This document shows positions 1-64,000 of a stretch of 64,000 bases of DNA, one piece after another; positions within the stretch are counted from its first letter, which is position 1; each line of letters opens with the position of its first letter. This stretch comes from an uncultured delta proteobacterium. Lineage in GTDB: Bacteria; Myxococcota_A; UBA9160; SMWR01. Both the position numbers and the translations under genes were made by a program. Under the pieces are notes generated by a model, which was not told where the DNA came from, ran no database searches, and saw only the letters and a program-made list of their open reading frames with translations. The DNA lies in NCBI GenBank assembly GCA_963832165.1, contig CAWHTE010000004.1:1-64000 (forward strand). Reading direction: 5' to 3'.

Positions 1-1104
1 ACGGCAATCACGCTCACACTTTCATTTCTCGTGTTCACCTTCGGTTCCCTGCTCGTGGCGATTCAGGTCGCAAGCGGGCAATTGACACCGCGCATCATCG
101 CGACGGCGTTGTTGCGCGACAACGTCGTCCGCTACAGCGTGGGCCTGTTCGTTTTTTCGATGCTGTTTGCCCTGGGCGTGTTAGGCAGAACGGAGACCCA
201 GGTTCACGATCTTGCTCTTCTCATCGCTGCGACCCTCGGGTTCCTCAGCATCGCGGGATTCTTGTACTTCATCGACTACACGGCCAGGCTGCTGCGCCCC
301 ATCAGCATCGTGGCGCGAGTGAGCGAGCACGGGATCGCGGTGATCGAAGACGTCTACCCTGATGCGCTGCACGCTCACCCGGACCTGGCTGCCTCGCCGC
401 GTCAACCGCTCGGTACGCCGGACCGGGTCGTCCAACACGAGGGCAGGTCGGAGATCGTCCTTGCCGTGAATCGGGACGTCCTCGTCGCCAAAGCGCAGCG
501 CCTGAACGGGGTGATCGAGTTCGTGCCCCAGGTAGGCGACTTCGTGGCCATGGGTGAACCGATTTTCCGGTTGTACGCCGGCGCCGCCGCGATCGACGAT
601 CGCAAGCTTCGGGAGGCTGCCGTCCTCGGGCCGGAGCGCACGCTCGAACAAGACCCCATGTTCGCATTTCGCATCCTGGTCGATATCGCCATCAAGGCCT
701 TGTCGCCGGCCATCAACGATCCGACGACTGCCGTGGTGGCCATCGATCAGCTTCATCGCCTGCTGCGCTTGGTGGGCCGGCGGCATCTGCACAACGAGGA
801 GATCGCGGATGGCGCGGGACGACTGCGTGTGATCCTCCGGACGCCCGATTGGCAGGACTTCGTGCACCTGGTCTTCTTCGAAATACGCCACTACGGCGCG
901 GAGAACATCCAGATTGCGCGGCGACTGCGTGCGATGACCGAAAATCTCATCCAGACCTTGCCCGATCTCCGCCATCCCGCCTTGCGCCAGCAGTTGGAGC
1001 TGCTCGATCGCGCGCTCGAGAAGCACTACGCATTTCCAGAGGACTTGGCGCTTGCCCGGATCGCAGATTCGCAGGGTCTGGGTGGTGCTTCAGGCACGAA
1101 CTGA
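1..1104 (+). CDS. DUF2254-family predicted membrane protein (5' truncated by window)
   Basis: Motifs 'QVASGQLTPR', 'ERTLEQDPMFAFRILVDIAIKALSPAINDPTTA' are typical of DUF2254; the frame is open from base 1. Confidence 0.85.
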   Translation, partial: TAITLTLSFLVFTFGSLLVAIQVASGQLTPRIIATALLRDNVVRYSVGLFVFSMLFALGVLGRTETQVHDLALLIAATLGFLSIAGFLYFIDYTARLLRPISIVARVSEHGIAVIEDVYPDALHAHPDLAASPRQPLGTPDRVVQHEGRSEIVLAVNRDVLVAKAQRLNGVIEFVPQVGDFVAMGEPIFRLYAGAAAIDDRKLREAAVLGPERTLEQDPMFAFRILVDIAIKALSPAINDPTTAVVAIDQLHRLLRLVGRRHLHNEEIADGAGRLRVILRTPDWQDFVHLVFFEIRHYGAENIQIARRLRAMTENLIQTLPDLRHPALRQQLELLDRALEKHYAFPEDLALARIADSQGLGGASGTN

Positions 1105-1219
1105 TGGAATGCCACTTCTCGGACTCGGCAGGAATCCAGCTCGGATTTCCTATGCTCGACGAAGACGTTTCGTCGACGCGTGTCAGAGCACGACGGGGCG
1201 TTCCCTCGGCTGACTGTCG

Positions 1220-2561
1220 TTAGTCAGCAGGGATCAGGAGATCCGAGATCAGCCACTCCTGGAGCAGCTCGGCGTACTCGGCCTTCAGGCACTTGAACAG
1301 GATCTTCCGCTCCGCCGTGGTGAGTCCGCCCGAATCCGCCACGCCCGGAGGCATCGGGGCCTCCGCATTCTCGACCACCTTGTGGAAGATCGTGATCCGG
1401 CTCGTGCCGGCGCGCAGGATTCCGCGCATGGACCCGTCGTGGCACTGCTCGCAGTCCATCCGGTCCACGATCTCCTTGCGCCGCGACTCCGAAAGGCCTG
1501 CGGCGCAACCCTTCTCCGCGAGCTCGGCTCGGCCCGACCGACTCGACGGTCCAAACAGCGGGCCGTTCTCCGAACCGCTGTACCCGGTGGGCCCGAACAC
1601 GGCCAGATGGCTCGTCATGCTCTTGACGTTCTCGAGCTGAGCCGCGAGGTCGTCGCCCGAGAGCATCGTGCCCTCGGGCTTGATCGCGATGCCGCCGCCG
1701 GCCGCGCGCGTCCCTCGTCGCGGGAACCACCGGCCGCAGCCCGCTCGGATGGCAGGAATAACACTTCGAGAGCTCGGACTTGCTGCTTCCCCCCTCCGGC
1801 ACGAAGCCATTGGAGGTGCGCGAGTAGCCGCGGAAGGCCACCACCTCGCCGAAGTCGACGGGCGACGTGGTGTCCGAGGCGGTCTGGCGTGCGAGGAAGT
1901 CCACGTTCCGTCCGAGCCTGCCGGTGCTGTCGTTGATCGCGATCTGGATCCACTGCTCGAAGCGCGGCGGATCTTCGCTGTCGGGCACACGGATCAGAAT
2001 CCGTGCGGCGCCGTCATTGTCGTTCTTCACGGACGTCGAGCTGAACTTGATCCACTGAGCGCCGGGAATCGCCTCGACCGCGTCGATCAGCTCCTGCACC
2101 TTGCCACTCTTCGAAGCGTTCTCGAGGCTGGGCGGCACTTGCATCAGAGCGCCCACGCCCGTCGACTCCGAGCGGAAGATCCGGTCGGTGGCCTCGCGGT
2201 ACTCCTCGTCGGTGATCGAGAGCCCCATCTGGCTCTTCGTTCCGCTTCCCGTGGGTCGCCGCGTGCTCGAGGGCGCCGTCGTGTTCCTGCAGTTGTATTG
2301 CAGGAAGCCGAACGCCTTGACCATGGGGGTGATGACCTCGTCGCTGCTGCACTCCCAGTCGCAGGCCTTGTTGACCTTTCCGCTCCCCTCGTTGAGCGAC
2401 AGTTGGCGGGCGGTGATCTTGTACGTCCTCGAGATATCGGCCGCTCCCGACTCGAGCGTCGTCTTCAGGGTCTCGTCGTCGAGCTCGCAGACGTCCCGGG
2501 CATCCGCCGCGATGGGGATGAGGACGAGCAGGGCTGCAGCGAGAAGCCTGGACCGTGTCAT
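1220..2561 (-). CDS. Secreted di-heme cytochrome c-like protein, split by one frameshift near 1710-1720
   Basis: Signal peptide MTRSRLLAAALLVLIPIAADA; CYSCH in ORF 1224..2561; CEQCH and 'MPP' in overlapping frame 1220..1990; the two frames join into one coherent protein. Confidence 0.65.
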
Positions 2562-2586
2562 GGGATCCTCCCGTCGAGAAGACCGG

Positions 2587-3391
2587 TCAGCTCACCGTCT
2601 CCGCGCTGTAGCGCGCGATCAATCCCGTGCGCACGGCTCGGTGGTGGACGCGCGTGAAGTACGCATAGCCGAGCAGGATGTAGAGCACGGCGAGCGCGGC
2701 ACCGCCGAGCAGCGAGCTCGCCGGCAAATGCGTCGCCGCGGACGATCGCGCGCATCCCCTCGAACACGTACGAAGGCGGCAGCCCGTGCGCCACGACCTG
2801 CATCCAGTCCGGCAGCGTCGACACGGGGTAGAAGACGCCCGCGAACGGGGAGATCAGCGCCGGGACGGGCCACACGAACCATTCCGAAGCCGGTCCGAGG
2901 CGCAGCACCACGGCGCTCGTGAAGATGCCCAGCGCGATCCCGAACAGCCACAACACGAGCAGGAACGGGACCAGCAGCAGACCGTACGAGAGGAACGAGA
3001 GCCCGAACAGGGTGGATGCCAGCACGAGCATCACGGCCAGCCCGATCAGGCTGGTCGCGATGCTGCTCACGACGAGCCCGGCGACGTACTCGGAGATCGC
3101 GAGCGGCGACGCGAACAGGTTGAGGAAGTTTCGCGACCAGACGTCTTCGAGGAACGTCGTGGAGACGCCCTGCATCACGCGCGTGTGGAAATCCCAGAGC
3201 AGCACGGCGCCGAGCAGCGCCGGCACGAAGTCCACGGACGCGTTGGAGACCGAGTTGAGATAGCGCGTGATGAATCCCCACAGCACGATGTCGATCGTCA
3301 CCCACGCGAACAGCGGCAGCACGCGCGCGGGACTTCCCCGCATCAGATAGAGCTGGCGCAGGACGATTGCGAGCACGGGGCTTCCCCGCAC
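2587..3391 (-). CDS. ABC-2 type transporter permease (frameshift near 2725)
   Basis: Multi-TM protein with 'GVFYPVSTLPDW...LPPSYVFEGMR'; last TM and tail 'LLGGAALAVLYILLGYAYF...RTGLIARYSAETVS*' are in another frame with stop at 2587-2589. Confidence 0.85.
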
Positions 3392-3392
3392 G

Positions 3393-4157
3393 CTAGTCAG
3401 CCTCCAGCGTCAGGGGCTCGCGCGCCACGGTGATGAAGAGCTCTTCGAGCGTCTGTTTTCCGTGCTCGCCGGGCAGCTTCTTCGGATCCCCTTCGAGCAG
3501 GATCCGCCCATGCGAGAGGAAGAGCACGCGATCACAGACCTCCGTGACCTCGACCATGTTGTGCGAAGTCCATAGCACGGCAGTTCCGCGTCTCGCGATG
3601 CCGAGGATCACGGCGCGGATGTCGCGCGCCGCCGAGGGATCGAGCGAGGCCGTGGGCTCGTCGAGCAGCAGCAGGTGCGGCCGGTTCAACATCGCCTTCG
3701 CGAGTCCCACGCGCGTCTGCTCGCCCGACGAGAGCAGGCCGCACTTCGTCTGGCGAAAGCGCTCGAGCTCGAACTCCGCGAGCAGCTCCTCGATGCGCAG
3801 TTGGAGCTTCTGCACGCGGTAGATCAGGCCGAAGAAGCGCAGGTTCTGCTGCACGGTCAGGTTGCCGGGCAGCGGCGCGTACACGGCCGCAAAATTGGTG
3901 CGCGCGAGCGCCTGCAGTCGTCGGCGGGCGACGTCGTTCCCTTCGATCGTCACCGCGCCCGAGGTCGGCTCGAGCACGCCGAGGATCATGTTGATCGTGG
4001 TGGTCTTGCCCGCGCCATTGGGGCCGAGCAGGCCGACGATCTCACCGGGCTCGACGCGAAAGGAGATGTCGTCCACCGCGACGGTCGTGCCGTAGGTCTT
4101 GCCCAGGTGGTCGACGCTCAGCGCGGCGGCCGCCGCGGGCGGCTCACGCATCGCCAT
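3393..4157 (-). CDS. ABC transporter ATP-binding protein
   Basis: Walker A GPNGAGKTT, signature LSSGE, Walker B LLLLDEPT, H-loop SH. Confidence 0.95.
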   Translation of the reverse strand: MAMREPPAAAAALSVDHLGKTYGTTVAVDDISFRVEPGEIVGLLGPNGAGKTTTINMILGVLEPTSGAVTIEGNDVARRRLQALARTNFAAVYAPLPGNLTVQQNLRFFGLIYRVQKLQLRIEELLAEFELERFRQTKCGLLSSGEQTRVGLAKAMLNRPHLLLLDEPTASLDPSAARDIRAVILGIARRGTAVLWTSHNMVEVTEVCDRVLFLSHGRILLEGDPKKLPGEHGKQTLEELFITVAREPLTLEAD

Positions 4158-4644
4158 CGCCGAGCGTCGCCGCGCCGATCTCGAACTCGAGCACGCGCGG
4201 CGCGAAGACGCCGAAGCTCGCCTCGCCGCGCTGACGCCGCGGCGGCGCGCCCGGGACCTCCGTGACGAGCTCGTACGGTGCGCGGTCGACGCCGCGCGCG
4301 CAGCGGATCATGAAGTCGACACCGACGCGGTAGCGGCCCGCGGCCGCGCGGGGGAACTCGACCGTCTCCACGCGCGGAGCGAGCGAGTCGCAGCGTCGAT
4401 CGGCGACGAGCCGGCCGCGGTCGTGCGACGCGTCGTTGGCGAAGTAGACGGCTTCTTCGCCGGGTCCGGTCACGTAGAGATCGAGATCGACCTCCGCGCC
4501 GAACACGAGCGAGACGCGCACGGCGTCGGCGGGCGCCGGGTTCGCGAGCAGCTCGGTGGCCGCGGCGCCGGAGAGCTCGGGCGGCCCCGCGCACGCGAGC
4601 GCGAGCGGCACCAGCAGCGCGCGGGCGATAGCATCGCGCGCCAT
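4144..4644 (-). CDS. Putative lipoprotein with YfaP/DUF2135-like domain
   Basis: Lipobox-like 'LALAC' and motif 'DLDLYVTGPGEEAVYFAN..GRLVAD'; start codon uncertain. Confidence 0.55.
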   Translation of the reverse strand: MARDAIARALLVPLALACAGPPELSGAAATELLANPAPADAVRVSLVFGAEVDLDLYVTGPGEEAVYFANDASHDRGRLVADRRCDSLAPRVETVEFPRAAAGRYRVGVDFMIRCARGVDRAPYELVTEVPGAPPRRQRGEASFGVFAPRVLEFEIGAATLGDGDA

Positions 4645-6467
4645 GCGCAGCTCGAGCTGGTTCACCCACATCGCGGCGATTCTATCGGTGACACCGATCG
4701 CCGTCGCTGCCGGTGCGGCAGAGCGCGTGCGCGGCGCGGTGCTCGGACCGGCGGGCGAGCCCGTGGTCGGCGCGTTCGTGACGTTCCAGCGCGGCGAGCC
4801 CGCGCACCGCGTCACGGTACTGACCGACGAGCGCGGGCGCTTCGAGGCGCCGCTCGTGGCGGCCGGGAGCGCGCAGATCGCGGTGCGGCGGATCGGCTGG
4901 CGGGATCTGCGCCGGGAAGACGTCGCGCTCGAGAACGGCCAGTGGCTCGGGCTCTCCCTCGAGCCCGAAACCGATCCCGCCGAGCTCGCCGCGCAGCTGC
5001 CCGCGAACCGCTGGTACGACCTCGTGCTGCGCCGGATCGAATCGCCCGCGCAGCGCGAGGAGCTCGTGCGCCAGTGCACGTTCTGTCACCAGCAGGGGAG
5101 CTCCGCGACGCGCCGCGTGCGCGACCCGGAAGAGTGGCGCAAGGTGCTGCACCTGATGGGGCGCATGGGCGGCATGCTCTCCGAAGACCTGCGCGCTGTG
5201 CTGCCCATCGATCCTCAACGAGGCCTACGCGCCCGAGACGGCGGTCGCTGCGCTCACGACGGCCGTCGACCGCGCCGACTTCACACGGCCGCCCGAGCCC
5301 GATGCGCGCCGCGCCGTGATCGAAGAATGGGACCTGGGCGGCCGCGCCTCGATGCAGCACGACCTCGTCGTGCACCGCGACGGCCGGATCTATTCCGTGG
5401 ACATGCCCCAGGACCAGCTCTACCGGCTCGATCCCGCCACGGGGGCGCGCGAGGCGTGGCCGATCCCGCGCGGCGATCTGCCGCTGGGCGGCGTGTTCGC
5501 GACGGGCGGCCCCCCCGACACGCCGAGCTCGAACGCGCACGTCGGCCCGCACTCGCTCCAGGTAGCGCCGGACGGATCGATCTGGATCACGCTCGCGCTC
5601 GGCAATCAGCTCGCGCGCTTCGACCCCGCGACGGAATCGTTCACGACGGTCTCGCTCGCGCACGGCTACTACCCGCACACGCTGCGCTTCGATTCGCGCG
5701 GCCGTATCTGGTACACGATCGCGGGCTCCAACCACCTCGGGATGTGGGATCCCGCCGCACACGCGGGCCGCGAGCTGCGCCTGCCCTCGCGCACGCTCGG
5801 CCAGGCGGTCGCGATGCGCATGATGCCGCTCGCGCTCTGGCTCGGACGCCATTTCGACGTGCGCGGCGCCGCGGCCGACGGCGACGGCTTCACCGCGCCG
5901 ATTCCCTACGGCATCGACATCGCGCCCGACGGCTCGGTCTGGTTCAGCCAGCTCAACGACCACCGGATCGGCCGCGTCGACCCCGACGATTTCTCGATCG
6001 AGATGATCGAGACGCCGTTCTCGGGGCCGCGCCGGATGCGCTTCGACGCGCGCGGCAACCTCTGGATCCCGGGCTTCTCGTCGGGCGTGGTGGCGCGCTT
6101 CGACCCGCGCACGCGCGAGTTTCGCGAGTTTCCGCTTCCTGCCTCGCCGCGCGGCAGCGACACCCCGTACGCGCTGCACGTGCACCGGCCGACGGGCCAG
6201 GTCTGGATCTGCGGTACCAACAGCGACTCGCTCTACCGGTTCGAGCCCGAGACCGAGCGCTTCACGGTCTTCCCGCTGCCCACGCGTGTCACCTACACGC
6301 GCGAAATCGACTTCGACAGCGCGGGCCGCGTCTGGACCTCGAACTCGAACGTGCCCGCGTGGCAGATCGAGGGCGGCACGCCGCGCGTGCTGCGCCTCGA
6401 TCCGCGCGGTGTCGTAGCCGAGGAGATCGCGAGCGCAGTTGCGGTGGGGCCGGAGCCTTCGCACTAG
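4643..6467 (+). CDS. Carboxypeptidase-regulatory-like domain + CxxCH cytochrome c + Vgb-lyase-like beta-propeller protein (frameshift near 5207)
   Basis: N-part 'VRGAVLGPAGEPVVGAFV...VLTDERGRF' and CTFCH; removing one base in 'ctgcccatcgatc' joins it to the propeller repeats (PYGIDIAPDGSVWFS, PRRMRFDARGNLW) of ORF 5316..6467. Confidence 0.75.
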
Positions 6468-6635
6468 AGCGGACGCAGATTCAGCCGGGCCTTCGCGCTC
6501 GCTTCTTGCTCGCGCTCGGGCTCCGGCCTTCGCTCGGCCGCGCCTCGCTGCGCGTCGGCCGACCATCGTCGGCCTCCTTGCCGCCTCAAGCGCCCGGGAG
6601 CGGGCGCCGAAACGCCAAGCGTTGCGGGGGCATGC

Positions 6636-7640
6636 GTGAAGGTACGGCTGCGGATCGCGGACAATGGAGCCGTCGAGGGCGACGGCCGCGTCGACACGCG
6701 CCATCGCGGGCATTCGTACGCCCTGCTGCACGGGCCGGCCACGCTGTTGATCGGGGTGGACGAGGCGCACGAACTGCCCGATCGCCACGCCGTCGTACTC
6801 GCGGGCGATCTCTCGCGGCTCGCGTTTCCCGAGCTCGTGAGTTTGATCGTGCAGGGACGGATCAGCGGGGTGCTGCGCGTGTTCGGCAGCTCCGCCACGC
6901 GCACCGTGGTGTTCTCCGCGGGCGAAGTGCGCGGCGCGTACTCGGATCGCGTGAGCGAGCGGCTCGGCGAGATCGCGGTGCGCATGGGCATGATCAAGCG
7001 CGAGGACATGGAAGGGCTGCCCGGCGGCGATCCGCGGCGCGTGGGCCGGATCGCGGTAGAGCGGGGGCTGATCTCCGAACGCGATCTGTGGAAGGCGGTC
7101 CAGGAGCACGTCACCACCGTGTTCCAGGCGATCCTGCTCGAGACGCGCGGCGCCTTCGTGCTCACGGACGAGCGCTATGACGACACGCTCACGGTGCCGG
7201 GCCTGTCGGGCGAGGGCCTCCTGATGGAGGGCGTGCGCCGGCTCGACGAGCTGCGCGTCCTGCGCTCTGGCGGCGACGGCGAGCCTGCGCGCGTGCTCGC
7301 GGCGTTCAACGCGGCGTTCCGCGACATCTTCGCCACCGCCGACGATGCGGGCGCGGGTGAGGCGCTGCGGCGCGCCGCCGAGACGGTCTTCGAGGACGAT
7401 CCGAGCCACGCGGCATTCCGCTCGCTGCGCTTCTCGCGCGGCGGCGATCTCGCGGTGGACCAGGTGCTCCCGCTGCTCGCTTCGGAAGGCGACATCGGCG
7501 GGCACGACCCCGGCGAGCGGCTCTCGGACCTGCTCTCGAAGGCGATGCTGTTCCTGCTCTTCGTCGCGGGCGCACATCTCGAGCCCGGCGTGCACCAGGA
7601 GCTGCACTCGCGCGTGAAGGCGCGCGTCAGCCGCGACTAG
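6636..7640 (+). CDS. DUF4388 (PatA-N-like) domain protein
   Basis: 'LAGDLSRLAFPELVSLI...SGVLRV...ERLGEIAVRMGMI...GLLMEGVRRLDE'. Confidence 0.8.
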   Translation: MKVRLRIADNGAVEGDGRVDTRHRGHSYALLHGPATLLIGVDEAHELPDRHAVVLAGDLSRLAFPELVSLIVQGRISGVLRVFGSSATRTVVFSAGEVRGAYSDRVSERLGEIAVRMGMIKREDMEGLPGGDPRRVGRIAVERGLISERDLWKAVQEHVTTVFQAILLETRGAFVLTDERYDDTLTVPGLSGEGLLMEGVRRLDELRVLRSGGDGEPARVLAAFNAAFRDIFATADDAGAGEALRRAAETVFEDDPSHAAFRSLRFSRGGDLAVDQVLPLLASEGDIGGHDPGERLSDLLSKAMLFLLFVAGAHLEPGVHQELHSRVKARVSRD

Positions 7641-7642
7641 TT

Positions 7643-7731
7643 GTAGGGCGGGTTAGGCCGAAGGCCGTAACCCGCCGCATGAACCGCGCATCGCCATGGC
7701 GGATTACGCCCTTTGGGCTAATCCGCCCTAC
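7643..7731. repeat. Inverted doublet of GTAG-type REP sequences (REPIN-like)
   Basis: 7643-7676 GTAGGGCGGGTTAGGCCGAAGGCCGTAACCCGCC and the reverse complement of 7698-7731, GTAGGGCGGATTAGCCCAAAGGGCGTAATCCGCC; each is a palindrome behind a GTAG foot; lies between convergent genes. Confidence 0.85.
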
Positions 7732-8569
7732 GAGCGCGAAGCCACACGAGCCCGAGGCCTGCGCACAGGATCGCCACCGTCATGTGCGCGGGCGGCGTGT
7801 CCCAGTAGTTTGCGAACACGAAGCCGACCACGGCCGCCGCGACCGCGAGCACGGGCGCGAGCCAGATCAGCGACTTCACCTCGCGCACGAGGTGCTTTGC
7901 GCACAGCGCCGGCAGCACGAGACATCCGAACGTGTAGAGCGTGCCGGAGACGCGGATCGAGAGTCCCACCGCGAGGCCGAGCCACACGGCGAGCGCGGCG
8001 TGCCACGCGCGGGTGCGCAGTCCGACGGTGTCCGCCATCTCGGGGTCGATCGCGAGCAGCCGCAGCGCCGCGTGATGGCGCGCCACGAGCAGCGCCGTGC
8101 ATGCGGCGAGCACGCCGAACACCGCGAGGTCGACCGATGTGGCGCCGAGCAGCGTCGAGAACAGCAGGTGGTGCACCTCCTCGAGACCGTGCGGGTCGCG
8201 GGCGAGCAGGAGTGTGGGCAGGCTCGCCGCGACCAGGAACACCCAGCCGGTCACCGCCTCGGCGCTCTCGCGTCCGCCGCCGCGCCGCAGCACCGTGAAC
8301 AGCGCCGTGGCGACCGCGGTTGCCACGGCCAGTCCCGAGGCCACCGCATCGCCGCGGAAGTAGTCGAGACTCGCCGTGGCGCCGAGCCCGCCGATCCAGA
8401 GTGCCGCGGCCACGCCGAGCGTCGAGGCCTGCGCGACCGCCACACCCAGGAAGATCTGGTCGCGCGCCACCACCCAGACGCCCACCAGCGCGAGCAGGAA
8501 CGCGATCGCCCAGCCCGCGAGGTAGGAGGTCGCGAACAGCGGCCACGACGAGAGGAAGGCGTCGATCAC
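7718..8569 (-). CDS. Zn/Mn ABC transporter permease (ZnuB/MntB family)
   Basis: Hydrophobic multi-TM protein, 'GVWVVARDQIFLGVAVAQ', 'GTLYTFGCLVLPA'; last gene of the metal uptake operon. Confidence 0.85.
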   Translation of the reverse strand: MIDAFLSSWPLFATSYLAGWAIAFLLALVGVWVVARDQIFLGVAVAQASTLGVAAALWIGGLGATASLDYFRGDAVASGLAVATAVATALFTVLRRGGGRESAEAVTGWVFLVAASLPTLLLARDPHGLEEVHHLLFSTLLGATSVDLAVFGVLAACTALLVARHHAALRLLAIDPEMADTVGLRTRAWHAALAVWLGLAVGLSIRVSGTLYTFGCLVLPALCAKHLVREVKSLIWLAPVLAVAAAVVGFVFANYWDTPPAHMTVAILCAGLGLVWLRARRAD

Positions 8570-9318
8570 AGGCGCAGCTCGTCGAGGCGATCGAGCGGCA
8601 CGCCGAACGTCGCCTCGAGGTCGCCCGGCACGAGCACCTCGTCGCGCGCACCCGCGCGCACGCGGCCGGCATGGAACAGCGCCACGTGGGTCGCATAGCG
8701 CGCGGCGATCCGCAGCTTGTGGGTCACGAAGAGCACCGTGAGGTGCTCCGCGCGGTGCAGCTCTTCGATCGTGGCGAGGAACGCCTCCTCCGAGGCCACG
8801 TCGAGACCCTCGGTCGGCTCGTCGAGCACGAGCAGGCGCGGTCGGCGGACGAGCGCTCTCGCGACGAGCGCGCGCTGGCGCTGGCCGCCCGAGAGCGCCC
8901 GCAGGTCGCGATCGGCGAGCTCAGCGAGGCCGACGCGCGCGAGCGCCCACGCGAGCGACGAAGAATCGCGCGCGGAACGCGCGAGCCCGACTGCACCCAG
9001 CACTACGAACTCGCGGACCGTGATGGGCAATGTCGGGTTGGTGCGGCACTGCTGCGGCACGAAGCCCGTGTGCTCGAGCGATGCGTTCGCGGGGTCGCGC
9101 TCGATCGCGCCCGCGAGTGGATGGAGCAGCCCCAGCACCGCGCGGAGCAGCGTGGTCTTGCCCGAGCCGTTCGGCCCGAGCAGGAACCAGTACTCCCCGG
9201 CCCGCACGCTCCACTGCACGTCCGAGAGCACGCGGCGCCCCGGATACCCGAGCTCGAGGTTGCGCACCTCGATCACGGGACGTTCCGGCGCGGGGGTCAC
9301 CGCGGGCTCAGCCGGCAC
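8566..9318 (-). CDS. Zn/Mn ABC transporter ATP-binding protein (ZnuC family)
   Basis: GPNGSGKTT, 'GFVPQ', LSGGQRQR, LVLDEPT. Confidence 0.9.
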   Translation of the reverse strand: MPAEPAVTPAPERPVIEVRNLELGYPGRRVLSDVQWSVRAGEYWFLLGPNGSGKTTLLRAVLGLLHPLAGAIERDPANASLEHTGFVPQQCRTNPTLPITVREFVVLGAVGLARSARDSSSLAWALARVGLAELADRDLRALSGGQRQRALVARALVRRPRLLVLDEPTEGLDVASEEAFLATIEELHRAEHLTVLFVTHKLRIAARYATHVALFHAGRVRAGARDEVLVPGDLEATFGVPLDRLDELRL

Positions 9319-10312
9319 CGAATACCTGCTTCACGTCGTAGTCGATCATCGCGACGTAGTCGTCGGTGCCCGGGCGCGATCCGACTTGGTGCGCCATCGG
9401 CACGACTCGCACGCCGCTCTGCTTCGCGACGAAGCGCGCGTGGCGCGGGTCGAAGTAGACCGTCGCGAGCAGCACCGGGATCTTCTCGGCGCGGATCCGC
9501 TCGATCACCTTCTGAAGGTGAGCTGTGGTCGGCGCGATCCCGGGCTTCGGCTCGAGCGTCTCGACCATCTCGAGACCGAAGCGGTGGGCGAAGTAGGGCC
9601 AGTAGCGGTGGTCCTGCACTGCGCGCCGCACGGACGACGCCTTCGCGCGGCCGAGCCAGCCGCCGAGCTCCGCGTCGTTCGCGAGCGCACCCGAGCGGAC
9701 CCTCGCGGCGATCTCGTCTGGAGTCCCGCGTGCCGCGAGCTTCTCGCCGACGAGCGCTGTGACGATCTGCTTCGCGAGCTTCGCATGGCCGGCCTCGAAG
9801 CGCGCCGCGTCGTCGGGCCGTAGCCCCGTGAAGCGGTCGCGCAGCAGGCCCGCGATGGCGAGACCGTTCAGCGGGTCGGTCAAGTAGTGCGGGTTCCCGC
9901 GCGCGTGCACGTCGCCCATCGAGCGGTCGAGGCGCCCGGTGGGTACCTCGAGCGGCTCGATCGCCATCGACGCGTCGATGTAGCCGCGGCCGCCCGGGCT
10001 CACCTCGTCGTTTCGCGCGGCCGGCAGTACCGCGGGCAGCCAGCCGACCTCGAGATCCATCCCGAGCACCACCAGCACGTCCGCGCGGTGGAGGTTGGAG
10101 ACGAAGCTCGGGCGCGGCTCGACGAAGTGAACGTCCTGCGGCCCCTTGGTGAGGCTCGTGACTTCCACCGCATCTCCGCCCACGACGCGGGCCAGGTCGG
10201 CGAGATCGGGTGTCGTGGTGACGACGCGCAGCGGCCTGGCGGCGGCGCCGAACGCGAGCAGGGAAATCGCGGCGAGAGCGGCAAGGGCACGGGGTCGGAT
10301 CGAAGGTCTCAT
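9308..10312 (-). CDS. Zn/Mn ABC transporter substrate-binding protein (ZnuA family)
   Basis: Signal peptide, 'VVTTTPDLADL...QDVHFVEPRPS', 'DRSMGDVHARGNPHYLTDP', 'LEPKPGIAPT'; true start is ATG 10312 within ORF 9308..11680. Confidence 0.9.
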   Translation of the reverse strand: MRPSIRPRALAALAAISLLAFGAAARPLRVVTTTPDLADLARVVGGDAVEVTSLTKGPQDVHFVEPRPSFVSNLHRADVLVVLGMDLEVGWLPAVLPAARNDEVSPGGRGYIDASMAIEPLEVPTGRLDRSMGDVHARGNPHYLTDPLNGLAIAGLLRDRFTGLRPDDAARFEAGHAKLAKQIVTALVGEKLAARGTPDEIAARVRSGALANDAELGGWLGRAKASSVRRAVQDHRYWPYFAHRFGLEMVETLEPKPGIAPTTAHLQKVIERIRAEKIPVLLATVYFDPRHARFVAKQSGVRVVPMAHQVGSRPGTDDYVAMIDYDVKQVFGAG

Positions 10313-10320
10313 GACGGACC

Positions 10321-11640
10321 TCAAAGGTTGTGCGCCGGATGGGCGCCGTAGAGGAACTCGACGCCGAGCCAGACCGAGTGCGCGGAGTGGTCGCGCGAGA
10401 ACGTGATGTCGTCGTAGCTGTACTGGAGCCGCAGCCGCAGGAAGTGCGACGGATAGAACGCGAGCAGCGGCGAGATCCGGTGCCGGTTCGAGCGCAGCGG
10501 ATCGAGGCGGCGCGACGCGGTGACCACCGAGAGCGTGTCCGGATCGAACGCGACATCCGAACCCGATCCGCTCGCATACTCGTAGCGAAGCCCCGCTGCC
10601 CAGCCGGGCCAGAAGCCGTAGAGCGCCTGCGCGTAGAAGCCGTAGTCGCGGAGGTCCTTGCTCGACAGGAACACTTCGGTGCACGGGATGCTCGGGTCGT
10701 TCGCGAAGCAGCCGAGAAACGAGTCCGCGTGGTAGCTGCGGTGCACTGCCTCGGCCTGGAACTTCACGAACGGCCACCCGCGTGTCGCCGCGAGCGGCAC
10801 CCACTTCACCATCACGTCCGCCCCGACGATCTGGGTGCGGCCGTCGCTTCCGGTGCCGTTGGGACCGAACAGCGCCGAGCCGCCCAGCTGCGCCGTGACG
10901 GTGTCGCTGAGATCGACGCCGTTCACTAGCCGCGCGAGATAAGTGAAGTCTTCCATGCTGCGCACGCGCCGGTCCGCGAACGGCCGGCCCCCGATCGAGC
11001 GCTCCTCGAACACCTCGTCGTTGCCGAGGAAGCTGACCTGGGTCTCGCCCTTCGCGTTTTGAATGCCGGCATGGATCTCCGCGAACCAGGGCAGCGGTAC
11101 GAGCCAGCCGAGCCGCATGCCTGGGCCGCGCAGACCGTCTTCCCCGAACAGGCGCGTGAGCGCGAGCGGCTGGTCCTGCCAGTCCCACGCGTGCGGGTGG
11201 ACCGGGTTCATCCGGCCGAACTCGGTGAAGAAGGTGCCGGCCTCGATCTGGAAGCCCGCGTCCTCGAGATCGAACGGCAACGCGATCGTCTGCAGGAACG
11301 CTTCCTCGACCTCGAATTGCGACTCTCCATCGGGATCGATGAAGTAGACGAGGTGGCTCTCGCCTCGCACGTAGGGATCGACCGCGCCCAGGAAGGAGAG
11401 CTCCACCTGCTGCAGCGTGAAGCCGCGCTGGCGCGGGTCGTGTCCGCCGCCCTGGAGCAGCTCGATCTCGTCGTCGCGTGCGGTCGAGCCGCCGACCGCC
11501 GCCAGCACGTCGAGCGAGACGTCGAGCAGCTGGAGCGTGCCGCTGGCGCCGATCGGCTGCGACCAGAGCTCCTCGCCCTGCGCTTCGAGTGCGAGCGCGA
11601 ACACGAGCCATGCGCCCGCGCAACGGGATAGCCGTCCCAT
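10321..11640 (-). CDS. Outer-membrane beta-barrel, zinc-regulated TonB-dependent receptor/porin-like
   Basis: Signal peptide; 'GGHDPRQRGFTLQQVEL...AVDPY', 'EFGRMNPVHPHAWDW', C-terminal 'GAHPAH'; first gene of the metal ABC operon. Confidence 0.75.
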   Translation of the reverse strand: MGRLSRCAGAWLVFALALEAQGEELWSQPIGASGTLQLLDVSLDVLAAVGGSTARDDEIELLQGGGHDPRQRGFTLQQVELSFLGAVDPYVRGESHLVYFIDPDGESQFEVEEAFLQTIALPFDLEDAGFQIEAGTFFTEFGRMNPVHPHAWDWQDQPLALTRLFGEDGLRGPGMRLGWLVPLPWFAEIHAGIQNAKGETQVSFLGNDEVFEERSIGGRPFADRRVRSMEDFTYLARLVNGVDLSDTVTAQLGGSALFGPNGTGSDGRTQIVGADVMVKWVPLAATRGWPFVKFQAEAVHRSYHADSFLGCFANDPSIPCTEVFLSSKDLRDYGFYAQALYGFWPGWAAGLRYEYASGSGSDVAFDPDTLSVVTASRRLDPLRSNRHRISPLLAFYPSHFLRLRLQYSYDDITFSRDHSAHSVWLGVEFLYGAHPAHNL

Positions 11641-11653
11641 CGATTCCCCTCGA

Positions 11654-11743
11654 TCCGGCGCGTCGCCGGAGGTCGATCACGCTTCGATGGCCGACACGAA
11701 TCGGTGTCAGCTATCGCGCACCGGCGCACGTGCGCCGGCGCGA
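11654..11743 (-). promoter_or_regulatory. Three tandem stem-loops between the RAPP ORF and the receptor RBS
   Basis: Perfect palindrome ccggcgcacgtgcgccgg (11721-11738); gccgacac/gtgtcagc (11690-11711); tccggcg-cgt-cgccgga (11654-11670) just upstream of SD GAGGGG (11646-11651). Confidence 0.5.
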
Positions 11744-11750
11744 ACCGCGA

Positions 11751-12107
11751 TCAGGCGGGGAAGGGCGGGGCGCGCGGGGTGCCGGGTCGATGGCGCTCGG
11801 CCGAGCCAGCGAGCTCGAGCGCGGGAATCGCCGCGGTCTCGGGCGATGCGGACAGGTCGAGGCGCGGTGCACCCGGCTCGCGTATCGCGGGGGCATGCGC
11901 GCCCGCGAGGCAGAGCGAGCACGCGTCGCTGCTCGGCGCCGAGGGGCTCTCGGAATGATGCTCGCCGCACAGCCCCTGTGCGGCGGCGCCCGCGAGATGC
12001 GCGTGTACGAGCGGCGCCGAGAGCGCGAGCGCCGCTGCGAGCGCGAGGCTCGCGTACAGGAACCCACCGGCGGTTCGACCGCGGCGATGGCCCGGGCGCG
12101 ACCCCAG
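11751..12107 (-). CDS. DUF2946-like leader/arrest peptide (TM segment, His, CxxC, C-terminal RAPP); not in the ORF track
   Basis: Manual translation ...GGFLYASLALAAALALSAPLVHAHLAG...CGEHHSE...DACSLCLAGAH...PGTPRAPPFPA*; stop at 11751-11753; no in-frame ATG/GTG, so a CTG start at 12107 or a frameshift from GTG 12115 is needed. Confidence 0.7.
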   Translation of the reverse strand: MGSRPGHRRGRTAGGFLYASLALAAALALSAPLVHAHLAGAAAQGLCGEHHSESPSAPSSDACSLCLAGAHAPAIREPGAPRLDLSASPETAAIPALELAGSAERHRPGTPRAPPFPA

Positions 12108-12117
12108 CGCGGCACGA

Positions 12118-12561
12118 TCAGGCCATGTTGGGCGGGTAGGGCAGCAGCGCGAGATGGCGCGCGCGCTTGACCGCGAGCGCGACCACGCGCTGTTGCTTCG
12201 CGGTGTTGCCGGTGATCCGGCGCGGCAGGATCTTGCCCGTCTCGGACAGGAAGCTGCGCAGCAGCTTCGGATCCTTGTAGTCGACGACGACGGTCTTGTC
12301 GGTGGTGAGGCGCGAGACCTTCTTGCGCGCGAACGTGCGCTTGCGGTTCTTGCGGTCGCGCTTGCGCGCCTTTGCGCGCAGGCGCGACTTCACCGAGGTG
12401 CCGCCCTCGCGGCGGTCGCCGTAGCGGTCGCCGCGGTCCCCGTAGCGATCTCCGCGGTCGCCGAAGCCTCCGCGGTCGCCGAAGCCTCCACGGTCGCCGA
12501 AGCCTCCGCGGTCGAATCGATCTCCTCGGTCGGGGCCGCCGCGGTTCTCGTCGTAGGGCAA
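12118..12561 (-). CDS. rpsR: 30S ribosomal protein S18, Cys-free form with N-terminal GDR/GGFGDR repeat extension
   Basis: '[31 protein letters not shown]...[13 protein letters not shown]'; likely TTG start at 12561 with GGAG SD upstream. Confidence 0.92.
12454..12514. repeat. 18-bp coding tandem repeat x3 (GGFGDR) in rpsR
   Basis: (g/a)cggtcgccgaagcctcc at 12454, 12472, 12490. Confidence 0.85.
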
Positions 12562-12677
12562 GGTCGGGTCTCCAGCCAATGAGGAAGGGCGATCATCATA
12601 GATCATCCGAAAAGCGGTCGCCGCCCTCCTATCTAGCCGTCCGCCCAGGGCTTCTCGTGCTGCTACGATCCGCCGCG

Positions 12678-14351
12678 ATGCGCGCCGGACTGGTCACCCG
12701 CTTCGCGCCGTCGCCGACCGGCCATCTGCACATCGGCGGCGCGCGGACCGCGCTCTACAACTGGGCGCTCGCGCGCGACGGCGGCCGATTCCTGCTGCGC
12801 ATCGAGGACACCGACCAGGCGCGCTCGTCGGAGGAGTCGGCGCGCGGAATCCTCGAAGACCTCGCGTGGCTCGGCATCGGCTGGGACGAGGGGCCCGCGT
12901 TCGGACCGCTCGGCGGCGACCCGCGCGGCGTGGGGCCGTGGCGGCAGGCCGAGCGGCTCGGCCACTACGCGGCCGCGGTCGACGCGCTGATCGAACGCGA
13001 CCTCGCCTATCCCGCGTTCGAGACGGGCGAGGAGCTCGAGGCGCTGCGCGCCGCCGCGCGCGCCGAGAAGCGCAACTTCCGCTACCGGCGCGCCGCGGAC
13101 TTCGACCGCGCGGCCGCGCTCGCGCGCATGACCCGCGAGCCGCACGTGGTGCGCTTCCGGATGCCCACCGAGCCCGTGGCGGTCGTGGATACCGTGCTCG
13201 GCGCGATCGAATTCGGTGAGGAGCACCTCGACGACTTCGTGATCCGCAAGCGCGACGGCTTCCCCACCTATCACCTCGCCGTGGTGGTGGACGACGAGCT
13301 CATGGGCGTCACCCACGTGCTGCGCGGGCAGGAGCATCTCAACAACACCCCGCGCCACGTCGCGCTCCAGCGCGCGCTCGGCTATCGCGAGCCCGTCTAC
13401 GCGCACCTGCCCGTGATCTTCAACGCCGACGGCTCGAAGATGTCGAAGCGCGACAAGGACAAGGCCGCGCGCGAGGCGGTCCGGGCGCGGCTCGTCGCCG
13501 ACGCGGGCGCGCGCGCGGCGCTGGCCGCGATCGTCCCGGGCGATCGGCTCGACGCGTGGCTGCGCGACAAGCGCGCGCAGCTCGAGCCGGCCGAGCTCAC
13601 TCCGCTCGCCGAGGCGCTCGCGCTCGATCTGCCGTGCATCGAGGTCGAGGACTTCCGGCGCGCCGGCTATCTGCCCGATCCGCTCTGCAACTACCTCGCG
13701 CTGCTCGGATGGAGCCCCGGAGAGAAGGACGAGCAGGGCCGCGATCGCGAGCGGTTCGACCGCGCCTATCTCGCCGAGCGCTTCTCGCTCGAGCGGGTCG
13801 GCGCGGGCAACGCGCGCTTCGACCGCGAGAAGCTGCTCGCGTTCAATCAGGATGCGATCGCGGCGCTCTCCGACGGCGATTTCTTCGCGCACTGGATCGG
13901 GTGGTGCGAGCGCTACGCGCCGCAGCGTCTCGCGCGCGACGAGGCCTGGCGGCGCCGCTTCGCCGCGATGATCCGCACGCGCTGCCGCACGCTCGCCGAC
14001 GCGACCGCCGCCGACGGGCCCGGTGCGTTCGCGTGGGCCGACGATGCGGGCTTCCCCTACGACCCGGCCGCAGTCGAGCAGTGGCTGCGCAAAGGGGATC
14101 CCTCCGGGTTCGCGCGGCTGCGCGAGGCCGAGGCGGTGCTCGCGAAGCTCGAGCGCTTCGAGCCCGAGGAGATCGAGGCCGCCGTGGGCGCGCTCGCGGC
14201 GCAGCTCGGGGTGGGGATGGGAAAGCTGGCTCAGCCGCTGCGCGTGGCGGTCACGGGGCGTGCGGCGAGTCCGCCGCTCGGCGAGACGCTCGCGATCCTG
14301 GGTCGCGATGCGGTACTGCGGCGGATCGCGCGCTGCCGCGCGCTCGAGTAG
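12678..14351 (+). CDS. gltX: Glutamate--tRNA ligase
   Basis: '[20 protein letters not shown]', 'LRIEDTD', 'THVLRGQEH', KMSKR, anticodon domain 'PLRVAVTG...SPPL'. Confidence 0.95.
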
Positions 14352-16857
14352 CGCCGAATAGCACTGCACACAGCGCCCAGAACAGGCGCAGGTCCGACGG
14401 CTCGGGCACCAGGTGCAACGTCTCGAGGTTCGGGTCGGCCAGGATGTCGGCCTCGGAGTAGCGCACGTTCACCCAGCCCTTCTGCGAGTAGAGCTCGGTC
14501 ATGTCCTTGTGGTGCGGTGAGGCCGGATCCGTGGACTGGGAGTAGGTCAGGATGATGCCCGCCTCCGGACCGTCTTCGTCCCAGGTGACGGTCTGGATGT
14601 AGCTCGAGCCGTGCGGCACGTCGTAGCCGCGGCCCGGCGTCGTCGACAGGCTGTTGTTGATCGCATTGAAGACGCCCAGGGTGCCGGGTCCGCCGTGGAT
14701 GGGGATCTGCTGCCCGTTCTTCACCACGTACTGCACAGAGCCGAGCGGTGCGGAGACCGGCAGAGCGAGCTCCTGGAGCGAATCGACGGCATCGACGAGC
14801 GCCTGCTTCACCCCGGGATCGAGAGTGTTCAAGTCGCGCGGCGTGTTCACGGGATCGTTCGCGTCGAACGGCACGAGCCAGGGGTTGGCCGGCGCGCGCC
14901 GGAACCACTCCTGGAACAGGTGGGCTCCCACCGAGCTCAGGTTGTGGCGCAGGTCCCAGGCCTCGAGCACGTTGCACGCGTCGGTCAGGTCGATCACCGC
15001 GCTGTCGTCGCTCGCGGTGCCCGACGGCGCGGGCGTGCGGCACACCTCGACCAGATCGTCGCGCACGAGCTCCGCGTTGAGGTTGCGGTTGCCGAGCTCG
15101 GGATAGATGCTGTTGCCGTAGAGCATCGCCTGGAGCTTCTTGAGCGTGACGTCTTTGCCCGGCATGCCGTCGGGCTTCTGGAACGCGTCGCTGAACAGCG
15201 CGCTCAAGCGGTCGATCACCTGCCGGTATCCCAGTCGCGTGCGCAGGCTGCGCGCGGTGCGCTCGCTCCCGATGATGCGGGCGAAGCCCTCGAGCGGATG
15301 TTCGTGATGCGACAGCCAGTAGCTGTCGTTCGAGTTCATCGTATAGTCGGTCCGCTCGAGCACGGGCAGGTCCGAGCCCGCGAAGATCCCGGGCTGCGGA
15401 GCCGCCGGATCGACGACCCATTCGCACGAGGTGCGCGAGCCGTCGAGAACGGGCAGCCCGAGCAGCTGGTACACGGCCACGCCCACCGGCACTGCGTTGC
15501 AGATCGTCGCGAGGGAGTTGGGCACGTTCGGCACCACGGAGACGTCGGCGTAGAGCGCGTGCCCCGTGCTGTCGGCCGCGATCGTGTTCACCCAGGGGAT
15601 GCCGATGTGGGTCTGGAGGATCTGCTTGACCTCCGCGGTGCTCTGCGCGCGGTTGATGTCGAAGAAGTGATCGAGGATGCGCGTGTTCTCCGCATTGGCG
15701 TCGCGGATCGAATAGGCGCGCACGACGTCCCAGCCGAAGATGGGCAATCCGGACACGCTCATCAGGAAGATCGGCCCGTAGCGCGAGAAGTAGAAGGTAT
15801 GGGAGCGCAGGTCGGTGCATTGGCCGTCCGTCACCGCCACGCACACCTCGACCGGGCGCGTCGTCATCGCCTCGATGTTGCCGTCGATCAGGTAGGAGGT
15901 GGGAAGGCCGGGCACGAGCTTCAGCTCCACCGGCGTGAAGCGATAGGCGGTGGAGACGGTGTGGCTCCAGGCGACGCCCTCGTTGAAGCCGATCAGCGCG
16001 AGCGGCACGCCGTAGAGCGACATGCCGTAGACGTTCATTTCGCCGGGAACCGTGACGTGGAAGGTGTGGAAGCGTTCGGTCCCGACCCACGGGAAGTGCG
16101 GGTTTCCGAGCAGCATTCCCGCGCTGGTGCCCGTCGCATCGGAGCCGAACGCGTAGGCGTTGCTGCCGATGCCGAGGCACCCGGGGCTGGGCAGCGCGCA
16201 GGGCTCTCCCGAAAGCGCCGAGATCAGCTGCTCCACGGTTCCGATCGGATCGATGATTTCATCGAGGGGCGGCTTGGCCGCGACGATCCCCTCGATGAAG
16301 AAACCCTGGCTCGCCAGCAGCAGCAGCTCGTAGAAGCGCTTCATCATGTCGAGCGGGGTGATCGGCCGCACCCAGGGCTGGTTGCGGCACGCCTCGGGCA
16401 GGTTGGCCACGCCCGTGTCGGACAGGTAGCGGTTGTAGCCGTCCGCGAAGCCCTGAATGCCCTCGCGGATCTGAGTGCGCGACGAGGTGAGCCAGTTCGA
16501 GAGCTTCGCCTCGTCCATCACGAGCTTGTAGAAGAAGTCGCTGCTCAGGTTGTTCACGGTGCCCGAGCCGTTGGAGTGGTAGGTGTACGAGCCGTCGACT
16601 CCGAAGTACCGCGAGCGCTCGCCGTTCACCTTGTTGAACTCCTCCGCCATCAGGCAGAGGTTGTCGCGTGCGAAGGCATAGCCATAGCCGTAGGCCGCAC
16701 TGGCGTAGTCGTCCGCCTTGATGTGCGGGATCCCGTAGCTCGTCCAGCGGATATCCACGTCGTACTGGGCAACCGCGGATCCGGAGACCGGGGCCAGCGC
16801 GGCGATGCCGAGAGCCAGTCGAACCGCAAATCGACGAGCGCGCTTCCATGAGGCCAT
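14251..16857 (-). CDS. Penicillin acylase family Ntn-hydrolase (PvdQ/AHL-acylase-like) with PEP-CTERM-like tail
   Basis: Signal peptide, 'IRWTSYGIPHI', nucleophile 'GSNAYAFG', 'LLGNPHFPW', 'AWSHTVS', 'NSNDSYWL', 'LTYSQSTDPASPH'; tail VPEP-hydrophobic-RAR. Confidence 0.9.
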   Translation of the reverse strand: MASWKRARRFAVRLALGIAALAPVSGSAVAQYDVDIRWTSYGIPHIKADDYASAAYGYGYAFARDNLCLMAEEFNKVNGERSRYFGVDGSYTYHSNGSGTVNNLSSDFFYKLVMDEAKLSNWLTSSRTQIREGIQGFADGYNRYLSDTGVANLPEACRNQPWVRPITPLDMMKRFYELLLLASQGFFIEGIVAAKPPLDEIIDPIGTVEQLISALSGEPCALPSPGCLGIGSNAYAFGSDATGTSAGMLLGNPHFPWVGTERFHTFHVTVPGEMNVYGMSLYGVPLALIGFNEGVAWSHTVSTAYRFTPVELKLVPGLPTSYLIDGNIEAMTTRPVEVCVAVTDGQCTDLRSHTFYFSRYGPIFLMSVSGLPIFGWDVVRAYSIRDANAENTRILDHFFDINRAQSTAEVKQILQTHIGIPWVNTIAADSTGHALYADVSVVPNVPNSLATICNAVPVGVAVYQLLGLPVLDGSRTSCEWVVDPAAPQPGIFAGSDLPVLERTDYTMNSNDSYWLSHHEHPLEGFARIIGSERTARSLRTRLGYRQVIDRLSALFSDAFQKPDGMPGKDVTLKKLQAMLYGNSIYPELGNRNLNAELVRDDLVEVCRTPAPSGTASDDSAVIDLTDACNVLEAWDLRHNLSSVGAHLFQEWFRRAPANPWLVPFDANDPVNTPRDLNTLDPGVKQALVDAVDSLQELALPVSAPLGSVQYVVKNGQQIPIHGGPGTLGVFNAINNSLSTTPGRGYDVPHGSSYIQTVTWDEDGPEAGIILTYSQSTDPASPHHKDMTELYSQKGWVNVRYSEADILADPNLETLHLVPEPSDLRLFWALCAVLFGATRARGSARSAAVPHRDPGSRASRRAADSPHAP

Positions 16858-16914
16858 GCAGACAGGATGCAGTGGCCCCGCGCAGACTTCTATTCGATCG
16901 TCGAACTGGAGGCG

Positions 16915-17382
16915 CTAGAGGCAGTCGAGCGCCTCGAGCACGTGCGCGGGGTGGTCGGCCGCCTTCGCGACGCGCTTCCAGTGCTTCTTCACCTCGCCGT
17001 CGGGCCCGATCCAGACCGTCGAGCGGATCACGCCCGTGGTCTTCTTGCCGTAGAGCACCTTCTCGCCCCACGCGCCGTACTTCGTCATGACCTTCTTGTC
17101 GGGATCGCTGAGCAGCAGGAACGGCAGCTTGTACTTCTTCGTGAACTTCGCGTGCGACGCTCCGTTGTCGGGCGAGATGCCGAGCACGACGGCGTCGTGC
17201 TTCTCGATCGCGCGGTAGAGGTCGCGGAAGCCGCACGCCTCCTTGGTGCATCCGGGCGTGTCGTCCTTCGGATAGAAGTAGACGATCACGTGCTGGCCCT
17301 CGAAGTCCGAGAGCGAAACCTTCTCTCCGGTCGCGTCCTCGAGCGTGAACGCCGGGGCCTTCTTTCCTTCCTCGATCGGCAT
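16915..17382 (-). CDS. bcp: Thioredoxin-dependent thiol peroxidase (Bcp/PrxQ)
   Basis: 'VYFYPKDDTPGCTKEACGFRD'. Confidence 0.93.
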   Translation of the reverse strand: MPIEEGKKAPAFTLEDATGEKVSLSDFEGQHVIVYFYPKDDTPGCTKEACGFRDLYRAIEKHDAVVLGISPDNGASHAKFTKKYKLPFLLLSDPDKKVMTKYGAWGEKVLYGKKTTGVIRSTVWIGPDGEVKKHWKRVAKAADHPAHVLEALDCL

Positions 17383-17458
17383 GGATCCTCCTGCGAACGG
17401 CGACCGTAGGATGACTCGGACCGCCGCCCGAAGCGAGTGCGGTAGGATGTGCGGCGCG

Positions 17459-18817
17459 TTGGCGCAGTACGACTTCGACCTGTTCACGATCGGCGCGGGC
17501 TCTGGTGGCGTGCGCGCGAGCCGGATGTCGACGCGCTACGGGGCGCGCGTCGCGATCGCCGAGGAGCGCGACCTCGGCGGCACCTGCGTAAACGTCGGTT
17601 GTATTCCGAAGAAGCTGCTCGTGTACGCGTCGGCGTTCCGGCGCGACGTCGAGGACGCGGTCGGATTCGGCTGGACCCCGCCGCCGCCTTCGCACGATTG
17701 GCGCACGCTGATCCGCAACAAGGATGCCGAGATCGCGCGCTTGAACGGCGTGTACGCGCGCCTGCTCGATGAAGCGGGCGTAAAGCGCATCGACGGACAT
17801 GCACGGCTCGTCGACGCGCATACCGTCGCGGTCGGCCGCGAGACGTTCACGGCCGAGCACATCCTCGTGGCGACGGGGAGCTGGCCGATGCTGCCCGCGA
17901 TCCCGGGCATCGAGCACGCGATCAGCTCGAACGAGATGTTCCACCTCGACGGGCTGCCCGAGCGCCCGATCGTGGTCGGCGGCGGCTATATCGCCGCAGA
18001 GTTCACGGGCATCTTGCACGGGCTCGGCGCGCGCGTGACGCAGCTGTACCGCGGCCCGCTCTTCCTGCGCGGGTTCGACGACGACGTGCGCCACCATCTC
18101 GCCGGAGAGCTCCGGCACCAGGGGATCGACCTGCGCTTCGATGCGGATGTGGCCAGGATCGAGAAGGCGAGCGACGGCGGGCTGCGCGCGACGCTCGTCG
18201 ACGGCTCGCAGCTCGAGGCCGATGCGATCCTGTACGCGACGGGCCGCCACCCGCTCACGCGCGATCTCGGCCTCGAGGATCTGAAGATCGAGCTGCGTCC
18301 GAACGGCGCGATCCGCGTCGACGAGTACTCGCGCTCGTCGCTGCCGAGCGTGTGGGCGATCGGCGACGTCACCGACCGCATCAACCTCACGCCGGTCGCG
18401 ATCCACGAGGGGATGTGCCTCGCGGCCACGCTCTTCGACGGACGGCCGACGCGGCCCGTGTACGAGAACGTGCCGTCGGCGGTGTTCAGCCAGCCCGCGA
18501 TCGGCTCGGTCGGCTGCACCGAAGCGCAGGCGCGCGCACGTCATCCCGCGGTCGACGTGTACCGCACCGCGTTCCGCGAGCTCAAGCACACGCTGTCGGG
18601 CCGCCAGGAGCGCACGATGATGAAGCTCGTCGTGGACGGCGCGACCGATCGCGTCGTGGGTGCGCACATGGTGGGCGATCACGCGGGCGAGGTGATCCAG
18701 GGGATCGCCGTGGCGATGGTGTGCGGCGCGACGAAGGCGCAGTTCGACGCGACGGTGGGTATCCATCCCACCGCCGCGGAGGAGTTCGTCACGCTGCGCG
18801 AAAAGGTCACCTCCTGA
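17459..18817 (+). CDS. gor: Glutathione-disulfide reductase
   Basis: 'YDFDLFTIGAGSGGVRASR', 'GGTCVNVGCIPKK', 'GIHPTAAEEFVT'; start is TTG 17459 or ATG 17447. Confidence 0.92.
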   Translation: MAQYDFDLFTIGAGSGGVRASRMSTRYGARVAIAEERDLGGTCVNVGCIPKKLLVYASAFRRDVEDAVGFGWTPPPPSHDWRTLIRNKDAEIARLNGVYARLLDEAGVKRIDGHARLVDAHTVAVGRETFTAEHILVATGSWPMLPAIPGIEHAISSNEMFHLDGLPERPIVVGGGYIAAEFTGILHGLGARVTQLYRGPLFLRGFDDDVRHHLAGELRHQGIDLRFDADVARIEKASDGGLRATLVDGSQLEADAILYATGRHPLTRDLGLEDLKIELRPNGAIRVDEYSRSSLPSVWAIGDVTDRINLTPVAIHEGMCLAATLFDGRPTRPVYENVPSAVFSQPAIGSVGCTEAQARARHPAVDVYRTAFRELKHTLSGRQERTMMKLVVDGATDRVVGAHMVGDHAGEVIQGIAVAMVCGATKAQFDATVGIHPTAAEEFVTLREKVTS

Positions 18818-19157
18818 ACCGGAGCCGGACCTGCATCGTGGTCGGTTCGGTGCCGAGCGCTTCGTAGCGCCAGCGGGATACGGCTCGCAGCGCGACCTCC
18901 TCGAACACGCCGGGCGGCGTGGACTCGAGGACCCGGGCCTTCACGACCCTGCCTCGTCCGTCCACGGTGTACTCGAGCAGGACGGACCCGGCGATGCCGC
19001 GCGAGAGCGCGGCCAGGGGGTAGTCGGGATTCGGGCGGGTGAGCGGCTTCGGCGGTGCGGCCAGGTCGGCGGATGCGGCGCTTGCCAGTGTGATCGCCAG
19101 CGCGATCAGTGCAGCGGGGCGCCAGGAGCGGCGGACGGGTCGAGAGCGAGTTCCCAC
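18807..19157 (-). CDS. Small signal-peptide-bearing TonB C-terminal domain protein
   Basis: 'PDYPLAALSRGIAGSVLLEYTVDGRGRV...VLESTPPGVFEEVALRAVSRWRY'; GTG 19157 with GGAG SD (alternative ATG 19193). Confidence 0.8.
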   Translation of the reverse strand: MGTRSRPVRRSWRPAALIALAITLASAASADLAAPPKPLTRPNPDYPLAALSRGIAGSVLLEYTVDGRGRVVKARVLESTPPGVFEEVALRAVSRWRYEALGTEPTTMQVRLRFRR

Positions 19158-19235
19158 GGCAGTTCTTCTCCGTGGGCGCGCGAACCAGAACATCGGCGGG
19201 ACCCGCTCGTTACACAATCGACAAAAACGAATATG

Positions 19236-19257
19236 ATTGTTTCTCGTGAGCAAAGAT
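19236..19257. promoter_or_regulatory. Putative LysR autoregulatory inverted-repeat site in an AT-rich divergent promoter
   Basis: ATTGTTTC-TCGTGA-GCAAAGAT imperfect dyad at the LysR 5' end. Confidence 0.4.
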
Positions 19258-20214
19258 GGACCGCGCCTGAACGCCTCGGCGATGGTGGTGTTCGCGGAGG
19301 TCGTGGCGGCGGGAAGCTTCTCGGAGGCCGCCCGGCGGCTCGGCCTCTCGAACGCCTCGGTCAGCCGCGAGATCGCGCGCCTCGAGCGCCGGCTCGGCGC
19401 GCAGCTGATGCGCCGCACCACCCGCAAGATGAGCCTCACGGACGTGGGCGAGGCATTCCACGCGCGCTGCCAGCGGGTGGTGGAGGAGACCGAGGAGGCG
19501 GCCCAGTCGGTCGGAGCGTCACAGGCGGAGCCGCGCGGAGACATCCGGATCGCAGCTCCGATGACTTTCGGACAGCGCCAGCTCGCGCCGCGCCTGCCCG
19601 CGTTCCTCGAGCGCTACCCCGAAGTGCGCGTGCACGTCGACCTCATGGATCGCATGGTCGATCTCGTGAGCGAGCGCTTCGACCTCGCGGTCCGCATCAC
19701 GGCGCGGCTCGGCGACGCCACGCTCATGCAGCGGCGCCTGTGCCCGATCCGCTTCGTGGCGTGTGCCTCCCCGAGCTATCTGCGCGCGAACGGCGTGCCC
19801 GTGACCGTCGCCGATCTCTCGCGCCACAACTGTCTCAATCCGTCCGGGCTGCCCTGGCGCGGAATCCTGCGCGGGCATCTGTCGCCGCGCCGGCAGGGCT
19901 GGATCCAGGGAAACCTGAACCTCGACAACTCCGACGCGCTGCACCGCGTGGCGCTGCTCGGTCACGGGATCGTGTGTCTACCGACCTTCATCGCGGGCGA
20001 CGATCTGCGCGCGGGGCGCCTCGTGCGCGTGCTGCCCAAGCAGCTCGCGCTCGAGGTGAGCGCGTTCGCGATCCACCCGCACAGCCGACACCCGGCGCCC
20101 AAGGTGCGCGCGCTGATCGACTTCCTGGCCGCCTCGCTGGGTCCGCGGCCCGAGTGGGACCAGTACAAGAGCTCGCCGCGGGGGGTGCGCGCCTCCGCGA
20201 AGCGAAGCGCCTAG
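19237..20214 (+). CDS. LysR-family transcriptional regulator (CrgA-like)
   Basis: HTH 'FAEVVAAGSFSEAARRLG..ASVSREIARLERRLGAQLMRRTTR' plus substrate-binding domain; exact start uncertain. Confidence 0.92.
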   Translation: MFLVSKDGPRLNASAMVVFAEVVAAGSFSEAARRLGLSNASVSREIARLERRLGAQLMRRTTRKMSLTDVGEAFHARCQRVVEETEEAAQSVGASQAEPRGDIRIAAPMTFGQRQLAPRLPAFLERYPEVRVHVDLMDRMVDLVSERFDLAVRITARLGDATLMQRRLCPIRFVACASPSYLRANGVPVTVADLSRHNCLNPSGLPWRGILRGHLSPRRQGWIQGNLNLDNSDALHRVALLGHGIVCLPTFIAGDDLRAGRLVRVLPKQLALEVSAFAIHPHSRHPAPKVRALIDFLAASLGPRPEWDQYKSSPRGVRASAKRSA

Positions 20215-20297
20215 CCTTCGATCGGGGTCGAACCGCTTGCCCGACGCTCTCTCGACCGTATCGCTGCGCTAGGAGCGCCGGCCTCGCGCGGGATCCG

Positions 20298-20984
20298 TCA
20301 CGACGCCTTCGCCGGCTTGCACAGCGAAGCGATCGGGAACGACAGCGCCGCGCCCTTGCCCGCGGCGAGCGTCGGACGCCCGTCGGGATCGGGCCCGAAC
20401 AGCAGATCGAAGCCCTCGGCCTCGCCCGCGTCGAGGTTGACCAATGCGTGCGGCGCGAGCGGCATCGGCACCTCGAAGCGGAGCGTGGTCTCGCCCGTGG
20501 TGGCGTTGTACACGGTGAGATTGTGGAGCTTCGGCTGGTCGCCCCACTGCAGTACGAAGCGCGCGTGACGGCCCGCAGTCGTCTGGAGGATGCCGATCGC
20601 GCTGCCCTGGATCGGGAGCCGCAGCCCCGCCTTGCCGATCTGCGCGGCCGACGCCTCGTCGATCGATCCATCGATCGTCGAGACGAAGCTGCCCGGGCTG
20701 CGCAGCAGATCGCCCACGTAGAGCAGCGATTCGTCGGTGACCGCGCTGCAATCCTGCGCGCTCGCCGCGCGCGACGCGACGCCTTCTACGCCACGCCCGC
20801 TCGGGGCCCAGGCCTCGCCCCACTGATTCTCTTCGCGGTAGGTGACGTAGTCCGCGAATCCGGAGAGCGCGCCCTCGCCGGCGGCCATCCCCATGTCCTT
20901 CGCGAACTTGCCCCCGCTCTCACAGCCCGAAGCGATCGCGAGCGCGCCGATCGCGAGCCACGTGCCGTGCCGAATCCGAGTCAT
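20298..20984 (-). CDS. Hypothetical lipoprotein, last gene of the ydbH...ynbE operon
   Basis: Lipobox 'LAIASGC'; starts 4 nt after the upstream stop. Confidence 0.7.
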   Translation of the reverse strand: MTRIRHGTWLAIGALAIASGCESGGKFAKDMGMAAGEGALSGFADYVTYREENQWGEAWAPSGRGVEGVASRAASAQDCSAVTDESLLYVGDLLRSPGSFVSTIDGSIDEASAAQIGKAGLRLPIQGSAIGILQTTAGRHARFVLQWGDQPKLHNLTVYNATTGETTLRFEVPMPLAPHALVNLDAGEAEGFDLLFGPDPDGRPTLAAGKGAALSFPIASLCKPAKAS

Positions 20985-20988
20985 GCGT

Positions 20989-21525
20989 TCACCTCTTCGC
21001 GTTGTCGGGTTGATCGTGCACGACGACTTCGGTTGCGTCGGTCACCCGGATCCACGGTCCGTCCGGCGTCTGGACCCATTCACCGGGATCGGCCTCGTCG
21101 ATCCGATTCGCGCCCGCTGCCTTCTCGAGCTCCGCGATCGGCGCGCCGGTCTCCTTCGCGAGGTCCAGATACTCCGTGTGCCGGCGAGCGTTCAGGCGAT
21201 TCACGAGCGCGCGATCGATCGGATGCGGGTTCTGCGCGCGCAGGCCCAGGTAGCCGTTCGCCTGCTCGCCGACCGCGCCGCGCTGCTTGGCGGCGCGCAC
21301 GAGCTCGTCGTCGGCGGGCGCGGTGCTGCGCGAGGTCACGGGCGGGTTCTCCTCGGCCTGGATCATCTCGTCGACTTCGCGATCGACGCGCACGCGGACC
21401 TCGTGATAGAGGTCGATCTTGATCTCGATCGGCTTCTCGGTCTGGAGCGTCACGGTCGGCGAGGCGCAGGCGGACCCCCAGGCGATCGCGATCCCGGTCA
21501 CGAGACGCAGGCGCGCGCGCGTCAT
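20989..21525 (-). CDS. YnbE-like lipoprotein fused to YdbL (DUF1318) domain
   Basis: 'C..PTVTLQTEKPIEIKIDLYHEVRVRVDREVDEMI' (YnbE-like) followed by 'AAKQRGAVGEQANGYLG...NARR..EY..LA...GEWVQTPDGPW' (YdbL-like). Confidence 0.8.
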   Translation of the reverse strand: MTRARLRLVTGIAIAWGSACASPTVTLQTEKPIEIKIDLYHEVRVRVDREVDEMIQAEENPPVTSRSTAPADDELVRAAKQRGAVGEQANGYLGLRAQNPHPIDRALVNRLNARRHTEYLDLAKETGAPIAELEKAAGANRIDEADPGEWVQTPDGPWIRVTDATEVVVHDQPDNAKR

Positions 21526-21530
21526 GCCGC

Positions 21531-23372
21531 TCAGGTCCCCGCCTCATCCGGCGTCTTGGGAATCTCGTCGACGAAGATCACACCGGTGTCGTCGGATCCC
21601 TTCGCCTCGGCGGGCGGCGCGCCCTTGCGCAGCCACGTCACGCTGTAGTCGTACTTGTAGACATTGAGCGGCAGCGTGATTTCGATCTCCTTGCCGTCGA
21701 TCGGCTCGGTGATCGGGAGCGAGAGATCCTGGGAGCGCCGCCCATCGAAGAACGGGTATTCGACGTGTATTGCGAGCGCTCGGACGCCCTGAGCCTTCAG
21801 CGTCTCCGTATCCCCGACCAGCTGCACGGTGTTGCGCTTGTAGGGCGCGTACAGGTCGATCATGTTGATGTCGGTCTTGGTCCAGTCGGTCTCGTGCAGA
21901 CCGCCGCCCTTGAAGCTCCAGCGCGTGCGGTACTCGTACTCGAGCCACTTCGTGCGGTCGTCGTCGCCATTCCAGCCGTACACCATCCGGAAGTCGCGGC
22001 TCTCCTTGTTGAACGTGTTCCGATCGAGCACCACCTCGCGCATGGTCTGTGCGCCGTTCTGATGGGTCTTCCGCAGCGTCACCGTCACGGAGTTCACGTA
22101 CTTCTCGAACTCGGGAAGGATGGCGCCGTCGATGCCGACGTGGACCTCGCGCTGCTGGAACGCGGGGTCCGAGAGATTCACGGTGCGGAAGCGGTTCTTG
22201 TCGTCCTTGTAGCGCGTGTAGAGATCGCCGATGTTCGCGACCATCGTGGTGTTGCGGTCGATCGGGACCTGGTTGTTCATGTGGAAGACCGTGGTCCCCG
22301 ACTTCTTGAGCTCCTTCTTCTCGTACTGGAACGAGACCCCGACGAAGCTGCTCGAGGCCCGCGACAGCCCGCCCGTTCCGGCGCCTTGCGCGAAGTCGGC
22401 CGCCGCGCCCGCCTGCGGACTGCCGCCGGCGATCGCACCCAGCAGGCCGGAGATCATGCCCATGCCCTGGTCGGCTCCCTGCGGCTGCTTCTCGGGCTCG
22501 ACCTTCTTGAACATCACGTCGAGCAGCTTCGTGTTCACCTTCTCGAGCAGCGCCTCCATGTTCGGATGCGCGCCGCGCGTCACGAGCTTGATCGCCTGCG
22601 ACTTGTGCAGCTCCTGGAAACCCTTCTCGATGTCAGCCGAGATGAATTTCGCGACCGTGACGCCGCCGCCCATCGTCTCGTTCTTCTCGACCTCCGTCCA
22701 GTCGACGGTCAGCGTCGCGTCGTAGGCATCCGTGAGCCCGGTGAACGTCATGTCGTACACGATCGAGATGTCGGGCGTGGCCATCTGGAAGCTCTCGAGC
22801 AGGAGCTTCGACTGCTCGGGCGTCACGTCGAACGAGAAGGCGACCTCGTTGCCCTCGAACACCGGCGCGTTGCCCATGCCGAGCAGCTGGGTCTCCTTCT
22901 TCTCCTTGCCGCCCTTCATGCGCAAGATCGACGACACCAGCACGTAGCGCCCGCTCTTGAAGATCACGGGCCCGCGCAGCACCACCTCTTCCGCGTCCTT
23001 CTGGTCGCGCGTGGCGACGAGGCGCCGCAGCGCGCGCTCCGCGCGTCGCACCAGCTCCTCGGGCGTCTCGTAGGTGGCCATCAGCGTCACGATGCCGCCG
23101 CCGTCGGCGCTCGTGATGCCCTTGCTGTCGCCCTCCGCGGCCGGGCGGTTGATCACGTAACGCAGGAACGAGAAGACCGGCGCGCCGCTCGCATCGCTCG
23201 CGAGCCGCGCCGTCTGCGGGATGTAGTACCAGTGCTTCGGGTCCGTCGCGGACGGGAAGCACCACATGCCCTCCACGCGCGCGCCCTGGTCGATCAGGAT
23301 CTGCTGGGCTCGCGCGGGGCTGCCGAGCCCGAGCACGAGCAGGAGCGCCGCGATCGCCACGCGCCGGTTCAT
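21531..23372 (-). CDS. Secreted hypothetical protein, paralogue family A copy 1
   Basis: Start MNRRVAIAALLL (ATG 23372), signal peptide; motifs WYYIP..FSFLRY, GNAPVFEG, ATPDIS, FRTVNLSDPAF, YGWNGDDDR. Confidence 0.85.
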   Translation of the reverse strand: MNRRVAIAALLLVLGLGSPARAQQILIDQGARVEGMWCFPSATDPKHWYYIPQTARLASDASGAPVFSFLRYVINRPAAEGDSKGITSADGGGIVTLMATYETPEELVRRAERALRRLVATRDQKDAEEVVLRGPVIFKSGRYVLVSSILRMKGGKEKKETQLLGMGNAPVFEGNEVAFSFDVTPEQSKLLLESFQMATPDISIVYDMTFTGLTDAYDATLTVDWTEVEKNETMGGGVTVAKFISADIEKGFQELHKSQAIKLVTRGAHPNMEALLEKVNTKLLDVMFKKVEPEKQPQGADQGMGMISGLLGAIAGGSPQAGAAADFAQGAGTGGLSRASSSFVGVSFQYEKKELKKSGTTVFHMNNQVPIDRNTTMVANIGDLYTRYKDDKNRFRTVNLSDPAFQQREVHVGIDGAILPEFEKYVNSVTVTLRKTHQNGAQTMREVVLDRNTFNKESRDFRMVYGWNGDDDRTKWLEYEYRTRWSFKGGGLHETDWTKTDINMIDLYAPYKRNTVQLVGDTETLKAQGVRALAIHVEYPFFDGRRSQDLSLPITEPIDGKEIEITLPLNVYKYDYSVTWLRKGAPPAEAKGSDDTGVIFVDEIPKTPDEAGT

Positions 23373-25210
23373 CGCGCTCCCTCCGCGAGCGGGACCGCCG
23401 CGGACGTCGCTGCGGGCGCGGCCGGCAGCTCGTCGACGAACAGCACGAACGTCTTGTCGGTGCCCTGGGCCGTGCGATTGCCACCGGTCCCGATCCACGT
23501 GACGTCCCAGTGATACTCCGTCGCGTCGAGCGGCATGGTCAGCTCGATCTTCTTGTCGTCGATCGGTTGGTCCGCGCGCAGCGTGATCTTGTCGCTCTTG
23601 CGCCCTTCGAAGAACGGGTAGTCCACCTTCACCACCACAGCGCGCACGCCCTCCGCCTTGAGCGATTCGCTGTCGCCGTAGATCCGCAGCACGCGGCGCT
23701 TGTACGGCGCGTAGAGGTCGATCATGTTCGCCTCCGCGGTCGTCCACTCGGTCTCGTGCTTGCCGCCCCCCTTGAAGCTCCAGCGCGTCCGGTACTCGTA
23801 CTGGAGCCACTTCGTCCGATCGTCGTCGCCCGACCAGCCGTAGATCATCCGGAAGTCGTTCTTGGTCTTCTTGAACGTCTCGCGATCCACGACGACCTCC
23901 TGCACGGTCATCTTGCCGTCCTGGTGCTGCTTGCGGAGCACGGTCGTCACGCTGTTGATGTAGGCGTCGAACTCGGGGAGGATCGCGCCGTCGATGCCGA
24001 CGTGGATCTCGCGCTGCTCGAACGCGGGGTCGGCGAGATTCACGGTGCGGAACATCCGCGTCTCGCTGCCGTACTTGCTCCAGAGATCGGCGACGTTGAA
24101 GCCGATCGTGGTCACGCGCGTCACGGGCGACTGACCCGTCATGCTGAGCGTGGTCGTGCCCGTGCGCCGGATGTTCTTCGATTTGTAGCCCGCGCTGATC
24201 CCGACGAACGGCAGCGGCTTGCGCCCGTACGCGTCGGTCTTCCCCTGGCGCCAGTTCGATCCCGCCTGCGCGAGGCGCTGCTCCGGCGAGCCCTGCGTGT
24301 ATGTCTCGCCGGTGGTCTGGTCGATCGCGACCGGCTCGAACATCAGCTCCATGAGCTTGTTGGTGACCTTGTCGAGCAGCGCTTCCATGTTCGCATTCGC
24401 GCCGCGCGTCTTCAGCTCGATGGCCTTGTTCTGGATCAGCTCGTCGCGCATCTGCCCGAAGCCGCCGCCGGCGCCGACGTAGAAGAGCGGGATCTCGGCC
24501 TTCACGCCGAACGCCTCGTGCTTCTGCACGTCGTCCCACTTGATGACGAGGTCGGCGTCGAACGAGTCGGTCAGGCCCTCGAGCGTCATCTCGAAGATCA
24601 GCGAGATGTCGGGCGTCGCCATCTTCAGGCTCTCGAGCAGCAGTGTGGCGCGGTCCGGCGGCAGGTCGAACGAGAGCGCGATCTGACTGCCCTCGAGCAC
24701 CGGCGCGTTGCCGGTCGCGAGCAGCCGCGGCTCCTCGCTGCCGCCGGGATTGATGATCGCCGAGACCAGCGCGTACTTGCCCTCCTTGAAGATCACCGGG
24801 CCGCGCAGCTTCACGTCCTCGGGCTTCGCGCCCTTCTCGCCCTTTTCGGCCGCGATCCGCTGCAGCGCGCGCTCCGCGCGGCGGACCAGGTCCTCGGGCG
24901 TGTCGTAGGTGACGAGGAAGTGCACCACGCCGCCGCCCTCGGCCTGCGTGATGCCCTTGCTCGAATCGGCCTCGCTCGAGCTGGCCTTGTTGATCACGTA
25001 GCGGATGAACGAGATCGCAGGGAGGCCGGAGTCGCCGATCACGAGCCGCGCAGAGCTCGGCACGTAGTAGTAGTGGAGCGGGTTCACCGCCGAAGGGAAC
25101 ACCCAGAGACCCTCGACGCGCGCGCCCTGGTCGAGCAGGATCTGCTGGGCGCCGGCCCCGAGCGGCCAGGCGAGCATCAGCAGCGCGGCAAGCGCTCTCG
25201 CGATCGACAT
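23369..25210 (-). CDS. Secreted hypothetical protein, family A copy 2 (closest to copy 1)
   Basis: Signal peptide then QQILLDQGARVEG; same motifs as copy 1; ATGA overlap. Confidence 0.88.
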   Translation of the reverse strand: MSIARALAALLMLAWPLGAGAQQILLDQGARVEGLWVFPSAVNPLHYYYVPSSARLVIGDSGLPAISFIRYVINKASSSEADSSKGITQAEGGGVVHFLVTYDTPEDLVRRAERALQRIAAEKGEKGAKPEDVKLRGPVIFKEGKYALVSAIINPGGSEEPRLLATGNAPVLEGSQIALSFDLPPDRATLLLESLKMATPDISLIFEMTLEGLTDSFDADLVIKWDDVQKHEAFGVKAEIPLFYVGAGGGFGQMRDELIQNKAIELKTRGANANMEALLDKVTNKLMELMFEPVAIDQTTGETYTQGSPEQRLAQAGSNWRQGKTDAYGRKPLPFVGISAGYKSKNIRRTGTTTLSMTGQSPVTRVTTIGFNVADLWSKYGSETRMFRTVNLADPAFEQREIHVGIDGAILPEFDAYINSVTTVLRKQHQDGKMTVQEVVVDRETFKKTKNDFRMIYGWSGDDDRTKWLQYEYRTRWSFKGGGKHETEWTTAEANMIDLYAPYKRRVLRIYGDSESLKAEGVRAVVVKVDYPFFEGRKSDKITLRADQPIDDKKIELTMPLDATEYHWDVTWIGTGGNRTAQGTDKTFVLFVDELPAAPAATSAAVPLAEGAR

Positions 25211-25242
25211 CGAACCCCCCGTCTCGGATTGCCGCGTCCGCG

Positions 25243-27369
25243 TCAGTCGGCGTTCGCGAACAGCTCCTCGAATTGGTCGAGGATCTTCTCCGCGCCCACC
25301 TGCCCGAGCTTCTTGGCCGCCTGTTTCGCCTGCTCGCGCGGATCTCCCGCCACGAGAATCTCCTCGGGCAGCGTCGCGTACACGTAACGCTCACCGATTC
25401 CGGTGCGCCAGCCGTCTCTGCATTTCCCGGCGATGCCCGATCGGCAGGGCACCACCATGCGCCCTTCGGTCTTGTGATGGACGATCATCCGGTAGGCGAA
25501 CCCGCGCGTGCCGCGGTCCACGAAGATCGGCTGCGACTTGATCGGCTGACCGTCGCGCGGCGTCAGCGCGATGATGGTGAACGCCTCCTTGCCGAACAGC
25601 GGGTAGTGGAACTCGAGCGAGACGCGCGCGATGTCGCTCGCCGCCATCTGCTCGACGTCGCCTTCCGCCTCGATCACCCAGCGCTCCACGGGCGGCGCCA
25701 GCGTCACCCCCTCCCAGTTGCCGCGGATCCAGCGCGCGTTGGCCGGGAAGATGTTGCCCCCCTTGAGGCTCCACTGCGTCTGGTACTGGTAGAGCTCTGA
25801 GTTCTTGTCCTCGCCGCGCGCATAGCTGATCGATGCCGCGATGCCCTTGCTCTTCAGGTACTCCGCATCGATCGTGACGCTGTCGTTGAACTCGGGCATG
25901 TCGGAGCGCGGCTTCTTCACGTTGATCGTCACGTAGTTGACGAGCTGGTCGAACAGCTCCTTGGCCTCGAGGTCGAGGATGAAGCGGATGTCGCGGTGCT
26001 GGAAGAACGGATCGTTCAGGTTCACCATCTGCACGCAGTTCTTGTTGTCCTTCACGCCGTTGTACCAGCTCGCGAGATTGCCGACGACGGTGAAGCGCTT
26101 GCGCACGGCCAGGCCGGCGTCGAGGTAGATCGTCTTGCGCTTCGAGGCGAAGAGCGACTGCCACTTGGTGCGATTGTAGGTGACCTGGCGGTAGTCCCCT
26201 TCCTCCATCTCCTTCTTCAGGTCCTTCCCCTTCTCGTCGCCGTCCTCGTCCTCGTCGTCGGGAAGCGCGATGTCCTCGCCCTCGTCGCTGCTCGTGAGGC
26301 TCTCGGTGAAGAAGTCGAGCATCGCGTCGAGCACGGCGCCGACGTACTTGTTGTCCGGCTGAAGCCCCTCGAACTTCATGTAGATGACCTGGTTCTCGAC
26401 CATGCTGTTGAACATGTTCTGCGTGTGCTGCTCGGTGTAGGTCTCCTCCTCGTCCCAGCAGATGAGCCACCAGTCGTCGCAGGATTCGGTCGACGTCGCG
26501 GACTGGTGCTCGCTCTCGTACATCGTCTGCATCTTGCTCCAGTCGAAGATGATCTCGCCGCGCGCGGCGGGCAGCATCACGTCGTAGGCGAAGTCGAGCT
26601 CCACCGAGAGGTCCGCGATCGACTTCGCCTTCTCGACCGTCGACAGGAAGAGCTGGGCGCCGTTCGCGGTCATGTTGGCGGCCGCGGCGACCTTGCCTCC
26701 CGGCAGGAGCGGCGCGTGCCCGGACTGCACGAGCGACTTCGTCATCGTGTTGTCGCTGAGCGTGCCCGAGATGATCTTGAACGAGTTCTTCTCGTCGCCC
26801 TCGACGAGATCGGCGGCGCCCGCCAGGACACCCTGACCATCCGTCGCCGCGGTGACCTTGGTTTTGAGGTCGCGCTCCTGGTCCGGCGTGAGGCCCCACT
26901 CCATCAGCATGTGCATGAGACCGCCCTGCGTTCCGCCGGCGTCCGCTTTGGCGTCGGTCGTGTACCGGACGAACAGGAACTCGGGCGTGCCGTCGGGGCG
27001 CATCCCGAGGCGGATCTGGGGCGGCAGGTAGTAGTACTTGATCTGCCCGCCGGCCCGGGGCCGCACGGCCGAGGCGGCGAGCTCTTTCAGGAGCGCACTC
27101 GGACCGCGCGTGATGACGGAGTTGCCGGGCCGGAACGGCTGCGGGCGGGAATGCTGGATCGGTGCCGGCGTGCCTTCGTTGGCCTCCCCGCGCGCTGCAA
27201 TCTTGCTCTGGTACTCGCCGTACAGGACCACGTTGACGCCATCTTTGAGCGTGACGGTGATCTTCTTGTCCCCGTCCATGACGGCGTGTGCGGGTGCGGC
27301 CCAGAGCGCCGCGGCGGCGATCGCGAGAGCGACGAGCGCTCGGCAGGTCGGGTTCGATCTCGTTCGCAT
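25243..27369 (-). CDS. Secreted hypothetical protein, family A copy 3
   Basis: Start MRTRSNPTC (ATG 27369, AGGAG SD); YYYLPP..FLFVRY, GHAPLLPG, VNLNDPFF, YQYQTQWSLKGG. Confidence 0.85.
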   Translation of the reverse strand: MRTRSNPTCRALVALAIAAAALWAAPAHAVMDGDKKITVTLKDGVNVVLYGEYQSKIAARGEANEGTPAPIQHSRPQPFRPGNSVITRGPSALLKELAASAVRPRAGGQIKYYYLPPQIRLGMRPDGTPEFLFVRYTTDAKADAGGTQGGLMHMLMEWGLTPDQERDLKTKVTAATDGQGVLAGAADLVEGDEKNSFKIISGTLSDNTMTKSLVQSGHAPLLPGGKVAAAANMTANGAQLFLSTVEKAKSIADLSVELDFAYDVMLPAARGEIIFDWSKMQTMYESEHQSATSTESCDDWWLICWDEEETYTEQHTQNMFNSMVENQVIYMKFEGLQPDNKYVGAVLDAMLDFFTESLTSSDEGEDIALPDDEDEDGDEKGKDLKKEMEEGDYRQVTYNRTKWQSLFASKRKTIYLDAGLAVRKRFTVVGNLASWYNGVKDNKNCVQMVNLNDPFFQHRDIRFILDLEAKELFDQLVNYVTINVKKPRSDMPEFNDSVTIDAEYLKSKGIAASISYARGEDKNSELYQYQTQWSLKGGNIFPANARWIRGNWEGVTLAPPVERWVIEAEGDVEQMAASDIARVSLEFHYPLFGKEAFTIIALTPRDGQPIKSQPIFVDRGTRGFAYRMIVHHKTEGRMVVPCRSGIAGKCRDGWRTGIGERYVYATLPEEILVAGDPREQAKQAAKKLGQVGAEKILDQFEELFANAD

Positions 27370-27386
27370 CGTCGGCGTTCTCCTTG

Positions 27387-29198
27387 TCAGGGTTGGGTCG
27401 GCGCGTCGCCGTCGGGCTTCGGCTCCGGCGGGAGCACCAGCAGATAGTCGCCCTCGAGGCCCGCCGGCATTCCGCGCTGCTGGCCCTTCCTCGAGTACCA
27501 CGTCACGCGCCAGCCGATCGGGCGCTCGCGATCGTGATACACGGACACGGTCTTGCGCAGGTCGCTGTCGCTCGCGCGCAGCAGCGCCTTGCGCTGGAGC
27601 TGCGGCTTGCCGACGAGCGGGGTCGCAAACTCCACGACGGCCGTCATGATTCCGGCTTCCCTGAGCAGCGCGGGATCGGAGTCGATGTCGACGATGCGGC
27701 GTTCGAAGGGCGGCACCAGCGACACGGCCGGGTCCTCGGTCGGGATCCACTTGTCTTCTTCGGCTGGCACGCCGACGGTCGGCCGGTCGCGCACGCTCCA
27801 TCGCACCTGGTACTCGTAGCCGCGCCAGTCCTTCTCGGAGGCGCCGAGCCGCGGATACTCGATCTGCTTGACGGTGCGGCCGTTCTTGACGTCGTCGTGC
27901 GTGAACACCACCGACTCGGTGAAGGCCGGCTGGTCGGCGTAGGTCTTGCGGAAGTTGACCGACACGAAGTTGATCGTGTCCTGGAACGAGTCGAGGTAGT
28001 TGCCGTCGACCTGGAAGTGGACCTGGCGCTTCTCGAACGCGGTGTCGGCCAGGTTCACGACGCGGAAATAGCGCTGATCGTTCTTGAAGTCGGCGTAGAT
28101 CCCGCCGAGATTGCCCGACGAGTCGACCGGCACGCGGATCGTCGAGGACAGCGAGAGGTTCAGCGAGAACGAGTTGCGCGTGATGTCCTTGCGCTTCTTG
28201 AGCACGTACTGGTCGTCGGTCACGTACTCCTGGTTGCCGGTGCCCGCGAAGAACTTGGCGAACCCGCCGCGCTCCTGACGCCGCGCGATCTGCTCGCCCT
28301 CCACCGCCACTTCCTTCTCGGGAGCCACCGCCCAGCCGGCTTCCGCGTCGAACATCAAGTCGGTGAGCTTGGTGGTCACGATGTCGACGATCCCCTGCAT
28401 CGCTCCGGCGTCGATGCCGAGCCCTTTCGAGCGGTCGACGACCTCGATCGTGATGCCGCCGCTGCGGGTCAGCTCGTCGGTGATCTGGCGCAGCTCGCGC
28501 TTCTTGTAGCCGCGCTGCTTGTTCTGGAAGCGGCTGAAGTGCTCGTACACGACGTCCATGTTGGCGGTGACCTTGGCGTTGTAGGCCTTCACCGCGGCTT
28601 CGTAGTAGCCGGTGATCGCGACCGACACGTCCGAGGTCGGCGAGTTGAGCGTGTCCCACAAGAGCGTGGCGCCTTCCTGGTTCAGCATCGCCGCCACCAC
28701 CGCCTTCGAGCCCGGCGTGAGAGGCGCGCGGCCCGAGGTCACCAGCTTGCGCGTGAAGCCGCCTTCGCCGCTGTCCGCGAGCGTCGCCGACACCACGCGG
28801 AACGAGCCGAGCCCCTGGTTGCCGTCCTCGGTCGCCTGCTGCAGCGGCACCGGCCCGCGCAGCTTCGCTCCGCCGTGCTCCTTGTCGAGCTTGGCCTGGA
28901 GCGCGGCCACCTGCTTGGGAGGCAGCGTGAACTCGACGAGCGCGTGGAAGAGGCCGCCGCTCGCCTTGCCCGCCTGGCCGACGTACTTGAGGCAGAGGAA
29001 CTCGAGCGTCTCGCCGTCTTCCTTGGTGGCCAGGCGCGGAAACTGCGGCAGGTAGTAGTAGGACGAGTCGTCGTTGGCGTCCTGGAGCAGCTGCACGCCG
29101 TCGATGATCAGCCCGCCCTCGTCGTACTTCACGAGCGCCGCCGCGGGCGCGGCGAGTGCGGCCGCCAGCAGCGCGACGATCCCCCCGGCACACTTCAT
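27387..29198 (-). CDS. Secreted hypothetical protein, family A copy 4
   Basis: Signal peptide; YYYLPQFPRLA..FLCLKY, GRAPLTPG, FRVVNLADTAF, YEYQVRWS. Confidence 0.88.
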   Translation of the reverse strand: MKCAGGIVALLAAALAAPAAALVKYDEGGLIIDGVQLLQDANDDSSYYYLPQFPRLATKEDGETLEFLCLKYVGQAGKASGGLFHALVEFTLPPKQVAALQAKLDKEHGGAKLRGPVPLQQATEDGNQGLGSFRVVSATLADSGEGGFTRKLVTSGRAPLTPGSKAVVAAMLNQEGATLLWDTLNSPTSDVSVAITGYYEAAVKAYNAKVTANMDVVYEHFSRFQNKQRGYKKRELRQITDELTRSGGITIEVVDRSKGLGIDAGAMQGIVDIVTTKLTDLMFDAEAGWAVAPEKEVAVEGEQIARRQERGGFAKFFAGTGNQEYVTDDQYVLKKRKDITRNSFSLNLSLSSTIRVPVDSSGNLGGIYADFKNDQRYFRVVNLADTAFEKRQVHFQVDGNYLDSFQDTINFVSVNFRKTYADQPAFTESVVFTHDDVKNGRTVKQIEYPRLGASEKDWRGYEYQVRWSVRDRPTVGVPAEEDKWIPTEDPAVSLVPPFERRIVDIDSDPALLREAGIMTAVVEFATPLVGKPQLQRKALLRASDSDLRKTVSVYHDRERPIGWRVTWYSRKGQQRGMPAGLEGDYLLVLPPEPKPDGDAPTQP

Positions 29199-39082: not shown

Positions 39083-40273
39083 ATGTCGCGTTGGTGGGTT
39101 CGGCTCGGCTGGTGTGTCTGGCTGTGCAGCGCGTCGATCCATCCGGCGTTCGGCGAGGAGTGCACGGCCGTCGCTGCGGGCGAGGGCGAGGAGATCCAGA
39201 AGTACGCGAACGAGTGCTTCAAGAAGCTCGGCATCGATCCGGCCGAGTTCGCGAAGACGTTCAACTGCGTGGATCCCGACGTCGCCAAGCACCTGAAGGT
39301 CGAGGTCGACGGGGCCGAGGTGAAGACATGCCTCGATACGCGCGAGGGCGAATGCCAGTGGGCGAAGGACAAGGCCGAGCTCGAGGCGACGTTCAAGACA
39401 TGCGACTACCCGGCCTGGCTCGACGACCGCTGCTACGGCGACAGCTACATCCAGGTGCTCACGACCAGCAAGCCCGAGGTGAAGGGCGCGCTGCTTTGCC
39501 GGCACAAGTCGAGGTTCACGGGGCTGTTCGACGACTTCGACGACGTCGCGATGATCGTTCACAACCGCGCGAGCGGAGAGACGTGCTGGTTCCAGTCGAA
39601 CAACGCGGACGGCGATCCGGACATCAAGATGCACGGCCAACAGGTCCCGGGTCCGGCCTGCGAGGGCTCCGAGAGCTTCTGGTACTCGCCCGAAGCCTCG
39701 AGGAATGTCTACTGCATCCACTGCCACGACAGCGGCCCGTGGATGAACAGCCGCTGGATGCGGCGCGCGACGGAATCGCTCGGCAGCGCGTATGAGGAGG
39801 AGACCTCGCCCTATCTCAACAGCACGCCGCCGTTCGATGCGTGGCCCGTGCCGATATTCGTGAAGTACAACAAGCATCTGAAGGAGAAGGACGGCACCGA
39901 GTTCGAGGGCTGCACGGACTGCCACAAGATCGCCGCAGCGCGAACTCTTCCCGGGGCGGCGGTGGACGGGTCGGACATCGAGTACAAGACCTGCGACACC
40001 TGGATCAACCGCACGACCGGCAAGCCGGATGACCCGCTGAAGGCTTTGCTCACCGAGGAAGCCAAGAAGGATCACGTCCAGTACTGGATGCCGGATGGCG
40101 TCGACTTGAGCAAGGCCGATTGGGAGAAGAAATACCGCAAGCACGTCGACGGGCTGATCGCGTGCTGCAAGGCCGTGGGCAAAGGGCCCAATCGGTTGCC
40201 GGACGGTTGCAAGGCCTACTGCCCCGATCAAGCGGACGGCAAGTGCCCGGCCGACCGCTGGCCGTCGTCCTGA
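39083..40273 (+). CDS. Secreted Cys-rich protein with two CxxCH motifs (family B copy 1)
   Basis: Signal peptide; CIHCH and CTDCH; alignable over its full length with 42626..43750. Confidence 0.8.
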   Translation: MSRWWVRLGWCVWLCSASIHPAFGEECTAVAAGEGEEIQKYANECFKKLGIDPAEFAKTFNCVDPDVAKHLKVEVDGAEVKTCLDTREGECQWAKDKAELEATFKTCDYPAWLDDRCYGDSYIQVLTTSKPEVKGALLCRHKSRFTGLFDDFDDVAMIVHNRASGETCWFQSNNADGDPDIKMHGQQVPGPACEGSESFWYSPEASRNVYCIHCHDSGPWMNSRWMRRATESLGSAYEEETSPYLNSTPPFDAWPVPIFVKYNKHLKEKDGTEFEGCTDCHKIAAARTLPGAAVDGSDIEYKTCDTWINRTTGKPDDPLKALLTEEAKKDHVQYWMPDGVDLSKADWEKKYRKHVDGLIACCKAVGKGPNRLPDGCKAYCPDQADGKCPADRWPSS

Positions 40274-40277
40274 CTCG

Positions 40278-42629
40278 CTATTCGGTGTCCGGCAGCTCGT
40301 CCACGAACAGGATCGATTCGTTGCTCTTGGTGCGCGGCGCGGAGACGGTCTTGTTGCCGCGCAGGCGCCACGAGACGTCGTAGAAGTAGTCGTACTGCCC
40401 ATCGGGCAGCATGAACGGAATGCGCGTGGAGAGCTCGCCGCGCGACGTGTTGAGTGTCACCTGCTCGACCTGCTCCTTGCCCGCCAGGTCGTAGTACAGG
40501 CGCACGGTCGTCGCGCGGACGTCCTTCACGTTCTCGGGGTCGGCCTCGAGGCTCACGCTGCGGATCTGGTAGGGCGGCACTGCGCGGATTCCGCTCGCAT
40601 TGGTGCGCTGCCACGGCTCCTCGACGTCTTGTCCGCCGAAGAAGCTCCAGACCGCGCGCCACTCGTACTCGAGCCACTCGTTGCGGTCGTCGTCGCCCTT
40701 CCAGCCGTAGAGCATGCGGAAGCGGTTGCCCTCCGCGTTGAAGTTCTTCCGGTCGATCCGGACCTCGTCCACCGTGATCTCGCCGTTCTGGTGCGTCTTG
40801 CGCATCTGCACGCTGACGAAGTTGACGAACTTGCCGAAGTCGTCGCCGTTCATGCCGTCGACGTACACGGCGATCTCGCGCTGCTTGTAGAGCGGATCGT
40901 CGAGGTTGGCCTTGCGGAAGTACTGCGGGTCCTCGAGATATTGCTGGAGGTCGCCGATGTTCTCGTCGAAACGGACGGGTAGCTCGCCGTTCGAGTATTT
41001 CTCGAGGTTGTAGCGGAACTCGCCCGAGCGCTTGACCTTCTTGAGCTCGTAGCTCGCGAACCCGACGATCGCGGGCCGCTCTTCGGTTCCCGCGGTCGCC
41101 ACCTCGGAGTTGCCCGCGGCCTTGCGGCCGGCATCGGCCGCGTTCTTGGCCTTCGTGGCCTCCTCGCGCGCGCCCTTCAGCTGGGCTTCGAGGTCCTTGA
41201 TTTCCTTTTCCTTCGCAGCGATCTCGGGGTTCGCGTTCGGCGCGGTGGGCTTCTCCGCGGGCTTCTCCGGGGTGGGCTTGACCGCAGTGGGTTTCTCCGC
41301 GGGCTTTTCCGCGGGCTTCACCGGGGTGGGCTTCTCCGCGGGTTTCTCCGCAGGCTTCTCTGCAGGCTTTTCCGCGGGCTTCTCTGCGGGTTTCTCCGCC
41401 GTCTCCGCAGGTTTTTCCGCGGGCTTCTCCGGCGCGGGTTTTTTCACTACCGCTGCGCGCGACGCGGTCTGCTTCGACTTGAGCTCAACGAGTTCCTTCT
41501 CCGCCTTGCGCAGCTTCTCTTCGAGCTCGGTCACACGCGCATTCGCCTTGTCCGACTCCTTCTCCAGTCGCGCGACCTCGGCCTTGTCCACCTCCGCGCG
41601 TTTCCCCTTCTCGCGCGCGGCGAGATTCTCCTTGCGGATCGCCTCCGCCTTCTGCTGGAGGGATTCGTTTCCGCCCGCGGCACCGTCCTTCTTCGCGTCG
41701 GCGAGCGGATCGGGGATGCCCTTGTTCTTGTCGAAGAGCAGATTCATGAACAGGTCATGGGTCTGACCGACCAGCCTGTTGAACTGCTCGTCGCCGCCGC
41801 CCCCGATGATCTGGATGTCGATCACCTTCTTCTCGATCAGCTCATCCATCGCCGAGCTGAGCTTGAACTCGAACTGGGGCGTGGCGACCGCGGCCTTGAT
41901 CGCCTCGTGTTCGTAGACCTGGTCCAGGTTCGCGACGATCGTGGCCTTCGCGGGCGACCAGTATCCGGGCAGCTTCATGTCGAACGAGAAGCTGATGTCG
42001 GGCGTCGCCATCTGGAACGACTGCCACAGGATCTGCGCACCCATCTTCGTGAGCTGGAGCGACACCGCCGCCTTGCCGCCTTCGAGCACCGGGGCGTTTC
42101 CGAGACCCACGACGCGCTTCACGAGCTCGCCATTGTCCTGCTGGAACGCGGAGACGAGCGCGAACGTGCCGCTGCGGTAGATCGCGGGGCCGACGATCTT
42201 CGCGCCCGGGGTCTGCGCGTCGAGCGCGTGCTGAGCGCGCTCGATCTGCGCCTGTGGGACGTCGAGCGAGACCACCGCGTGCAGGATCCCGCCGCCGATC
42301 CCCTCCTTCGGTGCGTCGTCCGATCCAGTTCCCTCGACGTTCTGCACGTAGCGCAGGAACGAGAACTGCGGGCGGCCCTGCGGATCGCGTCCGAGCCGCG
42401 GCGTCATCGGGGCATAGAGATACGACTTGGGATCGCCGACCACCGGGAAGAGCATCAGGCCAGCGGCCTTCACGGGCTGGTCGAGCACGATCCGGCCGCC
42501 GCCTTCGCCGGACGGAGCAGCGGCGGTCGCATTCGGAGCGCGCGGACGTACCGACTCGGCCAGCGCCGGGCTCGCTGCGGCGGACGCGATCGCGATCGCC
42601 AACCAGAACGCGAGCACGGCGGACCTCAC
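40278..42629 (-). CDS. Secreted hypothetical protein, family A copy 7, with coiled-coil/PAEK-repeat insertion
   Basis: GTG 42629; signal peptide; YLYAP..FSFLRY, GNAPVLEG, ATPDIS, FRKANLDDPLY, YGWKGDDDR. Confidence 0.85.
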   Translation of the reverse strand: MRSAVLAFWLAIAIASAAASPALAESVRPRAPNATAAAPSGEGGGRIVLDQPVKAAGLMLFPVVGDPKSYLYAPMTPRLGRDPQGRPQFSFLRYVQNVEGTGSDDAPKEGIGGGILHAVVSLDVPQAQIERAQHALDAQTPGAKIVGPAIYRSGTFALVSAFQQDNGELVKRVVGLGNAPVLEGGKAAVSLQLTKMGAQILWQSFQMATPDISFSFDMKLPGYWSPAKATIVANLDQVYEHEAIKAAVATPQFEFKLSSAMDELIEKKVIDIQIIGGGGDEQFNRLVGQTHDLFMNLLFDKNKGIPDPLADAKKDGAAGGNESLQQKAEAIRKENLAAREKGKRAEVDKAEVARLEKESDKANARVTELEEKLRKAEKELVELKSKQTASRAAVVKKPAPEKPAEKPAETAEKPAEKPAEKPAEKPAEKPAEKPTPVKPAEKPAEKPTAVKPTPEKPAEKPTAPNANPEIAAKEKEIKDLEAQLKGAREEATKAKNAADAGRKAAGNSEVATAGTEERPAIVGFASYELKKVKRSGEFRYNLEKYSNGELPVRFDENIGDLQQYLEDPQYFRKANLDDPLYKQREIAVYVDGMNGDDFGKFVNFVSVQMRKTHQNGEITVDEVRIDRKNFNAEGNRFRMLYGWKGDDDRNEWLEYEWRAVWSFFGGQDVEEPWQRTNASGIRAVPPYQIRSVSLEADPENVKDVRATTVRLYYDLAGKEQVEQVTLNTSRGELSTRIPFMLPDGQYDYFYDVSWRLRGNKTVSAPRTKSNESILFVDELPDTE
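41248..41436 (-). repeat. 12-bp coding tandem repeat (PAEK)n
   Basis: Repeated ggg(c/t)tt(c/t)tc(c/t)gc units with synonymous variation. Confidence 0.85.
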
Positions 42630-43750
42630 GGGGTCACCGGGCAGTTGCCGTCGGCGTCCTCGGCCATCGGGCAGGAGGCCGTCACGGATTCCACCTGACA
42701 TCCATTCGGCCATTGGCTCTCGGGCTTTCCACTGCCGACCGCTTTGCAGCACGCGACGATCCTCTCGACCTTGTCGTGATAGGTCTTGTTCCATTCGCCT
42801 TCGCTCGTCAGGCCGTGCCCATCGGGCATCCAATGGGTCACTTCGAAGCTCTGCCCCATGGTGCTGGCTCTCGCGTGGACCTTGCCGGTCGCGAGTCGGA
42901 TCCAGGCGTCGCAGGTGCGGAAGTCGGGCCCGCCGATCGAGTTGGCGCGGTCGACGCTCGCGCGCGCGGCCGCGATGTGGTGGCACATCGTGCAGGTGTC
43001 GTCGCCGTCGATCTCGACGAACTTGGGCTCGGGCCACGTGTCGAACGGCGGCTCGCTGTTCTTGTAGGGGCCGTTGTCACCCGCGAGATCGCTTCCAATC
43101 GTGTTGTTCATCCAGCGGCTGTTCATCCACGGTCCGCTGTCGTGGCACTTGATGCACATGACATCGCGGGTGTCGGACGGCTTCATCCAGAAGTCGTGAC
43201 CGCTCACCGTGGCCGGACCCGGCACGATCGTGCCATCGAGATGCTGCGATTTCCCATCCTCGGTCTGAAACCAGCACGTCTCGCCATTGCCGCGGTTGTG
43301 CACGATCATCGCGATGTCGTCGAAGCCGGTGACGAGGTTCCCCTCCAGATCGAGCAGAGGAGCCGGCCCGAGGCCCCAGCGCGTCTTGTGCCGACACAAG
43401 AGCGCCGCCTTGACCTGCGGGTTCGACGGCGTCGGCACGACCTGGATGTAGCTGTGCCCGTAGCACTTGTTGTCGAGCCACGTCCCGTAGTCGCAGGCGT
43501 CGGGAATCTCCTTGGCACAGCCCGCGTCCTTGCACAGGTCCAGGTCCTGGACGACGCCCTCGACCGTCGAGACGAGCCGTTTGCCCTTCGTGCAGTCGAA
43601 CGAGCCCTTCAGGTCGTCTGCATCGAGGTGCAGGCGTTCGAAGCAGCTCTTGGCGTACTCCCAGACGTCGGGGTCGCTGTCCGCCGCAGCCGGCCCGGAC
43701 CCGGCGAGGAGTAGAACGACGGCGGCGGTCGCGATGCGTCCCACCTTCAC
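42626..43750 (-). CDS. Secreted Cys-rich protein with two CxxCH motifs (family B copy 2)
   Basis: GTG 43750 overlaps the upstream stop; signal peptide; CIKCH and CTMCH. Confidence 0.8.
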   Translation of the reverse strand: MKVGRIATAAVVLLLAGSGPAAADSDPDVWEYAKSCFERLHLDADDLKGSFDCTKGKRLVSTVEGVVQDLDLCKDAGCAKEIPDACDYGTWLDNKCYGHSYIQVVPTPSNPQVKAALLCRHKTRWGLGPAPLLDLEGNLVTGFDDIAMIVHNRGNGETCWFQTEDGKSQHLDGTIVPGPATVSGHDFWMKPSDTRDVMCIKCHDSGPWMNSRWMNNTIGSDLAGDNGPYKNSEPPFDTWPEPKFVEIDGDDTCTMCHHIAAARASVDRANSIGGPDFRTCDAWIRLATGKVHARASTMGQSFEVTHWMPDGHGLTSEGEWNKTYHDKVERIVACCKAVGSGKPESQWPNGCQVESVTASCPMAEDADGNCPVTP

Positions 43751-44499
43751 TCCTCTGTCAGATCCGCCTTGTCCGGCGTCGAACCCGAGAGACAGTGCAT
43801 GAAGTGCGCCCACCCGTCTGCCGCGTAGAAGTTTCCGCACCGGATCTCGCAGTCGAACAGCCCGCAGTAGCTTTCCTCACCGCTCTCTTCGCGAACGCCC
43901 ACGAGGTGCGCGCTCTCGTGAATGAGCGTGCGGATCCGCTGCTCGGGCGAGCTCTTCTCCTTGGCGAAGAATCCCGGACAGAGCTGGATCGGCGGCGACG
44001 TACCCAGGACGTAGGCGGCGCGTCCGGTGCAGTTCGTATCCTCGGCGGACGCGCACGCTGTGGGCAGGTCCGCGTTCGAGACACGGTTGCGGATCTTCTC
44101 CGAGATCTCGACGACCTGCTCGAAGTCGAGGTCGTCGTCGATCAGCTTCGCGGCCAGGCTCTCCGCCTCGCGCTGATCGTTCGTTCCCGTCGACGGATGC
44201 AGCCCGCGCGCGCGATCGGTTGCGGTCTGGGTCCGGATCGCCGCGGCCTTGCGCGCGGTCTCGATCTGCTCCTCCTGGGCGGGCGTGCACCCCTCTGCCG
44301 CCACGCGGCTCTGTACGGTCGGATTCGGCTTCTTGACGATCTTGCTCGGATCCGGCTTGGCCGCTGAGCGCGTCCGGGCTTTTTCCGACTTCTGCTTGAT
44401 CACGGGTTTCGCGGCGGGCTCTTCGGCAAGCAGCGCGGACGGGCATGCGAGCACCATCCACATCACGACGGATCCAGCGATCAACCGGTTTCGCTTCAT
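43747..44499 (-). CDS. Secreted M35/aspzincin-like zinc metallopeptidase
   Basis: Signal peptide; 'C...AAYV....IQLCPGFF', HExxH in 'TLIHESAHL', 'ADGWAHF'. Confidence 0.75.
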   Translation of the reverse strand: MKRNRLIAGSVVMWMVLACPSALLAEEPAAKPVIKQKSEKARTRSAAKPDPSKIVKKPNPTVQSRVAAEGCTPAQEEQIETARKAAAIRTQTATDRARGLHPSTGTNDQREAESLAAKLIDDDLDFEQVVEISEKIRNRVSNADLPTACASAEDTNCTGRAAYVLGTSPPIQLCPGFFAKEKSSPEQRIRTLIHESAHLVGVREESGEESYCGLFDCEIRCGNFYAADGWAHFMHCLSGSTPDKADLTEE

Positions 44500-44552
44500 C
44501 TCGACGTCGACCTCCCTGCTCGAGACCGCCGCATCTTATCGCGTCGGGGGGA

Positions 44553-46409
44553 TTAACTCCGCGGCACGAAGAAGAAATCGCCGCTTTCGTGGCCGGCGAA
44601 CTTGATCGGTGCGTACTGCGGCAGCTGCTCGAACTGCTGCGCCTCGGCGGCCCAGGCCACGCGCGCCGAGATCTCCTGGAACAGCCGCTGCCCTTCGATC
44701 GCCTCCTGGGCTTCCCCGAGCACGGTGAGCAGCGCCTTGGCGAAGATCGAGTGATCGCCGCCGCCCGAGTCGAGCACGGGAGCGATGCCACCCGAGGTCA
44801 GCGCGGTGCGCGACTTCTTGCCGGCCATCCCGCGCATCCAGGCCATGCGCGCCTCCTTCGTCATGCCGGCTTCGAGGCGCGCGAGTGACGAGCGCGTGAG
44901 GGCGCCCGAATAGCACGAGTCGGCCACGACGATGATGTGTTTCGCCGACATCGCGTTGAGCAGATCGGTCAGATCCACGTTCGAGATCCAGTTGGCCGTG
45001 CTCGCGGGCTCGGCGTCGGTCGGGAGCCAGTGGCCGCGGCTGTTCGCGCGGTCGAGCTCGCCGTGACCGGCGTAGAAGATCAGCAGGTTGTCCTTCTCGG
45101 TGAGCTTGCCGCGCAGCGTGTTGAGCGCGGACAGGATGTCGTAGCGGGTCGCGTCGAGCAGCGTCGTGACCTCGAAGCCGAACTTCTTCTCGAGCAGCTT
45201 GCCGAGCTCGCGCGCGTCGGCGCGCGCGGTGGCGAGGTCGTGCACCTCGGGATTCTTGTAGCTGTCGTTGCCGATCACGAGCGCGTAGTAGCGGCCGAAG
45301 TCGATCGCGGGCTCGGACGGGCGCACGGGCTCCCCGGCGGCCTCGCGCGTTCCGGGCTCGAGCACGAACACGCGATCCGCACGGCCGCCCTGGCGATCCG
45401 TGGCCACGATCGTGATCTTGGTCCCCTGCGCTCCCACGATCACCTCCGAGCGGAACATTCCCTTGTCGGTGACGGGAAGTGACGCGTCGTTGAGCGTGAG
45501 GCTCATGAGGCCGGCCGGCGCCTCGACGTGGCCGACCAACACGCGCCGGGTATCCGCGACGATCGTCTGCACGAGAGTCACGCCGCGCGTGATCGGCACC
45601 TTGGGATCGAGGATCTGGATCGTCGGAGCCGGCAGCTTCACACCGGGCGGCGGCTTCGCGGCGATCTGCACGCGCAGCGCGTCCGCTTCGTTGCGCAGCC
45701 GATCGACCTCGACCTCGAGCTGCGAGACGCGCACCGCGCCATCCGCGCTCGCGTTCGAGCGGTCGCGGCGCAGCTCGTCGAGCTCCTGTCGCAGGCGCTC
45801 GACCTCCTGCTCGCGGCGGCGGAGATCCTGCTTGAGCTGGTCGAGCTCGCCGCTCGACGGCGCCGAGGGCTGGAAGTTCACCTCGAGATCGGCGAGCCCC
45901 GACGCGCGCCGATACCACGCGAGCGCCTGGGCCGGGTCGCGCGGCACGCCGCGGCCGAGCTCGTAGAGCTGGCCGAGATTGATCTGCGCGGGAGCCCAGC
46001 CCTGGTCGGCCGCGCGCCGATACCACGTGGCCGCGGCCTCGTAGTCGGACGCGAGGCCCATGCCCTTCTCGTAGATCTCGCCGACGTAGGTCTGCGCCTG
46101 CGCGTCGCCCGCTTTGGCGGGCTCGAGCCACACGGCGAGTGCCGTCGCGTAGCTCGCGCGGTCGTAGGCCGTGTACTCCCCGCCGCGGATCGCGCAGTCG
46201 CTGCCCGTGGTCTTGATCGCGCGCCGCGCCGTGAGGTAGGTCATCTGCTGCCCGAGCCGGCGCACCTTGCCCGGCAGCAGGCAGTCCACCACGAGCAGCT
46301 CGCCGGATTCCTGCGCCGTGCTCTCTCCGGGGCGCGGCGCGACGTCGCTCGCGCAGGCGAGCGCGAGCCCGCCTGCGCAGAGCCATGCCTGGGTCCGGAA
46401 CGCGCTCAT
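44553..46409 (-). CDS. Lipoprotein with SEL1 repeats, coiled coil and C-terminal caspase-like peptidase C14
   Basis: Lipobox 'LALAC'; SEL1 'AQTYVGEIYEKGMG..WYRRAADQG'; 'YYALVIGNDSY', FYAGHG, ADSCYSG. Confidence 0.9.
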   Translation of the reverse strand: MSAFRTQAWLCAGGLALACASDVAPRPGESTAQESGELLVVDCLLPGKVRRLGQQMTYLTARRAIKTTGSDCAIRGGEYTAYDRASYATALAVWLEPAKAGDAQAQTYVGEIYEKGMGLASDYEAAATWYRRAADQGWAPAQINLGQLYELGRGVPRDPAQALAWYRRASGLADLEVNFQPSAPSSGELDQLKQDLRRREQEVERLRQELDELRRDRSNASADGAVRVSQLEVEVDRLRNEADALRVQIAAKPPPGVKLPAPTIQILDPKVPITRGVTLVQTIVADTRRVLVGHVEAPAGLMSLTLNDASLPVTDKGMFRSEVIVGAQGTKITIVATDRQGGRADRVFVLEPGTREAAGEPVRPSEPAIDFGRYYALVIGNDSYKNPEVHDLATARADARELGKLLEKKFGFEVTTLLDATRYDILSALNTLRGKLTEKDNLLIFYAGHGELDRANSRGHWLPTDAEPASTANWISNVDLTDLLNAMSAKHIIVVADSCYSGALTRSSLARLEAGMTKEARMAWMRGMAGKKSRTALTSGGIAPVLDSGGGDHSIFAKALLTVLGEAQEAIEGQRLFQEISARVAWAAEAQQFEQLPQYAPIKFAGHESGDFFFVPRS

Positions 46410-46453
46410 GGATGGCGGTCCATCGACCCCGCCATCCTATCACCCCGCGCCGA

Positions 46454-47665
46454 TCAGAACTCGATCCGCCCACCCGCTGTGAAGCGGTGATGCTCGACGT
46501 CGCTCAGGGCGAGCACCGTGTCGTAGTCGATGAAGGCGGAGATGCCGTGGGCGAACCCCGCCGATACGCCGGCGCCGAGGCGCCCATAGTCGCGGTCCGG
46601 GGAGTCGGTGCGCGAGATCAACACGTCGTTGACCGGGTTGGAGTTCAAGAACAGGCGCGCGTCGATGTTGCGCGCGTCGTTCTCGAACTCGTGCTCCCAG
46701 GTGGCGCGCAGGTGCGGGACGATCACCCCGAATCCGGTCGAGATCGCATACGAGGCCTCGGCCCCGAGGCTCGACACGAGCGACGTGATGTCCTGGTCGT
46801 CGTATTTGAGCGGGAACGCCTGCACCTGCGATTCGGAATAGCCGTCGATCCAGGTCTGGCGGTAGTCGATTCCCGCGATCGGTCCGACTCCGAGAGCGTC
46901 GAACGCGAACTCGTAGCCGCCGCTCAGGCTGAAGCCGACCTGATTCGCATCCGTGTCGCCCTTGGCCGAGGCGAGGAAGACCGCCTCGTCGAGCAGCACG
47001 ATCGGGCGATCGTACTCGTAGTCGAGATAGGTGTAGGTCACGATTCCATCGACGTGGAACGGACCCGAGAAGAAGCTCGCGTAGAGCGACGGGGTGTACG
47101 AGTCGGATTCGACCTCGCCGCCGCCGGTGTTGAAGCCGGATCCGTTCGCGGCCGCGATCTCGTCGAACTCGCTGTTCTGGCGGTTCCAGCCGAAGCCGAA
47201 GCCGGCCACGAACGAATCGCTCAGGCGATAGTCCACGCCGGCCTGCACGCCGCCGCCCCAGACCTCATACTCATCCGCCTCGCCGCGCGCGTCGACCTCT
47301 CCGAAGCCGCCCGAGCCGTTCAGGAAGGCACCGAGTCGCGACGCGCCATCCTCCTCACGCGCCTGCTCGAGCCGGTCGGCCTCGGCCGACACCTGGGTGT
47401 CGGTCGTCTGGGTCGCCGTGCTGCTGGCCGCGCTCTGCTCGCGCGGAGACACCTGCAATGCGTCCTGGGTCTGCTGCGCGCCGACGCCGAAGGCGACGTC
47501 GCAGCTCTGCGCCGCGAGATTCGGATCGCTGGCCGTACCACACAGACCCGCCATCACGGCGGTCGTGCGCGCGACGAGATCCGCTTGATTCGTCGCAGCC
47601 GCGGGCGCACACCACAACACCAACGCGAAACCAAAGAAGAGGCGGAACACGATGCGATCGGACAT
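46454..47665 (-). CDS. Autotransporter-type outer-membrane beta-barrel with a very short passenger
   Basis: Signal peptide; 'GVQAGVDYRL', 'IDGYSES', 'PHLRATWEHEFEN'; C-terminal Phe (GGRIEF). Confidence 0.85.
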   Translation of the reverse strand: MSDRIVFRLFFGFALVLWCAPAAATNQADLVARTTAVMAGLCGTASDPNLAAQSCDVAFGVGAQQTQDALQVSPREQSAASSTATQTTDTQVSAEADRLEQAREEDGASRLGAFLNGSGGFGEVDARGEADEYEVWGGGVQAGVDYRLSDSFVAGFGFGWNRQNSEFDEIAAANGSGFNTGGGEVESDSYTPSLYASFFSGPFHVDGIVTYTYLDYEYDRPIVLLDEAVFLASAKGDTDANQVGFSLSGGYEFAFDALGVGPIAGIDYRQTWIDGYSESQVQAFPLKYDDQDITSLVSSLGAEASYAISTGFGVIVPHLRATWEHEFENDARNIDARLFLNSNPVNDVLISRTDSPDRDYGRLGAGVSAGFAHGISAFIDYDTVLALSDVEHHRFTAGGRIEF

Positions 47666-47759
47666 GGGTTCTCTCTCTTGGTTAGGGGAGGAGCCGCCAG
47701 ACCATACGGGATTCCGCGCGCGATGAGAACACTGGAGCGCGTAGTGGATCGGACCGCGC

Positions 47760-48725
47760 TCAGCGGGTTCGCTTCATCCAATCCACGGTCAGCGCGACAC
47801 CCTGGGCGACGCTAAAGGGCAGCGGACCGCAGACGGCCTGCAGCGGTGCCATGTCGTAGATCATCGGGGTGAGCAGGTTCTCGAGCCGGAAGCTCGTGAG
47901 CGGCACGTCCTTCCAGCCGAGCATCGCCAGTCCGTCGCCGACGCGCGCGATCCCGCGCAACAGCCCCTGCGGAACGTCGCGGATCGGCCGCACGCCGAAC
48001 GCCTCGCGGATCATCTCACCCCAGGCGCGCACCTCGATCGGCTCGTAGTCCGCGATGTAGAAGAGCTGGCTCCGGATCGCCGCCGCGGGCGCCTGCATGA
48101 GCCGATCCAGCTGGTGAACCGTGTTGCCCACGAAGCCGAACGACTTCTGGATGCGCGCGCCCTTCGGGTGGATGTAGCGGCCATGGCGGACCATGTCGAA
48201 GAAGTCGCGGTAGGGCACGCCGAACCACGGGCCCCAGATCGAAGTCGGGCGCACGATCGTCCATTCGCAGGACATGCCGGCGCTGCGCACGCGCTGCTCG
48301 CCGATCACCTTGCTCTCACCATAGAGCGTGCTGGGCTGATAGTCGGTCGGGGATTTCGGGTGGTAGCCGATCCGGCAGACCAGGCGCGACGAGGCGAACA
48401 CGATCCGCTGCAGCGACGGGCACGACGCCGCCGCCTTGATCATGTTGTCGACGCCGTCCGTATTGGCGCTGTAGTCCGACAGCGTCGTTCCGTGCATGTC
48501 CGTGCGCGCGGCCAGGTGGTGGATGAACTGCGGCTGGAACTCGACGACCGCCGCACAGAGTGCCCCCGCGTCGGTGATGTCCACGTTGCGCCACAGCGGG
48601 CGATGCGCCTCGCAGCCCGGCGCGCGGATGTCGAGGTTGCACAGCTCGTGGCCGGCCCCGCGCAGCGACTCCACGAGATTGGTGCCGATGAAGCCGGACC
48701 CTCCCGTGACGAGGACCCTGCTCAT
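47760..48725 (-). CDS. NAD-dependent epimerase/dehydratase
   Basis: VTGGSGFIG, HLAA, YxxxK 'YGESK'. Confidence 0.9.
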   Translation of the reverse strand: MSRVLVTGGSGFIGTNLVESLRGAGHELCNLDIRAPGCEAHRPLWRNVDITDAGALCAAVVEFQPQFIHHLAARTDMHGTTLSDYSANTDGVDNMIKAAASCPSLQRIVFASSRLVCRIGYHPKSPTDYQPSTLYGESKVIGEQRVRSAGMSCEWTIVRPTSIWGPWFGVPYRDFFDMVRHGRYIHPKGARIQKSFGFVGNTVHQLDRLMQAPAAAIRSQLFYIADYEPIEVRAWGEMIREAFGVRPIRDVPQGLLRGIARVGDGLAMLGWKDVPLTSFRLENLLTPMIYDMAPLQAVCGPLPFSVAQGVALTVDWMKRTR

Positions 48726-49993
48726 GTCGCGAGGGCTTTCCAGCTCGCTTGCTCGCGTGCCGGCGTTCGGGCGACCGCGCGTTCCAGCACCTTCCCGTAG
48801 ACCTCGAGCAGCTCGCGCACGTGCGCTCCGGGACTCGGCGGGTCGCTCCAGAAGCGCTTGCGCGCCTCCTCTCCCATGCGAGCTGCGAGAGCGGGATCGT
48901 CGTAGAGCCGCCGCAGCGCCGCGGCGAGCTCCGCGACGTCGCCGGTCCGGAACAGCAGCCCGGTTTCGCCGTGCGACACGAAGTCGATCGCCGCGCAGTT
49001 GTCGGACACCACCGCGGGTACGCCCAACGCCGCGGCCTCCGCGACGACGAGTCCCTGCGTCTCGTACCAGAGCGAGGGCAGCACGAGTGCGCGGGCGCGC
49101 CGCATCTCTTCGGTGACACCGTCGCGGGTCAGATGGCCCGTGAAGCGCGCCGCCGGAAAACGCGTCTGCAGCTGCGTGCGGTCGAGCCCTTCACCCACGC
49201 AGACCGCGGGTACGCCGGCGCGCTCGCAGGCCTCCAGGAACACCGCCTGTCCCTTGGGCCGGAACAACCGCGCCACCATCAGGAAGGCCGGGGCGGCCGC
49301 TACGTCCGCGGCCGGACCTCTCGCCACCTCGATCGGATTGCGGACGTAGTGGACGTGCGCGTCGGCCGGCAGTCCGGGTCGCAGGATCCGCTCACTGAAC
49401 CGGGATACGACGATGAACTCGCGCAGACGGCCCGGCAGACCGCCAAACCCGTGCTGCACTCCCTGGCGCGCCACGCGGTAGAGCTTGTGCGAGTAGCTGC
49501 GCGAATCGCAGTGGGTCGAGATGCACGACATCGACATCGGCCGCCGCGTGCAGATCTCGCCGCGCTGGTGGTCGAAGAACATGCCGTTGGGGCACATCGA
49601 GAAGAACTCGTGCAGCGTGCAGACGAGCGGGAAGCCTGCGGAACGAACGGCCTGCACGACGCTGCTCGACAGCGACTTGGTCCAGCTGTGCAGATGCACG
49701 ACCGTGTCGTTCGGATCGCATTCGCGCAGGAGCTTCCGGAGCGCCCGCGCCGCGCGCCGATTCCAGAGGCCCTGTAGCGCCACCGCGGCGCTGTCCTGCC
49801 CGCGCAACAGATCGTCCTGTCCCGTGCACACCAATCGCGCGCGGCGCTCGCTGTGATCGTCCGGCCGCAGCGCATCGGCGACGAACAACGTGACGTCGAC
49901 GCCCTCGGCCGCGAGCGCTTCCGCGGACACGAGCGCTGCCACGTCGGCTCCGCCGTCGGGATACAGATGATCGTTGACGACGATGATCTTCAA
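48722..49993 (-). CDS. Glycosyltransferase family 4
   Basis: 'LVLPSLWYETQGLVVAEAAALGVPAVVS...GETGLLF'. Confidence 0.9.
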   Translation of the reverse strand: MKIIVVNDHLYPDGGADVAALVSAEALAAEGVDVTLFVADALRPDDHSERRARLVCTGQDDLLRGQDSAAVALQGLWNRRAARALRKLLRECDPNDTVVHLHSWTKSLSSSVVQAVRSAGFPLVCTLHEFFSMCPNGMFFDHQRGEICTRRPMSMSCISTHCDSRSYSHKLYRVARQGVQHGFGGLPGRLREFIVVSRFSERILRPGLPADAHVHYVRNPIEVARGPAADVAAAPAFLMVARLFRPKGQAVFLEACERAGVPAVCVGEGLDRTQLQTRFPAARFTGHLTRDGVTEEMRRARALVLPSLWYETQGLVVAEAAALGVPAVVSDNCAAIDFVSHGETGLLFRTGDVAELAAALRRLYDDPALAARMGEEARKRFWSDPPSPGAHVRELLEVYGKVLERAVARTPAREQASWKALAT

Positions 49994-50203
49994 GTCGAAG
50001 CCTCGCGCCGCGACCCGACCCGATGATCAGTGAAACGGATCCATTCCCGGTAATTGGACCGGGTAAGCGGCGGAACAAGTGTTTCACACTCCAAGCGGCA
50101 AGTGCTAGTCCAGCTCGCGAGAATTTCACGTCGAATGGTTCGCCGAGCGAATGGACCCGTTCGCCGGCCGAACCGTCAGGCGATCGACTGCGGGCTAGCG
50201 GCG

Positions 50204-50980
50204 TTAGTCCTGCGTTTCGGACTTCGGAAGCGCGTTGAGCGCCCAGTCGTAGTCGAAGTATTCGAGCCGTGCGCTGGCGGCGTGCGCGCGGAGCCAATCG
50301 CGATCGGCGCCCGGGGCATTATGGGTCACGAACGCGAGCACTCCGCCCAATGCCAAGAAATCTTCTTCGAACCAAGTGAAAATCTTGCTGAGACGGACCG
50401 TGTTCTCTGCCCGGTCTATGCGCATGCCTTTGCCCGTGTCGGCGATCCACTGGCGAACCGCGGCGTCGAGCTGGGCGTCGAGCCGGCCCGCGGCGAGCGG
50501 CTCGCGCGGCAGCGCCGGACACGAGGTGGACGCGCAGATCACGACCGCGTGCGTTCGCGGGTCACCGAGCGGGCGCACGATTTCGTGCTCGATCTCGTCC
50601 AGCGTGACGGCGCGGTCGCCGACCTGGCCGGCGGGTCGCTTCCAGACCGGTCGCAGGAGCGAGCCGATATCGCGGATGCTCTCGATCGGATAGTGGCGGG
50701 CCACGAGATCGATCGCGAGGATGTTGTAGGCGTTCACCCAGAATGCGATCTGCTGCTCGCGCGTGCGCGGCGCGGCGGGGTCGCTGCGGGCCAGGCTCTC
50801 GATCAGTCGCTTCCAGTCCGCGGACGCGCCGATCGCGGGATAGTCGACGCGCACGCGCGCGAGGTCGGCCACGGGTCGCGTGTGGCGCTGCAGCAGCGCC
50901 GCGTAGAGCGCCTCGTCGAACGCCGCCGCGGGCACCGCGAGTGTGAGCGCGAGCAGAGCGGCAGCGATCGGAAGCGGCAT
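50204..50980 (-). CDS. DUF547 domain secreted protein
   Basis: 'AFWVNAYN', 'TLDEIEHEI', 'DPRTHAVVICASTSCP', 'LSKIFTWFEEDF', 'YDWALN'; ATG 50980. Confidence 0.9.
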   Translation of the reverse strand: MPLPIAAALLALTLAVPAAAFDEALYAALLQRHTRPVADLARVRVDYPAIGASADWKRLIESLARSDPAAPRTREQQIAFWVNAYNILAIDLVARHYPIESIRDIGSLLRPVWKRPAGQVGDRAVTLDEIEHEIVRPLGDPRTHAVVICASTSCPALPREPLAAGRLDAQLDAAVRQWIADTGKGMRIDRAENTVRLSKIFTWFEEDFLALGGVLAFVTHNAPGADRDWLRAHAASARLEYFDYDWALNALPKSETQD

Positions 50981-50988
50981 GGTGCTCC

Positions 50989-52125
50989 CTACTTGAGCTG
51001 GCTGTGGTGCTGGAGCGTTTCGATCGCGTGCGCGGCCTGCGCGCGCTCCGCTTCGAGGAAGCGCTCGACCGCGCGCGCGAGCCGCCGATCGGCCAGGTAG
51101 TGGAGGCTGTAGGTCGGCTGCGCGTCGAATCCGCGCAGGAACTTGTAGTCGCCACCCGCGCCGGGCTCGAAGCGCGCGATGCCCGCCTCGATGCAGTGCT
51201 CGATCGCCGCGTAGTAGCAGACGTCGAAGTGGAGATGGCGAATCGGCTCGAGGGCGCCCCAGTAGCGGCCGTAGAGCGCAGTGCCCTTCACGACGTTGGT
51301 GGTGCCCGCCACGATCTCGCCATCGCGCCGAGCGACCACGAAACACAGCCGATGTCGAAAGCGCTCGCGCAGCAGGTCGAAGAACGCGCGGTTCAGGTAG
51401 CGGCGCCCGTAGTAGTGCGCGTCGACCGTGGCGCGGTAGCAGCGGTACATCGGCTCGAACACGGCGTCCGAGATCGCATCGCCGCGCAGCACCTCGGTCT
51501 TCACGCCCTGCTCGAGGACGCCGCGCCGCTCGCGCTTGACCTGATTGCGGCGCTTGTGGCGCAGCCGTCCGAGGTAGTCGTCGAACGTCGCGTAGTCCGC
51601 ATTGTGCCAGTGGTATTGGAGCCCGACGCGCAGCAGGTAATCCGCGCCTGCGAGCGCGTCGCGCTCATCGGGCAGGCAGAAGTTCACGTGCGCGCCCGAG
51701 ATCTCGTGGCGATCGCACAGCTCGCGCAGTCCCGCGCCGAGCTGCGCGATCGCGAGGGCGCGGTCGGTTCCGGGCGCGGTCAGGAAGCGCGCGCCGGTCA
51801 CGGGCGTGAACGGGACCCCGACCAGGAGCTTCGGGTAGTAGGCGATGCCCGCGCGCTGGGCCGCATCGGCCCAGCCCCAATCGAATACGAACTCGCCCTC
51901 GCTGTGGTGTTTCTCGTAGAGCGGGCACGCGGCGATGACCCGACCGCGCTCGCGGATCACGAGCGGCCGCGGCAGCCAGCCCGTGCGCTCCCCGACGCAG
52001 CCGGCCTCCTCGAGCGAGGCGAGCCACTCCCATTCCAGGAATGGGGACTCCTCCGCGACGAGTGCATTCCACTCGTCGCGCGGGACGTGCGCCACGCCCT
52101 CGAGCAACTCGATCTTCGCGCTCAC
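50989..52125 (-). CDS. GNAT/FemAB-like acyltransferase (DUF482)
   Basis: 'PLYEKHHSEGEFVFDWGWA', 'YYPKL..VPFTPVTG', 'LYGRYWG', 'LHFDVCYY', 'FEPGAGG'. Confidence 0.9.
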   Translation of the reverse strand: MSAKIELLEGVAHVPRDEWNALVAEESPFLEWEWLASLEEAGCVGERTGWLPRPLVIRERGRVIAACPLYEKHHSEGEFVFDWGWADAAQRAGIAYYPKLLVGVPFTPVTGARFLTAPGTDRALAIAQLGAGLRELCDRHEISGAHVNFCLPDERDALAGADYLLRVGLQYHWHNADYATFDDYLGRLRHKRRNQVKRERRGVLEQGVKTEVLRGDAISDAVFEPMYRCYRATVDAHYYGRRYLNRAFFDLLRERFRHRLCFVVARRDGEIVAGTTNVVKGTALYGRYWGALEPIRHLHFDVCYYAAIEHCIEAGIARFEPGAGGDYKFLRGFDAQPTYSLHYLADRRLARAVERFLEAERAQAAHAIETLQHHSQLK

Positions 52126-52197
52126 GGGCCCATTCTAAGGGAGGGAGCACCCGCGAAGCAGGGAAGGGGCCCGCAGGCCCCGCGCTATGTTGAGGGC

Positions 52198-52562
52198 ATG
52201 CCGAACGATCCGGGACGCCCGGGGGGTCCGCCGGTCGGCCCGCCGGCCGGCCCGCGCCGCGCCGACCCGCGCCGCGAGGGCGAGGTCCTGACCGCGACGC
52301 GCCGCAAGGTGGCGCGTCCGCCAAAGTACAAAGTGCTGCTCTACAACGACGATTACACGCCGATGGAGTTCGTCGTGGCGATTCTCGAGAACCTGTTCGG
52401 GAAAGGACCGACGGAGGCCACGCAGATCATGCTCGCGATCCACCACACCGGGCTCGGCGTCGCGGGCGTCTATGTGCAGGACGTCGCGGAAACCAAGGTA
52501 GCGGCCGTGCACTCGGCGGCCGAACAGCGAGGCTACCCGCTGCGCGCGGGTGCGGAGAAGGA

Positions 52563-52566
<4 letters not shown>
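52198..52566 (+). CDS. clpS: ATP-dependent Clp protease adaptor ClpS
   Basis: 'PPKYKVLLYNDDYTPMEFVV...AETKV...YPLR'; overlaps the clpA start. Confidence 0.95.
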
Positions 52567-54869
<2,303 letters not shown>

Positions 54870-54898
54870 GTACCGGACGCGCTCGAAATCGCGCGCGA

Positions 54899-55513
54899 CT
54901 AGCGCACCAGCGTCCGCAGGAGCCAGCGCTCGAGCGTCTCGTACGGCAGCGCGCCTACGATCGCGAAGTCGTCCTGTGCGCGGCGCAGTGCGGGCACGCC
55001 GGTCGCGCCTTCCTCGTGCGCCCGCTCGTGGTCGGCATGGACGCGCGCGACCAGATCCCCATTGCGCAGTGACGGGAACGAATCGGCTGCGAGTCCGGCC
55101 GCGCTCCAGATCTCGCGCAGCACCGCTTCGCAGCTGATGTCGCGGCTCTCGGCGAAGTAGGCGGAAAACATCCGGCGCTGCAGCGCGCGGTACGCGGCGT
55201 CGCCGAGGTCCAGCGCGGCCTTCGAGGCGACTTGCGCGGGCAGGCTGTGGGACGGCGGAGCGTCGCGACCCGTCCAGGCGTGGAACTCGGGCGCGTCGGG
55301 CTCGGCCGCGATGCGCAGCCAGCCGTGTGTGTAGGCGCGAAACTTCTCGGGATCCCGCGGCTCGCTCGGCGGCTCCGCGCGCAGCAGGTAGCTGCGCCAC
55401 TCGAACTCGACCTCCCCCGGATGCTCCGCCTCGAGCCGCCACAATCGTGCGGAGCCCAGATAGCACCACGGGCAGAGCCAATCCGAATAGACGACGAAGC
55501 GAACCGGGGCCAC
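54899..55513 (-). CDS. DsbA/FrnE-family thioredoxin-fold protein
   Basis: 'VYSDWLCPWCYLG', 'GATGVP'. Confidence 0.85.
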   Translation of the reverse strand: MAPVRFVVYSDWLCPWCYLGSARLWRLEAEHPGEVEFEWRSYLLRAEPPSEPRDPEKFRAYTHGWLRIAAEPDAPEFHAWTGRDAPPSHSLPAQVASKAALDLGDAAYRALQRRMFSAYFAESRDISCEAVLREIWSAAGLAADSFPSLRNGDLVARVHADHERAHEEGATGVPALRRAQDDFAIVGALPYETLERWLLRTLVR

Positions 55514-55525
55514 GGGCGCGATCCG

Positions 55526-55951
55526 CTAGTGGTCTGCGATCGCGCCGCGCGCGACGAGATCGGCGCGGAGCTGCTCGACCCGGGCGCGGTTCACGCCGAA
55601 GTCCGAGTAGCCGATTCGCGACGCCGAGCGCACCGCGACGATCCCGTGCTCGGCCTTCTTCGCGCGCAGGTGCAGCTCGAGATCGTCGACGAAGCCGAAC
55701 AGGGCGCTGTGACACTCGGCGTGGATGTAGTCTTCAGTGCGCCTCACGATGCGGGTGCGCGGCAGCGCCGACACCGCCTCGCGCATCACCTTCCAGGCGT
55801 CGGCGGCCGGTATCGCGAGCGTGAACGGAGCGACGCGATGGTCGTCCTCGGCGGCGTCGCTGCACACGCAGTTGGGGGAGAAGGGGCAATCGACGAGGCG
55901 ACCGCCGACCACTCCGGCCTTGTGCCGCTTTCCTTTCGAAAAGATGACCAT
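55526..55951 (-). CDS. DUF1499 family protein
   Basis: 'CPFSPNCVCS', 'FGFVDDLE', 'VRSASRIGYSDFGVNRARVE'. Confidence 0.88.
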   Translation of the reverse strand: MVIFSKGKRHKAGVVGGRLVDCPFSPNCVCSDAAEDDHRVAPFTLAIPAADAWKVMREAVSALPRTRIVRRTEDYIHAECHSALFGFVDDLELHLRAKKAEHGIVAVRSASRIGYSDFGVNRARVEQLRADLVARGAIADH

Positions 55952-56058
55952 CGCTCTGCCTTCTGCGACCCACCCCATTCTACGCCTCGCATGCCGATCC
56001 CCGCAGCGTACGGACCGGCCCTTGAATCCAGCAGCGGGGGCGTGTTGAATGAGATCCG

Positions 56059-57037
56059 ATGCCTTCGCAGGGCGGCGACGACGAGATCCGGCTCGAGATC
56101 CAGCGCCTTCGCAGCGAGATCGCCCAGCTCGAGAGCGCCGAGCGCGCCTACCGCGAGATCGTCAATCGCTCGAACGCGATCGTGCTGCGCTGGGATCCCC
56201 AGGGCCGCATCCTCTTCATGAACGACTTCGGCCAGCGCCTGTTCGGCTACCCGGAGGAGGAGCTCGTCGGCCGCTCGGTGCTCGACCTGATCGTGCCGGA
56301 CACCGAGTCGTCGGGGCGCGACCTCGTCGCGATGATCCACGACATCCTCCTCCATCCCGAGCGCTATGAGCACAACGAGAACGAGAACGTGGCGCGTGAC
56401 GGCAGTCGCCTCTGGATCACGTGGCGCAACACGGCGATCGTCGACTCGAAGGGACGGCTCGTGGAGGATCCTCTCGACCGGCGTCGATACGACCGACCGG
56501 AAGCGCGCCGAAGACGCGCTGCGCGCGAACGAGGAGCGCTTTCGCGAGCTCGCCGTGCACGACGATCTCACCGGTCTCTACAACACCCGCTACCTCTATC
56601 AGGCGCTCCAGGAGCTGATCGCGGCGAGCGCCACGGCGCGCGAGGTGTTCTCGATCCTGTTCATCGACCTCGACCACTTCAAGCGGCTGGTCGATTCGCG
56701 CGGACACTTGAATGGGAGCCGCGCGATCCAGGAGGTGGCCGAGAGCATCCGGAGCTGCCTCGATCGCCCGGCGTGGGCGGTCGCCTATGCCGGCGACGAG
56801 TTCGTCGTCGTGCTTCCGGGCTTCGTGCGCGCCGCGGCGCACGAGAAGGCGCGGCAGATCCAGGTGTGCATCCGCGAGACGCACTACCTCGGCTCGACCG
56901 GACAGCCGGAGCGCCTCGCGGCGAGCTTCGGCGTCGCGACCTATCCCGACGACGCATCCGATCTCGAGAAGCTGCTCGCGCTCGGAGATCAGGCCTTGTT
57001 CTCGGTCAAGAACTCCGGCCGCGACGGCATCGCGTAG
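56059..57037 (+). CDS. PAS-domain diguanylate cyclase (AGDEF variant), frameshift near 56466
   Basis: PAS domain in ORF 56059; removing one G in 'gtggaggatc' gives VEILSTGVD and joins 'HDDLTGLYN...DLDHFK...AGDEF...ASFGVA' of ORF 56366..57037. Confidence 0.85.
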
Positions 57038-57161
57038 TACGCTCGTTAGGCCGAGACGCGCGGCGCTGCTGGATCGACGGCGAGAGGCCGTTCGGGAGAC
57101 TAACGACCCGCCGATCGAATACCGTTTGCGGAGTCGTCGCGCGGCGGTTCATGATGACGCC

Positions 57162-58772
57162 ATGACGGCAAACCACCGGCGCGTGGTGGGCTTCGTGTGG
57201 CTGGTTGCACTGATCCTGGGATTCGCCGCGTCGCCCGCGTGGGCGGAGCCGACCTGCGGACCGGAGGTGGTCCCCGGTGGAGACTGGCCCGTCCACGGTC
57301 GCGATGCGATGAACAGCCGGCACCAGGAGGCCGAGGATCAGATCGGGCCTCTGCAGGCGATCACGCTGCAACCGGCGTGGACGTATCGCACCGGTGAAGG
57401 TCTCGGCAACCTTCCGATCGGCGACCTGAACGCCACTCCGATCATCGCTCACGGCTGTCTGTACCTCGTCGCCAGCACCGGGGCCGTGATCGCGCTGAAT
57501 GCCGACACCGGGGAGGTCGTGTGGCGGCAGCAGATCGACCTGACGACGCCCGGCCCGGACGGCAACCTGATCAGCTCGCCCGTGGTGACCGATGGCAAGC
57601 TCGTCGCGATCGTGAATCGGCTCGATGCACCCTACCTGGCTGCATTCGACGCGCGCTCGGGCGCGCCGCTCTGGTCGAGCGATCCGCTTCACGAGCAGGT
57701 CGGCTTCTACAGCCACGCCACACCGGTCGTCTACCGGAACGTGATCGTCGCCGGATTCTCGCCGAGAGAAGCCGATCCCGACGGGCGCGGGGGCGTGACG
57801 CTGGTCGACCTCGCCACGGGCGCGATTCTGAAGAAGACCTTCAGCATTCCCGACGAAGACTTCGCGACCGGGTTCGCGGGCGGCGGCGTGTGGACCGCAC
57901 CCGCGATTGACGAGGTCGGCGGTTACGCCTACTACGGCACGAGCAACCCCTACAACAAGACCAACACGGAGCACGAGGGAACCAACGCGATCCTGAAGAT
58001 CGATCTGAACCCGGGACCGGGGTTCGGAGCGATCGTCGGCAGCTTGAAGGGGAACGTCGACCAGGTTCTGGAGGTGGTGCAGACCGTGGCGGGGCCCACC
58101 TGCATGCTGCTCGGCGCCGATCCCGCGCTGCAGTTTCCGGACAGCATCCCGTGCCTGCAGGTCGATCTCGATTTCGGCGCGCCGCCCAACCTATTTCGCG
58201 ACGCCAACGGCGTCCTGCTGATCGGCGACCTGCAGAAATCCGGCGTGTACCACGTGGGAAACGCCGAGACGATGGCGCCGGCCTGGCAGACGTTGGTGGG
58301 CCTCCCGTGCACGTTCTGCAATGCGGCGGCGACCGCGTGGGACCGCAGCGGCAGGCTGTTTTCGGAGAGCACACCCGGCGGGCTGATGGTCGGGCTCAAT
58401 GCGACGGGCGGAGCGGTGTCGTGGGTCTCTCCAGTGCTCGACCTGATCCACTACCAGGCGGTGAGCTCGGCGAATGGAGTCGTCTACACGGTCGACTCGC
58501 TGGGCTTCTTCGACGCGTTCGAAGCCAGCACCGGCCTGCCGCTCGTTCGACGCCTGATGGCGCTCGATACCGGGTTTCCGGCGTTAGGCCTCAGCAGCAG
58601 CGGAGTCGCCATCGCACGGCACACCGTGTATGCGGCGCTCGGAGATGCGGTCGTCGCCTATCGAGCCCCGGAGCCGCAGCCGACGCCAGAGCCCGCCGGC
58701 CCGTTGCCTCCGATCATCGCGGGCCTCGCGGTCGTGCTCCTGCACCGGCGGAGGCGATCGTCGCGGGCCTGA
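57162..58772 (+). CDS. PQQ-binding-like beta-propeller protein (PVA-dehydrogenase-like) with PEP-CTERM-like tail
   Basis: Signal peptide; 'DWPVHGRD..NSR', 'ALNADTGEVVW', 'GGGVWTAPAID', 'DLDFGAPPNLF', 'QKSGVYH'; tail TPEP-hydrophobic-RRRR. Confidence 0.8.
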   Translation: MTANHRRVVGFVWLVALILGFAASPAWAEPTCGPEVVPGGDWPVHGRDAMNSRHQEAEDQIGPLQAITLQPAWTYRTGEGLGNLPIGDLNATPIIAHGCLYLVASTGAVIALNADTGEVVWRQQIDLTTPGPDGNLISSPVVTDGKLVAIVNRLDAPYLAAFDARSGAPLWSSDPLHEQVGFYSHATPVVYRNVIVAGFSPREADPDGRGGVTLVDLATGAILKKTFSIPDEDFATGFAGGGVWTAPAIDEVGGYAYYGTSNPYNKTNTEHEGTNAILKIDLNPGPGFGAIVGSLKGNVDQVLEVVQTVAGPTCMLLGADPALQFPDSIPCLQVDLDFGAPPNLFRDANGVLLIGDLQKSGVYHVGNAETMAPAWQTLVGLPCTFCNAAATAWDRSGRLFSESTPGGLMVGLNATGGAVSWVSPVLDLIHYQAVSSANGVVYTVDSLGFFDAFEASTGLPLVRRLMALDTGFPALGLSSSGVAIARHTVYAALGDAVVAYRAPEPQPTPEPAGPLPPIIAGLAVVLLHRRRRSSRA

Positions 58773-58871
58773 CCGTAGCGTGGGACGGCGCTGGCGAGCG
58801 GCACCGATCGGAGTAACGTCGAGCGCAGTCAGCGACCGGGGCATCCGCGGGAGCTCCGAGGAGGTGGTGCG

Positions 58872-59189
58872 GTGAGTTTCTTTGGTCAGAAGTGCGCGCG
58901 CTGCGGCCAGCGCCGAACCCGACGCGAGTACGAGGGCCTGCCTACCTGCGAAACCTGTGAGAAGTCGATCCAGGCCAAGATGCAGGCGGCGAAGGAGCAG
59001 AGCCGCCAGTGTCCGCTCGACGGTGCCGACATGGCCAAGGAGATCGTGCTGAACCTGATCATCGACCGCTGTCCGTCCTGTCGCGGCGTCTGGCTGGACG
59101 GCGGCGAGCTCGAGGAGATGCGCGGAGCGATCGAAGCCGGGCTCGCGCAGCAGATCATGCGCGGCATGACGTTGGCGCCGCACATCTGA
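58872..59189 (+). CDS. zf-TFIIB-type zinc ribbon protein
   Basis: Several Cys motifs; 'CPLDGADM...IDRCPSCRGVWLDGGELE'. Confidence 0.85.
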   Translation: MSFFGQKCARCGQRRTRREYEGLPTCETCEKSIQAKMQAAKEQSRQCPLDGADMAKEIVLNLIIDRCPSCRGVWLDGGELEEMRGAIEAGLAQQIMRGMTLAPHI

Positions 59190-59217
59190 CCGCCGCTCGC
59201 GAGAGCCACCGTCACGC

Positions 59218-60714
59218 TCAATCGCGGGGGAGGTGCCTCACCGCCCAGCGCCCGCGTCGGAACGACACCGCGAGCCAGATCGCGCGCGCGATGTGATCGC
59301 CCAGGATCACGAGCCAGATCCAGAGCACGGGCGCGTGGAACACGAGCGCGAACACGAACGCGGGCGGCACGCGCAGCACCCAGTTGCCGACCGCCGCGGC
59401 GACGAATGGAGTGAAGGTGTCGCCCGCGCCGCGATGCGCGCCGCCGAGCGCGAAGTGTGACTGGAGCGCGGGCTGCACGAGCGCGAGGATGATCATGAAC
59501 GGCACGATCTGGTCGATCAGCGCCTCGTCGTGCGTGAACAGGCCCGCGAGGAAGCGCGGCATTGCCGCGCACGCGCCGCCGAGCACGATCGACACCCCGA
59601 TCGCGAGGTTGTTCGCGCGCCAGCCCGACCGGATCGCCGCTTCGCGCCGCCCTGCGCCGAGCGCCTGACCCACGAGCGTCGAGGCCGCGGTGCCGAACGC
59701 GACGCCCGGAATCCACGTGAACGCGAGCAGCCTCACGCCCACTGTGTAGGCGGCGATCGCGACGCTGCCGTATTCCGAGAGCACGCGGAAGTAGGCGAGC
59801 AGCGCGAGGTTGTTCGCGAGGCGCTCTCCGATTCCCGGCACCGTCAACCGCACGACGTCGCGCACGAGCGGCCGCGCGGCCACGAAGTCGCGCAGGCGCA
59901 GCGCGAGCGGCGACCCCTCGCTCGAGCGCACCACCACGGTTGCGAACAAGAGCAGACCGATCACCTGCGACAGCAACGTGGCGAGCCCGGCTCCGACGAG
60001 CTCGAGGCGCGGGAATGGGCCGACCCCGAAGATGAACACCGAGTTGCCTGCGATCTTCACCACCGTGACCACCGAGGCGATCAGCATCGGCGTGCGGGTG
60101 TCGCGGTCGGCGCGAAGCGCGAACTCGAGCGTCATGCCCACCGCGAGCAGGAGCGACGAGCCGACCACGAGCTGCAGGTACGGAATCGCGGCGCTCGCCA
60201 CGGCGGGCTCGGCGCCGAGCATCGAGAGCATCGGCCGCGGGGCGGCGAGCAGCGCGCCCGTCAGCACCGCCGCGGTTCCCACCGAGACCATGAGCGCGGC
60301 TGCGAGCGCATGGCGAGCGCGCACGGGATCGCGCGCGCCGATCGCGTGCGCCATCAGCGCCACGGTCGCGAAGCCGACCGCGTACAGCACCGACTGGGAG
60401 AGGTGGAGAAACTGCGTCGCGTAGCCGACCGCGGCCACCGACTCCGAACCGAGCCGGCCGACCATCGCGATGTCGATCAGCCCGACCGCGGTGAGCAGCA
60501 CCTGCGAGAGCATCACGGGCCACGACAGCGCCCAGATCTCGCGCACGGAATCGCTAGACGCGCGCGATTCGGCGCGCGATACGGCGCGATCGCGCGCGGA
60601 CGGTGCCGCGGCCGAGGCGAGCGAGGCGGACGGATCGGTGCCCTCGAAATCGACCGAGGGGTCGACATCCGAGGCGGTGGCTTCGGGCGCCTCTCCCCGC
60701 GCGGCCCGGCTCAC
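59218..60714 (-). CDS. MATE family efflux transporter
   Basis: 'LSWPVML...DIAMVGRLG', 'DTRTPM', 'STLVGQALGAG', 'RGAGDT'. Confidence 0.92.
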   Translation of the reverse strand: MSRAARGEAPEATASDVDPSVDFEGTDPSASLASAAAPSARDRAVSRAESRASSDSVREIWALSWPVMLSQVLLTAVGLIDIAMVGRLGSESVAAVGYATQFLHLSQSVLYAVGFATVALMAHAIGARDPVRARHALAAALMVSVGTAAVLTGALLAAPRPMLSMLGAEPAVASAAIPYLQLVVGSSLLLAVGMTLEFALRADRDTRTPMLIASVVTVVKIAGNSVFIFGVGPFPRLELVGAGLATLLSQVIGLLLFATVVVRSSEGSPLALRLRDFVAARPLVRDVVRLTVPGIGERLANNLALLAYFRVLSEYGSVAIAAYTVGVRLLAFTWIPGVAFGTAASTLVGQALGAGRREAAIRSGWRANNLAIGVSIVLGGACAAMPRFLAGLFTHDEALIDQIVPFMIILALVQPALQSHFALGGAHRGAGDTFTPFVAAAVGNWVLRVPPAFVFALVFHAPVLWIWLVILGDHIARAIWLAVSFRRGRWAVRHLPRD

Positions 60715-60719
60715 GTGGG

Positions 60720-64000: not shown

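Follow-up and report, generated by a model that had tools for sequence, protein, structure and literature searches.

A conserved cassette of predicted exported, Ig-like proteins within a lineage-specific envelope locus of an uncultured delta proteobacterium

The analysed DNA, a 64,000-nucleotide stretch of contig CAWHTE010000004.1 (the window), contains between positions 20298 and 47665 a dense run of envelope genes, and the question arises whether these form one protease-activated assembly system or several units that have come to lie side by side. A GC3 frame plot together with ORF reading identified 19 ORFs in this locus; 29195-29557 and 29362-30471 may be a single frameshifted gene, which would bring the number of genes to 18. 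The ORFs are arranged in operon i (34848→20298, minus strand, from the YdbH-like g10 to g1), operon ii (34899→40273, plus strand), and operon iii (47665→40278, minus strand), with gaps of 0-53 nt between genes. The three tight operons described in an earlier note were thus borne out, and the five 4-nt overlaps quoted there are all true stop/start overlaps (ATGA at 23369-72 and 29195-98; GTGA at 30468-71, 42626-29, and 43747-50). As judged by eye from the translations rather than by a predictor program, every product carries an export signal, namely a type-I signal peptide, a lipobox (g1, g2, g12, g13, and g18), or a TM anchor (YdbH-like g10). A Pfam scan revealed no regulator, integrase, or ATPase within the locus, also in line with the earlier description. 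All matches of the 5.5-Mb genome to families A and B, YdbH, and C14 peptidases fall in the locus. A LysR gene adjoins its left edge.

Operon i starts with g10 (32506..34848), coding for a YdbH-like member of the AsmA family with a TM anchor at its N-terminus, and g9 (30468..32537), coding for a 689-aa exported protein. It continues with the short family-A paralogue g8+g7 (29195..30471), which is split over two frames, and with the full-length family-A genes g6 (27387..29198, 603 aa), g5 (25243..27369, ~708 aa, start approximate), g4 (23369..25210, 613 aa), and g3 (21531..23372, 613 aa with signal peptide); g4 is a clade-specific duplicate of g3 (54% identity). Two lipoprotein genes follow, g2 (20989..21525, 178 aa), in which a YnbE-like piece is joined to YdbL (DUF1318), and g1 (20298..20984, 228 aa, lipobox IASGC, no Pfam match), the last gene of the operon. 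A further full-length family-A gene, g15 (40278..42629, minus strand, 783 aa), belongs to operon iii. Of the seven paralogues counted previously, the five full-length ones are clear, and the short one was added as a sixth by profile comparison with the family-A N-domain (98.5%, E = 3e-15). The 689-aa g9 product did not stand as the seventh: its hhalign probability was only 6%, and membership is therefore not claimed. The N-terminal part of g9 is S/T/P-rich with a coiled coil, its C-terminal ~440 aa are conserved, and its counterparts elsewhere (~700-800 aa) look unrelated to family A.

The g9, short g8/7, g6, g3/4, g5, and g15 types make up a six-gene cassette, beginning with g9 and, in other phyla, with the g15 type as last paralogue. 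Its gene order and strand recur in about 25 of the 34 loci, drawn from at least eight phyla, and its genes correspond one to one as orthologues; the same arrangement was observed in MAGs labelled Myxococcota, Acidobacteriota, Gemmatimonadota, Eisenbacteria, Bacteroidota, Armatimonadota, and Gallionellaceae. By BLASTP mapping, the g3-g6 and g15 types were present in 34/34 loci, g7 in 27/34, g8 in 26/34, and g9 in 25/34; a Kiritimatiellae-labelled copy (L014) is fragmented and gave no g7, g8, or g9 matches. A tree of 71 proteins contained four starred clades with one member per locus in each, and showed the g3/g4 split to be clade-specific. The paralogues, treated as distinct subunits in the earlier note, are indeed non-redundant, as there are four ancient types with one-to-one orthology whose gene order is kept across phyla. 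The cassette is ancient and sporadically distributed, with a strong copy in 4 of the 401 genomes of a phylum sample. This patchiness suggests an accessory, conflict-type rather than a core role.

The description of family A as unannotated was also confirmed. None of its genes matched a Pfam family at E ≤ 0.01, and likewise none of 22 cassette proteins from other phyla did; NCBIfam gave no sequence match for the cassette, and the best PDB hit of the family-A profile, at E = 0.45, was no match. The family comprises ~1,300 clusters at 50% identity, none of them annotated, from bacteria that live in soils and sediments and belong to many phyla. The available excerpts of literature on neighbouring families held no description of the cassette, which, for a family that lacks a searchable name, is weak evidence that it is unpublished. 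Cassette signal peptides, those of Bacteroidota members included, are cut just before conserved mature N-termini and lack a lipobox. Pfam searches of the window and of members from other phyla found no outer membrane or secretion component inside the cassette. Longer fused forms of the family were seen in six proteins, with TPR in one of them as the only informative domain.

Structure prediction modelled full-length family A as three Ig-like β-sandwiches, the first of which would bear a long inserted β-ribbon arm whose head is variable and poorly ordered. The arm contains an acidic insert in g5, and a coiled coil plus an (AEKP)n insert in g15. The best listed match of the N-domain was an Ig-like SgrA domain (Z 8.9, 107 aligned, rmsd 3.2), and TIE/SdrD-type arrays were also among the listed fold matches. 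Kinship with complement C3/C4/C5, A2M, or the TIE adhesin was considered and rejected (Foldseek TM ≤ 0.16, strings of Ig-like domains), and a thioester motif of the CGEQ type was not visible in g4 when read by eye. In the g4 model, residues 202-224 and 352-372 form two very long amphipathic strands that flank disordered segments, and the hydrophobic register of the former flips midway. On this reading of the model, strand 202-224 resembles a strand common to two cores and not a membrane hairpin.

These features bear on what the subunits may build. A pore like that of complement/MAC or two-component CDC-like toxins, assembled stepwise after proteolytic activation for attack on other cells, would agree with several ordered paralogues, linked proteases, a toxin-like patchy distribution, and the paired amphipathic strands of g4, and, like these toxins, the cassette encodes several subunits that are related to one another and may be activated by a protease. 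MACPF/CDC proteins are built from a bent central sheet and two helical clusters. Family A gave no Pfam match to MACPF (PF01823), thiol-activated cytolysin, CDC, or aerolysin, and chains of these folds were absent from the listed Foldseek and VIA-align matches of the whole model and the N-domain, an absence that is not decisive. The register flip is unlike a membrane hairpin, and the genes, in contrast to those of the toxins, point to export no further than the periplasm, the cassette having no export route across the outer membrane. The MAC-like pore put forward previously finds no pore-former fold among the listed matches and is considered quite improbable. Polymerization into a fibre, in which a clan-CD protease would first remove a segment, the subunits would then exchange strands, and the paralogues would act as anchor, stalk, and tip, has a precedent in the gingipain-matured type V pili (FimA/Mfa). 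All-β Ig-like subunits, a mature N-terminal strand conserved from its first residue, and adjacent clan-CD proteases (C14, CHAT) speak for it, and operons of paralogous β-sandwich subunits with a clan-CD cysteine protease are common to both. However, the subunits here are not lipoproteins: type-I signals without a lipobox Cys occur also in Bacteroidota members, and the distribution extends far beyond that phylum. Four equally long, equally conserved types are unlike a major pilin with minor ones, and structures with the two-domain FimA/Mfa fold were absent from the listed fold matches, though such an absence is not decisive; such a polymer appears the least probable of the alternatives. That the paralogues are redundant exported binding or adhesin proteins acting independently would suit the best fold matches, which are adhesin/Ig-like domains (SgrA, TIE/SdrD-type arrays), but one-to-one orthology, fixed order across phyla, and translational coupling argue against redundancy and render this highly doubtful.

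Six co-evolving exported subunits kept as a fixed set imply a complex of a new kind in the Gram-negative envelope. Most likely, the six Sec-exported, non-lipidated products would be distinct subunits of one hetero-oligomer in the envelope, by default in the periplasm, and the retention of the four ancient types as one-to-one orthologues in unchanged order across phyla fits this. By analogy only, Mce operons may serve for comparison; they encode six tandem MlaD-domain paralogues that form a heterohexamer. Both have six exported paralogues in fixed order, ancient distinct types, and a likely envelope location, and the cassette is here physically linked to a lipid-bridge operon. Unlike Mce operons, it has no MlaD/Mce domain (PF02470), YrbE permease, or ATPase, and its predicted folds are Ig-like.

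The link to the lipid bridge is provided by g10, which has a hydrophobic N-terminus, matched YdbH (PF11739, E = 4.7e-51, 175 bits), and has no second copy in the genome, and by the lipobox protein g2, which matched DUF1318/YdbL (PF07027, E = 1.3e-23, 83.7 bits) and, at 24.9 bits borderline under the cut-off of 25.8, YnbE (PF13617). In E. coli, YdbH-YnbE-YdbL is reported to be an intermembrane phospholipid bridge (PMC11126948; bioRxiv 10.64898/2026.03.16.712125). The arrangement resembles that of E. coli in that g10 and g2 lie in one operon in the same gene order; it differs in that seven unrelated cassette ORFs separate ydbH from ynbE/ydbL, YnbE is fused to YdbL, and the additional lipoprotein g1 follows. 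The cassette occupies this position in the window and in L001, L003, and L004 (L002 ends before ydbH), and only in this order-level clade; homologues of g1 were found 3' of the YnbE/YdbL gene in L001-L004 only. Among seven loci examined from the same family, ydbL lies ~350-580 nt after ydbH in 5 of the 6 relatives with enough flank.

The proteases are encoded next to the bridge and cassette genes. In operon ii, g11 (34899..37109, plus strand) codes for an exported orthocaspase domain (SGHG, DSCHAG) fused to DUF4384, and in operon iii, g18 (44553..46409, minus strand) codes for a lipoprotein in which Sel1 repeats and a coiled coil accompany an orthocaspase domain (AGHG, DSCYSG). Both exceeded the cut-off for Peptidase_C14 (PF00656; E = 1.3e-25 and 3.5e-23, 90.9 and 82.9 bits), and with these motifs, which we take to be those of the catalytic His-Cys dyad, they are putative active orthocaspases. 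PADLOC matched only these two genes (caspase model), and neither Pfam nor PADLOC revealed a gasdermin in the locus, all products of which have export signals. In the caspase-activated bacterial gasdermin systems the gasdermin is cytoplasmic, unlike the setting here, where both caspases are exported. Bacterial orthocaspases are classed as Peptidase C14 (PMC6426788). Like these, g11 and g18 match PF00656 and keep the His and Cys motifs; unlike these, both carry export signals, one being a lipoprotein, and are fused to DUF4384 (g11) or Sel1 repeats (g18).

The proposed tie between these proteases and family A held up, both C14 genes of the 5.5-Mb genome being located in the locus. Both C14 genes of an order-level relative (G313) likewise adjoin its cassette, and C14 genes lie on both sides of the cassette in G004. 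The g11-type caspase is kept beside YdbH in G001, G313, and G004, and is accompanied by g12 (37139..37612, plus strand, a 157-aa lipoprotein without Pfam match) in G001, G003, and G313; in another family, where its identity is ~42-52%, the caspase-g12 pair still lies divergent from ydbH. A survey of cassette flanks (70 of 120 candidate flank ORFs scanned, from 23 loci) yielded other proteases, with CHAT immediately upstream of the cassette in L030 and M6 in the corresponding position in L005. In 10 loci the cassette is followed immediately by a family here called gene 7, with HExxH in 8 of the 10; tblastn found no homologue of it in the window. Protease adjacency is not universal, since Eisenbacteria loci have CARDB proteins where other loci have proteases. 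The 250-aa exported HExxH protein g17 (43747..44499, minus strand, HESAH) was rejected as a gene-7 homologue (probability 0.9%), and its Pfam match to Aspzincin_M35 reached 28.1 bits, below the cut-off of 30.

The second DUF4384 domain of the locus, besides that of g11, is found by Pfam in g13 (37613..39067, plus strand), a lipobox protein with a long P/Q/Y-rich spacer. Family B is a true pair (41% identity, E = 4e-85) with one copy per right-hand operon, as noted before: g14 (39083..40273, plus strand, 396 aa) and g16 (42626..43750, minus strand, 374 aa from GTG). Both have two CxxCH motifs, invariant in 28/28 aligned sequences, and signal peptides are present; the closest cluster in the Atlas bears the automatic name 'Cytochrome c domain-containing protein' (score 0.96). 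Family B gave no Pfam or PDB sequence match; the best PDB hit, to PQQ-propeller kinases (E = 0.015, ~80 residues), was judged noise. From its sequence, it is probably a new, dihaem cytochrome-c-like family. The first gene of operon iii, g19 (46454..47665, minus strand), codes for an autotransporter-type outer membrane β-barrel (PF03797, E = 9.1e-59, 199.7 bits) preceded by ~110 residues in which no passenger domain, of the kind that type Va autotransporters carry, was recognised.

The earlier note had treated all these genes as one system, whose parts should co-localise in other genomes. In HMM/phmmer searches of the flanks (≤10 kb) of the 34 cassette loci, a caspase turned up in 1/34, whereas family B, DUF4384, g17, and the barrel each scored 0/34. 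With caspase, family B, DUF4384, and barrel absent in 33/34 loci, the cassette does not need them. Family B is also absent from G313, which has cassette and caspases, and from G049, and the full block was seen nowhere but in a member of the same genus (G001) and an unplaced close relative (G003). Based on the counts and on G313, one 27-kb system can be spoken of only for a narrow clade, and in so narrow a clade much of the linkage may be due to common descent. The locus is thus composite, a conserved cassette within a lineage-specific shell. The same data would agree with separate envelope functions (cassette, ydbH/ynbE-ydbL, and caspase/family-B/barrel) held together by descent in one clade. 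Against this, the block stays whole despite rearrangement among G000, G001, and G003, the caspase-g12 pair stays divergent from ydbH in another family, the genome has no C14 or family-B gene outside the block, and in other phyla the cassette has unrelated proteases as neighbours. Mere descent is considered possible, if on the unlikely side.

We favour, tentatively and at somewhat less than an even chance, an ancient cassette-encoded hetero-oligomer surrounded by a lineage-specific shell and matured by a cognate protease. In this order-level clade, the cassette would have been inserted between ydbH and ynbE/ydbL, and the two exported orthocaspases, DUF4384 proteins, family B, the HExxH protein, and the outer membrane barrel would have been gathered around it. 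The extracytoplasmic proteolytic cascade suggested earlier was pure inference. Because different exported proteases adjoin the cassette in different phyla, we infer that a cognate protease may cut the subunits, with the disordered head loops as possible sites, and so mature them or trigger their assembly. If this link is real, protease-triggered assembly would extend to the periplasm. The further-reaching view that the cassette is a new protease-matured hetero-oligomeric machine of the diderm envelope, spread horizontally through at least eight phyla and wired here to a YdbH bridge, exported orthocaspases, and a new dihaem protein, is speculative and rather unlikely; if true, these would be the first extracytoplasmic caspases controlling envelope assembly, possibly of a conflict or attack device. 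The cassette in the ydbH-ynbE-ydbL operon, the only two caspases of the genome, and the new CxxCH family offer testable handles.

The single-base frameshift near 29674 that splits the short paralogue may reflect either genuine damage to the gene or a fault of the assembly. Reads from four runs gave no credible contig spanning 29674; among the sequencing data listed, only soil metagenome contigs shared sequence words with it, ≤0.22 of them, and none was RNA. In every relative examined, the short paralogue is a single ORF of about 400 aa.

Because the G+C content of the window is about 69%, raw ORF lists were noisy, and ORFs were called from the codon-position GC plot together with the translations. 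Within 20298-47665, 19 ORFs (g1-g19, numbered from left to right) were found in three operons with intergenic spacings of 0-53 nt: g10, g9, g8, g7, g6, g5, g4, g3, g2 and g1 on the minus strand (34848 to 20298), g11 to g14 on the plus strand (34899 to 40273), and g19 to g15 on the minus strand (47665 to 40278). All five 4-nt overlaps listed in the earlier note are genuine stop/start overlaps (ATGA or GTGA), and Pfam analysis, in agreement with that note, detected no regulator, integrase or ATPase gene within the locus. As judged by eye from the translations, without a predictor, every product starts with a type-I signal peptide, a lipobox or, in g10, a membrane anchor. Ordinary genes border the locus: those on its left encode LysR, AhpC and penicillin amidase, and those on its right an epimerase, GT4 and FemAB. 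The convergent g14 and g15 end 4 nt apart (40273-40278), too tight for a terminator hairpin between them.

Pfam matches were obtained for seven of the 19 ORFs: g2 (DUF1318/YdbL plus a borderline YnbE-like piece), g10 (YdbH-like, E 4.7e-51), g11 (Peptidase_C14 and DUF4384), g13 (DUF4384), g17 (Aspzincin_M35, 28.1 bits, below the cut-off), g18 (Sel1 and Peptidase_C14) and g19 (Autotransporter beta-domain, E 9.1e-59). The other 12 had no Pfam match, and NCBIfam models above their cut-offs added only a generic autotransporter-barrel domain model on g19. The 178-aa lipoprotein g2 (20989-21525, minus) is a fusion of a YnbE-like lipoprotein with YdbL (DUF1318); in E. coli, YnbE and YdbL are encoded by separate genes and their products bind each other, as reported in PMC11126948 and a 2026 preprint (bioRxiv 10.64898/2026.03.16.712125). 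The g13 product (37613-39067, plus) contains a spacer of ~130 aa rich in P/Q/Y, and that of g15 (40278-42629, minus) an insert composed of a coiled-coil and a long (AEKP)n repeat. Proline-rich rods of this kind are typically carried by periplasm-spanning proteins.

The unannotated exported paralogues of family A, g3, g4, g5, g6 and g15, can be aligned end to end, with identities to g3 of 54% (g4), 21% (g5), 26% (g6) and 35% (g15). The g8 and g7 ORFs are the N- and C-terminal parts of one shorter paralogue, whose profile matched the family-A N-domain with a probability of 98.5% (E 3e-15). In every relative examined this gene is a single ORF of ~400 aa; in the window (29195-30471, minus) one frame change near 29674, a single-base frameshift, splits it into two, which could mean either that the gene is truly a pseudogene or that the assembly is wrong there. 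The cassette copies in the related loci L014, L031 and L034 are fragmented into many small ORFs, suggesting that the assemblies behind them are indel-prone. The profile of g9 did not match family A (probability 6%), despite a YY-x-P-like motif. Seven family-A paralogues had been proposed; six are demonstrated here. Across the whole genome (5.5 Mb, 11 contigs), the family-A N-domain is matched only in this locus.

Family-A genes were recovered in 34 related loci, all from MAGs, labelled as Myxococcota/Deltaproteobacteria, Acidobacteriota, Gemmatimonadota, Eisenbacteria, Bacteroidota, Armatimonadota, Kiritimatiellae, Gallionellaceae and others. BLASTP mapping revealed a recurring six-gene cassette on a single strand in the order g9, short g8/7, g6, g3/4, g5 and g15 types. 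The g9 type was found in 25, g8 in 26 and g7 in 27 of the 34 loci, and most of the others are truncated contigs. In a quick IQ-TREE run with 71 full-length family-A proteins from 19 loci and the window (rows covering <60% of the query were excluded), four starred clades corresponded to the four types with one protein per locus in each, and the g3/g4 duplication was limited to the window, L001 and L004. The four types are thus ancient, non-interchangeable and co-inherited, the pattern expected for subunits of one assembly. A putative hetero-oligomer of the cassette products is well supported by this comparative evidence.

A pore or complement analogy proposed for family A found no structural support. 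No MACPF, CDC or aerolysin chain was among the Foldseek and VIA matches listed for the g4 and N-domain models, which does not by itself prove that such a fold is missing. In the AlphaFold2 model of g4 (pLDDT 79.7, pTM 0.52), two FnIII/Ig-like sandwiches span residues 398-596 (VIA Z up to 7.6, many FnIII matches with Z ~6), and Foldseek retrieved nothing but strings of Ig-like domains (TM ≤0.16). For the N-domain modelled alone (pLDDT 75.7), Foldseek gave no match at E ≤1e-3, and the top VIA match was the Ig-like SgrA domain (Z 8.9, 107 residues, rmsd 3.2). This match unites residues 27-160 with strand 366-370, so that the modelled N-domain appears as an Ig-like core with a protruding arm. The predicted arm is made of two strands of ~22 residues (g4 202-224 and 352-372) carrying a helix-rich, low-confidence head, the site of the coiled-coil/(AEKP)n insert of g15 and of an acidic insert of g5.

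A search with g4 yielded 211 proteins among 8,000 candidates scored, and all 120 matches listed lacked Pfam domains and informative names. From 1.84 billion proteins, the N-domain profile retrieved 1,335 cluster representatives (E ≤1e-3), 333 of them with E ≤1e-30; the closest Atlas cluster comprises 2,122 members, all unnamed. Of 401 genomes sampled from the window's phylum, only 4 gave strong full-length matches, the window's own genome included, and within its family only 1 of 11 further genomes did so. This patchy occurrence marks the cassette as an accessory element. A more distant set was seen in genome G397 (L041:8228-15517, minus), where three tandem homologues of the N-domain (745-909 aa) and a cut fourth, spaced by 7 nt, have no signal peptide and begin right at the conserved motif, so a leaderless branch of the superfamily exists. 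A neighbouring 2,235-aa protein also matches the N-domain, and neither it nor the tandem homologues had a Pfam match.

Among the 34 loci, YdbH directly upstream (three loci) and YnbE/YdbL (five) or g1 (four) directly downstream adjoin the cassette only in the closest relatives, L001-L004 and L009. Seven cassette-free genomes of the same family were examined for ydbH; in five of the six with a downstream flank, ydbL follows within ~350-580 nt. In this clade the cassette thus sits inside the ydbH-ynbE-ydbL operon, and the sole YdbH of the window's genome is located in the locus. The E. coli products have been described as an intermembrane lipid bridge (PMC11126948 and the 2026 preprint).

The right-hand operons recur, rearranged yet linked, in G001 (same genus) and G003. 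In G313 (same order, other family), g12 and a caspase-DUF4384 gene are divergent from a ydbH-g9-g8/7-g6-g5-g4-g3-g15-type array; its C14 matches, two in total, both fall within ~10 kb of the cassette, and family B is absent from this genome. C14 genes flank the cassette on both sides in G004. The only two C14 and only two family-B genes of the window's genome are all in the locus. Over the 34 cassette loci, with flanks of at most 10 kb, the caspase-domain HMM matched one (L004), and family B, g12, g13, g17 and g19 matched none. The observation of the earlier note holds, and the paralogue family is new. The 27-kb system it proposed is an elaboration, specific to one clade, of a six-gene cassette that is far older.

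Other proteases adjoin the cassette elsewhere. Of 120 candidate flank ORFs in 23 loci, 70 were analysed with Pfam, which identified a CHAT protein (L030) and an M6 InhA-like peptidase (L005) encoded directly upstream. An exported protein of ~465-495 aa (gene 7) is encoded directly after the g15 type in 10 loci, with HExxH near position 200 in eight copies. In Eisenbacteria (L016, L019, L020, L021, L015), a ~460-aa helical and a ~1,150-aa CARDB-domain protein replace the HExxH gene 7 downstream. Because four unrelated kinds of exported protease adjoin the cassette, differing by lineage, we infer that the adjoining protease would mature the cassette products by proteolysis; such protease control is plausible.

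The family-B pair g14 (39083-40273, plus) and g16 (42626-43750, minus) shares 41% identity. The family is rare (36 database matches, none with a Pfam domain). Both CxxCH motifs and about ten more Cys are invariant in an alignment of 28 sequences, and the closest Atlas cluster (score 0.96) carries the automatic name 'Cytochrome c domain-containing protein'. Family B is probably a new secreted dihaem c-type cytochrome-like family, a reading that adds to the earlier account. For both P0003 (g4-type family A) and P0143 (family B) from JGI metagenomes, the longest contig is 5,209 bp; the two may share one contig, which would represent a separate, closer linkage of families A and B.
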